Part shown: positions 1 through 64,000 of the stretch, piece after piece
Layout of the letters: each line of letters starts with the position of its first letter
Numbering within the stretch: the stretch's first letter is position 1
IMG/VR virus record: IMGVR_UViG_3300027969_000039
Coordinates: 124,001-188,000 of that record
DNA length: 64,000 bases
Reading direction: 5' to 3' (one strand)
Position numbers and translations under genes: made by a program
Notes under the pieces: model-generated
Told to the model about the DNA's origin: nothing
Databases searched by the model: none
Seen by the model: only the letters and a program-made list of their open reading frames with translations

Positions 1-60
1 TGGCATCTTTGCTTCTGGTTCAGACTCAATTTCTTCTAATAATTCTCGTATACGCATCAT
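1..60 (-). CDS. Partial ORF (N-terminus MMRIRELLEEIESEPEAKMP...), possible head-associated protein
   Basis: Manual translation; ATG at 60 just downstream of a TAAATA late-type motif; runs off the window edge. Confidence 0.5.
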   Translation of the reverse strand, partial: MMRIRELLEEIESEPEAKMP

Positions 61-142
61 TATATTTATCTGTACAGTATAGGAACGATTTTATAGCTAA
101 ATACATAGTACAACAATAATAACAATAATAAGGAGTACAAAA

Positions 143-310
143 ATGGTAACAAAAAAAGTTACTACTAGGCGAAAAGTAGTCGAGCCGCCTCCCCCTCCAT
201 CAGTAAAGAGTTTCCCGACCGCTGCCTTAGGTGTAGGTATGGTTATCCTAACTAATTACCAAGCAGAAGTAAAGCAAGCACTAGGATTAATAATGAAAGC
301 ATTAACATGA
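143..310 (+). CDS. 55-aa hypothetical protein (MVTKKVTTRRKVVEPPPPP...), not in ORF track
   Basis: AGGAG RBS, ATG at 143, stop overlaps next start (ATGA). Confidence 0.7.
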   Translation: MVTKKVTTRRKVVEPPPPPSVKSFPTAALGVGMVILTNYQAEVKQALGLIMKALT

Positions 311-1050
311 AAATATTAGATAAAATTTTAGAATTTAAGAGAACTCCATATGTTATTGCAGGGGTTATATTTGTAAGCAGTTTGGCTGTTCTTAGTTGTT
401 TCAAAAGTGCAGAAACGCAACTAACCACACTAAATCATGCTGCTTCTCTCACTCGCACTATGGCTAAATCGTCAGATGATTTGACTAATTATGCTAGATT
501 TTTCGTGACGACCAAGAATGAACAATGGAGAACAGAATTCAATAATGTGCTTAAAATCCGAAACGGAGAAGTAGCGGATGATAAGGGTGTGACAAAATCA
601 TTCAAAGACAGAGTAAAAGAAGTACCGTTTTTACAGACCGAATTAGATCAGTTATTAAAAGCAGAACAACTAAGCAACAATCTCGCTAAACTAGAAGTTG
701 AAGCGTTCGCATGGATAGATAAGGGTAAGCCTGAATTGAATTTTGACATAATGATGCACCATTACACAGAAGCACAGATGTTGATGTTTGGAGATGATTA
801 CAAAAAATACAAGAAAGAGATCGTTGTCACTACGGATGAATTCTATGTGATGGTGGTAAGCAGATTACAATCAGAATATATGTTCTATATGACAGCAGCA
901 TGGACGATGATCATTGTCATAAATCTAAGTTTGATTTTATTAGTGATGGTTATCAAGCATAAAGAAGTAGTTGATAAAAAACCGGTTAGAAAAGTTATTA
1001 AAAAGATACCGGTAAAAAAGCCAGCAGTTAAAAAAATTATTAAGGAGTAA
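307..1050 (+). CDS. Two-TM membrane protein with chemoreceptor/histidine-kinase-like periplasmic sensor domain and no signalling domain
   Basis: SSDDLTNYARFFVTT...FNNVLKIRNG and LxKAEQLSNNLAKLExEAF resemble MCP/HK periplasmic domains; Lys-rich short C-tail. Confidence 0.55.
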   Translation: MKILDKILEFKRTPYVIAGVIFVSSLAVLSCFKSAETQLTTLNHAASLTRTMAKSSDDLTNYARFFVTTKNEQWRTEFNNVLKIRNGEVADDKGVTKSFKDRVKEVPFLQTELDQLLKAEQLSNNLAKLEVEAFAWIDKGKPELNFDIMMHHYTEAQMLMFGDDYKKYKKEIVVTTDEFYVMVVSRLQSEYMFYMTAAWTMIIVINLSLILLVMVIKHKEVVDKKPVRKVIKKIPVKKPAVKKIIKE

Positions 1051-1053
1051 AAA

Positions 1054-1575
1054 ATGGCAGAATCACGCAGCGAGAGAGAGGCACACATCAAAGATAGAGC
1101 CGGATGGACTATCACAGTAATAGCAGCATTATTAGCAGTTAACACATATATTGCTAATGGAATCAGTGGTAGTGTATTGACTAACACTATCAAAGCTAAC
1201 GATACTTGGAACTTTTATCAAGCAAAAAGCATCAAACAGACTATAGCAGAAAATGCTAGAGATGATGCTATCGCCCGCAAAGATACTAAGAAAGTTGAAC
1301 AATTGACTGCTAAGATCGACCGTTATGAGAGCGATCCAGTCAAGAATGAAGGTAAGAAAGAACTCATGGAAAAAGCTAGAAAGTTAGAAGCTGAAAGAGA
1401 TGAGGCAAAACAACATAGTCCATGGTTAACATTTGCTGGATCAACATTACAACTTAGTATCGTATTATTATCTGCTAGTATTTTAGCAGTTAGTATGGGA
1501 ATGTTTTACTCTAGCATTGGTGTAGGATTGATTGGTGCAATATTGATGAGCCAAGGCATTTGGATGTGGATGTAA
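1054..1575 (+). CDS. DUF4337-like membrane protein
   Basis: ANDTWNFYQAKSIKQ motif, N- and C-terminal TM helices, AGGAG RBS. Confidence 0.65.
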   Translation: MAESRSEREAHIKDRAGWTITVIAALLAVNTYIANGISGSVLTNTIKANDTWNFYQAKSIKQTIAENARDDAIARKDTKKVEQLTAKIDRYESDPVKNEGKKELMEKARKLEAERDEAKQHSPWLTFAGSTLQLSIVLLSASILAVSMGMFYSSIGVGLIGAILMSQGIWMWM

Positions 1576-1585
1576 GGCCATACTT

Positions 1586-1828
1586 ATGGCTAACATGGTA
1601 TGGTCTATCGCAATAATCAGTGCAGGGATTGTATCGCCGGTTATACAGCAGATTGGATATTTTCAAGATGAGGCTACTTGTCAAAGAAGCCTAACCGACC
1701 TTAAATCACAGATACCTGTACAACATAAAATGGTATGTGTACAATACCCAGAACCTCCGCCACCTCCACCGCCTCCTCCACCAACCCCTAAGTCACAATC
1801 ACTTAATTCTAAGGATGCACGAAAATGA
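1586..1828 (+). CDS. Small secreted/membrane protein with poly-Pro tract
   Basis: Hydrophobic N-terminus, two Cys, PEPPPPPPPPPPTP; in-operon overlap. Confidence 0.6.
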   Translation: MANMVWSIAIISAGIVSPVIQQIGYFQDEATCQRSLTDLKSQIPVQHKMVCVQYPEPPPPPPPPPPTPKSQSLNSKDARK

Positions 1829-2316
1829 TCGATCCGTTCACCGCATTTGCGATAGCACAAGCAACAGTGGCCGGAATAAAGAAAGCAGTTGCATTGGGAA
1901 AAGATATAAACGGCCTCATAAACGAATTTAGCAAATTCTATAATTCTGCTGATGAGGTACATAATGCTAGTGTCAAATTAAAAGTACAAAGCATCAGGAT
2001 GAGTGATGCTCAAATTAATTCCCAAGCGTTACAAATGGCTATGCACTCCCGAGCATTGAGGCAATATGAGAAAGAACTGAAAGATATACTATTCTGGTCT
2101 GGCAACGCAGAAGTCTATTATGAGATGCAAGCTGAACGCAGGAGATTGATGGAAGAACGCCAAGCAGAAGATAGACGCATAGAAGAACAGAAGCAAAAAG
2201 ACCGTGAAGCCAAAGCAAGAGCCATCATGGGAACATTATGGATCATGGGTTCTCTATGCATCATCGCACCACTAATAACTATTACATTCCAAGTGATAAC
2301 TAATAAAGGTTTTTAA
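1825..2316 (+). CDS. Phage hypothetical protein, coiled coil with C-terminal TM
   Basis: MIDPFTAFAIAQATVAGIKK N-terminus of a type common in aquatic phages. Confidence 0.65.
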   Translation: MIDPFTAFAIAQATVAGIKKAVALGKDINGLINEFSKFYNSADEVHNASVKLKVQSIRMSDAQINSQALQMAMHSRALRQYEKELKDILFWSGNAEVYYEMQAERRRLMEERQAEDRRIEEQKQKDREAKARAIMGTLWIMGSLCIIAPLITITFQVITNKGF

Positions 2317-2353
2317 CTTAACATAAATATTAGAGTATTAAAGAGGAATAATA

Positions 2354-5300
2354 ATGGCAAATAGATTTTGGGTAGGAGGGTCAGGAACTTGGAGTACAAC
2401 TGCTACTACTAACTGGTCAGCAACTTCGGGCGGAACGGCTGGCGCAAGCGTTCCGACAGCCGCAGATAGTGTTTTCTTTGACCAAGCTGCTACTTATAAT
2501 GTCACAATGACAGGTGCATTAACATGCTTAGATATTACCATTAGTGCCGGTGTGGTTTTACTTATTACTGGTACTGCGCCCACATTGACAGTATCCGGTT
2601 CTATGACATTATCTAACACTACTGCTTGGTCTATCACTGGTCTTCTAACATTTAACTCTACAAGTGCAGGTAGAACAATAACTACCAATAACACAACGAT
2701 ATCTTCCCCAATAACATTTTCTGGTGTAGGTGGTGTATGGAGTTTAGGCGGTAATTTAACTACTACTAGTACTATTACCACAACATTGACTAACGGTACA
2801 ATAAACTTAAATGGGTTTGATTTAACTACTGGTATATTTAATAGTCAAAATGCTAACACTCGTGCAATAACATTTGGTAGTAATTTTATTTACCTAGTAC
2901 ATCCTACCGCAGCAACAACTGTATTAAATATAGGAAATACTGGTATTACTTATACAGGAACTGGTGGTTTTAGCACAGCAATGACAGTTACCAGGACATT
3001 TACTGCTACAACTACCCCGACTGTTACGGGAGGTGTTCCACTTTATATTACATCTGGCACCTCAGCAGTTACATTTACAGCGAGTTCTTGGTTTACACTT
3101 TTAAATTTTAATGGCTATACTGGTACTGCCTCAGGAACGATATTTGCTAAAGACCTTACATTAAGTTCTGGCGGAACTTACACAGGTATCGTATTAACTA
3201 CGTACGGTACAGGATCATTAAATGCTAACGGAAGCACAACTGGTATAGGTGCCCTAACACTTGGCGTAGCTACTCCTAACCCAACTGTAACTACACTGGC
3301 AACTAATTTTAATTGCTCTACTTATACCCAATCAGTAGCGACTGCAACATTTAATATAAATGGATTTACTTTAACTTGTTCAACTACAGCTAATTATAAT
3401 GCTGGTACTTTATCAATAAATGCAGGTACTATAAATTGCACAACATTCCAAACTGGTGATAGTTTTACTCTTAACAGTGGTACTATAAATCCATCTGTTT
3501 CTTTTGTTGCGAACTTTGGTGCACCTAGTGCAACATTCACTTATTCACCAGGCGGCACTTTAACAGCAGTTCCTACTTTTACTCAGCAAAATGGTACTGT
3601 TGTTTTAAATCAAAATCTTACATTGGCTCAAAATGGAACTTATACTTTTTCTCTAGTCGCTGCAAGTGGTGTACTAACACTAAACAATAACACATTATCA
3701 ACCGGTGGATTTGTTCGTACAGTATCTGGTGCAAATACTATAAATTTTGGAACTAGTGGACAAATATTGTTAACCGGAAACAACATGACTGTTTGGGGAG
3801 TTACTGGTGCGTTGATAACCACAACAGGTACGGTGTCCATAAACAGCACATACACTGGTAGTGTTGGCACTAGAACTTTTAGTTTTTACCTAGTTTCGCA
3901 GTTCAACGTTGCTATAGGGTCTGGAACTGGCAATACCATGTATTTAGCGTCTGGTGCAACAGATACGGTAACATTACTTGGCGGCATGAACTCAGTTGAT
4001 TTAACTGGAATGACCTTTACACTATCTCAATCCAGTGCATGTACAATAGCGGGACCTTCTTTTATTATACCTGCAACAGGGGGTACAGTAAGTCCAGGCA
4101 CAGGTCTGATTGAATTTAATGGCGCTGCTGTTGGTATATCTGTAAACAGAGCAATTGATAATCCTTTGTCTTTTACTAGTGGTTCTGTATGCACATTACT
4201 TGCTAACTTAACAACTGGTAGTACTAGATCATCAACGATGAACAGTGCCACATTACGTCTTAACGGGTATCAATTGACAACTGGCACATTTGCAGCCACA
4301 ATTGCTAGTACAAGAACAATAGCGTTTGGTACCACTGGAGTAATCAATGTAACTGGTACTGGTACTGTTTGGAACACAGGAACTATTACTCTTTTAACTA
4401 TTACTGGTATTCCCGTTGTCAATGTGACTAGTACTGGTAGCACTGCAATTACTGTTGCATCTGGGGCATTGCCAGAAGCACAAGCAATAAGTTTCAACTT
4501 TACTGGTGGAACATATGCATTAACTTTCTTAGGTACAGCAGGTTATACTGCAAAAAATGTAGACTTTACCGGGTTTGCAGGATCATGGACCTTAAGTACA
4601 GACAACACCATATATGGAAATTGGAAATATTCTACTGGAATGACCGTTACAACTGCACCAAATAGTTTAGTATTTGGCGCTACAATTGGTAATACACAAA
4701 TAATGACCAGTAATGGCAAAACAACAAATACAATAAAACTTACAGGTGGCGGGATTGTTGGTTTGGCAGACCCATTGACATTAAGTTCTGACATACTAGT
4801 AGAAGCTGGTACATTTAATTCAAACAATTATGATATATCTACTGTTAGAATTAGTTCGTATACTACTACTACAACTAGAGCAATAAATTTAGGTAGTTCT
4901 ATAGTTACAATGAGTGGTTTATTTCGTGTAAACACAATTGGATTAACATTTAATGCCGGTACAAGTACAATAGCTTATACAGGCACAAATAGTTTGACTG
5001 TAGAAAATGGATCAGTCATTGGTTTAACTTTTTACAATTTTACTAATACTACTATGGGTCCTAGTAACATTGGTATTACAGGAAAAAATACATTTAATAA
5101 TTTAACATTACCTACATCTACTTCTACTTCTGCTATATATACATTTGCTAATGATATAATAGTCAATGGTAATTTGACTATCCCTACTCCACAATCTAAT
5201 GTAAATGATGATAATAAATTAGTCGTAGCATCTGCTACCATTGGAAATCAAGTTAAAATAACTGTTAATGGTCAAATATCATCACTTACTAAAATCTTTT

Positions 5301-8300
5301 TTAGAGACATTAATGCACAAGGCAAATGGTTACCATGGGTTGGTGATCGCTTAGGCAATATAAGCAATAATAATAATATTTCATTTACTCCCGGTAGAAA
5401 TAAGTATTGGAGTTTAGCTGGTGGTGGTAATGCCACACAAGTTGCTTGGGCATTAACTTCAGGCGGAACACCGGCTGCTGCTAATTATCCTTTACCACAA
5501 GATACTATTATCATAGATAATAATGGGTTGAATACAAGTGCATCAATAACTTTTAATTCGGCTATATATTTTACTAGTATAAACATGGCAAGTAGAACCA
5601 ATGCTTTTACACTTGGTATTACTAATGGCGAGAATGTCTATGTTTCAGGAGATTGGACAAATGGTTCAGGGTTAACAAGTGTAACTAATGTGGGCGGAAA
5701 AATAAATTTTAATAACAGTCTACCGGGTTATGTTCAAAGTATAACAAGTGCAGGTAAATTGTTTAGTTCACAAATTTATATTAACACAGTTGGAATAGTT
5801 CGACTACTAGACAATTTTGATCAAGACTCGTTAGTTGGAGTTCAAGGATTTGAACTTACGAAAGGCACACTTACTCTTAACGGGTTTAGTTTAAATACTG
5901 CACAATTTAACTCAAGTTTTACAAATGTCCGTACTATTAATTTTGGTTCAACTTTTATAAATGTTACTCATCCTACAGCAGGAACTTCCGTAATAGCTAT
6001 GTCCAATGCCACTAACTTTAGTGCAACTGGTACCGGTGGCTTTAGAGCAAACATGTCAGTAACTAGAACATTTAATTGTGGCACAGGTGGTGCACCTACA
6101 GTAGCACCAAACTTGTTTATATTTACTGGTGCAAGTATACCTACTATTAGTAGTGGTAGTTATTTTAATACAATAGACTTCACCGGTAGTACTTGCTCAC
6201 CAGCAACATCAACAGTTAATGTTGTCAATGCAACATTAGCAACTGGAGTTGGAGTTTTTACTGGACTAACATTGAATTGTAGCAGTAGTGGAACAATAAC
6301 AACTAATGCAAAAACAATAGCAGCAGTTACTTTATTGTCAGGAAGTCCACAAATATCTGGAACATGTACTTGTACGACATTCACAGTTAATGGTGGAACG
6401 CTTACTGCTTGGGGCGGTACAATTGTACCAACTGGTAGTTTTATTGTTACTACTGGTAATGTATACTTAAGCAATGGCGGTACATTAACCGTGACTACGA
6501 TTACTCAAAACGGTGGTGGTGTATATCTAACTGCAAGTTTTACGATGACTGCTGGAACTAGTACATACACATTCAATGCAGGTACATTAAGTATATACAA
6601 TACACAAAGTAATCAAACATTATCAGTTGGTAGATTTATTTCTAACGGCACTGGCGTTCGTTTTTTACAAATTTATGGATATATAAGATTAACAAACACA
6701 ACGGCAGCAGCAACAGCAGTTGATATGGCAAATACAACTAACTTGATAGTTGATTATGGTACATTCTATAGTCCATCTGCTGGATTCTTAACATCTGGTA
6801 CAGTAGCACAAACATATACAATAGGAACGACTGGCGGTAACGTAAACAATGCAATAAGTATACAATGGGATAGTGGTGGAACAGCAGTACCTACGATAAC
6901 GACTGGTAGCTGGTTCGCTAACTTTAATCCAAGCGCAGCAGGCGCATTCACGATACTTGCTACTACTATTAACATAGCAAACTCAGTGACATTAAGTAGT
7001 GCTGGAACTTGGACAAACTGTTCGTTCAACTTGCGCGGCACTGGGACTTTCAATAGTAATACTAAAAGCTGTGCTACACTAACTCTTAATAGTGTTGGAG
7101 CATATAGTTTAGCTGGTTCAGGTCTACTATGTGTAACCTATCAACAGACAGCAGGTTCATTCTTCTGTGGTAATAATTTGACTTGTAGTGGCACTGCTAC
7201 TTTCAGTGGTGGTAGTTTTGGTATATCAAATGGCACATTAGCCTGTACAACATTTACAGTTAACGGTGGAACTCATGTTTGGGCAGGTGGTAATGGAACA
7301 TTAACAGCGTCGGTTGGTATTGTTGTGTCAGCAGGTTCATTCACATACAGTACCGGTACGATAACTGCGACACCAGCGTGGACTATATCGGGTACTGGTT
7401 CAGTAACATTTAACAATAGTTACTCGTTGACTGCGACTGGTACCTTCACTTTAACAGCTGGTACTTTAATACTTGCCCCAGGAGTAACTTTAACAGTTGG
7501 TATTTTTACTAGTAATGCTTCTGGTACACGTAATATTCAATTTGGTGATTCATTCACCGCAGGTAATATCTCACTAGCACATACGACAGCAGGACAAACT
7601 TGCATAGGTATGACCAATCTTACTGGTTTTACTTGGTCTGGAGCAGGTGGATTTGTTTCTGCGATGACTGTCGCTAGAACTTTTGGTGCAGGTGGAACGG
7701 GTGGAGCTACCGCAACTAATGCTCCCCCATTAACTATTACGGGAGGTTCGGCTGTAATAACATTTAATTTTCCTAGTTATTGGTCAAGACTCAATTTAAC
7801 TGGTTTTGCCGGCGTGGGTGCCGCTTCACTTCAAGGTGGCGCGCAAAACGTGACCGGTGATGTCGTTGTTGGAGCCAGTGGAAGTTATGTTCCAGGTTTT
7901 GAGTTTTTTGGAGGAAATAATACACTTACCACAAATGGTAAAATAATGGGTTCCTTGACAATATCGGGCGGTAATACTACATTGAAGGATGCATACACAG
8001 GTAATGCAACTTCAGGTTTGAGTCTCACCGGTGGAAATCTGTATACGCAGGGATTTCCTATAACAACGAATACATTTGGTGGTACCGGGGCAAATGTTAG
8101 AGGTATATTTGGAACTGGTCAAATATTTAATATTACCGGATCAGGTCTTAATCAACCTAGTCAATTTAGTGGTTCAAATTTAACAGTAAGTGGATTGATT
8201 CTTAATTATAGTAATGCTAGTGCAAAATTTGTTTCAGTTGGAAACGTCGGAAACCTTACTTTTGACTCAACAATTAATATAGGTGCAGGTCAATTGACTA

Positions 8301-8704
8301 TTACTGGTAACAGTACCGCTACTTTTAATAACATAACAAATTCAGTTCAACCATGCACTCTTACAATTGCTACCGGTCTCGGAACCCCAACATTTATTAA
8401 TTTCAATTTGCGTGGCACAGCAGGAAATTTAGTAACTATCAACTCAAATGTTGCGGGCACTCGTGCAACAATTCGTAAAGCTAGCGGCACAGTATATGGA
8501 GATTATCTATCTATCCAAGATATAAATGCGACCGGTGTAACCGGTCAGACCAATAGTGCTCCTACTTGGTATGCAGGACCCACTTCAACCAATGTAAGTA
8601 ACAATACAGGTTGGATATTCACGCGACTACCCATCATCTCAATGGGTAATGTATCCATCGATGCAAGCAATGGCGGCATTACTTTTGGCGACCAACCCGT
8701 TTAA
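2354..8704 (+). CDS. 2116-aa Gly/Thr/Ser/Asn-rich beta-solenoid-like fibre or adhesin, probably virion-associated
   Basis: NRFWVGGSGTW...NWSATSGG...VPTAADSVFFD start, internal repeats, very few charged residues, TAAATA motif and GAGG RBS upstream. Confidence 0.7.
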   Translation: MANRFWVGGSGTWSTTATTNWSATSGGTAGASVPTAADSVFFDQAATYNVTMTGALTCLDITISAGVVLLITGTAPTLTVSGSMTLSNTTAWSITGLLTFNSTSAGRTITTNNTTISSPITFSGVGGVWSLGGNLTTTSTITTTLTNGTINLNGFDLTTGIFNSQNANTRAITFGSNFIYLVHPTAATTVLNIGNTGITYTGTGGFSTAMTVTRTFTATTTPTVTGGVPLYITSGTSAVTFTASSWFTLLNFNGYTGTASGTIFAKDLTLSSGGTYTGIVLTTYGTGSLNANGSTTGIGALTLGVATPNPTVTTLATNFNCSTYTQSVATATFNINGFTLTCSTTANYNAGTLSINAGTINCTTFQTGDSFTLNSGTINPSVSFVANFGAPSATFTYSPGGTLTAVPTFTQQNGTVVLNQNLTLAQNGTYTFSLVAASGVLTLNNNTLSTGGFVRTVSGANTINFGTSGQILLTGNNMTVWGVTGALITTTGTVSINSTYTGSVGTRTFSFYLVSQFNVAIGSGTGNTMYLASGATDTVTLLGGMNSVDLTGMTFTLSQSSACTIAGPSFIIPATGGTVSPGTGLIEFNGAAVGISVNRAIDNPLSFTSGSVCTLLANLTTGSTRSSTMNSATLRLNGYQLTTGTFAATIASTRTIAFGTTGVINVTGTGTVWNTGTITLLTITGIPVVNVTSTGSTAITVASGALPEAQAISFNFTGGTYALTFLGTAGYTAKNVDFTGFAGSWTLSTDNTIYGNWKYSTGMTVTTAPNSLVFGATIGNTQIMTSNGKTTNTIKLTGGGIVGLADPLTLSSDILVEAGTFNSNNYDISTVRISSYTTTTTRAINLGSSIVTMSGLFRVNTIGLTFNAGTSTIAYTGTNSLTVENGSVIGLTFYNFTNTTMGPSNIGITGKNTFNNLTLPTSTSTSAIYTFANDIIVNGNLTIPTPQSNVNDDNKLVVASATIGNQVKITVNGQISSLTKIFFRDINAQGKWLPWVGDRLGNISNNNNISFTPGRNKYWSLAGGGNATQVAWALTSGGTPAAANYPLPQDTIIIDNNGLNTSASITFNSAIYFTSINMASRTNAFTLGITNGENVYVSGDWTNGSGLTSVTNVGGKINFNNSLPGYVQSITSAGKLFSSQIYINTVGIVRLLDNFDQDSLVGVQGFELTKGTLTLNGFSLNTAQFNSSFTNVRTINFGSTFINVTHPTAGTSVIAMSNATNFSATGTGGFRANMSVTRTFNCGTGGAPTVAPNLFIFTGASIPTISSGSYFNTIDFTGSTCSPATSTVNVVNATLATGVGVFTGLTLNCSSSGTITTNAKTIAAVTLLSGSPQISGTCTCTTFTVNGGTLTAWGGTIVPTGSFIVTTGNVYLSNGGTLTVTTITQNGGGVYLTASFTMTAGTSTYTFNAGTLSIYNTQSNQTLSVGRFISNGTGVRFLQIYGYIRLTNTTAAATAVDMANTTNLIVDYGTFYSPSAGFLTSGTVAQTYTIGTTGGNVNNAISIQWDSGGTAVPTITTGSWFANFNPSAAGAFTILATTINIANSVTLSSAGTWTNCSFNLRGTGTFNSNTKSCATLTLNSVGAYSLAGSGLLCVTYQQTAGSFFCGNNLTCSGTATFSGGSFGISNGTLACTTFTVNGGTHVWAGGNGTLTASVGIVVSAGSFTYSTGTITATPAWTISGTGSVTFNNSYSLTATGTFTLTAGTLILAPGVTLTVGIFTSNASGTRNIQFGDSFTAGNISLAHTTAGQTCIGMTNLTGFTWSGAGGFVSAMTVARTFGAGGTGGATATNAPPLTITGGSAVITFNFPSYWSRLNLTGFAGVGAASLQGGAQNVTGDVVVGASGSYVPGFEFFGGNNTLTTNGKIMGSLTISGGNTTLKDAYTGNATSGLSLTGGNLYTQGFPITTNTFGGTGANVRGIFGTGQIFNITGSGLNQPSQFSGSNLTVSGLILNYSNASAKFVSVGNVGNLTFDSTINIGAGQLTITGNSTATFNNITNSVQPCTLTIATGLGTPTFINFNLRGTAGNLVTINSNVAGTRATIRKASGTVYGDYLSIQDINATGVTGQTNSAPTWYAGPTSTNVSNNTGWIFTRLPIISMGNVSIDASNGGITFGDQPV

Positions 8705-8716
8705 CATAAATAAAAT

Positions 8717-9043
8717 ATGAAATACTTAACCATCACCTTACTATGCCTGTCCTTCCTACCCGTTTATGCACAAGATAAACCCGATGAAGTTGTAAATGTC
8801 AAAATAGAATGTTACAATACTATGAAGATATTCACAGAGTTACAGAAAACTTATAAAGAAATTCCTGTTATCCTAGGTAAGACTAGTGATGAAGCAGGTT
8901 CTACTATGACATTATGGATGAGTCCAAAAGAGAAAACTTGGACAATCATAGCAACTAAAGATAAACTTAGTTGTATTGTTGGAGCCGGCACTGAAGCTGA
9001 GTTCTCTCCTATCTTTATGAAAAAGAAAGATTTATTTAATTGA
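8717..9043 (+). CDS. Secreted hypothetical protein (paralog of 33749-34045)
   Basis: Signal peptide; C...KE...G...TWT...C pattern shared with 33749-34045. Confidence 0.65.
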   Translation: MKYLTITLLCLSFLPVYAQDKPDEVVNVKIECYNTMKIFTELQKTYKEIPVILGKTSDEAGSTMTLWMSPKEKTWTIIATKDKLSCIVGAGTEAEFSPIFMKKKDLFN

Positions 9044-9774
9044 AAAAATGTATCACAGCCTTACTGCTATGTGCTTCTTTTTGTGCTAATGCTTACCCCG
9101 CATTGACTGCACAAGCATGGTTAGTTGCTGATGACAATGGACTTATATTAGATGGTTCACACACTAAAGACGTTCGTTCTATTGCTAGCATAACTAAACT
9201 GATGACTAGCATAGTTGTATTGGATAGTGGACAATCATTAACTGAAACAATACCAAAGAAACTATACAATAGAACATTCACTCGACAAGAGTTACTCAAT
9301 CTAGCCATTATCAAATCAGATAACAATGCTGCTAGAATGCTTTGCGAATACTATCCGGGCGGTATGTTTAGATGCATTCAAGCAATGAATAATAAAGCTA
9401 CTGAATTAAAAATGCACAGTAGCAATTTCACTGACCCAACCGGGTTGCTTACTACCAATGTAAGCACCGCAGAAGATTTAGTTAAGTTGGTAATGGCAGC
9501 AAAGAATTACCCAACTATTACTAACGCAAGCAATACCTCAACCATTCAATGGCAAATTAACAAAAAGACTCGTGCTATCTTTCACAATACCAATGACCTA
9601 GTTGGCAAAGGCGTTGACTTTATAGTAAGTAAAACAGGATGGATAACCGCTAGCGGTGGCTGCATTGTTATGATGCTACACGGAGAGCAGGGAGTTAGGA
9701 CAGTTGTATTACTAGGTAGTAAGAATACAAAGACCCGTATACCAGAAGCGTATATGGTATCTAAATTACATTAA
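9040..9774 (+). CDS. D-Ala-D-Ala endopeptidase/carboxypeptidase (peptidase S11, PBP7/PbpG-like)
   Basis: SxxK (ASITK), SxN (SDN) and KTG motifs; signal peptide. Confidence 0.9.
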   Translation: MKKCITALLLCASFCANAYPALTAQAWLVADDNGLILDGSHTKDVRSIASITKLMTSIVVLDSGQSLTETIPKKLYNRTFTRQELLNLAIIKSDNNAARMLCEYYPGGMFRCIQAMNNKATELKMHSSNFTDPTGLLTTNVSTAEDLVKLVMAAKNYPTITNASNTSTIQWQINKKTRAIFHNTNDLVGKGVDFIVSKTGWITASGGCIVMMLHGEQGVRTVVLLGSKNTKTRIPEAYMVSKLH

Positions 9775-10025
9775 CGCTTTTTAGGCATGTAATCTACTCC
9801 TGCAATGGGAGTAAAGTCTTTGGTAAGATTGTTAATCATATCTTCACCGTACTTTAGTGTAATGAGGCTGAAATTTTGCTCATTACCTTCTTTGTGTATA
9901 CCGATCATTAAATGTCGATGCCATTTAATTTTTGTGGCAATGATTTTTTTGACAGAATTATCATTTAAGATATCATCAAAGTTATTATTTTCACGGAAAA
10001 AAGTATAGTATTTCATTGTTTCCAC
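9771..10025 (-). CDS. Hypothetical protein
   Basis: ORF in tightly packed minus-strand operon. Confidence 0.6.
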   Translation of the reverse strand: METMKYYTFFRENNNFDDILNDNSVKKIIATKIKWHRHLMIGIHKEGNEQNFSLITLKYGEDMINNLTKDFTPIAGVDYMPKKR

Positions 10026-10213
10026 AACACAAAGGCTGTATAGTCTCGTTCTTCTTCAAAGTAAAATTCGTACATGCCACCATCACTACCAGCTGGTACT
10101 ACACAATTGTAACCCCATTCGCCAATACAGTTTCTCTCTAACCAGCCTATCATTGGTCTTAGTTTGCCATAATCAATAATGATTTCAGCTTTGAGTTTCG
10201 TATTTAGTGACAA
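10013..10213 (-). CDS. Hypothetical protein
   Basis: C-terminal FYFEEERDYTAFVLW pattern typical of small jumbo-phage proteins. Confidence 0.6.
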   Translation of the reverse strand: MSLNTKLKAEIIIDYGKLRPMIGWLERNCIGEWGYNCVVPAGSDGGMYEFYFEEERDYTAFVLWKQ

Positions 10214-10634
10214 CTAACCCACTACTTTCTAGGAATTGTATTCCTGACGTATCTCTATATGTATCTCGGTAGTATAAGCTATTGATACCACTCTGATATA
10301 TTAGTTTAGCACAATTGATGCATGGCGCATGTGTGCAGAACATAGTCGCACCCTCGCTAGATTCTGTGCTTGCGGACACTTTAGCAATTGCGTTTGTTTC
10401 TGCATGTAATACTTCTTGCTTGGTTACAAGCCGCTTTACAAACTTCTCATCCAATTCAACTACCTCAACTGTCTCACAAGTATTATCCCATCCACTTGGC
10501 ATACCATTGTAACCTGTAGCAAGTATCTTGTTACCCTTGACAATGACAGAACCAACTTGCAATCGTTTAGCATAACTCAATGTGCTAGTGAGTTCTGCTA
10601 CCTTCATGTAATAATCAATAAATTTTTGTTTCAT
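10185..10634 (-). CDS. dCMP deaminase (cytidine/deoxycytidylate deaminase family)
   Basis: TGYNG, HAE and PCxxC zinc motifs. Confidence 0.9.
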   Translation of the reverse strand: MKQKFIDYYMKVAELTSTLSYAKRLQVGSVIVKGNKILATGYNGMPSGWDNTCETVEVVELDEKFVKRLVTKQEVLHAETNAIAKVSASTESSEGATMFCTHAPCINCAKLIYQSGINSLYYRDTYRDTSGIQFLESSGLVVTKYETQS

Positions 10635-11095
10635 TCTGATTCAACCTCAATCCAAGTATGATCTCCTAACCATTTAACAGCAGCAATATATTCATAACTT
10701 TCTGGAGCACTAGCACTCCAACCATTTGGTCCTGTTTTAGCTAATATCGTTTTCTTCTTTTCTCTTTCAAATACTAACCAATATGTTTGCCCATGGTAAG
10801 TTTGGAACTGATATTCAGCAGCGTGTACTGCGTCGGTTATTTCTAATCTGCGTTTAATCTGTCGTGCTTGTTTTTCTAATACACTAACCAATTCCATAAT
10901 ACGATTGTATTCTTGCTCGGCATGCATTCTGCCAACGTTGAGCATTATATCTTTTTGTTTTTCAACCGGGACTAAATCAAATTTAACACCGCCTGCTTCA
11001 GTTGGGTATGGGGTAATGTTTCTATTAAAGAAGGGCACAAGCGTATTGCCTGTGGTTATATCAAAACTATTTCTTCCTTTAAGTTTGTTACTCAT
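10631..11095 (-). CDS. DUF2452-like protein
   Basis: YP motif, coiled coil, G-x-TY-x-L and C-terminal D.TW pattern recalled for this family. Confidence 0.45.
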   Translation of the reverse strand: MSNKLKGRNSFDITTGNTLVPFFNRNITPYPTEAGGVKFDLVPVEKQKDIMLNVGRMHAEQEYNRIMELVSVLEKQARQIKRRLEITDAVHAAEYQFQTYHGQTYWLVFEREKKKTILAKTGPNGWSASAPESYEYIAAVKWLGDHTWIEVESE

Positions 11096-11328
11096 TTTAC
11101 ATAGAATGTTTTGATATGTTCTCTAGCTGACCTGTTGTTTAATATACTTAGTACATAATTTGTCTGATTATATTTTTCACAAAATGCTTCACCTAATTTA
11201 GTATTACCTTTGAGTTCTTCAAATAGAAAATTCTTACAAAAATCATCAAATTCTTCTTGGGTGATATAGAAGCCTTCAGCTTTGCCCGGAAAATACGATA
11301 CTAATTCTTTTGCCATCTGTTCAAACAT
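11092..11328 (-). CDS. Hypothetical protein (likely start MFEQMAKE)
   Basis: Start chosen immediately after the upstream stop. Confidence 0.6.
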   Translation of the reverse strand: MFEQMAKELVSYFPGKAEGFYITQEEFDDFCKNFLFEELKGNTKLGEAFCEKYNQTNYVLSILNNRSAREHIKTFYVK

Positions 11329-11329
11329 A

Positions 11330-11863
11330 TCAATCCCACATGCTACGAAAATACTTACCGAACAGTTCCAAACCTTCTTGTATCCGTTCATCGTGTTTCA
11401 TGTGCCCGACATGGTCATACCAGTGTGCATCAGGATTCTTATCTACCATTTTGTATGTTGCTTCCAACACACCAGTAACTGGATTAGGATATTGTTTATC
11501 GGTCTTTACCCAATCATATTTAGGTTCGCCATGATGATATTGATCATCATAATCAGCTTTGAGTAGTTGCTCAAAAGACCATATCATCTTGTCTAGTGTT
11601 TCATCCCATTTTTCTAGTCCTGCTTTCCAAGCATCATCGTATGACTCTTGGTAAAACTCAAAACTATCTTGACTGCTAGAGGATCCATCATCAGCAAATT
11701 CATTTGGTACACCTTGCTTAGTTGCTTTAAGTTGCAGTAATGCTGGGTATATGATTAGTGCTAGAGTATGGTCCAATCCCCAAGTATCGTATGTATCAAT
11801 TTGTACATCAATCTTTCTACGGGTCTTGTTATTCTTTGGATATTTGCCTATGTTTATTTTCAT
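11330..11863 (-). CDS. Conserved phage hypothetical protein
   Basis: DTWGLDHTLALII...GLELFGKYFRSMWD pattern common in large myoviruses. Confidence 0.7.
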   Translation of the reverse strand: MKINIGKYPKNNKTRRKIDVQIDTYDTWGLDHTLALIIYPALLQLKATKQGVPNEFADDGSSSSQDSFEFYQESYDDAWKAGLEKWDETLDKMIWSFEQLLKADYDDQYHHGEPKYDWVKTDKQYPNPVTGVLEATYKMVDKNPDAHWYDHVGHMKHDERIQEGLELFGKYFRSMWD

Positions 11864-11865
11864 GT

Positions 11866-12060
11866 TTAGCAGTCAATATCTACATTACGACCTTTTGGTA
11901 AACTCAATCTCTTATTGCGTTGGATGCGTGTTTCTTCCATAGCAGCAGTTTCAAGTGCTTTTAAATGATGCTTGTGATTTTCTTGTTGATATTGTTTGAT
12001 AGCCGCAAGGTGACGAACTTGAAAAGCCTTTTCTTGTTCCGTTACCTTGTTTACCTTCAT
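11866..12060 (-). CDS. Hypothetical protein
   Basis: Start overlaps upstream stop; ends KGRNVDIDC. Confidence 0.55.
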   Translation of the reverse strand: MKVNKVTEQEKAFQVRHLAAIKQYQQENHKHHLKALETAAMEETRIQRNKRLSLPKGRNVDIDC

Positions 12061-12407
12061 AATGTTGTTTTTACTTCCCCGTCGACAAACCAAACTATTT
12101 CTTCATCATAAGTAACACCTGCAATCTCTGTTTTGCCTTTTGCAATTAATGCAAGTTCTTCCAATGATTTACCTTGACCAATAAATTGATTACTGGTATG
12201 CTCATATAGATAAAGTAATTCATTAATATTTTCAATGAAATATTTCTTAACTTGGATTACTTCAACCTTTTCCTCTTCCTCAAAATCTACCCCGGCTTCT
12301 TCTAATGCTTTCTGTAGACGATATAGTGTATATCTTGTACCAAAAAAAGCTCCTGCTAAAAATATAGACAATGACTGGAGTAGATAAATGATTGTAGAGT
12401 ATTCCAT
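12057..12407 (-). CDS. Membrane-anchored hypothetical protein
   Basis: N-terminal TM; FIGQGKSLEEL motif. Confidence 0.65.
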   Translation of the reverse strand: MEYSTIIYLLQSLSIFLAGAFFGTRYTLYRLQKALEEAGVDFEEEEKVEVIQVKKYFIENINELLYLYEHTSNQFIGQGKSLEELALIAKGKTEIAGVTYDEEIVWFVDGEVKTTL

Positions 12408-12411
12408 AGTA

Positions 12412-12693
12412 TTATTTATTAATAGTTAAATTAGACCATTTTTTCAACTTGTGAAACTTATTTAGTTTAGCTTCTTTAATTCCTTCAACAGTGACACCAA
12501 CATTCATATCTGTCAACAGTTCTACCATTGCAAACAAGTCACCAATTTCTTCTTCAAGCATATTTATGTTAGTTCTGTTTTTACCCGGTTTCATTTGATC
12601 GGGTCCAAAACGCATACACTTACTAACTGCTTGTGTGACCTCTGCACATTCCTCTTGTAATATTAGTAATAATTCTTTTGTTTGTTCGTTCAT
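12412..12693 (-). CDS. MazG-like NTP pyrophosphohydrolase
   Basis: LQEECAEV...KxxRFG...EEEIGDL. Confidence 0.8.
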   Translation of the reverse strand: MNEQTKELLLILQEECAEVTQAVSKCMRFGPDQMKPGKNRTNINMLEEEIGDLFAMVELLTDMNVGVTVEGIKEAKLNKFHKLKKWSNLTINK

Positions 12694-12911
12694 TACTTGT
12701 TCCATTGTGTATTCAGTATAGAAACAACATAATCAGTTGATTCAGATACTTCCCATGTTCCATGTGGTGGACAGAAAACAAAAGTAACATTCTCTGTTTC
12801 TCCAGTTTCTCTGAGTACAGGTGATGTATGAATTGATTGAATCAAATCACTATTAAGTGCTATCTGCGTTCCACGATAAGCTGGGTTTGCGTTTGTTAGT
12901 ATAATGTACAT
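12693..12911 (-). CDS. Small protein, weakly FlbD-like
   Basis: LNSDLIQSI...VSES pattern. Confidence 0.4.
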   Translation of the reverse strand: MYIILTNANPAYRGTQIALNSDLIQSIHTSPVLRETGETENVTFVFCPPHGTWEVSESTDYVVSILNTQWNK

Positions 12912-12920
12912 TTTGTTTCC

Positions 12921-13379
12921 TTAGTTTGTTTTTGCGTTTTTTAAATATGTCTCGTTATGTATCCATTTGTTATTCGTAAAGAATCCCCAATCTCGTTGCT
13001 GAGGTCCCATAAAGAATAACGTAGTAGCAGGTTTGTTGTTATCCAGTTCAAGCCAATGATATTCATTTGACTTACGCATGATAATGCTTCCCGGGCCGCG
13101 CCATCTAATAAATTCAGCGAATTGCTCACCTTTACTATTAAATTGAGGGGTATGCTCATAGTAACCGCCACTAAGAATGATTGTCATAAAAGACCATGGA
13201 TGATCATGCATAATTGGATCATCAGACCTTACAATCTTATGTAGTGTGACATTGAAGGGGAACCATTTGCGGTCTTTGAGAAAGACATAGTAACGGTGCA
13301 TATAGTCTGCGCCAGTTCTACGATCTGGAATTAACCTGTATCGACCTAGTTTGTTCATAACCTTATGAAATATGTTCAT
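12921..13379 (-). CDS. Cupin-like protein
   Basis: HDHPW...GGYYE...H...TLF...WGF. Confidence 0.7.
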   Translation of the reverse strand: MNIFHKVMNKLGRYRLIPDRRTGADYMHRYYVFLKDRKWFPFNVTLHKIVRSDDPIMHDHPWSFMTIILSGGYYEHTPQFNSKGEQFAEFIRWRGPGSIIMRKSNEYHWLELDNNKPATTLFFMGPQQRDWGFFTNNKWIHNETYLKNAKTN

Positions 13380-13402
13380 GTAACTCCTAGTATAAAATAA
13401 TT

Positions 13403-13423
13403 AACGGGCTTGAGGTGCCCGTT
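13403..13423 (-). terminator. Hairpin, likely intrinsic terminator
   Basis: aacgggc/gcccgtt stem followed by a T-rich tract on the minus strand. Confidence 0.5.
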
Positions 13424-13441
13424 GAACCTAGCTAGTCAATA

Positions 13442-13699
13442 TTAGACTAGACCAAGAGCCAAAGCCTTGTAACCAGCAGCTACAACTTCACGGCTAGGAC
13501 GACCCAAACGGTACTTAGTAGAAGTACGACCTTTAGTGTCGGTGTGCTTGTTAGCATATACAGCAAAACCTGCATAACGCAAATCGCTAACAGTAGCGGT
13601 TGGGTTCTTCACGCCAAAACGTGCAGCAATTTGTTTTGCGGTGAGTTGCTCACCTTTTTGTAGTGCCTCTAAGACACGGGCTTGTTTAGTTAAAGTCAT
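13442..13699 (-). CDS. Winged-HTH DNA-binding protein
   Basis: VLEALQKGEQLTAKQIAARFGV...VSDLR; likely start MTLTKQ with AAGG RBS. Confidence 0.7.
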   Translation of the reverse strand: MTLTKQARVLEALQKGEQLTAKQIAARFGVKNPTATVSDLRYAGFAVYANKHTDTKGRTSTKYRLGRPSREVVAAGYKALALGLV

Positions 13700-13800
13700 T
13701 TTGTTTTCCTTATTAAATGATTCATCGTTGTTACGATGTACTACAATTATACGATAATATCTATTCTTATACAAGAAGTATTGGACATATTGTTGCATAT

Positions 13801-14643
13801 TTAAATGTCCAAAAACAATGTCTGAAACACATCGGCTTGACTATCATGTCCTGCATAACCTCGAGGATTGCAAACCACGCGGGTCGTACCAACCATGTAG
13901 TCACTAGGATCATGCATATGACCGTGAGTCCAAAGAACAATCTGTGGATGATCCAAGATAAATTCGCTCAAGTCGCTAGCATATCCACCGTTCATCAATT
14001 GATCATTGCGATAGCGTTCATGTATGCTATTCAATGTAGGTGCATGATGCCCTACAACAACAACTTTGTTATCTTTTCTATCAGCCAATACTGTTTTAAA
14101 ATAAGCTACTGTTCTTTGATGGCGATGCATTGCGTGAGCAGGACGCAACTTAGTAAAGCCGAGTTCATCATTACGAATGATTCTAAAGTCATTCATCATA
14201 TCACCCAATGCATGTAATGTAAGAGGATCACCTTTGTTACAGTCAGTCCACAATGTTGCACCAATGAATGTTACATCATCAATGACCTTAAGTTCTTGCT
14301 CAAGGAAATAGATGTTTGGAAACTTACTATATTCATCACGCAGGTACTGGATACTGGCTTTCCAATTACCATGATAAAATTCGTGATTGCCTGCAATTAC
14401 CACAACATGCGGGAATTGAAAACTACAACGTTTCATAAAGTCACGGAATCGTTGTGCTGATGCTTGTCTGCGACCTAAGTTAGGGATGTTCACCGGGTCC
14501 ATTGGATGCACCTCAGGATGGTTGTGCAGGTCCTCAGCGACAAGAATATCGCCGGACAATATCAATACATCAGCATTCTCTGTATTCTGAATGTTGATAT
14601 CTTGGAACTCTAAGTGCAGGTCACTGCACAATGCTATTTTCAT
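13801..14643 (-). CDS. Calcineurin-like metallophosphoesterase
   Basis: SDLH, GDI, GNHE, HGHxH motifs. Confidence 0.9.
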   Translation of the reverse strand: MKIALCSDLHLEFQDINIQNTENADVLILSGDILVAEDLHNHPEVHPMDPVNIPNLGRRQASAQRFRDFMKRCSFQFPHVVVIAGNHEFYHGNWKASIQYLRDEYSKFPNIYFLEQELKVIDDVTFIGATLWTDCNKGDPLTLHALGDMMNDFRIIRNDELGFTKLRPAHAMHRHQRTVAYFKTVLADRKDNKVVVVGHHAPTLNSIHERYRNDQLMNGGYASDLSEFILDHPQIVLWTHGHMHDPSDYMVGTTRVVCNPRGYAGHDSQADVFQTLFLDI

Positions 14644-15008
14644 TTTAATGCTTTTTTCATTTGTTTATCGTTCATATAAACATCATATGTGTTTGGCCCA
14701 GTTTGATGTAATGCTAACAAGTCTGATTGACTTATTGATGTTCCCACAACGCTAGCCTTTTTCCCTACGGGAACATTTTCATTTTCCTCGTGTGTAATAT
14801 TTAGTTCCATAGGCTCACCTGTTTCATCTACTGCCATAGAATTCAGTAGATAGTCATCTTCATCTAGTTCCATGATTAACCCACTCATGTACTTTTTATC
14901 ATGCGGGTTATGAACATCAAAAATTTCTAGCCCGTAGTATTCTGGGAAGCGAGAAATCAATGTTGCGCCATTCCGTTTCAATTCTAGTATGCGATCAAAT
15001 CCGTTCAT
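14640..15008 (-). CDS. Hypothetical protein
   Basis: ORF downstream of a sigma70-type promoter. Confidence 0.6.
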   Translation of the reverse strand: MNGFDRILELKRNGATLISRFPEYYGLEIFDVHNPHDKKYMSGLIMELDEDDYLLNSMAVDETGEPMELNITHEENENVPVGKKASVVGTSISQSDLLALHQTGPNTYDVYMNDKQMKKALK

Positions 15009-15035
15009 AATCTATTCCTAAGTAATTAAAATAGT

Positions 15036-15064
15036 AGTATACACTAAGTTTGATTTATAGTCAA
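15036..15064 (-). promoter_or_regulatory. Sigma70-type early promoter TTGACT-17-TATACT
   Basis: Hexamers at 15059-15064 and 15036-15041, 17-nt spacer. Confidence 0.7.
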
Positions 15065-15066
15065 TC

Positions 15067-15333
15067 TTATTTTGTTAACAATTCTATTAATTTCTTTTGG
15101 GTGATAACCTCGTGAACACCCTTTACTTCTTTTACTATCATTTCCATCTCAACGATTTCCCAATCAGATATTTTGTGACTCTGATGTTGGTTTGACATAA
15201 CAACTGTCAGGAATGATCGTAAGCCTCCAATCTTTTGAAAGATTCGTCCAATATTATCATAGTGATTATGATATGGAGTACCACTTACAAACATCGCTGG
15301 GTTGTCTTTACTTCTAATCTTGTAATAAATCAT
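15067..15333 (-). CDS. Hypothetical protein
   Basis: Likely start MIYYKIRS. Confidence 0.6.
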   Translation of the reverse strand: MIYYKIRSKDNPAMFVSGTPYHNHYDNIGRIFQKIGGLRSFLTVVMSNQHQSHKISDWEIVEMEMIVKEVKGVHEVITQKKLIELLTK

Positions 15334-15338
15334 TACAT

Positions 15339-15584
15339 TTAACCGTGTTTTAAAACAAACCATACCTCATCACTATTAGTATTAATTCGTATTTCAGTCA
15401 AAGTACGGTATTCACCACTAAATATGAATTCTGTATCGTAATTAAATTTGCTCTTTAAAAATTTTTTGATATTGGTATGATACTCAACTGTACTTTCAGG
15501 GTTTGTTACTGGTCCGATTAATTTATAAAATGCATTTGTAACATTTTCATTTTTGGTAGGCCTAACCATGTCAATTATAATCAT
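15339..15584 (-). CDS. Hypothetical protein
   Basis: Start overlaps upstream stop; ends WFVLKHG. Confidence 0.55.
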   Translation of the reverse strand: MIIIDMVRPTKNENVTNAFYKLIGPVTNPESTVEYHTNIKKFLKSKFNYDTEFIFSGEYRTLTEIRINTNSDEVWFVLKHG

Positions 15585-15913
15585 ACTAATTCTGCTATAT
15601 GTTTGCAAGTGCCACGGAATGTATATCCAGGGCAGGTGCATGACTTTTCTTCTGTGTCAATAGAGTACACCTGACCCTTGCTACCGGACACTTTGATAAT
15701 TGTACTCTTTTCTTTAACCTTTTTAAAGGGATTTGGGTTAAGTGCTACAAACTTACGACCACGCTTGTCAATAGTCAGTGGTGTTTTGAAATAGAGTGGC
15801 GTAGTAGAACCCTGCTTGATGTATGCAAGCACCTTGGTACCATCAAGCAAATATTTATGATTGGGCTGAACATCTCCCGACCATACTGTTGTTTCTACTA
15901 CTGCTTCCATCAT
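15581..15913 (-). CDS. SWIM zinc-finger protein
   Basis: CTCPGYTFRGTCKH. Confidence 0.8.
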   Translation of the reverse strand: MMEAVVETTVWSGDVQPNHKYLLDGTKVLAYIKQGSTTPLYFKTPLTIDKRGRKFVALNPNPFKKVKEKSTIIKVSGSKGQVYSIDTEEKSCTCPGYTFRGTCKHIAELV

Positions 15914-16116
15914 TAAACCTTAAACAAATCGTTGAGTGAAGTCCACGGAACAGTGGAATAGTTACTATCATAACTATCATTCACCAGTCGATACTTACGG
16001 CCCATGGATTTTATATACTCGCCCTGACCGTCAGTATAAACCCGTCGCATTTCTGTATAGGTGTTTTTCACAACTCCGTCCAGTAGCGCACGACAGGTAA
16101 TTTTACGCTTGTTCAT
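15913..16116 (-). CDS. Hypothetical protein
   Basis: GGAG RBS, operon context. Confidence 0.6.
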   Translation of the reverse strand: MNKRKITCRALLDGVVKNTYTEMRRVYTDGQGEYIKSMGRKYRLVNDSYDSNYSTVPWTSLNDLFKV

Positions 16117-16262
16117 TTTTCAACTCCGTACTTGGCAAGTTCCTCGAAGGTGTTGATGGTGCCATCTTCAATCAATGCAATCAAACAATCAAACTCGTCA
16201 CGATCACTAGAGCCAAACTCGTCTTCCTGCTCGTAAGCTAGGGCTAGTAGTTGTTCTTTCAT
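16113..16262 (-). CDS. 49-aa acidic protein (MKEQLLALAYEQEDEFG...), not in ORF track
   Basis: Manual translation; fills the gap with TAATG/ATGA overlaps on both sides. Confidence 0.7.
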   Translation of the reverse strand: MKEQLLALAYEQEDEFGSSDRDEFDCLIALIEDGTINTFEELAKYGVEK

Positions 16263-16729
16263 TATGCAGTCACCTTAGCCAATTGCTCAGCCAATACATA
16301 CAATTGTCCAGGCACCATTGAATCATGGCTACGATTAACACCAACATACCACACACCATCACACATAATGTAATAGTATTCGCAATCATATTCCTTGCTC
16401 AAAAATTCGGCATACGATTGGTCCACTGTGAATTCAACATTTTTATCGCCGCGATCACGACCATAGAATGTAGTCATCTTGCCGTACAATTCGGCATACT
16501 TTTCATGGGAGATGTTAGGGATAACATCGCAACCGCTGAAGGGATGTTTTTCACCGATTTCTTCTTTAAGACTAGAGATAAAACCAAGAGCAACCAGATG
16601 ATTTGCCTTAGCACTATCATAGTGGTCCTGCAGGATACGACCATTGTGTTCCAGATAACCATCCCAGTGACAGTAAACGCTTTTCAGTTTCTCACCATGC
16701 ATGACACCGATTCGTGAACGTGTACCCAT
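16262..16729 (-). CDS. Conserved early phage protein
   Basis: MGTRSRIG...VYCHWDGY pattern; AGGAG RBS. Confidence 0.75.
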   Translation of the reverse strand: MGTRSRIGVMHGEKLKSVYCHWDGYLEHNGRILQDHYDSAKANHLVALGFISSLKEEIGEKHPFSGCDVIPNISHEKYAELYGKMTTFYGRDRGDKNVEFTVDQSYAEFLSKEYDCEYYYIMCDGVWYVGVNRSHDSMVPGQLYVLAEQLAKVTA

Positions 16730-16762
16730 TTGAAACTCCTGTTGTTAACTGATTAAGACTCT

Positions 16763-16791
16763 ATTATATACCCGAATCCATTTATTGTCAA
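16763..16791 (-). promoter_or_regulatory. Early promoter TTGACA-17-TATAAT (repeat copy)
   Basis: Perfect consensus hexamers and spacing. Confidence 0.9.
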
Positions 16792-16794
16792 CTA

Positions 16795-17112
16795 TTAAGA
16801 TCCAGTGTGCAACATTAGGACTTCAGGGTTAGCAGTATTTTGCTCAAAAGCCTCGATAAAATTGTGATGTGTTTTGGACCGATTGAGCACCGCATTTGCT
16901 GCAACAAACAAAGCCGCATAAGTAAGACCATTAATTTCCACAGTAATATCTTTGCCAAAGAAGTCTTTGTATGTCAAGAATTTGACACCTTCGTAGGGAT
17001 GACGGTCGCTAAGATTGTCAATCTCATAGATGGACCAAATAGCACTCAATCCCAACTCCTCACGAACGGTCTCGTAGTAGTCAAATTTAGTGTCAAATTC
17101 TGTATCTGTCAT
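16795..17112 (-). CDS. Early hypothetical protein
   Basis: Own promoter cassette, AAGGA RBS. Confidence 0.7.
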   Translation of the reverse strand: MTDTEFDTKFDYYETVREELGLSAIWSIYEIDNLSDRHPYEGVKFLTYKDFFGKDITVEINGLTYAALFVAANAVLNRSKTHHNFIEAFEQNTANPEVLMLHTGS

Positions 17113-17145
17113 TTTCAAGTCCTTTAATTAACTGTCTAAGTATGT

Positions 17146-17174
17146 ATTATATACCCAAAACCATTTAATGTCAA
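17146..17174 (-). promoter_or_regulatory. Early promoter TTGACA-17-TATAAT (repeat copy)
   Basis: Perfect consensus; about 55 bp nearly identical to 17457-17513. Confidence 0.9.
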
Positions 17175-17176
17175 CC

Positions 17177-17449
17177 TTAAACTAGGTCCACTTGAATCTG
17201 TTTACCGCGGATAGTAGTGCCAAGTCCAGTTGGGATAGCTTTGCGGTGTGCTTTAGCCAAGTATCGCTCAGCCGCTAGCATTTCCATCGCATCCCAGCAC
17301 AATACGCGGGCGTTAGTGGTAGCAAACATTTCGGTCATTTGCTGGACTGTCATGTACATGCCAATGTCGTTCTCGGAGCCATCGCCCTTGAAAATCACAC
17401 GGAATTTTTGAGAATTTTTCAAACCTTCAATGATAGTCTTTGTACGCAT
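17177..17449 (-). CDS. Early hypothetical protein
   Basis: Own promoter cassette, AAGGA RBS. Confidence 0.7.
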   Translation of the reverse strand: MRTKTIIEGLKNSQKFRVIFKGDGSENDIGMYMTVQQMTEMFATTNARVLCWDAMEMLAAERYLAKAHRKAIPTGLGTTIRGKQIQVDLV

Positions 17450-17482
17450 TTTCTTGTCCTTTAATTAACTGTCTAAGTATGT

Positions 17483-17511
17483 ATTATATACCCAAAACCA
17501 TTTGTTGTCAA
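17483..17511 (-). promoter_or_regulatory. Early promoter TTGACA-17-TATAAT (repeat copy)
   Basis: Perfect consensus. Confidence 0.9.
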
Positions 17512-17514
17512 CCT

Positions 17515-17610
17515 TTAGGGTTTCATCATAAACGCAAAGTAATAGAAAAACGGGCCAAACATCACCGAAGTGATGATGGCCGCTTGAAGTAGTTCAATTA
17601 AGTATTTCAT
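17515..17610 (-). CDS. 31-aa hydrophobic peptide MKYLIELLQAAIITSVMFGPFFYYFAFMMKP, not in ORF track
   Basis: Fills the gap between two promoters; ATG 6 nt downstream of the -10 box. Confidence 0.6.
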   Translation of the reverse strand: MKYLIELLQAAIITSVMFGPFFYYFAFMMKP

Positions 17611-17616
17611 GTTGTA

Positions 17617-17645
17617 AGTATAGCACAAAACCCATTTATTGTCAA
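17617..17645 (-). promoter_or_regulatory. Early promoter TTGACA-17-TATACT
   Basis: Variant of the repeated cassette. Confidence 0.8.
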
Positions 17646-18685
17646 CCGTAAGTTATATAGTCTCTTATATTGATTTTTCTTAAGGAATCTTGTTTTTTGA
17701 CAAAATTATCAAAATCAGTTTGATTGTCATTCCCACTAGCAATTAAGTTAGAGTAATGATTCAAAGTTGAATTTTCTTCTTTGGTAAATTTTTCTCTAGC
17801 TGCCAAAGTAAATGAATTTACACTAGTTATCAAAAGTTCTTTTTTGTCAGCTATGTTATTGAAACTATGACCTATATTATGTTCTTTCACAAAGTTTATA
17901 ATATTATCAAAATCATAAATATTCAATGCAGTAAGTGTGGTATATAAATTGATACTAACTGCTTCATAATTGCTTGCAAATTTTTTATATTTTTCTAATA
18001 CATCACAAAAAATATTCCACTTAGTGGGCCATCTCATATATTCTTGAACTTTTCCTACTCCATCTAGACTTATAGTAATTTGTATGGAGATACCTGTTTC
18101 AGCGATAGGAATTAACTCATCCATAAATGAGGTACAATTAGTATTAACTCTAATTGATTTTATATTTGGTGGCAAACTTTTTAATACTTCTTTTATATTT
18201 TTGCTATTGCTTGGTTCGCCACCAGTTAAGTCTAGTTGAGTTATTCTATCAATGGGCAATACTTTACTATTATAATAAGGAGTAGCATCTCTTATTTCAT
18301 AATTAGAAGATATTAAAGATGCTATCTTAGTACTAACATGCGGACTACAAAATTGACATGCAGTATTACAAATATTATCTAACATTAAATCTACTGTTAG
18401 ATAATCAATATCAGATTGCATTTTCATATCTTCGTTATAATACATCCTATCACTTTTTTGATTAATTTCTTCTTTTTCTTGGCACCGAACGCATTCTTTG
18501 GGAAATTTATTTTCTTTAAAAGTATTTTTTATATTTTTCATCCAGTTACTGTTTATCATTTCGCTATAACTAGAAAAAAAAGGTATATCGTTCATAACGC
18601 AACACCCACTGATCACTGCATTTGATCCAAACTCAACATAAGGTGGTGTAAGTTTAGCATAGTGATCAAGTCTAGCACAGTACAT
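17642..18685 (-). CDS. Radical SAM protein with N-terminal Cys-rich (twitch/SPASM-like) segment
   Basis: CNTACQFC, TGGEP, N-terminal C...CC...CxxC. Confidence 0.85.
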   Translation of the reverse strand: MYCARLDHYAKLTPPYVEFGSNAVISGCCVMNDIPFFSSYSEMINSNWMKNIKNTFKENKFPKECVRCQEKEEINQKSDRMYYNEDMKMQSDIDYLTVDLMLDNICNTACQFCSPHVSTKIASLISSNYEIRDATPYYNSKVLPIDRITQLDLTGGEPSNSKNIKEVLKSLPPNIKSIRVNTNCTSFMDELIPIAETGISIQITISLDGVGKVQEYMRWPTKWNIFCDVLEKYKKFASNYEAVSINLYTTLTALNIYDFDNIINFVKEHNIGHSFNNIADKKELLITSVNSFTLAAREKFTKEENSTLNHYSNLIASGNDNQTDFDNFVKKQDSLRKINIRDYITYG

Positions 18686-19272
18686 TACGGACGCTTTTTC
18701 AGTACAGAATCAGCTAATCCGTATGCTACTGCTTCGGTAGCACTCATAAAAAAGTCTCGTTCCATATCTTTAGCTAGTTCCTCGTATGTCTTACCAACAC
18801 TATTGTGGTCAACATAGATTTGTGTAAGACATTTTTTCATAGTTATAATTTCTCTGACTTGAATTTCCATGTCGGTAGCTTGACCTCGTGCGCCACCACT
18901 GGGCTGATGAATCATATGCCTTGCGTTGGGCAACATATAACGCTTACCTTTTGCTCCCGCTTGTGCAAGCAAACTACCCATACTACATGCTTGACCCATG
19001 ACGATGGTCATAACATCAGGCTTAATGAATTGCATACAATCGTAGATTGCCATACCAGCAGTTACACTACCACCTGGGCTATTGATGTAAACACTAATAT
19101 CCTTCTCGCCTTCGCTTTCTAAGTAAAGCAATTGGGCAACGACTAGATTTGCCATTTGATCGTGTACTTCGCCCTCAAGCAAAATAACACGGTCACGCAA
19201 CATGCGGCTGTATATATCATAACTACGCTCACCTTTGCTTGTTTGTTCTAAAACCATTGGGACTAAACTCAT
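18685..19272 (-). CDS. clpP: ATP-dependent Clp protease proteolytic subunit
   Basis: [31 protein letters not shown] (catalytic Ser), MIHQP, GQATD, ERDFFM. Confidence 0.97.
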
Positions 19273-19329
19273 ATACTTCCTTAAAATTAAAAGTATAACA
19301 GAAAGATTAGCTAGTTGCAACTATATTGG

Positions 19330-20859
19330 TTACCGTTTGCGTTTTTCTCTTGTACCTACTTCTTTGGGTTTTGATACTGGGTTGACGATATTTTTAGATG
19401 CAGTTGCTAATTGATCAATGCCTGCACTTTTTTCTCGTTTGGCTCTAGGTGTAGTTGTTGTCTGTTCATCATCTTTTGGCGCACCAGAACCTTTGTCAAT
19501 TTTAAATGTGTAATTACCTTTTATACCAGTACTATAATATGTTTTACCTGCTGATAGATAAACGCCTTTGATGCTTGTACCTGGATAAATTGTATTGAAT
19601 TCTTGCAGTGTCCATTTACCTTTGCCTTCACTTGCTTTGGTATACATCTGTACTAATGCACCATTGTTTAATATATCAGCAGCAGCTTTACTAAAATTTG
19701 TTTTTTCATTTACTTCTTGTGCTGCTTTATGCGCTACTGCTGCCATCAAGTGATAATACAAATTAACATTATCTGGGTCATCTGTGTTACGTTCTTCTGC
19801 TAACTTTGTTAAATTATCACTAAGTCCAAGTTGTCCAAGATTATCTAAACTAACAGGACCTATTTTCTTAAATGCTCTGATCATTTCAACATCGTCTGGA
19901 CTAATGATACCATAACGTACACCCAGCATCAATGGAGAACCTGCTTGTCCTGCATCTTGTATCTCACGTAATATATCAACTACTTCTTTATGTTTGTTTA
20001 AGAATTTTCCACCATCCGGGGTTTCTGCTATCTTATCAATCTGATCAATCAAATTACTTGCGCTAGCTGTAGCACCTTTGCCACCTTTTGTACTAACTAA
20101 TACGCTACCACCTTGACTATTAGTTATAACGCTATCACTAAGTCCTGCTGTTTTACTATCATCAAAACTAATCAATGTCTTTTGAAATGTTCCACCTAAA
20201 AACTTATTTGCAGCTTCACCGGCATTACCGGTGTATTGACCTTTTTGCAATGCTATTGGTTGTAGTATCTCACAGAAGTAATCACGAAAAGCCGAAAAGC
20301 TAACTCCCTCAGGTGCTTCAAATGATATTGGTAATGGTTGTCCTATTGCGATATTATGTGCTAGTGCATACAATGGACTATCTGTTCCTAAACTGCTAGC
20401 AAGTTGATTCATTATCTTTGAGATAGTTAAATCAAGTTTGTCAGTTAATAAATCTTGTGGACTTAAGCCAGCATCTGCTTTTGCTGCTGCTTTACCGCCA
20501 AACTTATATGTTGAACCATCTACTGTGAATGTGTTTGATACTTTGTTATCAGTAAGTGAGGGCTTAACTTCTTGTAGATATTGTCCAATAACAAAAGTAC
20601 CAAATGAGATTATTGCAAACCCACCTGTACGTCCAGAACGACTATTTTGCCATTGAATATCTGGAACTTGTTGTTCAATTTGAATTAATGCTTGATCTAA
20701 TTCTTCGGGTGTAAATTTGCCACCACCTTCCGGGAAGAATTTAATATCGTTAAATATTGCTTCATCACCGTTTTCATTTTTGAAAACGTCGCCTGGTTTG
20801 CGACCTGCTAATCCTGTACTTTCGTTCAGTTGGTCTAATAATGTTATAAATTCACGCAT
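19330..20859 (-). CDS. 509-aa late protein, possible PD-(D/E)xK-like nuclease fold
   Basis: MREFITLLDQLNE N-terminus, late TAAATA motif; YFCEIL...LSDS...VSTK pattern. Confidence 0.5.
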   Translation of the reverse strand: MREFITLLDQLNESTGLAGRKPGDVFKNENGDEAIFNDIKFFPEGGGKFTPEELDQALIQIEQQVPDIQWQNSRSGRTGGFAIISFGTFVIGQYLQEVKPSLTDNKVSNTFTVDGSTYKFGGKAAAKADAGLSPQDLLTDKLDLTISKIMNQLASSLGTDSPLYALAHNIAIGQPLPISFEAPEGVSFSAFRDYFCEILQPIALQKGQYTGNAGEAANKFLGGTFQKTLISFDDSKTAGLSDSVITNSQGGSVLVSTKGGKGATASASNLIDQIDKIAETPDGGKFLNKHKEVVDILREIQDAGQAGSPLMLGVRYGIISPDDVEMIRAFKKIGPVSLDNLGQLGLSDNLTKLAEERNTDDPDNVNLYYHLMAAVAHKAAQEVNEKTNFSKAAADILNNGALVQMYTKASEGKGKWTLQEFNTIYPGTSIKGVYLSAGKTYYSTGIKGNYTFKIDKGSGAPKDDEQTTTTPRAKREKSAGIDQLATASKNIVNPVSKPKEVGTREKRKR

Positions 20860-20930
20860 AGTTTAGTATTTATCTATAGGAAAAATTATAAATTTATTGC
20901 CCGATAGTAAATACAATGAAGGAGAAAATT

Positions 20931-21248
20931 ATGTTAAAATTTCTAAAAAGTCTGTTTGGTATGGGACCATATAGCGAGAGTCGCCCGATTGATGCAGTTG
21001 CACCTGGTGCAGCACCTTATAAGGTACCAGAACCCGCTGCAACTACGCCGATTCCGTATGTTCCCGAATCACCACTTGTGAAGTTAGGTCCTGAGCCTAC
21101 CGCAGTGCCGGTCGTTGAAACTACACCTAAGCCAAAAGCAGTAGCTAAACCGAAAGCAACAAAGCCAGCTGTAAAGCCAGCAGCTAAAGCACCAGCTAAG
21201 CCAAAAGCACCAGCAACAAAAAAGCCTAAGATTAGCATTGCTAAGTAA
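20931..21248 (+). CDS. Pro/Ala/Lys-rich protein
   Basis: AAGGAG RBS; histone H1-like KPAAK tail. Confidence 0.65.
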   Translation: MLKFLKSLFGMGPYSESRPIDAVAPGAAPYKVPEPAATTPIPYVPESPLVKLGPEPTAVPVVETTPKPKAVAKPKATKPAVKPAAKAPAKPKAPATKKPKISIAK

Positions 21249-21953
21249 ATGAATACGATAGGGTTTGACTTAATAAGTGACTTGAATCTAATCCCTGAGG
21301 ATAGTTTCAATTGGGAAGGTAAAGCAACTAGTTTATACTGTATAATAGCAGGAAACATTAGTCAAGATTTACGCACTATTAAGCAAACCTTATCTCATTT
21401 ATCTAAATTCTATCAAGGTGTATTCTATACGTTAGGTTCACTAGAATATCATAACACTGATGTTGTAGCTAAACGCACAGACGAAATACACAAAGCCTGC
21501 AAAAGTATACGCAATTTAGCAATCATGCATCATCATGTAGTAGTGATTGATGGCATTGCTATCATAGGTGCTAATGGTTGGTATGGAAACACAGTAGAAA
21601 CTGATGATGTTGTAGTCAATGCTATAGTTGAAGTACATCGCAATGAAGATTTGATCTATCTAAAGAGTACCATTGAACGCTTACAAAAACATTTAGATGT
21701 TAAAAAAATTGTAGTAGTCTCTAACTCTGCGCCCAATGAAGAATTGTATTTTGGGGAACATCCAAAGCATTTAGAAAATCAATTACACATGAGTATGAGT
21801 TTAATATCCGATACTGAAAACAAAGTATCGCACTGGTTATACGGCACATATGGAAAAGTAGTTGACACCAATATCAATGGCATCAACTACATAAACAACG
21901 GGTGTTTTAAAAGAAACCCTTATTGGGCTAAAAGAATAGAAATTACTCTTTAA
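21249..21953 (+). CDS. Degenerate metallophosphoesterase-fold protein
   Basis: Motif positions kept but ligands altered (SDLN, AGNI, GSLE, YGT). Confidence 0.65.
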   Translation: MNTIGFDLISDLNLIPEDSFNWEGKATSLYCIIAGNISQDLRTIKQTLSHLSKFYQGVFYTLGSLEYHNTDVVAKRTDEIHKACKSIRNLAIMHHHVVVIDGIAIIGANGWYGNTVETDDVVVNAIVEVHRNEDLIYLKSTIERLQKHLDVKKIVVVSNSAPNEELYFGEHPKHLENQLHMSMSLISDTENKVSHWLYGTYGKVVDTNINGINYINNGCFKRNPYWAKRIEITL

Positions 21954-22255
21954 GCCTCTGCTTCAACTTTAATTTGAAGTGGATAACCTTGACTACGTGC
22001 TTCTAACGTAACCTCAATACCTTTTTGTTCTGCAATTTCATAAGGCAGTACAGCAACTACAGCACTACCTTCTTCATGGATATTGTGTGTAATTGTACTA
22101 GCAGTATCTTGATTATAATTAAAGTAATCAATTAAACTACCTACGACAAACTCTATACTAGTTACATTATCATTGATGTAAATGATTTTGTACAATGGAG
22201 GCTCAGCCAATGCTAGATTAGGTTTGATTTTGATTTTTGTTTCCGTTTTAGACAT
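21950..22255 (-). CDS. clpS: ClpS N-degron adaptor
   Basis: PPLYKIIYINDNVT..EFVV..L...F...IH.EG.AVV....EIAE.K...YPL. Confidence 0.9.
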   Translation of the reverse strand: MSKTETKIKIKPNLALAEPPLYKIIYINDNVTSIEFVVGSLIDYFNYNQDTASTITHNIHEEGSAVVAVLPYEIAEQKGIEVTLEARSQGYPLQIKVEAEA

Positions 22256-22280
22256 AGTTAGTTTATATGTGTTAGTTATA

Positions 22281-22311
22281 AAAAGTGTGTAGTCACCATA
22301 ACTACACACTT
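22281..22311 (-). terminator. Intrinsic terminator after hsp20
   Basis: aagtgtgtagt/actacacactt stem with U-tract on the minus strand. Confidence 0.65.
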
Positions 22312-22322
22312 ATGCTATTATA

Positions 22323-22787
22323 CTATTTAGTATAGGTAATAGCAATAGACTTGGGCTTTTTCTCTTCAGGAATTTCACGTTTTAAGTGAACATTAAGAAT
22401 ACCCAATTCTAAATGAGCATTAGAAATTTCTACATAATCAGCAAGTTGAAATTCACGACGGAAGTTTCGTTCGCTGATTCCTTTGTGTAGATAATTAACC
22501 TCATTTGTCTCAACTGTATCCGCAGCATGATTACCTTCAATTATTAAGAAATTTTTGTCTTTTGTAACTGACAGGTTATCGTGACCAAATCCCGCAACAG
22601 CAATACTAATCATATACTCGTCCTCATTTATTTGGATTACATTATACGGGGGATAGTGTGAATTGGAATTTAGATGTTGAGAATGCATTCTGTTCAACTC
22701 GTCAAACATAGTATCAAAACCGATACCAAATTTGTGTAGTTGTGGAATGTCAATGGTGCGAAGGTGTAAAGTTTTTGTGTTTGTCAT
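22323..22787 (-). CDS. Small heat-shock protein (Hsp20, IbpA-like)
   Basis: IGFD, YPPYN, AVAGF, YLHKGIS.R.F.R.F.LAD, GIL...L.REIPEEKKP..IAI. Confidence 0.95.
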   Translation of the reverse strand: MTNTKTLHLRTIDIPQLHKFGIGFDTMFDELNRMHSQHLNSNSHYPPYNVIQINEDEYMISIAVAGFGHDNLSVTKDKNFLIIEGNHAADTVETNEVNYLHKGISERNFRREFQLADYVEISNAHLELGILNVHLKREIPEEKKPKSIAITYTK

Positions 22788-22846
22788 TTGTTTTCTCCTT
22801 TATAAGCAAGATGACTATTAAGTAGACCCGATTATCGGCATCTACA
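22783..22846 (-). promoter_or_regulatory. ROSE-like RNA thermometer in the hsp20 5' UTR
   Basis: UCUU-G-CUU AUA AAG-GAGA hairpin hides the SD with a bulged G (U(U/C)GCU motif); a second hairpin lies upstream. Confidence 0.7.
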
Positions 22847-22894
22847 ATGAGTATTTATTATACTAAAAATACGCAAAAAATTCTACTATTTAGG

Positions 22895-23116
22895 TCAAAA
22901 TAGTTTTTTGGGAAGACTTTGGTCACGTAAGTATTTTTGCCATCTGCGTTTGGCTAGACCTTTATCTACTTTACGCTGTATACTAGGCTTGACATATTGT
23001 TCCCGATCACGCAATTCCTGCAATAGGTTTTGGTCTGTAATCTTCTTTTTAAACTTCCGTAATGCTTTTTCAACATTTCCATCTGTTACAATAACTCGTC
23101 TTCCTTTAATACTCAT
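22895..23116 (-). CDS. rpsU: Ribosomal protein bS21
   Basis: [11 protein letters not shown]...ELR.RE.YVKPS..RK; LPKKLF C-terminus resembles betaproteobacterial S21. Confidence 0.92.
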
Positions 23117-24321
23117 AAAATTGATTTTGGTTCTAAAACTTGCTCCCTTGTTATATTTATCTCAGTTACGTTATTTTCTCTGTACTTTTTGGTGTTGAAC
23201 ATATGCGGCATGAGTACTTTTTCAATTTCCGTGTGTAATCCACGTGCCCCAGTCTTTAATTTCAAGCAATTTTCAACAATTTGTTCTAGTGCCCCGGCAT
23301 CAAATTCTAATTTGATATTGTCAATACTCAATAGATACTTGTACTGGTCAATATAGTTGTTTTTTACTTCCGTAAGTACACGCAGCAATTCTTGCTTATT
23401 TAATTCCCCGATGCTAACCGTAGTAGTAAAACGGCCGATAAATTCAGGAATCATCCCGTACTTAGTTAAGTCATCCGGAGAAACTTGTCCTAAATCACCT
23501 TCTTTTTTGTGGTCTTTGATCTCTGCACCAAATCCAATACTAGTTCCGTTCATGCGGTTATTGATTATATCTTTCAATCCAACAAAGGCTCCGCCTGATA
23601 TGAATAATATATTTTTCGTATCAATCTCCAGCATTTCTCCACCAGGATGCTTTCTGCCACCTGCTGCTGGAATACGACAAACTGTACCTTCAACCAACTT
23701 AAGCAATGCTTGTTGCACACCTTCACCTGATACATCGCGTGTAATGTTTACGCTTTCTCCTTTACGTGCAATCTTGTCAATTTCATCAACGAACACAATG
23801 CCACGCTCTGCTAGTCTAGGATCACCTCCAGCAGCATTCACCAACATGCTAATCATTGATTCAACATCATCACCAACATATCCTGCCTCAGTTAAACTTG
23901 TAGCATCAGCAACGACAAAGGGCACTTTGAGATATTTGGCTACAGTCTTAGCAAGCAAGGTTTTACCTGAACCAGTTGGTCCAATCAACAATACATTACC
24001 TTTTTGAATGTCTAAATCTTTAGGAGGATGTGTGATGCGCTTATAGTGATTAGCGATAGCCACACTCAGTACCTCCTTGGCACTATCTTGACCAATAACA
24101 TGCTGGTCTAGATAATCTTTAATTGAAGAAGGATCGTTGTATGGTTCTTCTTCTTTGGGTTTAGGAGTTTCTGCTACTAGATTTTCATCTTCAATAAGTT
24201 GGGTACATAGTTCAATACATTCACTACATATAGCAACATCATCTCCAACGATTAGTTTTTTAACTTTATCTTTATGTGTATTACAAAAAGAACAATATGT
24301 CAATTTTGATTCAGTGGTCAT
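23113..24321 (-). CDS. clpX: ATP-dependent Clp protease ATP-binding subunit
   Basis: C4 zinc domain, [12 protein letters not shown] pore loop, DEIDK, RKH loop, IGF loop, GARGL. Confidence 0.97.
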
Positions 24322-24360
24322 ATATTAATTTATCTTTTTGTCACGGTATTCATATTTTAC

Positions 24361-25347
24361 TTAAGTGCAACCACTAACACTTACAACAGACAATTCAATC
24401 TTACTTGTTTGTTGTAGTACTGGATTGTATCCAGGTGAAATTTTTAGTTGTAGGAACCCAGACTCTATTCCATTACCAAATATAAAAATACCACGACGGT
24501 CATTCATATTATAGAATACTGGCTTTCTGTTTGCAATAGCATCCGGAGTATAGCATGTTTTATATAATGATTTACCATTACCATCAAGCATATCTAATGC
24601 AATTCGTACTTCTTTTCTACCAGAGATTTCAGTTTTAACATTTTGTAAGGTAGGCATGTCATTAAACTTAAACCAATTTCTATCACCTTGCGTATTATTC
24701 TTATCAGTAATGATAATGTTTGCGGGAGCCATTGCACCTGTTTTATAAGTGTTGTCCTCTAACAATCCCATAGCCTCACGCATTGCAATAATAAAATCAT
24801 TGTTCCATTGAATACTATACGGAATCTTTAAGATAGTATTACGATAGCTATCCACAGATAATACATAAGGCTGTTGATTGATTACAAAAGCATTCTTTGG
24901 ATAACTACCCATTACAGTTTGTAGTAGTTGATCACCTTTTTGCTTTTGATTCAAAAATGAATTAAGAGTAGTAGCTACCTTCTCACCATCAAAGGACTTT
25001 TTATCTTTACCCTGTGATAGTTTTTGATTCATCAACTTACTATCAGCAACTAGTACATCTACTGTAACTTCTACATTAGAGTTTTTTGGTACAATTGAGA
25101 TTATTTTAAAATCATCAACATATCCAGCACTATAGACAGAAACATTGTCCTTTAATGTATTCTCAAAACTTGATTCACGCTCACTAAGAACAATTGTACC
25201 TACTCGTATTTGAATGGCTTCACGAAAAGCAAGTTCTTTTGCTTGTTCAAGTGTGGGTGCTGTGCTAACTACACGAATGTATTTGTTTTCAGCAACTGCA
25301 CTACCAACAAACAATAAACATGCCACTAAACTTAGTAGCTTGTTCAT
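24361..25347 (-). CDS. Secreted/periplasmic hypothetical protein
   Basis: Signal peptide; LPP20/FlgT-N-like N-terminal pattern (weak). Confidence 0.6.
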   Translation of the reverse strand: MNKLLSLVACLLFVGSAVAENKYIRVVSTAPTLEQAKELAFREAIQIRVGTIVLSERESSFENTLKDNVSVYSAGYVDDFKIISIVPKNSNVEVTVDVLVADSKLMNQKLSQGKDKKSFDGEKVATTLNSFLNQKQKGDQLLQTVMGSYPKNAFVINQQPYVLSVDSYRNTILKIPYSIQWNNDFIIAMREAMGLLEDNTYKTGAMAPANIIITDKNNTQGDRNWFKFNDMPTLQNVKTEISGRKEVRIALDMLDGNGKSLYKTCYTPDAIANRKPVFYNMNDRRGIFIFGNGIESGFLQLKISPGYNPVLQQTSKIELSVVSVSGCT

Positions 25348-25349
25348 GT

Positions 25350-26030
25350 TTATTTTCCGTCGAATTTTTTACGCAACATAGTTGCGGCAACATCGCTTTC
25401 AGTATCCCAGCGCAAAGTAACTGCTACTTCTTGTGGGCCAATCTTTTCTTGCTTGACCACACGGAAACCACGCAAGATACCTTGTGCATTTACTGCAATG
25501 TTATCAGTAAGATTGTGTGCAGTGTCGTTGTAGTTGTTACGTTCCATGAAGTTGGTAGACTTATCGGCTGCATCTTCTTGCTTAGCCTTCAACACTTCTT
25601 CATCACTCAGTGCTACAGTATCGCCGCTAGGAGCACGTTGTTTCATCTTGTCCATTGCTTGCTCAATGTTCTTAGCAATAGTACGATTTACACGGCTGCT
25701 GCTAACATCTTCATTGATGAAGTGCCGAACATTAGCACGGGCTTTGTCGCCTGCACGAATCAATGCTACACGGACATTGTTCTCAGTATTACCATTGGTA
25801 GCAGCAGTACCTACAGCCTCGATAGCCGTAATGTCACAATTTTTCTTGCTAGTGAACCAGCTGCATTCAGATTCAATTGTAATTGCCTCTGCTTTAAAAC
25901 TAGTAGCCAATTTCTGAGAACGAATCGGCTCAATTTTATTATCAGCGGCCTCATCTTTTTTACCAGATGATGCACATCCGACAAGGGCCACAGCAAATGC
26001 TAACGCAGTAAGTTTAAGTTTCATTTTCAT
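25350..26030 (-). CDS. Lipoprotein (LPP20-like)
   Basis: LVGC lipobox; GILRGFRVV...V.VTLRW. Confidence 0.65.
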   Translation of the reverse strand: MKMKLKLTALAFAVALVGCASSGKKDEAADNKIEPIRSQKLATSFKAEAITIESECSWFTSKKNCDITAIEAVGTAATNGNTENNVRVALIRAGDKARANVRHFINEDVSSSRVNRTIAKNIEQAMDKMKQRAPSGDTVALSDEEVLKAKQEDAADKSTNFMERNNYNDTAHNLTDNIAVNAQGILRGFRVVKQEKIGPQEVAVTLRWDTESDVAATMLRKKFDGK

Positions 26031-26085
26031 TGGATTTCTCCAGTAGTTAAAGATATATGTATTGTATACTAGAATGGATTAAAGT

Positions 26086-27609
26086 TCAAGAGTTTTTGGT
26101 CAAATAATCTTCAATTTGTTGTTTCTCTATTTCGGACAACAATTCAATGTCATATTCACCTTCTTCAATCTTTTGAACCAAATACTTAATGTATTCTTGG
26201 TCGTGTAGATAGGTATTGGATTGGTCCTTGTTGACCATAATCCATCTTGCGCCGTCAAATTTGTAAACCTTATTTGGTAAGGAATCTACCCGAACAAAGG
26301 TGTCACCTTTGCCAGCTATAGTTGGAAACGATGTTCCAAAATTTGTTTTAGTTTGTTTACCCGAATCTGCAACTAATTTTAATATATCTGGGCGCATGCC
26401 AGTCAATACATCTTTGTGCATATGCTTGTTGTCAAACATTACATAACCACCATCTAATTCTTGGTATGGAATAGTATTAGATTCTATCACTTCTGGCAAT
26501 TCAACTATCTTGATAGGTTCTTCAATTACAACCGGCTCTATATCTTGCAGATAAGGACTATCAAAAACATCACACTCTTTATTTGGGCAGAATGGACCGA
26601 TGCCAGGAGCATCAACTAATGGGGTGCCACACTTATAGCAAGGCTCTAATATAGGGTCACTTGGTTCACTCTTGTAGACTTGGATAGGTACGGGTTCTAT
26701 TCCAGGTGGTGTTTGACTACCAGCCGGTGTAAACAAGTATGGATGGTCATTGATATCAAATTCTTCTATAGGTTCTTCTTCTATAGGTTCTTCTATAGGT
26801 TCTTCTATGACTTCTTCTATGACTTCTTCTATGGGTTCTTCATCGTCCCAGTCTTTACTCTGATTAGCAGCTAATACTAACATCAACGCTAATGGATCAA
26901 ACACGATAACAAGCAAGATGATGACCCAGCGTACTGCTTTTTCTAAGATGTTTTGATCAGGGTTATCTCCATATATCAGTGCAGCGATATACTTGATAGG
27001 ACCTACTTCAGCCTCTACTTTACGCAATTGACTAGCAATAGGTGCCCGTTCTTCATTGAATGTTTTAATTGCAGACTGTGACGCAGCGATATCACGCTGT
27101 AATGCTACTCTTTCCTTTGCTTGATTACGGCGAATCTGTACTGCTTTCTCAGCACCTTTATCCGTATCAGTACGACTCAACATCTGGTCTACTTGAGCAT
27201 CCATCTGTTGTAATGCTTTTTTACTTGTCTCTATGTTATCACGTTCGGTCTTTATTTTCTCATCAAGCAATGATACTTGGGCACCGATATCACCTGTGCC
27301 GATACCTTGATCAATGTGTGCTTTGCTTAAGAAACCAAAGATACCCATGCTTGTAATCAATGCAATAGCCATTACAGCAGGCACTAAGTATAGTTTGAGT
27401 AGTAATCCAGCACGATGCCAATACTTACGCAACCAAACAGTTGTGGTAATCTTAGCGAGTTCAAGTACTGAACCCATGATGATAACTGGAACTACTGCTC
27501 CAGCAAAGATAGTAGTCAACCCGATAATACTATACCATGCGGCGATAGTACTAACTGTTAATGCTACTAATAAGGTGAAATTGGAAAAACTGAAAATTCT
27601 TTTGAGCAT
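26086..27609 (-). CDS. Multi-TM coiled-coil phage membrane protein
   Basis: Three N-terminal TMs, coiled coil, EVGPIKYIA, TM ending VFDPLA, acidic tail with Cys cluster. Confidence 0.75.
   Translation of the reverse strand: MLKRIFSFSNFTLLVALTVSTIAAWYSIIGLTTIFAGAVVPVIIMGSVLELAKITTTVWLRKYWHRAGLLLKLYLVPAVMAIALITSMGIFGFLSKAHIDQGIGTGDIGAQVSLLDEKIKTERDNIETSKKALQQMDAQVDQMLSRTDTDKGAEKAVQIRRNQAKERVALQRDIAASQSAIKTFNEERAPIASQLRKVEAEVGPIKYIAALIYGDNPDQNILEKAVRWVIILLVIVFDPLALMLVLAANQSKDWDDEEPIEEVIEEVIEEPIEEPIEEEPIEEFDINDHPYLFTPAGSQTPPGIEPVPIQVYKSEPSDPILEPCYKCGTPLVDAPGIGPFCPNKECDVFDSPYLQDIEPVVIEEPIKIVELPEVIESNTIPYQELDGGYVMFDNKHMHKDVLTGMRPDILKLVADSGKQTKTNFGTSFPTIAGKGDTFVRVDSLPNKVYKFDGARWIMVNKDQSNTYLHDQEYIKYLVQKIEEGEYDIELLSEIEKQQIEDYLTKNS
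26761..26841. repeat. In-frame approx. 12-nt tandem repeat encoding (E)EPIE/EVIE
   Basis: ttcttctat(a/g)(gg/ac) units repeated about 6 times. Confidence 0.85.
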
Positions 27610-27643
27610 TGTTTATTTAGTCTGAAACAGACTACCTAAATAG

Positions 27644-27841
27644 TCATTCAAATAGCTGACCGTAGATATCAATGAATTGTTCTAAATTTAATACTAACTT
27701 TTGTGGAATGCCTGGACCTTGATAAGCCAAGTAAGTAACACTAGCACCACCGCGGTGTTCATCTTGTTCTCTTACTTGTATTATCTCCATGCGATTGCCA
27801 TCCTCAAAGGTATATGATCTACCTACTAATGGATGTGTCAT
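27644..27841 (-). CDS. Hypothetical protein
   Basis: Operon context. Confidence 0.6.
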   Translation of the reverse strand: MTHPLVGRSYTFEDGNRMEIIQVREQDEHRGGASVTYLAYQGPGIPQKLVLNLEQFIDIYGQLFE

Positions 27842-28065
27842 ATTATATGACCAGTAACTTGATAGATTAGTTGATCCAATTCTGTTTGATAATCGTGATT
27901 ACCTTGTCTACGCTTCAACCAGATTTTTTCTAACAATTCTTTACCTTGAAAATCTTCTTCCATTGGCAACGAACTGCGACTGGCTAATTCGTCAAGTAAA
28001 TCTTCGGTTTCAAAGTCACTCAAATCAACATCAACTTCTACTTCGGTATAAACTGTTTTGTACAT
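27838..28065 (-). CDS. Hypothetical protein
   Basis: VEVDVDLSDF.TEDLLDEL phage pattern. Confidence 0.65.
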   Translation of the reverse strand: MYKTVYTEVEVDVDLSDFETEDLLDELASRSSLPMEEDFQGKELLEKIWLKRRQGNHDYQTELDQLIYQVTGHII

Positions 28066-28067
28066 GA

Positions 28068-28601
28068 TTATGCCTCAGTTGATTCTTCATCTTCTGCACT
28101 AGTCCATGGCCATCGCGCTTTAGTTTCAGCATCTTTCTTTTCTTGTTCGACTCCAACTTCGGTCAATTCAGTAGCACTATCACACATTGGACAAATCTTA
28201 ATGGCTTCATCTAACTCAACACCATTATCATCTTCCCATTTCCATTCTGCATCAAATTTTGAACCAGTCCATTTGCATTTAGTACATTTGTGGGTGATAG
28301 GTGATACATAATCTTCATGCACTTCCCATTCTTCTAAACTATAGGTAACTTCATATCCGCCCTTGCGGTCAGTCCACCAATCATCTTCATTGAGATAATC
28401 CCAATCAATATCTACATCATTGTCATAGGCATCACCTAGAATAGTATCAATATCTTCTTCACCTGATTCTAGTTCAGCAAGTTTTGCCTCAATCTCATCT
28501 TCATCCAATTCAGGATAAATCTCACTCAATAGATCGGTGTCTATCTCTAGACCATATCGTTTCTCTACTTGATGCCATTCGCTCTTAACAACTGATACCA
28601 T
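28068..28601 (-). CDS. Acidic protein with C-terminal zinc ribbon
   Basis: CTKC...CPMC; GGAG RBS. Confidence 0.7.
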   Translation of the reverse strand: MVSVVKSEWHQVEKRYGLEIDTDLLSEIYPELDEDEIEAKLAELESGEEDIDTILGDAYDNDVDIDWDYLNEDDWWTDRKGGYEVTYSLEEWEVHEDYVSPITHKCTKCKWTGSKFDAEWKWEDDNGVELDEAIKICPMCDSATELTEVGVEQEKKDAETKARWPWTSAEDEESTEA

Positions 28602-28604
28602 GAT

Positions 28605-28781
28605 TTACTCCACAGAACGTAAAATTTTCTCACTATAAACATGCAACACGCCGCGGTCATCTTCAACGACCAAACGAATTGCGCCACTTAGTTTAGCAAA
28701 GACTGCTACAACATGACCTACAAAGGTATAGTCACCGCCGACCTTTTCTACCTTATCACCTACTTTAAATTGTGCTTCCAT
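28605..28781 (-). CDS. 58-aa SH3-like protein resembling type II DHFR (R67/DfrB) fold, not in ORF track
   Basis: MEAQFKVGDKVEKVGGDYTFVGHVVAVF...VVEDDRGVLHVYSEKIL; AGGAG RBS. Confidence 0.6.
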   Translation of the reverse strand: MEAQFKVGDKVEKVGGDYTFVGHVVAVFAKLSGAIRLVVEDDRGVLHVYSEKILRSVE

Positions 28782-28810
28782 ATCTTAACTCCTGGTTAAG
28801 ATATATTATA

Positions 28811-30145
28811 TCACTTATCGTCTCGGAAGCGAAGGAATCTGGGAAAACGTAAACTGTAAGTTCCGTCTTTATTTTGTGTTATGGTATCACACAAGATTTC
28901 AGCAGTACGACCAATGACCATATCACTATTATCCCAATAGTCAGTTCTATCACTGTCAGTAAACCCGCTACCAACATTGACTGAAATATCGAACCCAAGG
29001 TCGACGCCGGCGCAAACAAGAGCTCCAAGTCGTCCTTTATTCTTACCAGTGCCTTCTTCAACATCAATAACCTCCAAGTCTACAGTAACGGTGGGTTTCC
29101 ATTTCATCCAAGCGGTAGTACGCTTGCATTCATAGAATGCGTCTAGGTCTTTAATCATAATACCTTCGAACCCATCTGCTACATTCTCTCTAGCATAGCG
29201 TTCAAGTTGATTGCGGCCTGCAGCAGTATCTAAATTGACTTTGATATGAGGCAAGTAATCAACATTGGGCATGAGTTCAATTACTTCTTTCATCTTATCT
29301 AATACTTTAAGTCTCTTAGTAAGAGGTTCTTCCCAACGACCTTTAAAGAATTCTTCTAATGGAATAATATCAAAGATATTAAATATGCTATCATCTGCTT
29401 TTACATCAGATTTTCTACGTGCTTGGCGCATTAGTTCTTGGAATGATGCTCCAATTACTTCTCCATCGAGTACAAAACCTTTCTTCAATAGCCTAGAATT
29501 TGTTTTCAACAATAAAGAATAATTAGTAGTAATCTGTTCTTCAATCAGTTTGAAATTTTCAAACTCTTTGCCATTGCGACTATAACATATAACTGCACAT
29601 CCACCTGTATCATTTGGTGTTACTGTCATCAATACACGTACACCATCTAATTTAGGTTCAAGCCGTTTGATACCTTGCATCTCGGGTCTATCTTCACTAG
29701 TGGTTGCTAGTTGACAACCAAATATTGGTATCTCAAATTCAGTACCTTTGCATATTTTGTTAATTGTTTTTTCACTTATACCTGCACGAAGGTCTCTACG
29801 AATGATAGGTGCAACAAATCCATTCCATTCTTCACTATCAAATTTCCATGCCATTTGATGTACTGCTGTAATTGCTGCATTACCTGACAATTCACGCAAA
29901 CTTAATTTGTACAACAAATCGCCAAATTCATCCCAAGGATTAGGGCAATGATTAACCCCTTTAGATTCTGGTACATCACGTACACCGAATGTTACATACG
30001 GATTATAACAGGCCTTTGCAAAGGTAAGGAAATTAATAGCACTTTCATTGCCTAGGACACTTGCGTCTAACGCTTCTTTGATGACCTCTTCCTTATGAAT
30101 TCGGCTATCACTTTCATTCAACTTAGATATCCAACTAACTGACAT
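28811..30145 (-). CDS. ATP-dependent DNA ligase
   Basis: EPKLDGVR (KxDG), SRNGK, LDGE, FDI, EGIMIK, WMKWK, VGSG, SLRFPRF. Confidence 0.95.
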   Translation of the reverse strand: MSVSWISKLNESDSRIHKEEVIKEALDASVLGNESAINFLTFAKACYNPYVTFGVRDVPESKGVNHCPNPWDEFGDLLYKLSLRELSGNAAITAVHQMAWKFDSEEWNGFVAPIIRRDLRAGISEKTINKICKGTEFEIPIFGCQLATTSEDRPEMQGIKRLEPKLDGVRVLMTVTPNDTGGCAVICYSRNGKEFENFKLIEEQITTNYSLLLKTNSRLLKKGFVLDGEVIGASFQELMRQARRKSDVKADDSIFNIFDIIPLEEFFKGRWEEPLTKRLKVLDKMKEVIELMPNVDYLPHIKVNLDTAAGRNQLERYARENVADGFEGIMIKDLDAFYECKRTTAWMKWKPTVTVDLEVIDVEEGTGKNKGRLGALVCAGVDLGFDISVNVGSGFTDSDRTDYWDNSDMVIGRTAEILCDTITQNKDGTYSLRFPRFLRFRDDK

Positions 30146-30191
30146 GGTTTCTCCTATATATACTCACATTATATTTATTCAGAAATTGTTT

Positions 30192-30401
30192 CTACGATTT
30201 TTTGTTAGTGACTGTTTCGGCTTTAATGCGACATTCATCTACTACTTCCTCAGGAATATCCTCATATTCATCTAGTTCAGAACATTTATATTCAATTATC
30301 ACACTGTCTGGATCCTCAGGCGCCATGCATTCTGGATCAACTTTGATCCAGCACATTATTACTGCTACTCCTAGCACACCTATGATAACATTTTTAATCA
30401 T
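30192..30401 (-). CDS. Small membrane-anchored protein
   Basis: N-terminal TM, Cys residues. Confidence 0.6.
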   Translation of the reverse strand: MIKNVIIGVLGVAVIMCWIKVDPECMAPEDPDSVIIEYKCSELDEYEDIPEEVVDECRIKAETVTNKKS

Positions 30402-30747
30402 TTGGCACCAAACTTAGTTTTTCTTCTTTTAAGATTCTGACCATTTGAATATTGCGTTCATCTTGTTCTTTGCGTTCACGCTTTTTGTCAAGGTTCCTAT
30501 CAGTGTTCATGCGGTCGTATTCTCGTGCCCACAATACACCTTGCATCCACTGACCAGCCCCTTCAAGTGAACCAGCAAACAATACTGCATCACGGGTATA
30601 GATGGGCAATGCGTCATTGTCTTTTGGGATTAATGCCACATTGTCACCGTAACGGGCATCATGCTTATAGGGAGCCAACTTCATGCCCAGCAAGTCCGCC
30701 CGTTGTTCAATTGAACGAATTTGTGTGATTATGTTCCATCCACTCAT
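30394..30747 (-). CDS. Hypothetical protein
   Basis: Operon context. Confidence 0.65.
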   Translation of the reverse strand: MSGWNIITQIRSIEQRADLLGMKLAPYKHDARYGDNVALIPKDNDALPIYTRDAVLFAGSLEGAGQWMQGVLWAREYDRMNTDRNLDKKRERKEQDERNIQMVRILKEEKLSLVPND

Positions 30748-30748
30748 A

Positions 30749-31108
30749 TTATGCCTTTAATTCTTCCCAGATTAATAGTTTTTCCATCATGTCAACAAAC
30801 TTGGTTCTGCGGTTGTCAACATCATGCAACCAACATTCTACTAGTTTTTCATGTCCCCAACTATTTTTAGGAACTATTGGTTCAAGAGTCAACCATTGTA
30901 CAATCTCATAGATAACATGCTTGTTAGCATAGTCTGCACTTCTAACTGCACCGTATAGTTCGTTAGTAAGAATGCTCGTAAGGAACCCGCCCGGTTCCCA
31001 ACCTCTGAGGAAATAATTATCCAATGCTTCCACAGTATGTTGAGGAATAGACAATTCGCCTAATAGGCGCTTAGTTTCTTCCCCGGGAAACAATGTTAGT
31101 TTAGCCAT
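30749..31108 (-). CDS. Conserved phage hypothetical protein
   Basis: G..PGGFL.S.L.N.L..AV..AD..N motif; likely start MAKLTLF. Confidence 0.7.
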   Translation of the reverse strand: MAKLTLFPGEETKRLLGELSIPQHTVEALDNYFLRGWEPGGFLTSILTNELYGAVRSADYANKHVIYEIVQWLTLEPIVPKNSWGHEKLVECWLHDVDNRRTKFVDMMEKLLIWEELKA

Positions 31109-31121
31109 GCTTACCAAAACA

Positions 31122-31253
31122 TTACTGATTAGCCTGCTCGTGTGCAACAGCTTTTATTTGATTCACACCACTATCTAGCATTCTAGCTATAGGTGCTACA
31201 CCTGTAGTAGATACTACGATACCAACTACCGCGCCTAAAAGAAAATTCATCAT
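31122..31253 (-). CDS. 43-aa membrane peptide (MMNFLLGAVVGIVV...), not in ORF track
   Basis: Manual translation; GGAG RBS. Confidence 0.65.
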   Translation of the reverse strand: MMNFLLGAVVGIVVSTTGVAPIARMLDSGVNQIKAVAHEQANQ

Positions 31254-31254
31254 G

Positions 31255-31377
31255 TTATTTGCTCCGAATCCATTCGCCTGCTTTAGTCAAGTCTGACCCA
31301 GCACCACTGACTGCACCACCAACAGTACCACATGCGGTAAGCATACTTAACAAGAATGCAATAACAATAACTTTCAT
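31255..31377 (-). CDS. 40-aa entericidin EcnA/B-like lipoprotein, not in ORF track
   Basis: MKVIVIAFLLSMLTAC-GTVGGAVSGAGSDLTKAGEWIRSK; LTAC lipobox; GGAG RBS. Confidence 0.7.
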   Translation of the reverse strand: MKVIVIAFLLSMLTACGTVGGAVSGAGSDLTKAGEWIRSK

Positions 31378-31407
31378 ATTAACTCCAAAATGATTTGAAT
31401 GCGAACA

Positions 31408-32052
31408 TTATACTACAGAAAGGACTTTTACCCTATTTAATTGGGTAACATTGTCACGGTGAACTTTGACAGTACCATAAAGGTCATACATCTTGCCCAC
31501 TTCTAATGGTTGTTTGAATGCAAAGAATAGAACCTGATCATCACTAGTGATACCAGTGATGTAGTTTGTGTTCCAATTTTGCGAATAGAAAGATTTGAGT
31601 ACCTCAATCGTAGGGGATACTTTGTTACCCACAACGCTAATGTACCCGCCCTTAGCGAAACTGATACGCTGATCCACAGTCTGGCGTTTCATGCCGCGCT
31701 CGTAGCCTGAGGGCAAACTAGTGATTACTGCAAGGTCGTAATTGGTATCAATGATTTCACGATTGGCAAGTAGCATTGCAGTGTTGTCAAATTCAGACAA
31801 CTTAATACCTTTAAGAATTTTGAATGTAAATCCTTGATAGAATTTGCGAACCAATTTACCTTGTTCACGATCCTCGTCGGTGATTTGAGTAGTGTCGGCA
31901 AGAAATTTTGTTACCAAATTGCGGTTTGTTTGCCCTGCAGGAGCATCTTCACTAACCTTGATGTAGCCTTGATTCAATCGTTGTGCCTGGCAAGCAGCGG
32001 CCCAAACATCATCGGCAGCAAGATTGAGGGGTACAGGTTTTTTATAAGCCAT
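31408..32052 (-). CDS. Hypothetical protein with probable C-terminal OB fold
   Basis: GTVKVH...TQLNRVK pattern. Confidence 0.65.
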   Translation of the reverse strand: MAYKKPVPLNLAADDVWAAACQAQRLNQGYIKVSEDAPAGQTNRNLVTKFLADTTQITDEDREQGKLVRKFYQGFTFKILKGIKLSEFDNTAMLLANREIIDTNYDLAVITSLPSGYERGMKRQTVDQRISFAKGGYISVVGNKVSPTIEVLKSFYSQNWNTNYITGITSDDQVLFFAFKQPLEVGKMYDLYGTVKVHRDNVTQLNRVKVLSVV

Positions 32053-32071
32053 TTTTATTCCTTAAACAGTT

Positions 32072-32407
32072 TTATACTTTACGAAACAGACGATAAGTAA
32101 CACCCTGTGCAGTCTTGCACTTTTCAAAATCTTCGTTTGCATAGCAAGTTTCTAGCATTGTTAGGCCCTTGCGATCACGCACGGTGGGCTTCTCTACTTT
32201 GACGCTGATAAATGTTTTGCGAAATTCAATATAAACTCTATCAGCACTATAGACCATTTCTAGGCCCAATTTGACTTGTTCAGCACGAATTTTTTGGATT
32301 TCAGTAAACAAAGAACTGTTCACTATACTACGCATTCTTGCATCACGTTCAGCAAACCACGCAAAATTGCCAGCAGATTTGTGTTTAGTTTCTTTTTCAA
32401 TCATCAT
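32072..32407 (-). CDS. Early hypothetical protein
   Basis: Own promoter cassette, GGAG RBS. Confidence 0.7.
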   Translation of the reverse strand: MMIEKETKHKSAGNFAWFAERDARMRSIVNSSLFTEIQKIRAEQVKLGLEMVYSADRVYIEFRKTFISVKVEKPTVRDRKGLTMLETCYANEDFEKCKTAQGVTYRLFRKV

Positions 32408-32439
32408 ATAAACTCCGTTTGTTGACTGTCTAAGATTGT

Positions 32440-32468
32440 ATTATATACCCAAAACCATTTAATGTCAA
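32440..32468 (-). promoter_or_regulatory. Early promoter TTGACA-17-TATAAT (repeat copy)
   Basis: Perfect consensus; spacer identical to the copy at 17146-17174. Confidence 0.9.
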
Positions 32469-32716
32469 CCGGGAAGATTCTCTCCAGTATCAGTGTCGAT
32501 CTGTCCAGTGACAAAGGCAAAGCCTGTAGGAGTATCTGGGTAGTTGTAGAAGTGCTCACGGTTGTAAACTGCCGCATATCCATATGCCTCATCTTGGGCT
32601 GCTCCTAGATATACTTCACCTTCAACCGCGAACTCTCGCTCGCTTAGGACCTTGTAGAAATCGGGTCGGGCAGTCTCGGGATTGACCCGGTATACTTGAA
32701 CATTCCAAACGATCAT
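32465..32716 (-). CDS. Early hypothetical protein
   Basis: Own promoter cassette, GGAG RBS. Confidence 0.65.
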   Translation of the reverse strand: MIVWNVQVYRVNPETARPDFYKVLSEREFAVEGEVYLGAAQDEAYGYAAVYNREHFYNYPDTPTGFAFVTGQIDTDTGENLPG

Positions 32717-32749
32717 AATTAACTCCAATAATTGACTGTCTAAGATTGT

Positions 32750-32778
32750 ATTATATACCCAAAACCATTTATTGTCAA
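32750..32778 (-). promoter_or_regulatory. Early promoter TTGACA-17-TATAAT (repeat copy)
   Basis: Perfect consensus. Confidence 0.9.
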
Positions 32779-32782
32779 CCGT

Positions 32783-33037
32783 TTATTTCATTAGTAGGCC
32801 CATCAGAATTAGCTTTTCCAAGTGGTCTATCGCTTTATTAATGTTGTCAACTTGAGTTTGGGTATAATCTGTACTGCGAATTCTACGACCATTTACTTCA
32901 AGTTTGCTTAGTTCGGTCACCATAACTTGAATATTATCATACATCTTTTTCAAGTCTGGATTGTAACCCATGCGGTGTAGATCAGTCTTTAGTCTATCTG
33001 ATACTTCTTGCCAATCTAGTGCTGTTTGGATTTTCAT
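32783..33037 (-). CDS. Hypothetical protein (likely start MKIQTALDW)
   Basis: ATG 6 nt downstream of a perfect -10 box. Confidence 0.65.
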   Translation of the reverse strand: MKIQTALDWQEVSDRLKTDLHRMGYNPDLKKMYDNIQVMVTELSKLEVNGRRIRSTDYTQTQVDNINKAIDHLEKLILMGLLMK

Positions 33038-33043
33038 ATTGTT

Positions 33044-33072
33044 ATTATAATACCTTTTGGTATTTATGTCAA
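33044..33072 (-). promoter_or_regulatory. Promoter TTGACA-17-TATAAT
   Basis: Perfect hexamers; spacer differs from the repeated cassette. Confidence 0.8.
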
Positions 33073-33099
33073 GGATGTTGTACAAACATAAATAAGATT

Positions 33100-33744
33100 G
33101 TGAAACCCACAATCGCATTATTCTTGTACGACCCGAAATGCTCCGTCCAATCAGGAAACGGGATGATGAAGGCTTTAAGTGAGTATTATAACTTCAAAAT
33201 CTTTAGTAAAAATAAGTTAGAATACGATTTCTTTGACGGGGTAGATATGATTGCTGTTCCGGGAGGGATCGGGGATAGTGATACATTCAAACAACTTTTC
33301 AAAAACAACGGAAAACGAGTAAAAGATTTCATCCATGGTGGCGGTAGATACTTAGGTATCTGTATGGGTGCATATTGGGCAGGTAGTCATTACTTGAATG
33401 TACTAGATGATGTTGATGCGGTACAGTATATCAAACAACCTGGTACTGATACACGTAGACCACATGCTAAAAACTTAGCAATAACATGGAAAGACGAACC
33501 CATGAACATGTTCTTCTATGATGGGTGTTCGCTAGTTGGCAATAGACACAAATTCAGAACGGTCGCTACATACGCAAATGGTGATGCGATGGCTATCTAT
33601 CAAAAACGCATAGGACTGATTGGTTGTCATCCTGAAAGTGAACAGTTTTGGTATGATAGCTACAGCTACATGAAGGGCAAGTGGCACGGCGGCGAGCAGC
33701 ACGAATTGTTGTTAGATTTCACTAACGATTTAATGAATAGGTAA
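33100..33744 (+). CDS. Class I glutamine amidotransferase-like (BPL_N-type) protein
   Basis: VPGG, GGRYLGICMGAY nucleophile elbow, HPE; GTG start after ATAAATA. Confidence 0.8.
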   Translation: MKPTIALFLYDPKCSVQSGNGMMKALSEYYNFKIFSKNKLEYDFFDGVDMIAVPGGIGDSDTFKQLFKNNGKRVKDFIHGGGRYLGICMGAYWAGSHYLNVLDDVDAVQYIKQPGTDTRRPHAKNLAITWKDEPMNMFFYDGCSLVGNRHKFRTVATYANGDAMAIYQKRIGLIGCHPESEQFWYDSYSYMKGKWHGGEQHELLLDFTNDLMNR

Positions 33745-33748
33745 TACC

Positions 33749-34045
33749 CTATTCTAGATCCTTGTCTCTGATCTTAAATCCTTCACCATTGTTCAATACA
33801 CACGCCATAGTCTTGTCATATTGAACTACAGTCCAAGTGAGGGTCTCAGTATTGATCATCACAACGGTTTGAGTATCAGAGTATTTGCTATCTCCAACCC
33901 AGATTATTTTCTCTTTGGCCATCTTGGTTAGTGCCTCAAGAACAAATTTAGTTTTTCCGCAAGTTAATTTTCTGTCATACTCTGCTAGTTGGGCAAATGA
34001 AATAGTGGTTGTTAGGCATAACAATGCCAATATTAGGTGACGCAT
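33749..34045 (-). CDS. Secreted hypothetical protein (paralog of 8717-9043)
   Basis: Signal peptide; shared C...KE...TWT...C pattern. Confidence 0.65.
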   Translation of the reverse strand: MRHLILALLCLTTTISFAQLAEYDRKLTCGKTKFVLEALTKMAKEKIIWVGDSKYSDTQTVVMINTETLTWTVVQYDKTMACVLNNGEGFKIRDKDLE

Positions 34046-34124
34046 GGATTCCCCCTTTGTTGTCTGTATTTATTGTCATAATAGTGAAATAAAAATTTCA
34101 CTAAATAGTAAAATGGGGTAAACT

Positions 34125-34736
34125 ATGAAAGAAATACTAGAGACATTAAGAGTGCAACGCTGGGACGATCATCGCTATTATCATCACAGCAGGATAAATC
34201 AATTTTTGCATTTAATTAGTGCATTATCATTCATAGTAGCATATGCTTATCTATTCATTGATCCCGTAATTAGTGCTTACATCGCGTGGTTTATCTCAAT
34301 GACTACAAGACAAGCAGGACATTTCTTCTTTGAACCCAAAGATTACGACACATACAATCAGGCCACACAAGATCATAAAGAGGCTATCAAGATTGGATAC
34401 AATCTCAAACGCAAACGAGTATTGATCGCTTGCTGGTTGGCTGTGCCGTTGCTGGCATACTTTGATGCGGCATTGTTTAACTTTGTGATGCCAGACGCTG
34501 CACCAGACACACTAATAGATAGGATTGGTTGGGGTTGGTTATGGTTAGGATTAGCAGCAGTTGTGTTTAGAATGATACAACTTACTGCTATTCAAAGCCG
34601 CAAAGTAGCACTAGTATGGTGCTTAAAGATAATGACAGATCCATTCCATGATGCTGTCATCTATCGCAAGAGTCCATTATATCTGATGCGTGGGCAGTTG
34701 ATTGATCCTGACTTGCGTCAAGATTATGAAGATTAA
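34125..34736 (+). CDS. His-motif integral membrane protein (DUF962/Mpo1-like)
   Basis: YHHSRINQFLH and QAGHFFFE motifs, several TMs. Confidence 0.55.
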   Translation: MKEILETLRVQRWDDHRYYHHSRINQFLHLISALSFIVAYAYLFIDPVISAYIAWFISMTTRQAGHFFFEPKDYDTYNQATQDHKEAIKIGYNLKRKRVLIACWLAVPLLAYFDAALFNFVMPDAAPDTLIDRIGWGWLWLGLAAVVFRMIQLTAIQSRKVALVWCLKIMTDPFHDAVIYRKSPLYLMRGQLIDPDLRQDYED

Positions 34737-35731
34737 AGCGGAGTAAGATTGTCGCGGAATATCTTCCAGGCTCTCTCCCAACTCCAACGCTGGCTACCTT
34801 CTAATACTCTATCTCTATCTAATTGTAGGCAACCAGTTATAGCATCAGCTAGGTTCTCATTCACAAATCCAGTGACACCTTGCTCAACAACATCTAATGG
34901 TCCTAGCACAGGGTATGCTGCTACAGGAGTGCCGCAGGCCATGGCTTCAATCATCACAATGCCAAATGTTTCCCACCGTGAAGGAAACACAAACACATCA
35001 GCATCAGCATAGCATTGTGCTAGAGCGAAGCCGGTCTTGAATCCTTTGAACTCCACATCAGGATATAGTTTTTCCAGTCTAGCACGATCCGGCCCGTCAC
35101 CTACTAATACTTTGCGAGCACCAGGATAATCCAAACTGCAAAACGCATCCAGATTCTTTTCTATGCTGAGTCTGCACACACACAACAGCACAGGACCGGT
35201 GCCTCTGCTGCCGCGATAACCGGGATTAAATATGCTTCGGTCAACGCCGCGGGTCCATGAGTTGATCTCGCCCCAGAAGCCATGTTCTTTCAGTTCCTTC
35301 ACCATACTATCTGTAGTAGTCAATACACGACCACTATGTTTGTGAAACCATCTCACATATTTCCAAGTTATAGATTGTGGTATCCTTAGATACTTATGTA
35401 AGGCTTCAGGATACTTTGTATGATAAGCAGTATTATACCTACGATAGTGCCGGTCAAGATAAAATCTAGCGTAGAGACCAAGAGGACCCTCTGTGGCGAT
35501 GTGTATATAATCCGGAGCCACCGCCCTAATCTTCTCCCCAATCTTCCAGGGAATCGAAATTTTAACTTCACTGTAGCCTGGGCAATCAAAAAATAGGAAC
35601 TCCATGGGAGTAAGGAAAACAACACGATAGTCGTCCAGAACCGCACACGCCTCAATATTCTTATATGTAGTGACAACGCCATTTATTTGCTCTGGTAAGT
35701 TATCCGTTATTATCAGTATCGTCTTGATCAT
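34733..35731 (-). CDS. GT4 glycosyltransferase, Agt-like glycolipid synthase
   Basis: TD...Q.NGVV.T, IHIATEGPLG, YHT.YPE, RGVD, ETFGIV..EAMACGTPV. Confidence 0.85.
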   Translation of the reverse strand: MIKTILIITDNLPEQINGVVTTYKNIEACAVLDDYRVVFLTPMEFLFFDCPGYSEVKISIPWKIGEKIRAVAPDYIHIATEGPLGLYARFYLDRHYRRYNTAYHTKYPEALHKYLRIPQSITWKYVRWFHKHSGRVLTTTDSMVKELKEHGFWGEINSWTRGVDRSIFNPGYRGSRGTGPVLLCVCRLSIEKNLDAFCSLDYPGARKVLVGDGPDRARLEKLYPDVEFKGFKTGFALAQCYADADVFVFPSRWETFGIVMIEAMACGTPVAAYPVLGPLDVVEQGVTGFVNENLADAITGCLQLDRDRVLEGSQRWSWERAWKIFRDNLTPL

Positions 35732-36473
35732 TTTCTCTAGTCCATGTAACTATTTCCCACTTACCATCATGATGCTCTACCAATGCTGTGCATGACTCTA
35801 CCCAGTCACCGTCGTTCATGTAAGTGATTCCATCTATATCTTTGATTTCAGCATGGTGAATATGTCCACATATAACCCCATCAAAGCCTCGCTTCTTACA
35901 GTACTTAGCGAGGTTGTGTTCAAAGTGAAAAATAAAATCAACAGCTTTTTTCACACGCTGTTTCAAATACTGACTAAGACTCCAATAACCAAATCCCATC
36001 TTATGTCTTATCCAATTGAATCTGCTATTCCATGCTAGGATAGTATCGTATGCATAATCTCCTAAGAAACTTATCCAAGGTGCTAGTCTAGTTATACCAT
36101 CAAACAAATCTCCATGCACTACAAGATAATGCTTGCCATCTGCACCTATATGTTCTATCTGATTGTGTATCTCAACGAGTCCAAAACTGAATCCATATGG
36201 AATCATCGGGCGTAGAAATTCATCGTGATTACCAGCAACATATATAACTCTTGTTCCACGTTTAGCGTGACCAAGAACACGACGGACTACATTAGTGTGA
36301 CTCTGCTTCCAACGCCATTTATTTTGTTGGATACGCCATGCATCAATTATATCCCCTACTAGATATAGTGTATCGCATGAGTTATGCTTTAGAAAGTTGT
36401 TGAGTTTGTCAGCTTGACAATCTTTGGTTCCTAAATGCACATCAGAGATAAAAATTGATCTATATGTTTTCAT
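35700..36473 (-). CDS. PlcP-like metallophosphoesterase (phospholipase C; commonly labelled UDP-2,3-diacylglucosamine diphosphatase)
   Basis: SDVHLG, GDIID, GNHD, HGD, GYWSLS, CGHIH, GDWVESCTA; directly upstream of GT4. Confidence 0.8.
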   Translation of the reverse strand: MKTYRSIFISDVHLGTKDCQADKLNNFLKHNSCDTLYLVGDIIDAWRIQQNKWRWKQSHTNVVRRVLGHAKRGTRVIYVAGNHDEFLRPMIPYGFSFGLVEIHNQIEHIGADGKHYLVVHGDLFDGITRLAPWISFLGDYAYDTILAWNSRFNWIRHKMGFGYWSLSQYLKQRVKKAVDFIFHFEHNLAKYCKKRGFDGVICGHIHHAEIKDIDGITYMNDGDWVESCTALVEHHDGKWEIVTWTRENDQDDTDNNG

Positions 36474-36487
36474 TATTATTATTCTAA

Positions 36488-36510
36488 TAAAAAAGAGCCT
36501 TTCGGCTCTT
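36488..36510 (-). terminator. Intrinsic terminator after pstS
   Basis: aagagcc-GAAA-ggctctt followed by a U-run. Confidence 0.8.
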
Positions 36511-36555
36511 AGTGCTGGTTACGAGTTCCAGCCTCCTCTCTATCTTGAGGTCGGT

Positions 36556-37551
36556 TTAAAATAATCCTAGTTGTTTCCAATCAGAACGAATCTTAGCTTT
36601 GACTGCTGCCGGTAATGCAACATAGTCTAACTCATCTGCGGCTTTGTCGCCATTATTGAAAGCCCAATCAAAGAATGTTAGAGCAGTTTTAGATGCAGCA
36701 ACATCACCTGGCTTTACATAAACAAGAATGAATGTAGCACCACTGATAGGCCATGCTTCTTTGCCTGCTTGATTAGTCAATATCTGATAGTAACTCTTGT
36801 TCCAGTCAGCGTTAGCAGCGGCTGCTTTGAATGCATCTTCTGTAGGTGCTACCCAATTGCCTGCTGCATTCTGCACATTGACCCAGTTCATCTTGGCTTG
36901 TTTTACATAAGCATATTCAACATAGCCCAATGCCCCCGGAAGTTGGCGAACCATAGCAGAAACGCCTTCGTTACCCTTACCACCTGCTCCTGTTTTCCAA
37001 CTAACAGCAGTGCCTTCACCGATTGTATCTTTGAACTCTTTGCTGACTTTGCTCAAGTAGTTGGTCCAGATGAATGTTGTGCCACTTCCATCTGCACGGC
37101 GAACCACTGTGATAGCTTGATCGGGCAATGCTAGTGACGGGTTCAATGATTTGATAGCAGCATCATCCCAACGGGTGATCTTGCCCAAGAAGATATCAGC
37201 CATGACTGCACCTGTCAAGCGTAGTTGTCCGGGCTCAATTCCTTTGAGGTTGATTACCGGAACAACTCCACCAATTGCTGTAGGAAACTGAAACAAGCCT
37301 GATGCTTGAAGTTTGTCATCGGTGAGTGGCATGTCACTTGCACCGAACGTGACGGTCTTTGCTTCAATCTGCTTGATGCCTGCGCCTGAACCAACTGATT
37401 GATAGTTGATCTTGATGTTGGTAGACTTGTTATATTCACTCGCCCACTTTGCATATAACGGAGCCGGGAATGTTGCCCCGGCTCCTGTAATCTCTTGTGC
37501 TGATGCAGCGAATGCTATCACTGCCAATAATGTTGTAAACAGTTTTTTCAT
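36556..37551 (-). CDS. pstS: Phosphate ABC transporter substrate-binding protein
   Basis: GAGATFPAPLY, YQSVGSGAG, FGASD, RRADGSGTT, GKGNEGV, GYVEY, WPI; signal peptide. Confidence 0.97.
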   Translation of the reverse strand: MKKLFTTLLAVIAFAASAQEITGAGATFPAPLYAKWASEYNKSTNIKINYQSVGSGAGIKQIEAKTVTFGASDMPLTDDKLQASGLFQFPTAIGGVVPVINLKGIEPGQLRLTGAVMADIFLGKITRWDDAAIKSLNPSLALPDQAITVVRRADGSGTTFIWTNYLSKVSKEFKDTIGEGTAVSWKTGAGGKGNEGVSAMVRQLPGALGYVEYAYVKQAKMNWVNVQNAAGNWVAPTEDAFKAAAANADWNKSYYQILTNQAGKEAWPISGATFILVYVKPGDVAASKTALTFFDWAFNNGDKAADELDYVALPAAVKAKIRSDWKQLGLF

Positions 37552-37582
37552 GTAATCTCCTTGTGTGTTACACAAATATTTA

Positions 37583-37611
37583 GTGACATAATTGTGACAG
37601 TAATATTACAT
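37583..37611 (-). promoter_or_regulatory. Pho box (three 11-bp-phased half sites) abutting a TAAATA motif
   Basis: ATGTAAT-atta-CTGTCAC-aatt-ATGTCAC-TAAATA upstream of pstS. Confidence 0.8.
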
Positions 37612-37616
37612 CCATA

Positions 37617-37640
37617 AGAAAAGGGCAACTAGTGCCCTTT
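37617..37640 (-). terminator. Intrinsic terminator after porin
   Basis: aaagggca/tgcccttt stem with U-rich tail. Confidence 0.7.
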
Positions 37641-37658
37641 GTTCTAATTTGAGTTAGA

Positions 37659-38558
37659 TTAGAAATTGAATTCTACGCCTACACCGTATTGATTAATATC
37701 AGTAGCAGCATCTAGGTAACTCCAACGAGCATTGAATGTCAATGCTTTGTTCATCGCATAGCTTACACCCAAACCACGACCGGTCACGCTAGTGTTAGTC
37801 TGACCATATGTACCTTGAACTGCAAAACGATCACCGATTGCTTGGCTGATACCAACGCTAGAACCTGTGGTGCTTACATTAGATACCTTGTCATCGCTAT
37901 ACATTCCGAACACTGTAGTTCCAGTACTAACCAATTTGTATTTCACACCAACGATAGTGCTGAGACTGGTGCTGCTGTCATCATAACGAGCGACTGTAGC
38001 AGACATAGGTCCCAAAGTGTAGCTGATGCTACCAGTCTGAACATTAGTAGTTCCAGCAGTTTCGCTATTAGCCATCACATATTGTCCTGTGAAGCCAGCG
38101 ATACTTGCTGTGTTCACGAACAAACCATTTTGCAAACGACTGCCTTGTGCAGAGTGAATGGTAGCGGCAATAGTGCCATACGCATTGTCAAATGCGTCAT
38201 AGTTATCCAACACACGAACTACACTGTGCTTGTCACGACCCATGCCTAAAGAACCTAAATTATTGCTCAAGCTAAAGAGTGAAGTACGATCACCTAAAGT
38301 GGTAGCACTTGGTGCGTCCATTGCTACGCCAGTTTCGATGATAACGGCAGCGGTGATTCCATCACCAACATCACTAGAGGCTTTTACACCTAAGCGGCTT
38401 GAGTCATTGGTCAACCGAGTGAGGGCACTAGCGGTACCAGCTGTGTATGATTCTTGATACTCACGTACTTTGCCATAGACGCTGACTTGGGGAGCGGTTT
38501 GTGCTAGCACAAAACCTGAGGCCAATGCTAGGGCCAAGAGTAAAGCATATTTCTTCAT
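37659..38558 (-). CDS. Gram-negative general porin (betaproteobacterial type)
   Basis: Signal peptide, VSVYG, SRLG.K, G.L.MGR, alternating beta strands, C-terminal Phe. Confidence 0.85.
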   Translation of the reverse strand: MKKYALLLALALASGFVLAQTAPQVSVYGKVREYQESYTAGTASALTRLTNDSSRLGVKASSDVGDGITAAVIIETGVAMDAPSATTLGDRTSLFSLSNNLGSLGMGRDKHSVVRVLDNYDAFDNAYGTIAATIHSAQGSRLQNGLFVNTASIAGFTGQYVMANSETAGTTNVQTGSISYTLGPMSATVARYDDSSTSLSTIVGVKYKLVSTGTTVFGMYSDDKVSNVSTTGSSVGISQAIGDRFAVQGTYGQTNTSVTGRGLGVSYAMNKALTFNARWSYLDAATDINQYGVGVEFNF

Positions 38559-38690
38559 ATTATATTTCCTTTAGTTTATAATAACCCTTCTGGGGTTAGA
38601 ATAATATTTAGTCCGACAAATCCTGTCAAATAAATTATGTATTCAAGCAAAGAGTATACACTGATTACGCAATGTATTCTACTTAATATG

Positions 38691-38716
38691 GAAAAAGACA
38701 CCTAAGTGTCTTTTTT
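38691..38716. terminator. Bidirectional intrinsic terminator after pqqA
   Basis: aaaaagacac-ctaa-gtgtctttttt. Confidence 0.75.
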
Positions 38717-38730
38717 GGTTAATATGTGAA

Positions 38731-38805
38731 TTAACGATTAGCAATATACATGGTAATTTCAAAACCGAAACGCATATCGCTTGCTTGAGGGGTAGTCCAT
38801 TTCAT
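38731..38805 (-). CDS. pqqA: PQQ precursor peptide PqqA (MKWTTPQASDMRFGFEITMYIANR), not in ORF track
   Basis: 24 aa, W-x-x-P leader, GFE-x-x-x-Y core, ANR end; AGGAG RBS; own terminator. Confidence 0.93.
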   Translation of the reverse strand: MKWTTPQASDMRFGFEITMYIANR

Positions 38806-38911
38806 AATTGTTCTCCTATATCAAATTGACATTGTATATATCGTTTATATGTGTTGCCATAACCTAAATAACATAGTGAAAAGTATGAATCTTTATTAGT
38901 GTTACTACTAA

Positions 38912-38934
38912 TAAGAAACCCGCCGAAGCGGGTT
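38912..38934 (-). terminator. Terminator of the tmRNA gene
   Basis: aacccgc-UUCG-gcgggtt followed by U-rich tail. Confidence 0.8.
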
Positions 38935-38939
38935 CTGGT

Positions 38940-39232
38940 TGTTTCTTTTATACAGTAAGTCCTACTGCACCTTAGCTTAAGCAGCTAAAGAATATAACTC
39001 ATCGTTTGCAGTTATGAAATTTGCTTGATTAACGGTCATCGCCTACCGTGTTGCCGTCTCTACTATCTACCTCTGTCGAAACCAGGGCAGGCCCGTCAGA
39101 AGCATACTCCTACAGATCGAAACTGATAAAGATAAGTGCGTACACCTATCCGAGTGAGTATGCTTATGGTGGACCTGGCGGGAGTCGAACCCGCGTCCAG
39201 AAGTCCTTCGCTTTGAAGGGATTACAACAATA
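38940..39232 (-). ncRNA. ssrA: Circularly permuted (two-piece) tmRNA, tag (A)ANDELYSLAA
   Basis: Acceptor piece with T-arm and CAGGUCC-ACCA ends at 39167 and precedes the coding piece starting GGGCCUG at 39094; G3.U70 pair; tag ORF 38977-39009; ends approximate. Confidence 0.92.
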
Positions 39233-39243
39233 ACTTCTATTTA

Positions 39244-39387
39244 TCACCAAGTTTTCTTAGCGATCCAATGTTGGATTTCTTGCACCCGCCATGCTAGTCC
39301 CCAAGGCAGTGTGAAAAATATCTTCTCACCACTAGGAGTATACATGGTCCGACCATCACTGTCAACCCCCATCAATCCTATAAACAT
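39244..39387 (-). CDS. 47-aa hypothetical protein (likely start MFIGLMG)
   Basis: GAGGAG RBS. Confidence 0.55.
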   Translation of the reverse strand: MFIGLMGVDSDGRTMYTPSGEKIFFTLPWGLAWRVQEIQHWIAKKTW

Positions 39388-39524
39388 ACGTTCTCCTCTG
39401 ATAATTTGCCACAATGTGGACAATATAACTTCTTTGGTTTCCACGCTTCCATAGTAGCGATACTAAACCACCCTTTACACTCAGCACAAGTGAAATGATA
39501 GATGGTTTCTTTTTCTACATTCAT
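39378..39524 (-). CDS. 48-aa zinc-ribbon protein, not in ORF track
   Basis: MNVEKETIYHFTCAECKGWF...LYCPHCGK; start overlaps upstream stop. Confidence 0.7.
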   Translation of the reverse strand: MNVEKETIYHFTCAECKGWFSIATMEAWKPKKLYCPHCGKLSEENVCL

Positions 39525-39715
39525 CAAACAAAACTTAGATGTCCAGTAGCATATAACACTGCCATCACTGGCCCTGCAATATGTTCACCAATCTCATACA
39601 ATGCCCAGACAGTCAATGCGACCGCCCACCATGGATTAGTTTCGGCTTTGTGTCCTAACCACATGAAAAACTTTCCATGTAATTGTCCTATCTTGTTTGC
39701 GAATTTGACTATCAT
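39524..39715 (-). CDS. Small membrane protein
   Basis: Hydrophobic WWAVALTVWALYEI..H segment. Confidence 0.6.
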   Translation of the reverse strand: MIVKFANKIGQLHGKFFMWLGHKAETNPWWAVALTVWALYEIGEHIAGPVMAVLYATGHLSFV

Positions 39716-39722
39716 GTATTTA

Positions 39723-41930
39723 TTATACACTTTTAAATTCTAGTTTGTCAAATTTAATGGGTGTATAATGTTTTGGAGATGTAGTATGTGAATTAGGAAC
39801 AGCTACGTTATATCTTTCAGGATTTGCCCATGAACCAGTATCTTGCCATTTATGTTTAAATGAGAAATCAATTGTACTATTTAAATGTCTTTCTTCTGCA
39901 ATTAACTCCATGAATTCTTCGTGATTTCTGCCACCGTCTCCCCACTTTGGTTTAGCTAGTTTTCTAGCACGAATGGATGCATTAGATTGTTGTCTAGAAT
40001 AATCTTGTGCAAAAAACGGAGATTTTGCCGATAAAGGATCTACTGGATCGATAATAGTGACCGGTTGTTGATAGTAATAATCAAAATCTGCTTCCCAATT
40101 ACCTTCATCATCTATTGTAAAATTATGATTAGCCCAATAAGGGCCGGCATTTCTTTCACCAAATTCTATCATATCTAAATCTTGATCAAATTTAATTGTA
40201 GCAGTAAATCCTCCTCGTGTACGCCATAGTATTCTAAACAATGTAAATATTTCATTTACTAAACTATCAGCAAAGGGATTGATGTCAGGATGTATTATAT
40301 TGTAATCAAAGTTTTCATATTCAATTTCTTTTTGCATTGTAGGATCATCAAACACAATTTTATAATGATGCATTGGCAAATTACCACGCTGCGGGATTGA
40401 AACTGATTTTTCAGTTAACAAATGCTGCAAGAATACTGCAAATACTTTCATCCTAACCATGACATGAAATTTAGAAAGTTTGAAATCTTTAGTTATCCAT
40501 CCACCTGCATACTTGTGTGCTAGTAAATTAAACTTATCAGGATTTTGTCCAACAATAGTATCCATACCTAAACCAAATCCAAATCCAGCAGCAATATTAG
40601 CTATGTTGTTATTTCTATTACGCCATAAAAAAGTCATTGTATCTGCAAAATTTTGATATGATTCTGTTGGGAACCCTACTATCCAATTGGTAAAAGCATT
40701 TACTCCAGTTTTCTTCCCATCTATAAAGTTTTGTTCCATTTCAGCAATAGTAACACCTTTGTCAATATCATCTAGTACAGGCTGACTTCCAGACTCTATG
40801 CCATAGTTTAACATATGACAACCTGAATCAGCTAAATCTTGATAGAATGCTAAATCCATTCGTCCATCACATCTTGCATATCCAGTCCAATGAATTTTCA
40901 TACCTTTAGCAATGACTCCTTTGCAGAAGGCTCTAAGTTCATTTAGATTTCCATTTACCAAACTATCAATAAACCAAACTATGTCAGTTCCTTTTTCATA
41001 GTATAATGTTTCTATTTCTTTTAGAATATCAGTAGCCATGCGTTGACGATATTTCCAAAAATGTGTTTCTTCACAAAAGGTGCATTTTGCAGTACAACCT
41101 CTACTCAGTTCACTATTAACTCCATTTGGAAATTCATATTCATTGAAATCAAAATTAGAATAATCAGGCATAGGCAAGTCATTCAAATTTAATCTTTGTT
41201 CTTCAGGTTGTGCTAGCTTTTGAACCTTGTCGTGAATTATTCCGTTTTCAATTTCTTCTAAAATTTCTAAAAGAAGTAATTCACCTTCCCCATTGATAAC
41301 ATAATCAAACATATTATCATCTTCTCCACTCCAAGCATGTGGTTCTTGGCAAGGTCTAATATTAGGACCACCTACTAGTATTTTAATATTTGGCAATCTT
41401 TCTCTTAATTTTTTCACCATATACTTAACTGGTTCTGCATTTGTATAGTACATAGTAAATCCTATAACGTCAGGAGGATTTTTAACAATCTGTTCTATGT
41501 ATTTGTTTAATAAAATGCTCAGATGCGGATGTATATCACTATGGTAGTCTTTTGCTAACCATTTCCAATCTCTTGCGCCGTCCCACGGGTCGAAATCAAT
41601 AAGTCCATCATTTCGCCATTTGTGAGATAAGTTATATGCCTTTACATTCAAATCAATACAATTAGATTCATATCCAGCGCCTTTTGCAACCGCAGACAGT
41701 CTTGCAAGATTGAACGGTGGAAACATTGGTGCCCATTCTGGACAAAGTATTAATAATAACTTTGTTTTTCTATACGCATAGTTGATATCAATAGTAGTTA
41801 CATTTTTTTGAACTTTAGTTTTTGCATAAGGTGCAATAGCTTGCAACATAGCCAGATGCTTAATATCAGCGTCAGGCTCTAGTGGTCTTGATTCCACTAT
41901 CTTTTTTTTATATTGATATAATTCACTCAT
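39723..41930 (-). CDS. Cobalamin-binding radical SAM enzyme
   Basis: PPFNLARL, VGGP, GEGE, SRGCTAKCTFC, GIESGS, IVGFPTE. Confidence 0.9.
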   Translation of the reverse strand: MSELYQYKKKIVESRPLEPDADIKHLAMLQAIAPYAKTKVQKNVTTIDINYAYRKTKLLLILCPEWAPMFPPFNLARLSAVAKGAGYESNCIDLNVKAYNLSHKWRNDGLIDFDPWDGARDWKWLAKDYHSDIHPHLSILLNKYIEQIVKNPPDVIGFTMYYTNAEPVKYMVKKLRERLPNIKILVGGPNIRPCQEPHAWSGEDDNMFDYVINGEGELLLLEILEEIENGIIHDKVQKLAQPEEQRLNLNDLPMPDYSNFDFNEYEFPNGVNSELSRGCTAKCTFCEETHFWKYRQRMATDILKEIETLYYEKGTDIVWFIDSLVNGNLNELRAFCKGVIAKGMKIHWTGYARCDGRMDLAFYQDLADSGCHMLNYGIESGSQPVLDDIDKGVTIAEMEQNFIDGKKTGVNAFTNWIVGFPTESYQNFADTMTFLWRNRNNNIANIAAGFGFGLGMDTIVGQNPDKFNLLAHKYAGGWITKDFKLSKFHVMVRMKVFAVFLQHLLTEKSVSIPQRGNLPMHHYKIVFDDPTMQKEIEYENFDYNIIHPDINPFADSLVNEIFTLFRILWRTRGGFTATIKFDQDLDMIEFGERNAGPYWANHNFTIDDEGNWEADFDYYYQQPVTIIDPVDPLSAKSPFFAQDYSRQQSNASIRARKLAKPKWGDGGRNHEEFMELIAEERHLNSTIDFSFKHKWQDTGSWANPERYNVAVPNSHTTSPKHYTPIKFDKLEFKSV

Positions 41931-44900
41931 ATATATTTTTAAATTTTTCTTTTAACCAAACCCAATCATAGCTTAGTCGTAATTGTGTTAAGTCACCGTT
42001 GACTTGTTCATAATATTGTACAGCATGTTGGGCACCTTGTAAACTATATTCGGCAAAGTCACCAATTGCTGTTGTTAGCCATGTATTTAATCGTATTTCA
42101 TTTTCTTCCGTTTTGGATGCTTTTAACTTAATACATTCACGGAAAGCTGTACGCCATGCATCCCACTCACTACTGTTATACATACCAATACCACAATTAA
42201 CAGGAACAACTTCATGCTCACTATCCATTGTAAAGTCTAACCCAGTACCAAAGTTCTCTAATGTAAGTTTTTTGTTGTTAGCAACGATAGCTTGATGACC
42301 ATATACTAACCCGTTCACTGGATTGGTAGCATGAAATATATAGTGCTTAGGTATCTGTAATCTGTCCGGTTGCCAGTTAAAATCAAACTTTGCTGATACT
42401 TTTAATTTAGCGTTTACTAAAAAATACCATGGTGTATTGCTACTATTTGCCGCAGCGTGTTGACTTTTTACACGACCATTTATACCGTCTATTCTAGTAA
42501 TTTTGTTTGGTAATCCTTGTGTTATCTTTAATAGATGTTCGTAATTTCTATCAGCACTAGTTTCACCGTTACTAAAGAACACAATGTCCAATGGGTTAGA
42601 TTCTATAAGTTTATTATTCTTAATAATGTATGGATAATCGTATAACTCTTTCTTTACATACTGTTTAGCTTCTTTTGGAACTATAATTCTTGTTCCACCT
42701 GTACTAGTAATAGTAATATTTTTAGTTTCATTGCTCCATAGATTCATTGGTTCAACATCAACGGCATTGATGTTTTTATTATCTTCAGTCACAAACACAG
42801 CGTATGGAAAATTAAAATCAGTATTTACGCTAGAAGCATGTGTATCATTTTCTGTAATAATGATTGGAGCCGGCAATCGGTTTACTCTTTGATGTTGATT
42901 ATAGTTAATCTTCCCATACTCTTCCAAAGAGTTCATATTATCAATCAATGTTCTAAGTTTATTAACATCAATTAAAAATGTGTCACCAAACTTTTGCCTA
43001 TCGCTAGGAAATACATGTAAGTGTTCTTTAGCAAATGGGTCGCAAATATAAGTAAAATCAAAATCTTTATAATCACATACTGTACTAGCTACCCACACAT
43101 AATGTTCTTTTTTTACTGGGAGTTTATCTAGCATACTCTTAAAAGTATTCAAATAACTAGTTTCATACTTAATAATTAAGTTATTGATATTAGACAAGTC
43201 TTTATTGTCATGGTCGATATAAACTATATCATACAATACATTAGACGCTTTGGCTTTTATAGTTTTAACAAAATTCAAGTTAGAAAGATGTTCAATAATT
43301 TTTATATATTTGGTATCTTGCGGGAATGTTTCTTTATTAACTAAGTAAGTGGTACCCCAATGACTCCACTGAGTGCCGAACACATGCACCATCTTCATTT
43401 GCCATGGGTTAGGATAATATTCAAAATCAAAATCAGTGTAATCTAATTCACTATTGAGTATCCAACATAAATTACTGGTAGCACGATTGATGCAGCGATT
43501 TATTGTATCGACCCAACTGTTTAAATATCTTGTCTTTATTATATTTGGGAATCTAATCTTAAGTTTTTCAAATCTAGTTTGTGATTCAATATTACTTCTA
43601 TCAACAAAGAACATATCAATTTTATTTTTTATTTGTTCTTCTACCCAATTAAACTCAGTATTTCCTCTGAGCCACATTACAGAGTTTACTAAAAAAGTTT
43701 GTGTTTTTGTGTTTTCACTTGAACCAAACACTTGAATATACTGTGACTGCTCAATACTAGGTTTCCAATCAAAATTAAAATTAGTATAATCTATGTGAGG
43801 ATTTAATGCCCAAAATATTTCGTCAGGATGTTGTTTAATCAAATCTTCTAATGAAGTGGTCAACAAATATTTAGGATAAGATTTTTCAATTTCAATTGGC
43901 TTTTCTAAAACTATTCTTTCCATATACACTGATTCACCAGTGTTATCAGGGGTCAAATATCTAGGACCGTCATCCCTATCTAATATTGTACCAAATCTAT
44001 AAACAAACGGTGGGCTGGTATCATCGGGATGCCAGCTGAAATCAAAGTTACTAACATCTATACCATCAGATACTTTCCAATTAACCATTGTAGCTAATCG
44101 CACAGATTTTATATCATCTATATATTTTATTTCAGTTGCATCTTCAACTACATATCTTGGGCCATTTGTTTTTTGATGTTGTGTTCCAAATTGGTATATG
44201 TATGGTTTTTCATTAGTGTTGGGGTGCCAGCTAAAATCAAACTGACTAATATCAATAGTATTTGGAATGATCCAATTTGGTGATATTTCTGTGGTAACCA
44301 CTGTTGCCCTTAAGGTGTCTATATATTTAATTTCAGATGCGCCTTCAACTTCATATCTCAATCCACCTGTACTTTGATGCTGTGTTCCAAATTCATATAT
44401 TAATGGAGGGTCAGTATCATCAGGGTGCCATGAGTAATCAAAATTATCAATAGGAAGAAGTTCTTTCCAGTTTTTTTTATTAGGCAATCTTTTTGCTTTT
44501 TGAACGCTTACATATTTTATTTCAGTGGCATTTTCAACTATATATTTTGGTCCACCTGTCTTTTGATGTTGTGTACCAAATTGATATATGTATGGGGGTG
44601 CATCTGGGTGGGGAACCCATGTAAAATCAAAATTTTCTGTGTCTATGTCAGACGGTATGCTCCAGTTATTTTTATTTGCTTTGGTACATGCTTTGATATC
44701 TTCTACGTAACTAAATTGTGTAGCATCTTTAACTACATATTTTGGACCACCGCGGTTATTCCATATAGTAGCAAATTCGTAAATATATGGTGGACTAGTT
44801 GGATTAGGTCTCCAACTGAAATCAAACTTAGTAGCATCAATATTATCAGGTATTTCCCAATTAGTTTGATCAGGCAATAATTCAACTTCATCGAACATAT

Positions 44901-45984
44901 ATTTTCGTTTAGTTGCCCCTGGACAATAATAAGCTAATACAGGTTCAACCGCTGCTTCATTCCACTTGCTGCCCCATACATACACAAACGGAGGTTCGGT
45001 ATCATCTGGGTGCCATGAGTAATCAAAATTAGTTACTGGTAGTATTTCTTTCCAGTTTTCCCTATTAGGCAATCTTTTTGCTTTTTGAATATCTATATAT
45101 TTTATGTCTGTGGCATCTTTAACTATATACCTTGGCCCACCTGTCTTTTGCCATTGAGTACCAAATTCGTATATATATAGAGGACTAGTTGGATTAGGTC
45201 TCCAACTAAAATCAAATTCAGCAGTGTCAATGTTATCAGGTATTTCCCAATTAATTTTATTAGGCATCAAGTCTAATAAAGTATCAAGATATTTTCTGTT
45301 AGTTGCGTTAGGACAATAATAAGCTAATACAGGTTCAACCGCTGCTTCATTCCACTTGCTACCCCATACATACACAAACGGAGGTTCTCTCGGGTCAGGT
45401 CTCCATGACAAATCAAACTTAGACTTATCAATAGGTATTATTTCTTTAAAATTTTTGCTGGGTAATAATTCAACTACTTGATCCATATACTTACGATCAA
45501 TATCATGCGAATAAGGAGCATGATATTCTAGTACTGGTTGTAATTCTACCGGATTCCATTTATTACCCCATACATATACATATGGAGGGCTAGATGGATC
45601 TGGATGCCAACTGAAATCAAATTTAGTTTCATCAACTAAATCTAGCAATACCCAATTGTCGTTTTTTTCGTTTTTTCTTTTTAGTGGATCAACATCAGCA
45701 CGATATATAATTATTTCACTATATTGTTTAGGGCATAACCATGTGCCACTATCTTTTTGATGAAAGCTAGGCCATACATTGTTATGTTCTTCTGCCCAAA
45801 CATCCTCATCGGGCAAGAATTCAAAGTCAAAATCCCAATCAAAATTACGATAATCACAATGTTCGTTGATTATCCAAAAATGTTCCGTGGTACATTGATT
45901 TCTAGCATCTTCTATTGAAGTTGCAAATCTTTCTCTTGGGTGAATATTGGGTTTAGAGCCGTAATAAAAGACATCTCGTAGCAT
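41923..45984 (-). CDS. 1353-aa repeat protein with C-terminal glycosyltransferase-like domain
   Basis: About 10-12 FDFSW(H/R)P...PYIY.FG modules; C-terminus (RIDGING...H.AAA...AWRTAFREC.K) resembles 57610-58563. Confidence 0.7.
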   Translation of the reverse strand: MLRDVFYYGSKPNIHPRERFATSIEDARNQCTTEHFWIINEHCDYRNFDWDFDFEFLPDEDVWAEEHNNVWPSFHQKDSGTWLCPKQYSEIIIYRADVDPLKRKNEKNDNWVLLDLVDETKFDFSWHPDPSSPPYVYVWGNKWNPVELQPVLEYHAPYSHDIDRKYMDQVVELLPSKNFKEIIPIDKSKFDLSWRPDPREPPFVYVWGSKWNEAAVEPVLAYYCPNATNRKYLDTLLDLMPNKINWEIPDNIDTAEFDFSWRPNPTSPLYIYEFGTQWQKTGGPRYIVKDATDIKYIDIQKAKRLPNRENWKEILPVTNFDYSWHPDDTEPPFVYVWGSKWNEAAVEPVLAYYCPGATKRKYMFDEVELLPDQTNWEIPDNIDATKFDFSWRPNPTSPPYIYEFATIWNNRGGPKYVVKDATQFSYVEDIKACTKANKNNWSIPSDIDTENFDFTWVPHPDAPPYIYQFGTQHQKTGGPKYIVENATEIKYVSVQKAKRLPNKKNWKELLPIDNFDYSWHPDDTDPPLIYEFGTQHQSTGGLRYEVEGASEIKYIDTLRATVVTTEISPNWIIPNTIDISQFDFSWHPNTNEKPYIYQFGTQHQKTNGPRYVVEDATEIKYIDDIKSVRLATMVNWKVSDGIDVSNFDFSWHPDDTSPPFVYRFGTILDRDDGPRYLTPDNTGESVYMERIVLEKPIEIEKSYPKYLLTTSLEDLIKQHPDEIFWALNPHIDYTNFNFDWKPSIEQSQYIQVFGSSENTKTQTFLVNSVMWLRGNTEFNWVEEQIKNKIDMFFVDRSNIESQTRFEKLKIRFPNIIKTRYLNSWVDTINRCINRATSNLCWILNSELDYTDFDFEYYPNPWQMKMVHVFGTQWSHWGTTYLVNKETFPQDTKYIKIIEHLSNLNFVKTIKAKASNVLYDIVYIDHDNKDLSNINNLIIKYETSYLNTFKSMLDKLPVKKEHYVWVASTVCDYKDFDFTYICDPFAKEHLHVFPSDRQKFGDTFLIDVNKLRTLIDNMNSLEEYGKINYNQHQRVNRLPAPIIITENDTHASSVNTDFNFPYAVFVTEDNKNINAVDVEPMNLWSNETKNITITSTGGTRIIVPKEAKQYVKKELYDYPYIIKNNKLIESNPLDIVFFSNGETSADRNYEHLLKITQGLPNKITRIDGINGRVKSQHAAANSSNTPWYFLVNAKLKVSAKFDFNWQPDRLQIPKHYIFHATNPVNGLVYGHQAIVANNKKLTLENFGTGLDFTMDSEHEVVPVNCGIGMYNSSEWDAWRTAFRECIKLKASKTEENEIRLNTWLTTAIGDFAEYSLQGAQHAVQYYEQVNGDLTQLRLSYDWVWLKEKFKNIYE
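44788..45387. repeat. Near-identical internal DNA repeats at 390-bp (130-codon) offset
   Basis: 44921-44997 vs 45311-45387 differ at one base; about 44791-44862 matches about 45181-45252. Confidence 0.85.
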
Positions 45985-46006
45985 CTTATATTTAAACAGT
46001 TACTGT

Positions 46007-47074
46007 TTATGTGAAATATTTTTCAATGTTTTTAGTTGTGCTATAATCAGTTGACGAATGGAAATGCTGTTTGTTATGTTCTACAATTTCTTTTATATTA
46101 GTTTGCCATTCTATCCATTCTTCAGCTGGTTTAGAAATTAATCTTTGTATTTCTTTAAAGACTGCTATCAATCTTTCTTCATTATTTTCAATAGAATCAT
46201 ATGATTCATTAATGAATGGACTAAATGTTTTGTACCCTATTTTTCTCAGAACTTTTAATGTGTGGGGTCTACCTAACATAACAAAGGGATGCATACAACC
46301 TAAACATTTGAATGTTTTTTCAGTTATAAAAGTTGAATCAACTCCATAATTTGGTTCAGTATAAAACAATGTCTCAGTTATTATACTGAAATAACTATCA
46401 TCAAAATATTTTATGTCATCAGGTATAATATCAATTGGATTACTTCTATCTGTAGTGATATTAAGCCTTAAAGGAAATTTATTACGATTCTTTTTTATAT
46501 TAACATATTCATCAGATAATATATCCCAATTGAGTCCTGGCCCTTCAAATGAATAATATCCTTTGTCTATGTAGGAATACATCAATTCTAATAAATCTAG
46601 TCTATGCTTTCTAGGCATTTTATTAAAACATAGAAATACTTTTTCTTTTTCTTTTATATTATATTCAACTGGCAAAGAACTTAATATTGAATAATTTAAA
46701 CTAAACCAATGTGCGTTAACACATATTACTGAAATTTTGTTTTTCCAATTGTATTGTTTATATATTTTTTCATACACTTCTAGCCCATCTGATGCACCAC
46801 ATACATAAATTAAATCTTTAGAATCTATATTATTTTTTAGTAAACTAGCAATATCTTGAATTTTTTGAAGCATCTGCAATACTATTCCTTCACCTATCAG
46901 ATAAAATAAAAACTTAGTTTTTCCTTCTTTTTTTGCTTGTAGTATGTCTTTTACAATTATTTCATTGCTAGTAGTAGGAAATGCGGTATGTAAGTGCGAA
47001 TCAATAATATGTATATTATCTATATGATTTTGTAATTCTGGCCATATTTTTAGTAATAGCGTAGTAGGGGTCAT
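46007..47074 (-). CDS. Putative glycosyltransferase-like protein (ET...TEK family)
   Basis: FLCFN..PR.HR, YFSIITET...FITEKTFK...HPF...GYKTF...I.ESYD. Confidence 0.55.
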   Translation of the reverse strand: MTPTTLLLKIWPELQNHIDNIHIIDSHLHTAFPTTSNEIIVKDILQAKKEGKTKFLFYLIGEGIVLQMLQKIQDIASLLKNNIDSKDLIYVCGASDGLEVYEKIYKQYNWKNKISVICVNAHWFSLNYSILSSLPVEYNIKEKEKVFLCFNKMPRKHRLDLLELMYSYIDKGYYSFEGPGLNWDILSDEYVNIKKNRNKFPLRLNITTDRSNPIDIIPDDIKYFDDSYFSIITETLFYTEPNYGVDSTFITEKTFKCLGCMHPFVMLGRPHTLKVLRKIGYKTFSPFINESYDSIENNEERLIAVFKEIQRLISKPAEEWIEWQTNIKEIVEHNKQHFHSSTDYSTTKNIEKYFT

Positions 47075-48267
47075 TTAAATTTCCTAGTATTACCATAATG
47101 CTTAACTACATGTCCTAACGTTGGAAGCATTTCGCGCCATGGATCAATAAAAGTATAAATTCGTTTTGTTTCTTTTTCCCAATCAATATCTCTTACCCAT
47201 TGCTCCCAGTAACCAATTAAGTACACCTCTGTACTATCTGTTTTTAAATCTAGATCACCGGTATTAACATCATAGTAGTTAACTATTCCGCCGTACTGTT
47301 CTATATAATGTCCTACTAACATACTACCACTTCCGTTAGTATACGGCACACTAGGCTTATATGCTTTTCCTATAATAGTAACATTCTTGCCGTACTGTAA
47401 ACATTTTTTAGCCATGCGATCTGCTTGTACTTCTCGTGCTTTCATTATAGCATCAAATAAGTCATACCCTAAATCTAATCTATCGGCTAGATAACGCAAT
47501 GCAATATTATCCCTTGGATGACATGCACCACCATCTCCCATGCCAGCTTTCATGTATGCAGGCCCAGTGATTCTATGTGTACTTTTTGATAATGCGTTAG
47601 TTACAACATCTACATTAATATTGCCATTTGTTTCAGCAACATCTTGTATCATATTAACTAATGCAACTTTTGTAGATATAAACGTATTATAGAAAATTTT
47701 AATAGACTCGGCTTCATCCCATGTTCCTACTTCATACCTAGGATCATTCTCTATAAACACTTTGTAGAACTCAATCAATTCTTTTGCGTCTCCAGTAATA
47801 CTACCATCATCAGTGCCAATAATAACCATTTCAGGATTTACCATATCCCACTTAGTAGTACCCATAGCTATAAGATATGGGTTGTAAATAAATCTAGCAT
47901 TAGTGATACAAGGTTCTAATATATTACGAACTGTCCCCGGTAACACTGTACTAATCAATACAACTAATTGGTTTTTATTTACATACTTATTAACTTCCAA
48001 TAAGATGTTAGTAACTATAGAATAGTCAAAATCTTTATTAGGCAAATGACTAGTTGGAGTCTCGCCGCCATATATGGGGTCATGCGCGGTGGGTGCTGCA
48101 ATAAAGATAATATCTCTACCTTGTACTGCTTCTTCAATTGTTTTTTTCATAGGAAAAGCAGGATTTCTGTTCTCTACATCATAACCTACTACATCATAAT
48201 GTTGTGCCATAACTTCAGCACACTCTTGCCCTAATTTACCTACCCCAATCATTGATACTGTTGTCAC
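47071..48267 (-). CDS. UDP-glucose/GDP-mannose dehydrogenase family protein
   Basis: GVGKLG Rossmann motif, STV.PGT, YNP, AE..K..YN, GGACHPRD, AYKP. Confidence 0.9.
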   Translation of the reverse strand: MTTVSMIGVGKLGQECAEVMAQHYDVVGYDVENRNPAFPMKKTIEEAVQGRDIIFIAAPTAHDPIYGGETPTSHLPNKDFDYSIVTNILLEVNKYVNKNQLVVLISTVLPGTVRNILEPCITNARFIYNPYLIAMGTTKWDMVNPEMVIIGTDDGSITGDAKELIEFYKVFIENDPRYEVGTWDEAESIKIFYNTFISTKVALVNMIQDVAETNGNINVDVVTNALSKSTHRITGPAYMKAGMGDGGACHPRDNIALRYLADRLDLGYDLFDAIMKAREVQADRMAKKCLQYGKNVTIIGKAYKPSVPYTNGSGSMLVGHYIEQYGGIVNYYDVNTGDLDLKTDSTEVYLIGYWEQWVRDIDWEKETKRIYTFIDPWREMLPTLGHVVKHYGNTRKFK

Positions 48268-48299
48268 AAAATTTCCTTATTTAATATAATGGTTAAAAT

Positions 48300-48312
48300 T
48301 ATTTAGTAAATA
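48300..48312. promoter_or_regulatory. Back-to-back TAAATA late-type promoters
   Basis: tatttag-taaata between divergent genes. Confidence 0.55.
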
Positions 48313-48316
48313 ATAG

Positions 48317-50239
48317 ATGAAGAAAAAGAAAATTAGTTTCGTACAACCCAATTTTCAGCAAGGACCCAAAGAGTTTAATGCTTATTATTTGCCATATTCA
48401 GCCGGGGTGATTTTAAGTTACGCATTGAATGATGAAAAAATCAAAGAATCTTGGAAATTACATCACTTAGTATGGCGCAGGGAACCTATTGATGAATTAG
48501 CATTAAAACTCAGCACCAGTGACCTAGTAGCATTCTCGACTTATGTCTGGAACCATCGTTACAATTATAAATTAGCACATATGATAAAGGTGCTTAATTC
48601 AAAGTGTTTAATTGTTTTTGGTGGACCAGAACCTGCTATTGAAGATACTAAACTGTTTGAGAAAGAACCGTTTATGGATTTAGTAATCAAGATGGAAGGA
48701 GAAGTGACATTCAAGCGTATATTAGAAGATTTTGATTCGGACTATACGCACATACCTGGATTGTTAATTAACTCTCCTAATGGAATGATTAATACCGGAG
48801 ATCCTAACCGCATAAATGAGTTAGATGAGATTCCTAGTCCATACTTGACAGGTATATTTGATAAAATAATTTCAGAAAATCCTAACATAATATGGAACGC
48901 TACACTAGAAACAAATCGCGGTTGTCCCTATGCATGTACATTTTGTGACTGGGGAAGTCTTACCTATAACAAAGTAAAGAAGTTTGATATGCAAAGGGTA
49001 TATGATGAATTAGATTGGATTGGAGAACATTGTGGATTCGTCACTATCACCGATGCTAACTTTGGAATGTTTGTAGAGCGTGACAATGCTATTGTAGATA
49101 AATTAATTGAAGTGCAAAAGAAGTGGGACAATTTAAAAAGTTTCTCAATGACATGGGCAAAAAATCAAAAGAATGAAGTAGTTGATATTGTCAAAAAACT
49201 AATAACTGAATCTCCTAATTTTGGGCAAGGACTTACCGTTAGCGTACAGAGCATGGATCAAGATGTACTAGAAAACATAAAACGCAGGAATCTTGACCAA
49301 CACAAGATTGACGAAATCTTTGCACTATGTGATAAGAATAATATACCAGTATATACAGAATTGATATTAGGTTTACCCGGTGAGACAGTAGAATCATGGA
49401 AAAATGCTTTCTGGAAAATATTCCGTGCGGGCAATCATAATGGAATTAACATTCTACAATGTCAATTACTAGAAAATGCTGAGATGAATTTATTGCAGAA
49501 AAAACTATACAAGTTAGAATCAGTTGCTGTATATGATTATATGAGTGGTAGTTACGGTGACAAAGATTTAAATGAAAGCATTGATGTAGTAGTATCAACA
49601 AAAACTATACCGCATGAATTAATGTTAGATACTCTAGTATGGTCTAGTTTTATACAAACATTTCATATCAATGGGTTGACAACGTACATAGCTAGATACT
49701 TAGCTAAACAAGATATAGACTATTCTGTGTTCTATGAAAATTTATATGAATGGATTAAAAAAGATTCATGGTTTAGATTACAATTCGCAGATACACGCAG
49801 TTATTTTGCTAACTGGATGACCAATGGTAGAATCGATCACCCTAAGATTGGTAACATTGAAGTATTTGGGTGGAACCTTATGCACAGAACTACTCTGTAC
49901 ATGGTCAAAGACAAAATGATTAATTATGTATTTGAATCATTAGATGAATTTTTGCGAGAAACTTATAATATTGAATCTCCTGTTAGAGAACAACTATTAC
50001 AATTCCAAAGAAACTATGTTATTGATTACAGAGACCTAGGTGCTCTGCCACGATATCAAAGTTTTGATTATGATTTTTTAGGATATATTCAAGACAACAG
50101 TAATATAAAAAATAGTGCAATTTATAAATTTGACACTACTGAAGATAAAGATATGAGCCAAGACCGTTTCTTAGAAAATATGTATTTTGGTAGAAAAAGA
50201 AACTTTGGAAAAACTATTATTTCTCGTGCATCAGTTTAG
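48317..50239 (+). CDS. Cobalamin-binding radical SAM enzyme
   Basis: LPYSAG, STYVWN, GGPE, EGE, ETNRGCPYACTFCDW, DANFG, ELILGLPGET. Confidence 0.9.
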   Translation: MKKKKISFVQPNFQQGPKEFNAYYLPYSAGVILSYALNDEKIKESWKLHHLVWRREPIDELALKLSTSDLVAFSTYVWNHRYNYKLAHMIKVLNSKCLIVFGGPEPAIEDTKLFEKEPFMDLVIKMEGEVTFKRILEDFDSDYTHIPGLLINSPNGMINTGDPNRINELDEIPSPYLTGIFDKIISENPNIIWNATLETNRGCPYACTFCDWGSLTYNKVKKFDMQRVYDELDWIGEHCGFVTITDANFGMFVERDNAIVDKLIEVQKKWDNLKSFSMTWAKNQKNEVVDIVKKLITESPNFGQGLTVSVQSMDQDVLENIKRRNLDQHKIDEIFALCDKNNIPVYTELILGLPGETVESWKNAFWKIFRAGNHNGINILQCQLLENAEMNLLQKKLYKLESVAVYDYMSGSYGDKDLNESIDVVVSTKTIPHELMLDTLVWSSFIQTFHINGLTTYIARYLAKQDIDYSVFYENLYEWIKKDSWFRLQFADTRSYFANWMTNGRIDHPKIGNIEVFGWNLMHRTTLYMVKDKMINYVFESLDEFLRETYNIESPVREQLLQFQRNYVIDYRDLGALPRYQSFDYDFLGYIQDNSNIKNSAIYKFDTTEDKDMSQDRFLENMYFGRKRNFGKTIISRASV

Positions 50240-51424
50240 TTGAGTTAAGAATGTAGTTTGATTTAATAACACTTTTTGATTATATTCACAGATTGGTTTA
50301 ACGTTATTTAAGAATTCTGATAACTCATTGGGTTTCAATTCGCACAATCTTTTAATTTCTGCTACTACCTTTAACATCCTTTTAGAGTCATTTAATTCTA
50401 AATCATAACTTTCGTCTATCCATGGGGAGAATGTTTTGTATCCTAACTCTCTTAATTTAATCAAAGAATGGGGAGGAGATACTAACAATGCCGGGTGTTT
50501 ATTTGCTATAGTTTTAAAAACTTTTTCAGTTAAATGCCTACCAAACCCATGGTAACTAACACTTGGTGATCCATCTTCAAACGTATCACTGGTATAATAA
50601 TTAGTCTCAGACACTACACTAAAATAAGTATTTTCATATAGGTAATCAGTAGAGGAATCTAGTATTGCTCGATTTGTAACTAAATCGTTTGTATCGATAT
50701 ACAAATTTGGCATGTTTAATATCTGTTGTTCGTTATTCTTCAAAAGATTAACTATCTCAGGAGTATTTGCGTGACAGCTTAACATACTACTCCAAACAGT
50801 TTGCCATGATCTGTTGTCATCACTTGATGCCATGCTAACATACCCTTTGTCTAGCAAGTTATTAGCATACAATAAACTAACCAGCACTGGGCGATGCAAT
50901 CTCCATCTTCTATTAAAGTTGATAAATTTTTTATTGTATACTTTATCTTTTAGTGTGTTTAGTTCAGTATATCCATCTACAGACATTATCAATTGTTTGT
51001 TAGATTTTATGTCAAACTCCATTATGCGTGTCCATACACATTTCATTTCTTCTACATTATACAATTTGCTAAATTTTCTAATTTCAAATAATATATCTGC
51101 GGACTCTGACATTAAAATAATTTGACTAGGTGGTAGTTTAGCTGTTACAATCAATCCTTCATATACACCTTGAACAACATTGTGAAATGATTCATGGCTA
51201 TTATTTACAACTAATTTAATTTCTCTATTTCTTATTCGTTGTATGTCTCTTGCAGGAATTAAATCTTCAATCGGAAACATTTGAAAAACTGACATATGTT
51301 TAAATTCATAGTAGTAGTAATCACTATCTACAAAATTCAAGTGCTGCCACCATACTGACCCACTACGCAATTCTTTAATACTATCAAGATAGTAAAATGC
51401 ATTGGTGTTTAACATCATTCCCAT
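50231..51424 (-). CDS. Putative glycosyltransferase-like protein (paralog of 46007-47074)
   Basis: FINFNRRWR.HR, YFSVVSET...LTEKVFK...HP...GYKTF. Confidence 0.55.
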   Translation of the reverse strand: MGMMLNTNAFYYLDSIKELRSGSVWWQHLNFVDSDYYYYEFKHMSVFQMFPIEDLIPARDIQRIRNREIKLVVNNSHESFHNVVQGVYEGLIVTAKLPPSQIILMSESADILFEIRKFSKLYNVEEMKCVWTRIMEFDIKSNKQLIMSVDGYTELNTLKDKVYNKKFINFNRRWRLHRPVLVSLLYANNLLDKGYVSMASSDDNRSWQTVWSSMLSCHANTPEIVNLLKNNEQQILNMPNLYIDTNDLVTNRAILDSSTDYLYENTYFSVVSETNYYTSDTFEDGSPSVSYHGFGRHLTEKVFKTIANKHPALLVSPPHSLIKLRELGYKTFSPWIDESYDLELNDSKRMLKVVAEIKRLCELKPNELSEFLNNVKPICEYNQKVLLNQTTFLTQLN

Positions 51425-51425
51425 A

Positions 51426-52670
51426 TTATATCCAATAATCTTTCATATACGGTATATAATCAAATATATTTCTATTACGATGCTTATCTAATGACGTAAC
51501 AAATTTTTGCATTTCTAACCACTTATTGATTCGCAACTCGCTATCAACTTGTTTGTTTATTACAGTATTAAGTATGTTATTAATTGCCGAAGTGTACTTA
51601 TCTCCTAAATTGCGTTCAGCAGATAATTGAATTACTCGTTGTAGAGTATCTTTAGCTTTCTCTTTCATCTCATTTGGCATGTATATAGGATCAAAATAGT
51701 CAGGGTTATTAACACATTGTATGTGCGGGAGACTTTTTAATATGCTTGAATTAGTTTCAATCTGAGTTTCCCACCAATCAATTAAAGTATCCAATGTGAG
51801 CAGGTTCAATGAGATTACAGTATGACTTAATCCAATATGGTAATTGCCATGCTGTTTAGCAATTTCTTTTAAATTATCTAACTGTGATGTTACCTTATTC
51901 CAACTGAAGGGGTATCTAATATATTCATTAATAGGACCTACTCCATCTACACTAATAGTAATATGCTTAGTACTAAAGTGACTCCACAACTCTAACAATT
52001 CATCTGAGACTCCAGTCAAATTAGTTACATATCCTAATGTTATATTTTTTGCTCTACCTTGGTCAATCAATCGTTTTAATAAAAATATATGTGGTTCATT
52101 GATTGTAGGTTCGCCGCCTAAAAACTGTATAGCACTAAGGTTAGGTAAGTTATCAATCAAGTTAGGTATATTTTCTTCAGTAAACCAGTTTGGAGTAATC
52201 CAATCCATTTTTTCACCAGTGATAATCTCTTGTTCTTTTTTCCAAAGTGAACTAGCAGATTCATTACACATTAAACATGCACTATTACATTTATTACCCA
52301 CTGTTATATCTAATAAAAATATATTAGATAAGTCAGGTATAGTAGCAGTAGCAGTATGAAGATTTTTATTTAATCTAGATTCCACACTATCTAACGTATT
52401 ATTGAATATTTGTCTGGTACTAGCTTGTCCATGCTGTTCTCTAGTACGACACATGTTACATATAGGATCCCATTTACCATCTAGTAGTTTTGTTCTTAGC
52501 GATACTAACTCATCATTGTTAAACCATTTTACTACATTATTATCATAGTTCTTTAGTTGATGCCGTGTTTGCCCGGGCCAAAAATAAGTATCTACTGCAC
52601 AACAAGGTCTTATGGTTCCGTCGTATCCAAAACTTATAGAATTTGATGCTAGCGCACAATACAGTGACAT
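51426..52670 (-). CDS. Radical SAM protein, N-terminal twitch/SPASM-like
   Basis: PCC...CxxC; GNKCNSACLMC; LGGEP. Confidence 0.88.
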   Translation of the reverse strand: MSLYCALASNSISFGYDGTIRPCCAVDTYFWPGQTRHQLKNYDNNVVKWFNNDELVSLRTKLLDGKWDPICNMCRTREQHGQASTRQIFNNTLDSVESRLNKNLHTATATIPDLSNIFLLDITVGNKCNSACLMCNESASSLWKKEQEIITGEKMDWITPNWFTEENIPNLIDNLPNLSAIQFLGGEPTINEPHIFLLKRLIDQGRAKNITLGYVTNLTGVSDELLELWSHFSTKHITISVDGVGPINEYIRYPFSWNKVTSQLDNLKEIAKQHGNYHIGLSHTVISLNLLTLDTLIDWWETQIETNSSILKSLPHIQCVNNPDYFDPIYMPNEMKEKAKDTLQRVIQLSAERNLGDKYTSAINNILNTVINKQVDSELRINKWLEMQKFVTSLDKHRNRNIFDYIPYMKDYWI

Positions 52671-53642
52671 TTAAATTTCCTTTGTAATAAGTATATCGGT
52701 TCCGCATGTACATTGCTGCTTTTTACATATCACTGGTTCTGCTACTGTAGTAACAGTATCATATATATTACCCAATGAAGGGCCTTGCCCACAACTTGCA
52801 GCAGTTATATGTCCAGTACTATTTATAAACAAACTTTCATCAACATAGCATTTCCATCCTGAAAAGAAATTTTTACGTTCTGCCACCAGTCTATTACCGT
52901 TCAACGGTTGCTCTGTTTCAGACTCATATACTTCTTTGCTTGCAGTTCGCCATTTACTTCCATTTGGCTTACTAATTTTAGTTTGTGATTCAAATGTATG
53001 TGTCTCAAAGAATTCATACATTCTAGGTTCACTGTATTTCCATGGACCCACATTGACACTAATGTCATCAAACAATGGCACCCATTCTAAATTATAATTT
53101 TGTAAAATAGATTTTACTCTTTCCCCAAACTCAACAACTTCATCAAATCTATTTTCTTGCATCATCATTCTACAGCATAGATAATTTACCTTATCTTGTA
53201 AAAAAATCAAGTTGTCTAAGTACCTAGGAGTATTTGCAAAATCAATATGATAGCTAGCTACAACGTCATGGAACAAGTGATAATTCTCTTTCCACCAGTT
53301 AGTGCTAGTACTCAAATTAGTATTGATTGCAATTTGCGGGTCATCTAGTCGTTCTTTTAACCATTTAATCAATGGTAATAAATGAGGCCAAACAGTAGGC
53401 TCTCCCCCACTAAAGAAGAATTTAAATCCTTTATATCCCCTAGCTTCTTGTGCAGTTAAAATTATGTTTAAATTGTCTACTATCTTATCAAAATCTTTTG
53501 GCTCATTCTTCTTAGGATTTTTGCCTGCCCAGTTACCAGGATTGCAATAACTACATTTAAAATTACAGAAGTCACTTACTTGCCAGGTTATATTGATATA
53601 CGGAGTTTCTACCGGTCTTATCGCTATCAATTTATCATTCAT
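52671..53642 (-). CDS. Radical SAM protein with C-terminal Cys cluster
   Basis: CNFKCSYC; SGGEPT; WKC...SC...C...CTC. Confidence 0.88.
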   Translation of the reverse strand: MNDKLIAIRPVETPYINITWQVSDFCNFKCSYCNPGNWAGKNPKKNEPKDFDKIVDNLNIILTAQEARGYKGFKFFFSGGEPTVWPHLLPLIKWLKERLDDPQIAINTNLSTSTNWWKENYHLFHDVVASYHIDFANTPRYLDNLIFLQDKVNYLCCRMMMQENRFDEVVEFGERVKSILQNYNLEWVPLFDDISVNVGPWKYSEPRMYEFFETHTFESQTKISKPNGSKWRTASKEVYESETEQPLNGNRLVAERKNFFSGWKCYVDESLFINSTGHITAASCGQGPSLGNIYDTVTTVAEPVICKKQQCTCGTDILITKEI

Positions 53643-55000
53643 ATGATATCCTTAAACAATTCAGTACCTTTCAAATTACGATGCTTGTCATTAAACTCAA
53701 TAAAATGTTTTAATCTGTCACTCAACTCGCTATTGTATGGAGAATTTAATACTGAATCTTTATACGCATTAAAAGTATGGTCATCAACTACAAATCTATT
53801 TGGGGCGTCATTGTAATATTTTCTATAATTCATTGATTGTTTGGTAACTATTTCAATATATTCTTCTCTAATGTTTTTAGGAATAGCGTTCAATGAAAGA
53901 AATTCAGGTGCAGATAAAGTTATAGGCCACCACGTTATGTGTTTATCATGTTTAGAAGATAGCAAATACAACATACTCCAAATTGACATAACATGCTTAA
54001 AATTCATAGCTTGTAGTACAGTATAGCATTTTATCTTCCAACCTGGTCGAGTTGATGCTAACTCAACTGCTTTATCTACGTTTTCTCTAACTTTGGCAAA
54101 GTCACTAGGATACCTAATATATTCACCTACTTCACCAACCCCGTCAATACTCATCTGTATTTCAACGTTTTTAAATTTTTCTAACTTACTATAGAATGAT
54201 TGATTCCAAGTTGTCATATTACTAGTAAATTCTATTTGGCAGTCTGTGTTATTTGCTTCCAATAACATTTCAAACATTTTGTAATTAGCTTTAATTAAGG
54301 TAGGTTCACCGCCGGTAGTATATAATCTACGCAAAGTAGGAGCCATCTTTTTAAAATTGTTGTAAAATATTTCAGTTTCAAACCAATCACGAACATCAGT
54401 CTCATTAACTATTTGTTGTTCTGTTTTCCACTTTGACTTTAACCAACTTAATTTTGGATTATCTAAATAATTTTTATCTAAATATTCTGTTCTTTCTTGA
54501 TGTATCAAAGAACTACTCATGCCCCAACAACTAACACATTGTAAGTTACATTGATTGCCTAATCTAAGTTCCAGGCTAACAGGTAATTGTGGTACTGATT
54601 GTTTTTCTAAATTTGCATCTAAATAATTAGATAACAATTTATCTTTTTGTATATATGACAACCACATTGCATTTTGACCCATTCTAGGACTATGTCCTGA
54701 TAGTTTTTCTATTTTGTAGCAATCTTGACAATCAGGAGCACCTTCTCCTTTTATTTTTCTTTCTCTAACATATTGCATATAAATGCTGTCCCATATTTCA
54801 TCAATGTCATGGTATCCTAAATTGTAAGATTTAGCATTTTTATCTGAGACAAAGGTATCTAAAGGAATACTACAGCATAGTTTTATATTACCGTTTGGGT
54901 TAGTGTTTAAATTTAACCATGGCAAAGTACAAAATTTATCTACACTTTTAATAGCCCAATCAAGTTTTTTAGTAACTGGTGCAGTTTCTAATTCATTCAT
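53639..55000 (-). CDS. Radical SAM protein, N-terminal twitch/SPASM-like
   Basis: FCTLPW...LCC...CQDC; GNQCNLQCVSC; TGGEP. Confidence 0.88.
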   Translation of the reverse strand: MNELETAPVTKKLDWAIKSVDKFCTLPWLNLNTNPNGNIKLCCSIPLDTFVSDKNAKSYNLGYHDIDEIWDSIYMQYVRERKIKGEGAPDCQDCYKIEKLSGHSPRMGQNAMWLSYIQKDKLLSNYLDANLEKQSVPQLPVSLELRLGNQCNLQCVSCWGMSSSLIHQERTEYLDKNYLDNPKLSWLKSKWKTEQQIVNETDVRDWFETEIFYNNFKKMAPTLRRLYTTGGEPTLIKANYKMFEMLLEANNTDCQIEFTSNMTTWNQSFYSKLEKFKNVEIQMSIDGVGEVGEYIRYPSDFAKVRENVDKAVELASTRPGWKIKCYTVLQAMNFKHVMSIWSMLYLLSSKHDKHITWWPITLSAPEFLSLNAIPKNIREEYIEIVTKQSMNYRKYYNDAPNRFVVDDHTFNAYKDSVLNSPYNSELSDRLKHFIEFNDKHRNLKGTELFKDII

Positions 55001-55034
55001 AATATTTTTAATTCATTCATAATATTTTTAATTC
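54990..55034. repeat. Exact 20-bp tandem duplication at a gene junction
   Basis: attcattcataatattttta twice plus a partial copy. Confidence 0.9.
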
Positions 55035-56219
55035 CGGATAAATTTCTATAAATTTTTCATTTCTAACTTCATCAATGACTGTTATTTGTTTTTTAAATTC
55101 AGATAACAGATTAGTATGATCTACACTATCCATATAACTTACTATTCCTTTTACATCATGTATGATGTTGTCTTTTGCATTATTCTTAACTAACCAATCA
55201 CAATATTCTTCATACAGTTGTCTAATTTTTTCTTTCTCATCTTCTGGTAAAATAGTAATTGAAAAGTATCTTGGATGTGTCAAAATATTTATTCGTATGT
55301 TATTGATGTCCAATAATCCTTCTTCTACCCATGATTTATGAAACTCAAACAAACTATGCACACTAAAGATACCTACAGTAGGGGTGATTTCGAAATAAAC
55401 ATCTGGACAAAGCATTATCATTTGTTGTCTGTTTAGTACTATGTCATCCCAGTTAGTTCCTTTCCTAGCATATTCAGCTATCTTGCCGTGCGTATCTAAA
55501 CTAGCAGCGACACGAACATCTTTGAACTTTTTCCAATAATCAAGTATAGACTTGTCCTTGTAACGGAAATTACTAAAGTTAGTTGTATATCTTAACTTGA
55601 TATGTGTAAGACCTTTTGACAACCAGTAATCTAGTATCTCATAATGTTGGGGAGTTATCAATGCTTCGCCTCCGGCAAAATACACTTCTTCTATCGTATC
55701 TAAATGCGGCATTAAATCATTCATAAAGTTAGGATTAGATTTTAAATCAATGAATTTCTTTGTTACTGATTCTGGGTGCAATTTTACTTGATCATCATAC
55801 CAACTGCTACTCAAGCTAGGACCGCATGTCCTGCATTTCATGTTGCATAAATTACTGAATCTAATATCTAAGTATCTCATTTTAAAGTCATCAATGCTAC
55901 CATCTTCTTTAGTTTCAGTTAAGTAAGGTAAATGATTTTTAAAACTTTGTAAACTGTTTTTACGCAACGTCCAACTGTCTGCGGTATCTTCTAACTCATA
56001 ACACCGTGAACATGCTGTAGGTTTTTCTCCATTAAGCATTTGTTTTCGTATGGTTTTATAGTTGGTATTGTTCATCAAATCATTAAGAGATTCTTTATGA
56101 ACATTCCCAAATACTTCTTTAGTATCACTCATGCAACATGGAAACGCATCGCCGTTAGGCCATATGTGTGTATGTATCCATGGCATCAAACAAATAACAT
56201 TTTGATCAATATTTTTCAT
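55017..56219 (-). CDS. Radical SAM protein, N-terminal twitch/SPASM-like
   Basis: CLMPW...PCC...CSRC; SNLCNMKCRTC; AGGE. Confidence 0.9.
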   Translation of the reverse strand: MKNIDQNVICLMPWIHTHIWPNGDAFPCCMSDTKEVFGNVHKESLNDLMNNTNYKTIRKQMLNGEKPTACSRCYELEDTADSWTLRKNSLQSFKNHLPYLTETKEDGSIDDFKMRYLDIRFSNLCNMKCRTCGPSLSSSWYDDQVKLHPESVTKKFIDLKSNPNFMNDLMPHLDTIEEVYFAGGEALITPQHYEILDYWLSKGLTHIKLRYTTNFSNFRYKDKSILDYWKKFKDVRVAASLDTHGKIAEYARKGTNWDDIVLNRQQMIMLCPDVYFEITPTVGIFSVHSLFEFHKSWVEEGLLDINNIRINILTHPRYFSITILPEDEKEKIRQLYEEYCDWLVKNNAKDNIIHDVKGIVSYMDSVDHTNLLSEFKKQITVIDEVRNEKFIEIYPELKIL

Positions 56220-57610
56220 AATGGATTAAGTTGGTTGGTAGATTGGCACAATCTATAAAAATCTAACATTTCAGGAAATATAGCTAACATATCAGTCTCC
56301 CTGCGTTCATCTAATTCGTTGAACCAATTATAGAAATCTCTACGTCCTTCTATTAATTTGTTTTCTGGATAAACTGTCTCTGCCATATAATCTACTACAC
56401 GTTTAAACTTTTCATATTCAACCGTAGTAAATTTATTGCTAGCATTATCATCTACGTTTTCTTCCATGAACTTCAATGCATCGTGCATATAAGGCATAAA
56501 TTTATCTTTAGGCAATATGTTCATATCGTATTGAATTGGTTCACGCAGATATGGGGTATCAAATCTAATACGATGACTTTTTGTATCTTCATACCAATTA
56601 TATTGCTGACGCCATTCTAAGAATTTAGCCAAATACTCTTTAAACGTAGTTACACTAAAGATATTAAACGTAATCATAAATGTGATTGGGCTATCTGTGC
56701 GTTGTAAGTATGCGTGAAAATTCTTTTCCCACAATTCTAAGTCTAGTCCAGTACGAATATATTCGGCACGAGGTCCCCAGGTGTCTAGACTAGTGAACAA
56801 CTTAAATGCACGGATTTTTCCATCGTCACACAACTGTTTAACATTGTCACTTAGTTTCTCAACCAGACTTGTTTTAGTACCTAGGTTACTGTTGATATTT
56901 AACTCTAACCATGGCATAGGTTGATTGTCAATCTCTTTCAATAACTTCCATGTACTAGTGTGCATTGTAGGTTCGCCACCTGTTACACGCATGATATTCA
57001 ATGTCTTACGTAATTCAGGCCACCATTTCCAAAATGCGTCAACGTATGGATTTTCTTCTTCACGCTGATATAGTTTCATCCAATCAATATCGCAACGATG
57101 ATTCTTAACTGTAGTAACAGGACCGTTATTTTTTATTTCATTGTAAAAACTAGTAGAGTACTTCGGATGACAATATCCGCATTTGAAATTACACTCATTA
57201 CCAAAATTAATCTCTATGTATTCCGGGTTAATGTTTTGATCCCATGGACCTTCTACTGTTTGTTTATAGCGTTCTTCGTTGAATATTGAAGCATTACGAA
57301 TGTGCCTGTCACTAATATAGTCAGGGCCCATTGCTTCAATGTTCCAGCAATATTGACATCCAGTTGGCTTACTACCTTCAAGCATTTCTTTACGCTCAAG
57401 TTTCTTATGCATTGTATTATGCAATGCTGATGGGTTATCAGCTAATTCACTTAAGGGAATTTTGTGTGGTTTGGGATGATAGCAACTATGTGTCTCACCT
57501 GATTGCAAGTACATAGTTACATGGTGCCACTTAGCTAAACAAAAAGAAGGGGTGGTTTCATTCGCAATCTTAATCTTAATGTCTTGAATTCTTTGGTGTT
57601 CACTACTCAT
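56216..57610 (-). CDS. Radical SAM protein, N-terminal Cys/His-rich
   Basis: FCLAKW...HSCYHP...CQYC; GNECNFKCGYC; TGGEP. Confidence 0.88.
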   Translation of the reverse strand: MSSEHQRIQDIKIKIANETTPSFCLAKWHHVTMYLQSGETHSCYHPKPHKIPLSELADNPSALHNTMHKKLERKEMLEGSKPTGCQYCWNIEAMGPDYISDRHIRNASIFNEERYKQTVEGPWDQNINPEYIEINFGNECNFKCGYCHPKYSTSFYNEIKNNGPVTTVKNHRCDIDWMKLYQREEENPYVDAFWKWWPELRKTLNIMRVTGGEPTMHTSTWKLLKEIDNQPMPWLELNINSNLGTKTSLVEKLSDNVKQLCDDGKIRAFKLFTSLDTWGPRAEYIRTGLDLELWEKNFHAYLQRTDSPITFMITFNIFSVTTFKEYLAKFLEWRQQYNWYEDTKSHRIRFDTPYLREPIQYDMNILPKDKFMPYMHDALKFMEENVDDNASNKFTTVEYEKFKRVVDYMAETVYPENKLIEGRRDFYNWFNELDERRETDMLAIFPEMLDFYRLCQSTNQLNPL

Positions 57611-58563
57611 CACCATCCTTCAATCTTGCGAATAACATCCATTTCAGTTACTAATGGCCCCAGATTACGAAAATCTGCTTTATAATGTCTCTTAAAGAAT
57701 TTGCTTTGTCCTCTATCTAGTGTACACATTGGCAATCCAAGTTTGTCATGTAATCCTGCACCTAATAGTGTTGCTTCACGCTCTGGATCTCTATTATATT
57801 CTTGTTCTTCCCACATTGTTATATAGTTGTCAAACCATTGAACACTGGTGTGGTCCCAATCAGTTAACATGGTCATGTATGTTCCAAGTCTTGCCCCGTA
57901 AATAGCCCACATCCCATTCTCAACATCAGCACCTACATTGTGCCATATGGTTAAGTTGTTTAGATTGCGACTAGCAACTGTTTCTTTGAAAGTATTAATA
58001 TCAGGCTTTGCTCCTTTGTCTAAACACATCTTGACTCCTTCACGGAATCCAGCACGCCATGCTTGAAATGGTGTATAGTTAGGGTAAGTAGTAGAGTAAC
58101 AATCATACATTGCCCAGTATAGGTTATCTTTGCTGTCTAAACAAAAGTCAGCAATACGTGATACATCACCGTCAGTTTGATGCTCATGTGTTTTCATTTC
58201 ACGCACATAAGTTTTTGTCCAGCTACTCATACCGCCATTGCCGTAACGTAATCCATTTATACTATTAACTGCTTTCCAACGGAACTGTGCTTTCTGAAAC
58301 TTTTCATCTTTGCTAGTGAAGTCTAATTGAATGTTGAAGAAACTTTCTTCTGGCATGTTGTCACCATCAATCAATATGAATCGTTCAGTATCACTAGCCT
58401 CACCTGCTGCTTTGTGTGCGGCATCACTACCTTTGACTCCGTCAACTCTTTTAGCCCATGGGACCATATTCTTAATCTTAAGCCAAAATTCTTCTTTCTG
58501 TGGTTCATCATAGCTTAAGTAGATACAATCTAAATCAGCTACATCAACAATATCATAACTCAT
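57610..58563 (-). CDS. Putative GT-A glycosyltransferase-like protein
   Basis: LSYDEP, RVDGVKG...AH.AA, IDGD (DxD), NGL.YGNGG, AWRAGFREGVK. Confidence 0.65.
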   Translation of the reverse strand: MSYDIVDVADLDCIYLSYDEPQKEEFWLKIKNMVPWAKRVDGVKGSDAAHKAAGEASDTERFILIDGDNMPEESFFNIQLDFTSKDEKFQKAQFRWKAVNSINGLRYGNGGMSSWTKTYVREMKTHEHQTDGDVSRIADFCLDSKDNLYWAMYDCYSTTYPNYTPFQAWRAGFREGVKMCLDKGAKPDINTFKETVASRNLNNLTIWHNVGADVENGMWAIYGARLGTYMTMLTDWDHTSVQWFDNYITMWEEQEYNRDPEREATLLGAGLHDKLGLPMCTLDRGQSKFFKRHYKADFRNLGPLVTEMDVIRKIEGW

Positions 58564-58894
58564 ATGTTTTTAATTTCCATTTAGTATGAGGATCAGTTGA
58601 TTCAACTATAATGCTTACATCATCAATACTACAAGCAATGCCTTCTAATTCATTTGGCATCAGTTTATGAACCACTGCTTCTGCTTTGAATCTTGAAACT
58701 TTACCATCAATTACTCTAACATCAGGTCTGGCTTCAACAAAGGTCATTGCATCTATAACAATATAGTTACCTTCTACTGACTTGTCTCCAGTATAGCATA
58801 TTACTTTACCATGCTCATCATAATATAATCTAAACTCAGGTGGTTCCAATTTAGGCGCTTCCCAAATTATTACATAGTCTTTTTCTTCATTCAT
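58553..58894 (-). CDS. Hypothetical protein
   Basis: Operon context. Confidence 0.65.
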   Translation of the reverse strand: MNEEKDYVIIWEAPKLEPPEFRLYYDEHGKVICYTGDKSVEGNYIVIDAMTFVEARPDVRVIDGKVSRFKAEAVVHKLMPNELEGIACSIDDVSIIVESTDPHTKWKLKTYEL

Positions 58895-59631
58895 AGTACT
58901 ATCTTATCACAAAAATTCTTCACATGATAGTGAAATGGATACTGCTGTGGCACAGTCTGTACTCTAATTTGATTAGGTAAGCATTCATATATAAAAGTAT
59001 CTGTCCAATTTTCAGTTGGAGTTCCATTGATATATTGTTTCATGTGAACCATACTCATTTCAGTAAATGTAGGCAATGTAGTTTTTTCTACTCCCATGAT
59101 ATGACATGCTAATGCATAAACCCAATCAGTACTTGCTAATTCATCTGGATTACACTTCAATATTTTTTTATATTCTTCCCAGTTATTGAATATTTCTTTT
59201 ACTAAATCAAAGAATTTACTTGCTGTATCTGATTTCTTGAAATAAGTTATAGCATTATATACGTCTGGCAATTTATTATCATCGATGAATCTACGATAGA
59301 ATCGGATATCTGATATTTCTTGTTTAAAGTTTCTGATTGTATTTGACACTACAATATCTCTGTCTTTTAGTACATCCCACCAGTGTTCAATGTTGCGTGG
59401 GATGTACATATCAGCTTCTAATTTGATTGTATAGACATACGGGCTTGCTTCATACACTTGCCAATCATTTGCAAAGCCACCCAAATTACCGTGAGGTAAC
59501 ATATCAGTTGTAATAATAGTTACATTGGCATCGGGCATTACTCTGAGTATGCTTTTCTGTAGTGTTTTGGCACAATTAGTATAGCTAATTTTCTCAGTAT
59601 CCTGTGCCATTATTACAAAACCTTTATTCAC
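58891..59631 (-). CDS. Putative GT-A nucleotide-diphospho-sugar transferase
   Basis: ASPY..TIKLEAD, YF.KS, HMK. Confidence 0.65.
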   Translation of the reverse strand: MNKGFVIMAQDTEKISYTNCAKTLQKSILRVMPDANVTIITTDMLPHGNLGGFANDWQVYEASPYVYTIKLEADMYIPRNIEHWWDVLKDRDIVVSNTIRNFKQEISDIRFYRRFIDDNKLPDVYNAITYFKKSDTASKFFDLVKEIFNNWEEYKKILKCNPDELASTDWVYALACHIMGVEKTTLPTFTEMSMVHMKQYINGTPTENWTDTFIYECLPNQIRVQTVPQQYPFHYHVKNFCDKIVL

Positions 59632-60430
59632 TTATCAACTCCATAAAGTTTTCTTTGTTCATAACATGAAAGTCCATATCTTTTATGGTAATGTATTCTT
59701 TTCGAATCTTTCCTCTATTCCAACTGTCAAACATTATAGTATACTCAGTGTTAAATTCATTGTCATTGTTTTTATATACACTAGTATTTTTACCAACATG
59801 CATCAGATTCCATGGGATAACATCTTCGATTGGAGTAGTATGTCCATTGACAATTCTAGTAGCCAATGTTAATGCATAGTCATTGCGGAAAGTAACAGAT
59901 ATAAACCCGTGAATACTTGCATAATGTTCAAAGTTATTTTGAATCATTTCTAAACTATTGAATATTTGTTCTGCTCTTTTTGTTTTCTTAAAGGTAACTA
60001 CAGTAGCCCACAATGTATTAAAACTGTATACACTTAACATTTCTTGCACCGCGTTTGGATGCATCAAAAAACTTGTAGTGTCGTGGCAGCAAAAGTCAGT
60101 TGGTAATTCGAAGGTCTTTAGTAACTTATCTGAATTTACCATGTAATCAGTATCTAGCAAGATAGTTTCATCATATGGACTAAATTGATATGCACGGTAC
60201 CTGCCTTTATTGTACCATGGTCCCCAATCTCTTTTGTTGGATTTATCAGCAGGAGCCATAACAATGTTATCAAATTGATATGATTGTTTAACTGGCAGTG
60301 ATTCACTATCTGTTATTAAGGTAACAGGAATATCCAAAAAGTGATTTATGCGTTTAGCAGTTGACACTGCCATCTCATAGTAATTATATTTTGGACTGTT
60401 GAATGCAAATAATAATGCGCCTCTAGTCAT
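59624..60430 (-). CDS. Putative GT-A nucleotide-diphospho-sugar transferase
   Basis: SPYDETILLDTD (DxD), WATVV.F.K, RND, HVMNK. Confidence 0.7.
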   Translation of the reverse strand: MTRGALLFAFNSPKYNYYEMAVSTAKRINHFLDIPVTLITDSESLPVKQSYQFDNIVMAPADKSNKRDWGPWYNKGRYRAYQFSPYDETILLDTDYMVNSDKLLKTFELPTDFCCHDTTSFLMHPNAVQEMLSVYSFNTLWATVVTFKKTKRAEQIFNSLEMIQNNFEHYASIHGFISVTFRNDYALTLATRIVNGHTTPIEDVIPWNLMHVGKNTSVYKNNDNEFNTEYTIMFDSWNRGKIRKEYITIKDMDFHVMNKENFMELISE

Positions 60431-60732
60431 CTTTTCTTCTCAAGTTCAATCCATTCATTATACCAAATTTCCATAACGTTTGCATACGTGACAGAAAGTT
60501 TATGTAGCAAGTCAATTCTATTAACTTTGACTGGGTTATTGAAAGTATCAATTAAAATTATATAATTATCAGTGGATGAGTTTAAAAAGTTGATGGTTTC
60601 TAAATTGGCTCGCCAAAGTCCAGACTGATCAGCTACGATAAACTTACTATCGTACTTGTCTTTTAGATATGATTTGGCTGAATTATGATTGAAGCGGGCT
60701 TTAGCTTCACTTATTAATGTGGTTGTATCCAT
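60427..60732 (-). CDS. Hypothetical protein
   Basis: AGGAG RBS, CTAAATA upstream; ILID...NPV motif. Confidence 0.65.
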   Translation of the reverse strand: MDTTTLISEAKARFNHNSAKSYLKDKYDSKFIVADQSGLWRANLETINFLNSSTDNYIILIDTFNNPVKVNRIDLLHKLSVTYANVMEIWYNEWIELEKKR

Positions 60733-60779
60733 GTGTACTCCTAAGAGTATTTAGATAGATACAACTATGATGTGAAAAA

Positions 60780-61733
60780 TTATGCGCCAGTTACAGAACC
60801 GGCTATAGTAATAGTTCCCCAACTATTTGCCAAATATGTAGTTTCAGGTGCTACAGCGGTTACTGTGGTGCTAGAACCAGTTCCTACTGTCAATCCATCT
60901 GGAATTTCATCCCAAACTGTATAAATCGTAATTACACTTCCTGTATCTCCGTTGACACCTTGTGTTCCATTGCTTTTAGCAATAACACGTATAAAAGTAC
61001 TTAAATATCCTGCTGGGCCAGTTGATGCCAATTGTGTAAATACATTAGCGTTGCTTGTAGTTAACGCAAAATAACCGTTGTTTGGCAATGTAGTTGGTGC
61101 ATTTCCTCCGCCACCTATTTTAGTTATTCCGGTAAATGAAACACTGGATATAGTGATAGTACCAGTTGACGGTGCGCTTAATACGACCGTACCTATATTG
61201 CTAGCTAAATTATTAAACAACAAATTAATGCCGGCTGTGCTATTAGCATGAGCGCATGTTACTTTTAGTTGCCCACCGGAATTAAAGAAATATCTTGCGG
61301 CATTGCCATTTGCAAAAGTTACAGTATGAGTAAAAGTAGCTGCTGCTGTCCATGTAGTACCAAGAGTTGCTGTATTAGCAACAGTAGAACCTTGTGTAGC
61401 TGCATTTAATCTAGGTGCGTAAATAGTTGTCAAGTTTGTAGGTATAGCAGACAAGTAAGTTATTGTGTTACCGGCTGCCGGTGCAGTAACCGTAGTAATT
61501 GAAGTACCCTGATGTGATGCAGAATTTGCTGTTTTATTAACTAAATTAGCCCAATCTGCTGCGTAAACTTGAGTACCGACTGTTACATTTCCTAAAGCAG
61601 TTTGTCCGTACCCAGCAGTTGTTCCACCAGTGGCCCAAACTGTGTTTAGTGCTCCATTAGAAGTAACTGGATTGCCACCTACCAATGCATTATAATCCGC
61701 TGCTGCTATGTTTCCGTATTGTGCGTAAGCCAT
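60780..61733 (-). CDS. Virion structural protein (tail/baseplate-associated)
   Basis: MAY start, Gly/Thr/Ala-rich, ARYFFNSGG. Confidence 0.7.
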   Translation of the reverse strand: MAYAQYGNIAAADYNALVGGNPVTSNGALNTVWATGGTTAGYGQTALGNVTVGTQVYAADWANLVNKTANSASHQGTSITTVTAPAAGNTITYLSAIPTNLTTIYAPRLNAATQGSTVANTATLGTTWTAAATFTHTVTFANGNAARYFFNSGGQLKVTCAHANSTAGINLLFNNLASNIGTVVLSAPSTGTITISSVSFTGITKIGGGGNAPTTLPNNGYFALTTSNANVFTQLASTGPAGYLSTFIRVIAKSNGTQGVNGDTGSVITIYTVWDEIPDGLTVGTGSSTTVTAVAPETTYLANSWGTITIAGSVTGA

Positions 61734-61742
61734 TTTTATTCC

Positions 61743-62990
61743 TTATCTTGATACAGTAACAATTGCTAATACTGTTCCAATACTTGAATCAGTTTTGTTT
61801 TCTAATGAACGACCAATAACATTGAATGCAGTTGCTTCACCCAATTTAGCTGCTCGTGCAATGCCTTCACCTGCACTAACTAAACGATCATTCTTTTTAA
61901 CTATGCCTTTAACTTTAACCTGCACACGACCTGTCATTGCGACCGGCGGATGAGTAGTATCATCGCCTGCACCTGAATTCATCAAGTAAGCAGCAGTATT
62001 TGAGATTACTCCAAAGATATCTTCACTAAGTTCATACTTAACACTAGTAATTTCTTTTTCCCCGCCCAACTCCACTACCGTGCCTGCATCATAATACGCA
62101 TCAGCTTCAAATCGTTCTGCCAAGTCAGCGTATGTTGCTTGTAATCTACTACCGGTCGTCAATGTCCAGTTACCAGTTAGTTGTCCTGCTACTGTATTTC
62201 CACCAGTTGTTATGTTTGCTGTCGTTACGCTTGAAGGAGCAATAACTCCAGTGAATTGACTAACTGAGTTAGCTCCAGTTAGATAATCAGATACATTAGC
62301 GTTGTTATATGTACCTGCGAAACTAATTGCAACCCCATTCGCATACATGTATCTATCTGTCTTAATACCATATGTGTTGCCGTTGTTATTAATTACAATA
62401 TTGCCGGCATTTACATAAAGTCCAGTGCCTGCTATGGTATTAGCAGTACCCGTGCCGTTTAAAGTCCACGTTCCAGTAATATTACCACCAGTACCTGCTG
62501 CACCTGTTGTAATATTTGCCGTGTTTAGTGTACCAATGTTACCAGTAGTTACATTAGCATTAGCAATTGTTGCGTTTGCAGTTACAGTAGCTAACCTCAC
62601 TGTTATTGTGTCTCCAACTAATGCATTAGTTGCTGTAATATTATTTGCTACTATGTTTCCAGTGACCGTTACTGCACCAAAAGTAGTTGTTCCACCACTA
62701 GCAGTTGAAGTTAATGCTAACCAGCTACTAGCTGTAGTTGTTCCGTCTGCCGGGCAGACGTACATTGTGTTACTGTTCGTATTCCACCATAGTTGACCAG
62801 CCAATGGGTTAGCCGGCGGGCTAGCATTGGCATAATTTTCTAGTTGGTGAACAAAGTTTGTATCCACGTACTGACCGTACCCTGCATAGTTCCTGCCTGG
62901 TAATGACAATGAAGTACTGCTCGTATTGATAGTACCATCGGCGATGGTCGTCAGTACTTGACCATTACTCTTTACTATTGTATATGCCAT
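61743..62990 (-). CDS. Baseplate/tail-fibre protein with C-terminal peptidase G2/IMC-like domain
   Basis: L.GRNYAGYG...ENYA...P..GQLW; C-terminal YADLAERF...GTVV...GVIS...VAM.GRV.VKV. Confidence 0.75.
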   Translation of the reverse strand: MAYTIVKSNGQVLTTIADGTINTSSTSLSLPGRNYAGYGQYVDTNFVHQLENYANASPPANPLAGQLWWNTNSNTMYVCPADGTTTASSWLALTSTASGGTTTFGAVTVTGNIVANNITATNALVGDTITVRLATVTANATIANANVTTGNIGTLNTANITTGAAGTGGNITGTWTLNGTGTANTIAGTGLYVNAGNIVINNNGNTYGIKTDRYMYANGVAISFAGTYNNANVSDYLTGANSVSQFTGVIAPSSVTTANITTGGNTVAGQLTGNWTLTTGSRLQATYADLAERFEADAYYDAGTVVELGGEKEITSVKYELSEDIFGVISNTAAYLMNSGAGDDTTHPPVAMTGRVQVKVKGIVKKNDRLVSAGEGIARAAKLGEATAFNVIGRSLENKTDSSIGTVLAIVTVSR

Positions 62991-63021
62991 GCTGAAATTG
63001 CTCCGTTATCTGTTATTTATC

Positions 63022-63642
63022 TTAAATTGTTACCAAGTTTGTCAAACTTTGAATTCGTACTGTATAATCAATCTGAATCTGTCTGTTTAAACTCTTTTGC
63101 ACTGGGTGAAATATTACGTGTGTCAATAATCTAGTAAGAATATTTCCATTAACGTCAGTACCATTATTTCCAAGTAATCCCAATTCGTCAAAAACATAGG
63201 AACTATCAGTTTGGGTACTATTATCAAATGCAGCTTGCCCCGCAGGCTCGCCATAATCTAATAAACATTGTACTAATATATCAGTGTAAACTTTGCCCGT
63301 TGTGTGATTTACTGTCATTTTATTACGTGTAGGATCCAAGTTAAAAACGCTAGTATCATCTACGATTTTAGCGTAAGTTTGATTGTATAATGCAGCATTT
63401 TGACCAGTGACATTTGGCGGAAGATAGGTGATAATTCCAGTGTCTGAAACGCTAGCGCCGCCGTTACCAAACGCCATTTCATATATTTCTCCAAATCCAC
63501 GACTGCTTAAAGTATCAGCAATTGCTATAGACATGTTTTCGTAATTAATAGCATTTTTCTTATCTACGAATATTTCCCCGTTGTTTGGGTCATAGATTTT
63601 CAAAAATCCTTCTATTTTGTATGTTAGTGTTATTGCTGACAT
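63022..63642 (-). CDS. Tail/baseplate structural protein
   Basis: MAFGNGG, LDYGEP, FDELGL, LLTHVIFHPVQKS.NR.I.I.YT. Confidence 0.7.
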   Translation of the reverse strand: MSAITLTYKIEGFLKIYDPNNGEIFVDKKNAINYENMSIAIADTLSSRGFGEIYEMAFGNGGASVSDTGIITYLPPNVTGQNAALYNQTYAKIVDDTSVFNLDPTRNKMTVNHTTGKVYTDILVQCLLDYGEPAGQAAFDNSTQTDSSYVFDELGLLGNNGTDVNGNILTRLLTHVIFHPVQKSLNRQIQIDYTVRIQSLTNLVTI

Positions 63643-63797
63643 TAATTATCGCCTCTTATTTGTACTAATACTTCTTTAGTATTAGGATCCGTTATCTTTA
63701 CGCTGGAAGAAAAGTAAAATCCACCGTGTTCATTGGGTTTACTTTCCTGTCTTTCCGACGGTTGGTTTTCCTTATTTTCTTCTATTTTTTCGTTCAT
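63642..63797 (-). CDS. 51-aa protein (MNEKIEENKE...KITDPNTKEVLVQIRGDN), not in ORF track
   Basis: Manual translation; TAAATA upstream; TAATG overlap with next gene. Confidence 0.7.
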   Translation of the reverse strand: MNEKIEENKENQPSERQESKPNEHGGFYFSSSVKITDPNTKEVLVQIRGDN

Positions 63798-63810
63798 ATA
63801 TTATTTATCT

Positions 63811-64000
63811 TTAAGTTATATCCGTTCTTAAGAAATTTGCACCTTGGGTGTACGCAATCTGCAATGGGTCTCCATCTTCTGTATTATAGATTCCCGGGAT
63901 TGGATTCCATGTAGCGGAATACAATACATCTGACATTCTGTTATTAGGAATCAAGCCAAACGCTTCAGAATATACCGGAATGTATGCTTGCATTCCGGTT
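63811..64000 (-). CDS. C-terminal fragment of an upstream, probably structural, gene
   Basis: Frame open to the window edge; ends PLQIAYTQGANFLR. Confidence 0.6.
   Translation of the reverse strand, partial: TGMQAYIPVYSEAFGLIPNNRMSDVLYSATWNPIPGIYNTEDGDPLQIAYTQGANFLRTDIT

What the first reader, a model, noticed from the sequence alone, without database searches (positions are those of the whole stretch)
38912..39245. Circularly permuted two-piece tmRNA in a phage
Seen on the minus strand: the 3' acceptor half (GCGGG-UUCGACU-CCCGC T-arm, CAGGUCC-ACCA, ending 39167) comes before the 5' half (GGGCCUG...UUUCGAC, starting 39094). The acceptor stem pairs 7/7 with G3.U70. The 72-nt intervening segment has complementary ends (AAGCAUACUC/GAGUAUGCUU). 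Cross-piece helices CAGAGGU/ACUUCUG and ACGGCAA/UUGUUGU form. The tag is ANDELYSLAA*, with a TAAATA motif upstream and a UUCG terminator downstream. Known: permuted tmRNAs occur in alphaproteobacteria, some cyanobacteria and a betaproteobacterial subgroup. Inference: a compact phage version, possibly an independent permutation, expressed late.
Basis: partly seen in the sequence, partly recalled or inferred. Interest (0 to 1): 0.8.

Follow-up and report, generated by a model that had tools for sequence, protein, structure and literature searches.

The report
Two-piece tmRNA on freshwater jumbo phage
A large freshwater phage carries a genuine, probably working, split-gene ("two-piece") copy of the ribosome-rescue RNA tmRNA, but it belongs to the known betaproteobacterial type, and such genes have already been reported on phages, so it is a solid but ordinary find.

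Summary
ARAGORN calls a permuted tmRNA (38886-39259, minus strand, tag ANDELYSLAA). Rfam gives beta_tmRNA 155.6 bits (cut-off 84) and tmRNA_permuted 148.4 bits (cut-off 47).

An alignment of 31 homologues from viral contigs recovers the split acceptor stem, T-arm, both cross-piece helices and the spacer stem, with compensatory changes in 16 of 33 pairs.

The carrier is an uncultured freshwater phage of at least 231 kb with no close deposited relative. The gene is not a new permutation. It matches the beta-type model over its full length. More than 120 viral contigs carry the same gene arrangement, and most of those sampled are beta-type too. The cultured jumbo phage XacN1 also carries a beta-type copy. 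Phage two-piece tmRNAs were published in 2022.

"Compact" is wrong: the spacer is about 43 nt longer than the model consensus. "Late" expression is untested, although GATAAATA belongs to a motif that recurs upstream of genes in the window.

Likely mechanism: tRNA-type processing into two base-paired RNAs, alanylation, and tagging of stalled proteins for ClpXP. The phage encodes ClpX and ClpP itself. No SmpB gene was found in the window.

Side finding: a pqqA gene is repeatedly linked to these phage tmRNAs.

The parts
38912..39245 (-). Whole permuted tmRNA (ssrA) gene, from the promoter-like motif to the terminator
   Evidence: ARAGORN tmRNA* 38886-39259; Rfam RF01850 at 38912-39282 and RF04321 at 38977-39229
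39337..39365 (-). Sigma-70-type promoter candidate TTGACA-17-TATACT (11/12), inside a 47-aa upstream ORF, about 100 nt before the gene
   Evidence: consensus match only, function not shown
39238..39245 (-). GATAAATA motif 7 nt before the first paired base; overlaps the upstream ORF's stop codon (TGA, 39246-39244)
   Evidence: ATAAATA is enriched in intergenic DNA of the window and lies at the same distance in some relatives
39224..39230 (-). P2a 5' strand UUGUUGU (acceptor piece), pairs with 39051-39057
   Evidence: compensatory changes in columns 12-17/207-212
39205..39219 (-). Local hairpin CCUUC-AAAGC-GAAGG in the acceptor piece, where the beta-type model expects further cross-piece pairs
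   Evidence: Rfam marks non-canonical pairs here
39198..39204 (-). P2b 5' strand ACUUCUG, pairs with 39069-39075
   Evidence: columns 37-43/184-192; pair 37/192 is CG 13, AU 10, UA 4, GC 1
39178..39194 (-). T-arm GCGGG-UUCGACU-CCCGC
39167..39177 (-). Acceptor 3' strand CAGGUCC plus encoded ACCA (3' end of the acceptor piece)
39095..39166 (-). 72-nt intervening segment: 10-bp closing stem, inner 9-bp hairpin, and a 5-nt leader CUGAC before G1; predicted to be removed
   Evidence: fold -30.4 kcal/mol, z -4.9; the closing stem is at least 10 bp in 76 of 92 unique spacers of relatives, with 76 different strand sequences
39088..39094 (-). Acceptor 5' strand GGGCCUG (5' end of the coding piece; predicted RNase P site before 39094)
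39069..39075 (-). P2b 3' strand CAGAGGU
39051..39057 (-). P2a 3' strand ACGGCAA
39032..39049 (-). PK1-region hairpin ACGGU-AGGCGAUG-ACCGU, a block highly conserved in the phage clade
   Evidence: stem positions covary (ACGGU/ACCGU, ACAGU/ACUGU, AGGGU/ACCCU); pseudoknot partner not tested
38977..39009 (-). Tag reading frame: resume codon GCA, ANDELYSLAA, stop UAA
38912..38935 (-). Intrinsic terminator (8-bp stem, UUCG loop, U-rich tail)
38731..38805 (-). pqqA-like 24-codon gene immediately downstream (linked neighbour, not part of the RNA)
   Evidence: Pfam PqqA 40.4 bits against a cut-off of 21.1; linked to the tmRNA in 19 of 121 loci
18685..19320 (-). Phage-encoded ClpP (probable downstream partner: protease for tagged proteins)
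   Evidence: Pfam CLP_protease 262.7 bits
23113..24321 (-). Phage-encoded ClpX with N-terminal zinc finger (probable unfoldase that recognises the tag)
   Evidence: Pfam AAA_2 107.5 bits and zf-C4_ClpX 51.1 bits; Atlas nearest clusters are ClpX

Best explanation
This is a functional ssrA gene of the betaproteobacterial-type, circularly permuted (two-piece) class, carried by an uncultured freshwater jumbo phage of at least 231 kb. Shown: the gene order is acceptor 3' half, spacer, acceptor 5' half, then the mRNA-like part, and all helices of the tRNA-like domain are present and covary in relatives. Inferred mechanism: one precursor of about 330 nt is transcribed from a promoter just upstream and ends at the terminator at 38912-38935. 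The two acceptor halves pair. The 72-nt spacer folds on itself through its 10-bp closing stem, leaving a small internal loop. That loop exposes the 5-nt leader before G1 to RNase P, and the 3' side after the encoded CCA to host tRNA 3'-end trimming enzymes. The products are an acceptor piece of about 65 nt and a coding piece of about 180 nt, held together by the acceptor stem and two 7-bp helices. Host AlaRS charges the RNA through G3.U70. With SmpB (presumably the host's) and EF-Tu it enters stalled ribosomes. Translation resumes at GCA and adds ANDELYSLAA. The C-terminal LAA end delivers tagged proteins to ClpXP, and the phage encodes both ClpX and ClpP. The likely benefit is keeping ribosomes free and recycling truncated proteins while host mRNA is being degraded. 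The gene was most likely captured long ago from a bacterium with beta-type tmRNA and has since been inherited within a lineage of aquatic phages. It is not a new permutation.
For: Identity: ARAGORN and Rfam RF01850 155.6 bits / RF04321 148.4 bits. Structure: RNAalifold on 31 viral homologues recovers the acceptor stem, T-arm, P2a, P2b and spacer stem, with 16 of 33 pairs showing changes on both sides. The spacer closing stem is at least 10 bp in 76 of 92 unique spacers, while shuffled spacers never exceed 9. The spacer fold has z -4.9. The canonical two-piece fold costs only 4.4 kcal/mol more than the MFE. Selection on the tag: 118 of 121 regions get a permuted call; among 72 unique tags, 52 end in LAA, 64 end in AA and 61 start with AN. 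Lineage: 15 of 18 sampled loci score best with the beta model, and XacN1 also does. Phage carrier: the identical gene lies on 231-kb and 212-kb IMG/VR contigs; window proteins hit phage families and only distant large phages. Inheritance within a lineage: neighbouring metallophosphoesterase and glycosyltransferase genes are shared at 56-87% identity in about 10 tmRNA loci. Partners: ClpP and ClpX are in the window. Precedent: phage two-piece tmRNAs and tmRNA plus SmpB in huge phages.
Against: There is no direct evidence of transcription, processing, alanylation or tagging. RNA-library contigs cover only the conserved blocks and look like relatives. No SmpB gene was found among the window ORFs scanned; the remaining 170 kb or more of the genome was not examined. 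Unconstrained cofolding does not give the canonical structure, and its dimer gain equals that of shuffled controls. The middle of helix P2 expected by the beta model is replaced by a local hairpin. The bacterial donor was not identified: the clade's PK1 block occurs in no chromosomal ssrA of 185,579 species genomes, only in two phage-like MAG contigs.
Confidence: 0.85

Rival explanations
1. An independently arisen, fourth permutation of tmRNA that evolved within phages.
For: The clade-specific PK1 block is absent from all bacterial species representatives scanned. The spacer is longer than in the beta model, and the mid-P2 region differs.
Against: The gene matches the beta-type model over positions 1-331 at 155.6 bits, including lineage-specific 3' hairpins. 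The same subtype is best for 15 of 18 sampled loci. The permutation breakpoint and helix order are those of known two-piece tmRNAs.
Confidence: 0.05
2. Not a phage gene: a bacterial chromosomal ssrA on a misclassified contig, or a host fragment kept as an attachment site.
For: tmRNA genes are common integration sites. The window also has host-like genes (ClpXP, PstS).
Against: The gene is complete, not a 3' fragment. No ribosomal or housekeeping context was seen. Many ORFs have no family or only phage families. No near-identical bacterial sequence was found. Homologues sit in more than 120 low-GC viral contigs, some 200-380 kb long, and in the cultured phage XacN1.
Confidence: 0.04
3. A decoy or regulator rather than a tagger: the RNA titrates host SmpB or senses ribosome stalling, as proposed for the TLD-only RNA of mycobacteriophage DS6A, without productive tagging.
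For: No phage SmpB was found in the window. There is a precedent of a TLD-only phage RNA that inhibits host tmRNA.
Against: The tag frame, resume codon, LAA end and stop codon are conserved across 72 different tags, which a decoy would not need. The phage carries ClpX and ClpP.
Confidence: 0.07
4. A decaying, non-functional relic of an old capture.
For: No expression data exist for this phage.
Against: Compensatory changes maintain every helix. The gene is identical in independent samples. The terminator and tag are intact.
Confidence: 0.03

Closest known systems
Betaproteobacterial two-piece tmRNA (Rfam RF01850, beta_tmRNA)
   Same: The gene order, acceptor stem with G3.U70, T-arm, P2 helices, PK1-region hairpin, AND-type tag ending in LAA and 3' hairpins are the same. 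The model match is full length at 155.6 bits.
   Different: It is carried by a phage, not a betaproteobacterium. The spacer has 60 nt where the model has 17. The middle of P2 is replaced by a local hairpin. The PK1 block is not found in any bacterial species genome scanned.
Two-piece tmRNAs of marine phages (OM43 phage Melnitz, pelagimyophages, cyanophages; Buchholz et al. 2022, PMC9004378)
   Same: These are phage-borne permuted ssrA genes in aquatic, low-GC phages of streamlined hosts, with a proposed role in maintaining translation or recycling proteins.
   Different: Melnitz's gene is alpha-type and carries a glutamine riboswitch. The gene here is beta-type, no riboswitch family was reported by Rfam in the window, and blastn finds no similarity outside the tRNA-like domain in deposited phages.
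tmRNA of the cultured jumbo phage XacN1 (Xanthomonas citri, AP018399)
   Same: It is a permuted, beta-type tmRNA on a jumbo phage: ARAGORN tmRNA*, beta_tmRNA 107.8 bits. It shares 82% identity over the 73-nt acceptor-piece match.
   Different: The tag differs (ANANTFDYALAA), the mRNA-like part is diverged, and the phage and host are different. No feature is annotated over it in the deposited record.
Caulobacter two-piece tmRNA (alpha-type; Keiler, Shapiro and Williams 2000, cited)
   Same: It is the experimental model for how a permuted precursor is cut into acceptor and coding pieces that stay base-paired and tag proteins.
   Different: It belongs to a different lineage (RF01849) and is a bacterial chromosomal gene. 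Its processing is demonstrated, whereas here it is inferred.
One-piece phage tmRNAs (mycobacteriophage Bxz1 group, Bacillus phage G; PMC4131195)
   Same: These are phage-encoded ssrA genes. Bacillus phage G shares a 40-nt T-arm match.
   Different: They have the standard, unpermuted gene form.

Membership tests
tmRNA (any form) | tRNA-like domain: 7-bp acceptor stem with G3.U70, T-arm, 3' CCA | tested here: met
   Read directly, modelled, and covarying. G3.U70 conservation in relatives is partly imposed by my search pattern.
tmRNA (any form) | Short tag reading frame that starts at an Ala resume codon, ends in hydrophobic residues plus AA, and is followed by a stop codon | tested here: met
   GCA...UAA = ANDELYSLAA*; the pattern is conserved in 72 unique tags of relatives
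tmRNA (any form) | Pseudoknot PK1 upstream of the resume codon | tested here: inconclusive
   The hairpin at 39032-39049 is present and its stem covaries. The second pseudoknot stem could not be tested because the block is nearly invariant.
tmRNA (any form) | Dedicated partner protein SmpB available | tested here: inconclusive
   No SmpB was found among the window ORFs scanned with Pfam or PHROGs. The rest of the phage genome and the host are unknown.
tmRNA (any form) | Alanylation and trans-translation activity | not testable with these tools
   Needs biochemistry or proteomics
Permuted (two-piece) tmRNA, RF04321 | The acceptor 3' half with CCA lies upstream of the acceptor 5' half in one gene, and the score is above the curated cut-off | tested here: met
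   148.4 bits against a cut-off of 47; ARAGORN permuted call
Permuted (two-piece) tmRNA, RF04321 | The precursor is cut into two RNAs that remain base-paired | tested here: inconclusive
   RNA-library contigs lie on both conserved blocks and not on the spacer, but they are short, 92-99% alike and run into unlike sequence, so they come from relatives. The canonical paired fold lies within 4.4 kcal/mol of the MFE.
Beta-type two-piece tmRNA, RF01850 | Full-length match to the lineage-specific model above its cut-off | tested here: met
   155.6 bits against a cut-off of 84, model positions 1-331. Scores for the alpha and cyano models are hidden by the tool's clan filter.
Beta-type two-piece tmRNA, RF01850 | Resident in a betaproteobacterial chromosome | tested here: not met
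   It lies on phage contigs. This concerns where the family lives, not the RNA's structure.
T4-type late promoter | TATAAATA at about -10 and a phage late sigma factor (gp55 type) | tested here: inconclusive
   GATAAATA is a 7/8 match. Exact TATAAATA occurs once against 11 expected. ATAAATA is enriched in intergenic DNA, 10 observed against 3.7. No late sigma factor was searched for beyond the window.

The most novel reading that the evidence does not exclude
Aquatic phages maintain their own long-lived clade of beta-type two-piece tmRNA that no sequenced bacterial species carries in the same form. In this reading it has a conserved spacer stem as its processing signal, is repeatedly linked to a pqqA gene, and is co-encoded with ClpX and ClpP. 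Together these would form a phage-run tag-and-degrade module that reshapes the proteome of (probably methylotrophic) hosts, rather than a passive copy of a host gene.
Probability: 0.2. Interest if true: 0.6.

Novelty: new member of a known kind. Interest (0 to 1): 0.3.

Why it matters
The find adds a freshwater jumbo-phage example to the known set of phage-borne two-piece tmRNAs. The conserved, covarying spacer stem is a concrete candidate for the processing signal of permuted tmRNA precursors, a step that is poorly characterised outside Caulobacter. A phage that encodes tmRNA, ClpX and ClpP together offers a natural system to ask whether phages use trans-translation to keep ribosomes free or to direct proteolysis during infection. 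For annotation, the finding is routine: standard tools detect it.

Tried and rejected
1. Megablast and blastn of the gene, and of 24 kb of the window, against 50,697 deposited phages found no close relative, only T-arm matches.

2. My single genome-collection scan used the clade's PK1 block to find the bacterial donor. It gave only two MAG contigs, both phage-like, so the donor lineage stays unidentified. The exact-match pattern would miss bacterial relatives that differ by one base.

3. Reads from RNA libraries: contigs from four runs cover only the conserved blocks and derive from relatives. This is uninformative about processing in this phage.

4. Unconstrained two-strand MFE folding does not reproduce the canonical structure, and its dimer gain equals that of shuffled controls. 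I rejected it as evidence either way. The constrained fold is near-optimal.

5. No SmpB was found in the window ORFs.

6. The T4 late promoter reading was considered. The exact consensus is depleted, while the shorter motif is enriched between genes, so the question stays open.

7. Sharkady and Williams 2004, which defines the beta lineage, is not held.

8. Host inference from PstS and ClpX Atlas neighbours gave only "Pseudomonadota" or mixed taxa.

9. I did not run the count of structure pairs, because it needs a long typed structure string. I used RNAalifold and my own counts instead.

Full report
**1. The observation**

- T-arm at 39194-39178.
- CAGGUCC-ACCA ending at 39167.
- A 72-nt spacer at 39166-39095, whose ends AAGCAUACUC and GAGUAUGCUU are complementary.
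- GGGCCUG starting at 39094, which pairs 7/7 with the upstream strand and gives G3.U70.
- The helices ACUUCUG/CAGAGGU and UUGUUGU/ACGGCAA.
- The frame GCA...UAA encoding ANDELYSLAA at 39009-38977.
- A UUCG-loop terminator at 38935-38912.

ARAGORN reports one gene in the whole window, a permuted tmRNA at 38886-39259 with that tag. Rfam reports beta_tmRNA at 155.6 bits (cut-off 84, E 5.8e-48, model 1-331 of 331) and tmRNA_permuted at 148.4 bits (cut-off 47).

**2. The carrier**

- The window has 30-42% GC and is about 93% coding.
- It encodes an ATP-dependent ligase, dCMP deaminase, Hsp20, a metallophosphoesterase and PstS.
- It also encodes ClpP, ClpX, a glycosyltransferase, a UDP-glucose dehydrogenase-like protein and at least eight radical-SAM enzymes.
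- Many further ORFs have no family or only phage families.
- Nothing in 50,697 deposited phages is close. Proteins reach only 30-40% identity to large and jumbo phages.
- The identical tmRNA region lies on two IMG/VR contigs of 231 and 212 kb (L055 and L118).
- Freshwater metagenome runs hold 94-96% of the sequence's words.

I conclude that this is an uncultured freshwater jumbo phage.

**3. Relatives and structure**

ARAGORN calls a permuted tmRNA in 118 of the 121 regions. Among 72 unique tags, 52 end in LAA and 61 begin with AN. All but two loci have 31-47% GC.

I aligned 31 sequences. RNAalifold, run without guidance, recovered P2a, P2b, the T-arm, the acceptor stem and a stem closing the spacer. 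Of 33 pairs, 16 show changes on both sides. For example, acceptor pairs 4-6 switch between AU/UA, GC/UA and GC/CG. One caveat applies: G1-G3 and U70-C72 were fixed by my search pattern, so their invariance is not independent evidence.

The spacer stem is the clearest new detail:
- In 76 of 92 unique spacers it is at least 10 bp long.
- It starts 0-2 nt after ACCA and ends 4-6 nt before G1.
- It uses 76 different strand sequences.
- Shuffled spacers never exceed 9 bp.
- The window's spacer folds at -30.4 kcal/mol, z -4.9.

Unconstrained cofolding of the two predicted pieces prefers local hairpins. Enforcing the 26 canonical pairs costs only 4.4 kcal/mol.

**4. Which lineage**

The beta-type model matches end to end. 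In a sample of 18 loci, 15 score best with the beta model at 94-158 bits. One (L076) scores best with the alpha model, and two reach only the general permuted model. The cultured jumbo phage XacN1 carries a beta-type permuted tmRNA as well. This argues against an independent permutation.

A scan of 185,579 bacterial and archaeal species genomes for the clade's PK1 block found only two MAG contigs. Both have phage nuclease and endolysin genes beside the tmRNA. So this subtype appears to live on phages, although an exact-match scan cannot exclude slightly different bacterial relatives.

Neighbouring metallophosphoesterase and glycosyltransferase genes are shared at 56-87% identity in about ten tmRNA loci. 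This indicates inheritance within a phage lineage.

**5. Expression**

Two candidate promoters exist.
- A near-consensus sigma-70-type promoter lies at 39365-39337, inside a 47-aa upstream ORF.
- GATAAATA lies at 39245-39238, 7 nt before the first paired base.

Exact TATAAATA occurs once in the window against 11 expected. ATAAATA is depleted overall (20 against about 42 expected from base composition). Yet 10 copies lie in the 7% of intergenic DNA, against 3.7 ± 1.9 in shuffles. These usually sit 15-35 nt before a start codon and are often preceded by G or C.

Among 100 unique upstream regions of relatives:
- 15 have ATAAATA within 20 nt of the gene.
- About 20 have a sigma-70-like -10 element ending within 10 nt. 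Two of these (L004, L023) are perfect or near-perfect consensus promoters.
- Others follow directly on an upstream ORF's stop codon.

A promoter immediately upstream is therefore plausible. Its class and timing are not established, so "late" is an analogy with T4, not a result.

**6. RNA data**

Contigs from four RNA-type libraries lie on 38997-39104 and 39159-39239 and not on the spacer. They are 31-64 nt pieces, 92-99% alike, with loose ends that run into unlike sequence. They therefore come from related tmRNAs. This is compatible with the model but does not test it.

**7. Mechanism**

Shown: the anatomy and its conservation.

Inferred from established tmRNA biology (the Caulobacter two-piece model, cited):
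- The precursor folds and the spacer hairpin presents a small internal loop.
- RNase P cuts before G1 (39094), and host nucleases trim to the encoded CCA (39167).
- Two RNAs of about 65 and 180 nt stay paired.
- AlaRS charges the RNA via G3.U70.
- SmpB and EF-Tu deliver it to stalled ribosomes.
- The tag ANDELYSLAA is added, and ClpXP degrades the product.

The phage encodes ClpP (262.7 bits) and ClpX with its zinc finger, about 15-20 kb away. No SmpB gene was found in the window. Huge phages with both tmRNA and SmpB are known.

**8. Comparison with what is known, and novelty**

- Permuted tmRNAs define three bacterial lineages, and RF04321 merges them.
- Phage tmRNAs have been known since the Bxz1 group and phage G.
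- Buchholz et al. 2022 reported a two-piece tmRNA in OM43 phage Melnitz. They counted 53 two-piece forms among 133 unique phage tmRNAs, 50 of them aquatic.

The present gene is thus a new member of a known kind. It differs from the bacterial beta consensus in three ways: a longer, strongly structured spacer; a local hairpin in place of mid-P2 pairs; and a clade-specific PK1 block. It is not more compact.

**9. Host**

A methylotroph of the Methylophilaceae is my best guess, at about 0.4.

For:
- The freshwater origin and GC near 37%.
- The pqqA gene beside the tmRNA (Pfam 40.4 bits) and the many radical-SAM genes.
- These match the Lake Baikal phages predicted to infect Methylophilaceae.
- One search's tmRNA tree puts the OM43 (Methylophilaceae) host on the lineage it relabels from Betaproteobacteria to Gammaproteobacteria.

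Against:
- XacN1 shows that this RNA type also travels with a Xanthomonas phage.
- The Atlas neighbours are uninformative.

**10. Verdict**

The evolutionary and timing inferences are not supported or not testable here. Interest is modest.

Noticed in passing
window 38731-38805 (-); also L105/L074, L107, L090, L014/L063, L085, L089/L030, L005 and others: A 23-24 codon pqqA-like gene (Pfam PqqA 40.4 bits) lies about 110 nt after the tmRNA terminator. A pqqA-like ORF sits on the same strand as the tmRNA in 19 of 121 loci. It is usually right after the terminator and twice right before the gene, and the peptide sequences differ between loci. A phage pqqA was reported once before, in Lake Baikal methylotroph phages (PMC7678222). 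Its linkage to ssrA is unexplained.
   Followed up: partly
window 39723-58563 (mostly - strand) and 17642-18685: There is a dense cluster of at least eight radical-SAM enzymes. Two are large B12-binding ones (735 and 640 aa) and two have SPASM domains. They lie next to a 1353-aa ORF with no family, a UDP-glucose dehydrogenase-like gene and a glycosyltransferase. This could be a peptide-maturation pathway acting on the PqqA-like peptide, or a sugar or DNA modification pathway.
   Followed up: partly
window 18685-19320 (-) and 23113-24321 (-): The phage encodes both ClpP and a full ClpX with zinc finger. This is the protease pair that degrades ssrA-tagged proteins in bacteria. ClpX homologues (50-52% identity) also lie near the tmRNA in L062 and L086.
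   Followed up: partly
window-wide; e.g. 2323(+), 8706(+), 63020(-), 34073(-), 30178(-), 20873(-), 39244(-): ATAAATA is depleted in coding DNA but concentrated between genes: 10 of 20 copies lie in 7% of the sequence, against 3.7 expected. These copies are typically 15-35 nt before a start codon. This is probably this phage's own promoter element. Exact TATAAATA is strongly under-represented (1 against 11 expected).
   Followed up: partly
L036, L033, L079, L050, L025, L029, L049, L054, L039, L040, L068, L080, L019: A subgroup of viral permuted tmRNAs encodes unusually long tags of 27-31 residues, for example ANADTFDFSAMSFTGNTV...FALAA. That is about three times the usual length.
   Followed up: no
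spacers of L025, L040, L096, L065: In 4 of 92 unique spacers the intervening segment contains a Shine-Dalgarno-like sequence and a short ORF. Two of these encode 22-23 residue hydrophobic peptides. This suggests the excised spacer can be a mini-mRNA in some phages. The window's spacer has no such ORF.
   Followed up: no
L121 (JBDNIA010000294.1) and L122 (CALMJT010000228.1): Two MAG contigs, binned as Crocinitomicaceae and Alteromonadales, carry this phage-type tmRNA beside a phage nuclease and endolysin genes. They are probably phage contigs placed in bacterial bins.
   Followed up: partly
L123 = AP018399.1 36528-38000 (Xanthomonas phage XacN1): XacN1's tmRNA is permuted and beta-type (tag ANANTFDYALAA), although its host genus is, to my knowledge, a one-piece tmRNA lineage. 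No feature is annotated over it in the deposited record.
   Followed up: partly
L098 1-6300: A viral locus with about 17 tRNA genes arrayed around its permuted tmRNA.
   Followed up: no
window 36556-37575 (-), 12921-13379 (-), 22323-22787 (-): The window carries auxiliary genes typical of aquatic phages: a PstS phosphate-binding protein, a cysteine-dioxygenase-like protein and Hsp20. PstS is shared at 56-62% identity with L003 and L102.
   Followed up: no

What the first reader, a model, noticed from the sequence alone, without database searches (positions are those of the whole stretch)
39723..60732. 21-kb radical SAM / B12 / glycosyltransferase cluster directly downstream of tail genes: candidate virion glycan-tailoring pathway
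Seen: seven CxxxCxxC radical SAM enzymes (two with B12-binding domains; four with an N-terminal Cys-rich auxiliary segment; one with a C-terminal Cys cluster), a UDP-glucose/GDP-mannose dehydrogenase, three GT-A-like proteins, two ET...TEK paralogs and a giant repeat-GT fusion. Most are co-oriented and overlapping with baseplate/fibre genes, and several have TAAATA late motifs. Known: twitch rSAMs such as BtrN oxidise or epimerise sugars, and B12 rSAMs methylate unactivated C or P. Inference: late-expressed machinery that builds and modifies an unusual glycan on Ser/Thr-rich virion fibres or on the host surface. DNA hypermodification is less likely because late timing and structural linkage do not fit it well.
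Basis: inference. Interest (0 to 1): 0.8.

Follow-up and report, generated by a model that had tools for sequence, protein, structure and literature searches.

The report
Radical-SAM-rich sugar island beside phage fibres
A freshwater jumbo phage carries, right after its tail-fibre genes, a 21-kb block of sugar-transferring enzymes and seven radical SAM enzymes that most likely builds an unusual, highly variable glycan; hundreds of uncultured phages share the layout, but what the glycan is attached to is unknown.

Summary
Window 39723-60732 encodes seven radical SAM (rSAM) enzymes: two B12-type, four with an N-terminal twitch domain (NCBIfam NF033640), and one with a C-terminal Cys cluster. It also encodes an NDP-sugar dehydrogenase, three GT-A-like proteins, two GT-B paralogues and a 1353-aa repeat protein with a degenerate GT-A-like end.

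In 80 related viral contigs a constant core follows the fibre genes: u101, u268, u246, u113, u317, NTwi4. After it comes a variable block holding 0-7 N-twitch rSAMs, GT-B genes and sugar-tailoring enzymes. Ralstonia jumbo phage RsoM2USA is the only cultured phage found with the core.

The N-twitch profile's best solved relative is BtrN, a sugar-oxidising rSAM, with the domain order permuted. Bacterial homologues lie in polysaccharide loci. No cluster protein has a transmembrane segment.

The best reading is a cytoplasmic, rSAM-tailored glycan pathway tied to the fibre (host-recognition) module. The acceptor and the timing of expression are not established. Virion fibres are favoured and host envelope glycan is the main rival.

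Fibre-linked islands with glycosyltransferases and rSAM cassettes were already noted descriptively in pelagimyophages, so this is a new variant of a known kind.

The parts
61743..62990 (-). fib415: fibre protein with a C-terminal intramolecular-chaperone (Peptidase_G2) domain. It is the first gene of the co-oriented run.
   Evidence: Pfam PF11962 at 26.1 bits; PHROG hits to virion structural proteins; ATAAATA at 63014-63020 upstream.
60780..61733 (-). fib317: Ser/Thr-rich (26%) fibre-like protein and candidate glycan acceptor.
   Evidence: Composition; always adjacent to fib415 in 80 of 80 loci; RsoM2USA gp355 matches both fibre proteins.
60786..60803 (-). Terminator-like hairpin at the 3' end of fib317.
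   Evidence: Consensus scan only.
60748..60753 (-). TAAATA promoter-like motif (ATCTAAATA) followed by a TAGGAG Shine-Dalgarno sequence, upstream of u101.
   Evidence: Conserved in five freshwater relatives while the flanking sequence diverges; motif enrichment 18 observed versus 2.8 expected.
60427..60732 (-). u101: small conserved protein of the constant core, function unknown.
   Evidence: Present in 75 of 80 loci; no credible family hit (only a sub-threshold PITH match).
59624..60430 (-). u268: GT8-like GT-A candidate with a conserved DxD motif (DTDY).
   Evidence: Present in 80 of 80 loci; the profile's only PDB hits are glycogenin, E 0.016, aligned through the DxD; Atlas neighbours are Mannosyl_trans3 and Nucleotid_trans; alignment.
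58891..59631 (-). u246: paralogue of u268.
   Evidence: Cross-hits between the two families; phrog_1903; present in 80 of 80 loci.
58553..58894 (-). u113: small conserved protein of the constant core, function unknown.
   Evidence: Present in 73 of 80 loci.
57610..58563 (-). u317: GT-A (GT2-like) domain with a conserved DGD motif plus a C-terminal helical domain.
   Evidence: Model pLDDT 79; Foldseek PDB hits BcsA, WrtF, RmlT, PBCV-1 A64R, TarP and SunS with probability 0.9-1.0; at least 600 viral matches.
56216..57616 (-). NTwi4: N-twitch radical SAM enzyme, the one that belongs to the constant core.
   Evidence: NF033640 at 307 bits; present in 74 of 80 loci directly after u317; RsoM2USA gp349 is 35% identical.
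55017..56219 (-). NTwi3: N-twitch radical SAM enzyme of a common type.
   Evidence: NF033640 at 396 bits; its cluster is found in 46 loci.
53639..55000 (-). NTwi2: N-twitch radical SAM enzyme of a rare type.
   Evidence: NF033640 at 269 bits; its cluster is found in 3 loci.
52671..53642 (-). rSAM323: radical SAM enzyme with a C-terminal Cys cluster.
   Evidence: Pfam hit; Cys positions; present in 24 of 80 loci; 42-45% identical to Bacteriovoracaceae homologues.
51426..52670 (-). NTwi1: N-twitch radical SAM enzyme of a rare type.
   Evidence: NF033640 at 285 bits; its cluster is found in 3 loci.
50231..51424 (-). ETEK397: GT-B fold glycosyltransferase.
   Evidence: Model pLDDT 79; Foldseek hits to trehalose-6-P synthase and glycogen synthase, E 1.5e-4, probability 1.0.
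48317..50239 (+). B12rSAM_B: B12-binding radical SAM enzyme, KedN5-like over its first 390 residues. It is the only gene on the + strand.
   Evidence: 242 bits against a cut-off of 700.
47071..48267 (-). NDP-sugar dehydrogenase (UDP-glucose/GDP-mannose dehydrogenase family).
   Evidence: Pfam N-terminal and central domains; TIGR03026 at 146 bits, below the 190 cut-off; GGACHPRD motif with the catalytic Cys read from the translation.
46007..47074 (-). ETEK355: paralogue of ETEK397 (GT-B).
   Evidence: Alignment A5, 28% identity, shared ET...TEK...P...G..TF motifs.
41923..45984 (-). Rep1353: at least 9 repeats of about 65 aa (FDFSWxPDPxxPPYxYxFG) followed by a u317-like domain that lacks the DxD motif.
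   Evidence: a 390-bp DNA tandem duplication at 44719-45422.
39723..41930 (-). B12rSAM_A: B12-binding radical SAM enzyme with a C-terminal extension of about 300 aa.
   Evidence: 54% identical to Halobacteriovorax MAG proteins.

Best explanation
The cluster is the variable, sugar-chemistry half of the phage's fibre (host-recognition) module. It is a set of soluble cytoplasmic enzymes that assemble an oligosaccharide and tailor it with radical chemistry.

Shown:
- The domain and fold identities of the proteins.
- The conserved gene order fibre genes, u101, u268, u246, u113, u317, NTwi4.
- The combinatorial variable block that follows that core.

Inferred:
- The dehydrogenase supplies a uronic-acid nucleotide sugar.
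- The GT-A proteins of the core (u268, u246, u317) start the glycan on its acceptor, and the GT-B enzymes extend it.
- Each N-twitch rSAM abstracts a hydrogen from a specific sugar carbon to oxidise or epimerise it, as BtrN-type enzymes do.
- The two B12 rSAMs C-methylate.

The acceptor is most likely a virion protein, namely the Ser/Thr-rich fibres encoded immediately upstream. That would give each phage lineage its own glycan coat on the host-recognition apparatus.

The confidence of 0.5 is for this statement as written, with a virion-protein acceptor as the favoured rather than established option. My own estimates for the parts: glycan pathway about 0.75; virion protein as acceptor about 0.4.
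For: - Folds: u317 is GT-A, ETEK397 is GT-B, and u268/u246 are GT8-like. An NDP-sugar dehydrogenase is present.
- In 80 related loci the same slot also holds RmlC, DegT and class III aminotransferases, an epimerase/dehydratase, FkbM methyltransferases, a carbamoyltransferase and a hexapeptide acyltransferase.
- rSAM and GT-B genes are interleaved in those loci.
- The N-twitch profile's best solved relative is BtrN (E 3e-8). Its N-terminal twitch segment aligns with BtrN's C-terminal twitch domain.
- Bacterial homologues lie beside GT2, GT4, PMT_2, ABC-2 exporter, epimerase and UbiA genes in three phyla.
- Linkage to the fibres: 80 of 80 loci, marine relatives, and RsoM2USA, where the neighbouring ORF361 and ORF356 are MS-confirmed virion proteins.
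- The fibre gene fib415 and u101 carry the same TAAATA motif, and the one before u101 is conserved.
- No cluster protein has a transmembrane segment, and there is no flippase, polymerase or initiating phosphoglycosyl transferase.
- The fibre proteins are 22-26% Ser+Thr.
Against: - No chemistry has been shown for any N-twitch rSAM, and I found no paper that characterises this family.
- The GT assignments rest on predicted models with low TM-scores (0.3-0.44) and on one weak profile hit (E 0.016).
- Gene order conserved within one phage lineage can reflect descent rather than function.
- In Bacteriovoracaceae the rSAM cassette occurs with variable flanks and sometimes with no glycosyltransferase nearby.
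- The TAAATA motif also precedes the ligase, PstS and porin genes, so shared timing with structural genes is unproven.
- The other flank of the cluster is a block of host-directed genes (porin, PstS, GT4). That fits a host-surface role equally well.
Confidence: 0.5

Rival explanations
1. The enzymes perform the same glycan chemistry, but the acceptor is the host envelope. They remodel Und-PP-linked O-antigen or capsule intermediates at the cytoplasmic face, and the host's own export machinery delivers the product. This changes the cell surface during the long infection, for example to block superinfection or to stop progeny re-adsorbing.
For: - This reading was proposed for the fibre-linked glycosyltransferase, UDP-glucose dehydrogenase and rSAM islands of pelagimyophages (PMC7029224).
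- Bacterial N-twitch homologues sit in loci with ABC-2 exporter, GT2 and PMT_2 genes.
- The cluster abuts the phage's porin, PstS and GT4 genes.
- Soluble glycosyltransferases normally act on lipid-linked intermediates (established knowledge).
Against: - The phage encodes no membrane component, flippase, polymerase or ligase in the cluster.
- The core is fixed next to the fibre genes in every locus examined.
- The core carries the same motif as the fibre gene.
Confidence: 0.25
2. The rSAM enzymes act on protein, not sugar. They would introduce cross-links, epimerisations or C-methylations into the fibre proteins, in proteusin/RiPP style, and the glycosyltransferases would be a separate function.
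For: - SPASM/twitch rSAMs are mostly peptide maturases, and weak NCBIfam hits to such families appear.
- B12rSAM_A scores 99 bits against the RiPP C-methyltransferase model.
- The fibre proteins are rich in Thr, Asn, Val, Gly and Ala.
Against: - All hits to peptide-maturase models are far below their cut-offs.
- No PqqD/RRE-type domain, leader-bearing small ORF, protease or exporter is present.
- Bacterial homologues occur without fibre genes, in polysaccharide loci.
- The rSAM genes are interleaved with GT-B genes and sugar-tailoring genes.
Confidence: 0.1
3. The cluster hypermodifies phage DNA, by glycosylating and tailoring a hydroxymethylpyrimidine, to evade restriction.
For: - Phage glycosyltransferases often target DNA (T4-type; established knowledge).
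- rSAMs take part in some thymidine hypermodifications (my own knowledge of the Lee et al. 2018 work; not checked here).
- The rSAM cores show weak similarity to the nucleotide-acting enzymes viperin and MoaA.
Against: - No hydroxymethylase, DNA-binding domain or T4-type DNA glycosyltransferase was seen among the window genes that were scanned.
- Up to seven rSAMs plus several GT-B enzymes imply an oligosaccharide larger than any known DNA adduct.
- The position is fixed among fibre genes rather than among replication genes.
Confidence: 0.07
4. The cluster makes a diffusible aminoglycoside-like or other glycosylated small molecule.
For: The enzyme types (twitch rSAM, B12 rSAM, glycosyltransferases, dehydrogenase) recall the butirosin and gentamicin pathways (my own knowledge). 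BtrN is the best solved relative.
Against: - No cyclitol synthase, exporter or resistance gene is present.
- Such a product would not explain the invariant linkage to fibre genes.
Confidence: 0.05

Closest known systems
Host recognition cluster (HRC) of T4-like pelagimyophages and cyanomyophages (Zaragoza-Solas et al. 2020, PMC7029224)
   Same: Both are hypervariable islands downstream of a giant structural protein and the tail fibres. Both hold glycosyltransferases (GT8 is the most common), a UDP-glucose dehydrogenase and insertable radical SAM cassettes. The window likewise has a 6459-aa protein upstream of the fibre genes.
   Different: This is a different phage lineage: freshwater contigs of 212-303 kb whose only cultured relative for these genes is Ralstonia jumbo phage RsoM2USA. 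The paper is descriptive. It defines neither the constant core with its variable block nor the N-twitch family, and it reports that its freshwater group lacks rSAM and LPS genes.
BtrN (butirosin 2-deoxy-scyllo-inosamine dehydrogenase) and other sugar-acting twitch rSAMs
   Same: BtrN is the best solved relative of the N-twitch profile (E 3e-8). The auxiliary-cluster Cys motif and the CxxxCxxC motif both align.
   Different: The domain order is circularly permuted: the twitch domain is N-terminal here and C-terminal in BtrN. Overall similarity is low, and neither the substrate nor the reaction is known.
Class B (cobalamin-dependent) rSAM methyltransferases (PhpK, KedN5, GenK-type)
   Same: Both have a B12-binding domain followed by a radical SAM domain in the usual order.
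   Different: Scores are far below every equivalog cut-off (116 against 600; 242 against 700). Both proteins carry long C-terminal regions of 250-300 aa with no family match.
Virus-encoded virion glycosylation (chlorovirus PBCV-1 A64R; mycobacteriophage capsid and tail glycosylation, Freeman et al. 2023)
   Same: Soluble virus-encoded glycosyltransferases lie next to structural genes. The PBCV-1 A64R structure (2p6w) is among the Foldseek hits for u317, with probability 1.0.
   Different: No radical SAM enzyme is known in those systems (my own knowledge). Glycosylation of the virion is not demonstrated here.
Bacterial ABC-transporter-dependent polysaccharide loci that contain N-twitch rSAMs
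   Same: They carry the same rSAM family, often in tandem arrays (up to 8 copies), beside GT2, GT4, PMT_2, ABC-2 transporter and epimerase genes.
   Different: The phage cluster has no exporter or membrane protein and is tied to fibre genes.

Membership tests
NCBIfam NF033640 (N_Twi_rSAM, twitch domain-containing radical SAM protein) | Whole-protein score above the curated cut-off of 170 bits | tested here: met
   285, 269, 396 and 307 bits for the four cluster proteins. The extra copy at 17642-18685 scores 157 bits, just under the cut-off.
NCBIfam NF033640 (N_Twi_rSAM) | N-terminal Cys-rich twitch segment followed by a CxxxCxxC radical SAM core | tested here: met
   Cys at positions 29, 70 and 73 are invariant and position 10 nearly so; the CNxxCxxC motif is invariant. 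Pfam SPASM matches residues 10-74 and 24-95. The segment aligns to the BtrN twitch domain.
Class B cobalamin-dependent radical SAM enzymes | B12-binding domain N-terminal to a radical SAM domain | tested here: met
   PF02310 scores 38.9 bits (cut-off 32.1) for 39723-41930 and 30.9 bits (just under) for 48317-50239. PF04055 is above its cut-off in both.
PhpK, KedN5 and RiPP C-methyltransferase equivalogs | Score above the equivalog or subfamily cut-off | tested here: not met
   116 against 600, 242 against 700, and 99 against 282.
UDP-glucose/GDP-mannose dehydrogenase family | NAD-binding, central and C-terminal UDP-binding domains, plus the catalytic Cys | tested here: inconclusive
   The N-terminal and central domains are above the Pfam cut-offs. 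The C-terminal domain was not detected. TIGR03026 scores 146 bits against 190. The GGACHPRD motif with Cys is present (read).
GT-A fold glycosyltransferases (GT2-like): u317 | Rossmann-like GT-A fold with a DxD motif | tested here: met
   The top 50 Foldseek hits are nearly all GT-A glycosyltransferases (the rest GT-A-like nucleotidyltransferases); for the best of them E is about 1e-3 and probability 0.9-1.0. The DGD motif is nearly invariant. There is no Pfam GT2 hit, so sequence-family membership is not shown.
GT8 (glycogenin-like): u268 and u246 | GT-A fold, DxD motif, and match to GT8 models | tested here: inconclusive
   The profile's only PDB hits are glycogenin-1, at E 0.016. The DxD motif is conserved. 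Atlas neighbours are Mannosyl_trans3 and Nucleotid_trans. There is no Pfam hit and no structure model was made.
GT-B fold glycosyltransferases: ETEK355 and ETEK397 | Two-Rossmann-domain GT-B fold | tested here: met
   Foldseek hits to OtsA/Tps1, glycogen synthase and SenB, E 1.5e-4, probability 1.0. GT10 membership is only hinted at (Atlas score 0.78) and there is no Pfam hit.
Fibre-linked host recognition cluster of aquatic myophages | Lies beside the tail fibres and a giant structural protein, is hypervariable between relatives, and holds glycosyltransferases, sugar genes and rSAM cassettes | tested here: met
RiPP biosynthetic cluster | Precursor peptide, RRE/PqqD-type recognition domain, and a protease or exporter | tested here: not met
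   No such Pfam hits. No conserved small ORF lies before the bacterial cassettes.
Phage DNA hypermodification system | Pyrimidine hydroxymethylase or equivalent, plus a DNA-directed transferase | tested here: inconclusive
   None was found among the window genes that were scanned. The rest of the genome, about 150-240 kb, was not examined.
Virion glycosylation system | Glycan covalently attached to virion proteins | not testable with these tools
   This needs glycoproteomics. RsoM2USA is available as a cultured model.

The most novel reading that the evidence does not exclude
N-terminal-twitch radical SAM enzymes are a large, uncharacterised class of carbohydrate-tailoring enzymes, circularly permuted relatives of BtrN. 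Aquatic and soil jumbo phages shuffle them with glycosyltransferases: about 29 sequence types were counted in 80 loci. The result would be a hypervariable, radical-chemistry-made glycan code on their tail fibres, forming a second diversifying layer of host recognition or shielding alongside the fibre protein sequence.
Probability: 0.3. Interest if true: 0.85.

Novelty: new variant of a known kind. Interest (0 to 1): 0.62.

Why it matters
If the reading is right, it matters in three ways.
- It would be the first case of radical SAM chemistry in virus-encoded glycan synthesis.
- It would assign a substrate class to a curated but functionally blank enzyme family (NF033640) that is common in phages and in bacterial polysaccharide loci.
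- It would explain what the large variable islands next to the tail fibres of abundant aquatic myophages are for.

The u317 family alone gave at least 600 matches in IMG/VR, so the system is ecologically widespread. A cultured phage, RsoM2USA, carries the minimal core, which makes the question directly testable. The enzymes would also be a source of new sugar epimerase, oxidase and C-methylase activities.

Tried and rejected
- Megablast of the cluster and of its flank against 50,697 phage records gave no match.
- Single-sequence PDB searches of u317, u268 and ETEK355 gave nothing useful.
A closer set, A2, worked.
- RiPP reading: there is no precursor peptide, RRE domain or protease, and all scores are below threshold. 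Rejected as the main reading.
- Canonical T4 late promoter TATAAATA: one match against 11 expected. The shorter TAAATA motif is the enriched one, but it also precedes non-structural genes, so it was not used as proof of late timing.
- RNA evidence: no RNA run was listed. Only freshwater DNA runs hold the sequence.
- The rSAM323 profile against the PDB gave only generic rSAM cores such as viperin and MoaA, which says nothing about substrate.
- Literature searches for 'N-terminal SPASM' and for jumbo-phage rSAM with glycosyltransferase found nothing. The hits for 'twitch domain-containing radical SAM' concern other enzymes.
- One alignment, A7, accidentally included a junk fragment. It was rebuilt as A8 before use.

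Full report
**Observation**

Sixteen genes fill 39723-60732, all on the minus strand except 48317-50239.

Pfam and NCBIfam confirm seven radical SAM (rSAM) proteins, each with a single CxxxCxxC motif.
- Two have an N-terminal B12-binding domain (39723-41930 and 48317-50239).
- Four have an N-terminal SPASM/twitch segment and pass the curated cut-off of NCBIfam NF033640, 'twitch domain-containing radical SAM protein' (285, 269, 396 and 307 bits against 170).
- One (52671-53642) has a C-terminal Cys cluster.

An eighth, related rSAM lies outside the cluster at 17642-18685 (157 bits). The protein at 47071-48267 is an NDP-sugar dehydrogenase. The central part of the cluster has lower G+C (0.30-0.35) than its flanks (0.37-0.42).

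**Provenance and context**

The window is part of uncultured viral contigs of 212-303 kb. Three IMG/VR contigs carry the cluster at 100% identity, and a JGI contig carries the adjoining fibre/core segment and the flanking genes, so the cluster is not an assembly artefact. Only freshwater and lake metagenome runs hold the sequence. Megablast against GenBank phages finds nothing.

Upstream on the coding strand lie a 6459-aa protein, a 206-aa protein and two fibre proteins. One of the fibre proteins has a C-terminal intramolecular-chaperone domain.

Downstream lie a permuted tmRNA, then genes for a porin, PstS, a metallophosphoesterase, a GT4 glycosyltransferase, DNA ligase, ClpX, ribosomal protein bS21, HSP20, ClpS and ClpP. 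The cluster therefore sits between structural genes and a block of host-directed genes.

**Anatomy across relatives**

A profile of the 317-aa protein (u317) found at least 600 matches in IMG/VR. I analysed the 80 best loci.
- All keep the order: giant protein, p206, fib415, fib317, u101, u268, u246, u113, u317.
- In 74 of the 80, the rSAM NTwi4 follows u317.
- After this constant core comes a variable block with 0-7 further N-twitch rSAMs. These are often interleaved with GT-B genes of the ET...TEK family. rSAM323-type genes occur in 24 loci. B12 rSAMs, the dehydrogenase and Rep1353-type proteins are rare.

The other genes in that slot include RmlC, an NAD-dependent epimerase/dehydratase, DegT and class III aminotransferases, FkbM methyltransferases, a carbamoyltransferase, a hexapeptide acyltransferase and DUF6071.

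The 261 N-twitch rSAMs of these loci fall into about 29 clusters at 40% identity. NTwi4 and NTwi3 belong to common types. NTwi1 and NTwi2 belong to rare ones.

The same core occurs in more distant settings.
- Marine contigs filed as bacterial MAGs carry it.
- One cultured phage carries it: Ralstonia jumbo phage RsoM2USA, gp355 to gp348. There the module follows ORF361 and ORF356, which were confirmed as virion proteins by mass spectrometry (PMC8504454).

**Protein identities**

- u317: the model has pLDDT 79, and its Foldseek matches are GT-A glycosyltransferases (BcsA, WrtF, RmlT, PBCV-1 A64R, TarP, SunS). Its DGD motif is conserved.
- u268 and u246: these are paralogues with a conserved DxD motif. 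Their joint profile hits only glycogenin (GT8) in the PDB, weakly (E 0.016). Atlas neighbours carry GT-A families.
- ET...TEK paralogues: they fold as GT-B. Atlas lists relatives fused to epimerase/dehydratase or methyltransferase domains.
- Rep1353: it has at least nine repeats of about 65 aa and a C-terminal u317-like domain in which the DGD motif is replaced, so it may bind rather than catalyse.

None of the 16 proteins has a predicted transmembrane segment.

**The N-twitch rSAM family**

A profile of 12 diverse members finds BtrN as its best solved relative (E 3e-8). The N-terminal Cys-rich segment aligns with BtrN's C-terminal twitch domain, and the CxxxCxxC region aligns with BtrN's N-terminus. 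This is a circular permutation.

I found no paper that characterises this family.

In bacterial genomes, 214 relatives were confirmed.
- They often occur in tandem arrays, up to eight in one locus.
- In Saprospiraceae, Acidobacteria and Bacteriovoracaceae they lie beside GT2, GT4, PMT_2 (GT-C), ABC-2 exporter, epimerase and UbiA genes.
- In other Bacteriovoracaceae, a cassette NTwi3, rSAM323, NTwi, NTwi4, with a B12 rSAM in some (40-55% identical to the phage proteins), sits in changing flanks. One lies next to an integrase.

**Expression signals**

The canonical T4 late motif TATAAATA is almost absent. TAAATA, however, lies within 60 nt upstream of 18 of 85 genes, against 2.8 expected. These include fib415, u101, the dehydrogenase gene, Rep1353 and B12rSAM_B. 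The copy before u101 (ATCTAAATA followed by TAGGAG) is conserved in five relatives.

The motif also precedes the ligase, PstS and porin genes. It therefore shows shared regulation with the fibre gene but does not show late timing. No RNA run was listed.

**Interpretation**

The sugar-pathway reading is well supported. What stays open is the acceptor.
- For a virion protein: the invariant position after the fibre genes, the shared motif, the purely soluble enzyme set, the Ser/Thr-rich fibres, and the precedent of viral GT-A enzymes that glycosylate capsids.
- For the host envelope: the bacterial contexts, the neighbouring host-directed genes, and the published reading of the equivalent islands in pelagimyophages (PMC7029224).
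- Protein modification by the rSAMs, DNA hypermodification and a diffusible product are less likely, for the reasons given under the rival explanations.

**Comparison with what is known, and novelty**

Fibre-linked hypervariable islands with glycosyltransferases, a UDP-glucose dehydrogenase and rSAM cassettes have been described in T4-like SAR11 phages. A T4-like marine genome with 12 rSAM genes has also been noted (PMC5332604).

Several things appear not to have been described:
- the split into a constant core and a variable block;
- the identity of the rSAMs as permuted BtrN-like enzymes;
- the link of those enzymes to bacterial polysaccharide loci;
- the extension to freshwater and soil jumbo phages;
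- the cultured model, RsoM2USA.

I rate the finding a new variant of a known kind.

**Limits**

- All functions are inferred from sequence, predicted folds and gene neighbourhood.
- The fold matches have low TM-scores because only one domain aligns.
- The 80 loci are the closest relatives of one protein and largely represent one lineage.
- The remainder of the phage genome was not examined.

Noticed in passing
window 38912-39282 (-): The phage encodes a permuted (two-piece) tmRNA. It matches Rfam beta_tmRNA at 155.6 bits and tmRNA_permuted at 148 bits; the tag peptide is ANDELYSLAA. Together with the kinship to a Ralstonia phage, this hints at a betaproteobacterial host.
   Followed up: partly
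window 17642-24321 (-): A block of proteostasis and translation genes: ClpX (23113-24321), ribosomal protein bS21 (about 22895-23116), HSP20 (about 22323-22613), ClpS (about 21950-22255) and ClpP (about 18685-19257). Directly after ClpP lies an eighth N-twitch-like rSAM (17642-18685; 157 bits, just under the family cut-off).
   Followed up: partly
window 34733-38558 (-): Host-envelope and phosphate genes next to the cluster: a porin (Porin_4, 37659-38558), PstS (36556-37575), a metallophosphoesterase (35700-36473) and a GT4 glycosyltransferase (34733-35731).
   Followed up: partly
window-wide, e.g. 8706-8712, 20867-20873, 45989-45994, 48302-48307: The TAAATA sites fall into two classes. One lies 20-33 nt before the start codon and is followed by a Shine-Dalgarno sequence. 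The other lies only 4-7 nt before the start codon with no Shine-Dalgarno sequence, which would give leaderless or near-leaderless mRNAs if TAAATA is a -10-type promoter element. This is notable in a phage that encodes its own bS21.
   Followed up: no
window 2354-8704 (+): A 2116-aa ORF with no Pfam or PHROG match, preceded by ATAAATA at -30. A 6459-aa ORF lies just beyond the window end, upstream of p206 (locus L090).
   Followed up: no
L012, L013, L015, L016 (Halobacteriovorax/Bdellovibrionales MAG contigs): A compact rSAM cassette: NTwi3-like, rSAM323-like, a short NTwi, an unknown 386-aa protein in some, NTwi4-like, and a B12 rSAM in some. Its proteins are 40-55% identical to the phage proteins. 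It sits in unrelated flanks, once next to an integrase, which suggests transfer between these bacteria and phages.
   Followed up: partly
L019, L020, L026, L021, L031, L022 (contigs filed as Betaproteobacteria, Verrucomicrobia, Rickettsiales, Haliscomenobacter and Legionellales MAGs): These contigs carry the core genes (u268, u246, u317) followed by N-twitch rSAM arrays; L019 and L026 also carry the fibre genes. They look like phage contigs binned into bacterial MAGs.
   Followed up: partly
window 44719-45422: A 390-bp tandem DNA duplication (1.8 copies, 80% identical) inside the Rep1353 gene, indicating recent repeat expansion.
   Followed up: no
window 9040-9774 (+) and 10185-10634 (-): A D-Ala-D-Ala carboxypeptidase-like gene (Peptidase_S11) and a dCMP deaminase. 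A MazG-like gene lies at about 12412-12705.
   Followed up: no
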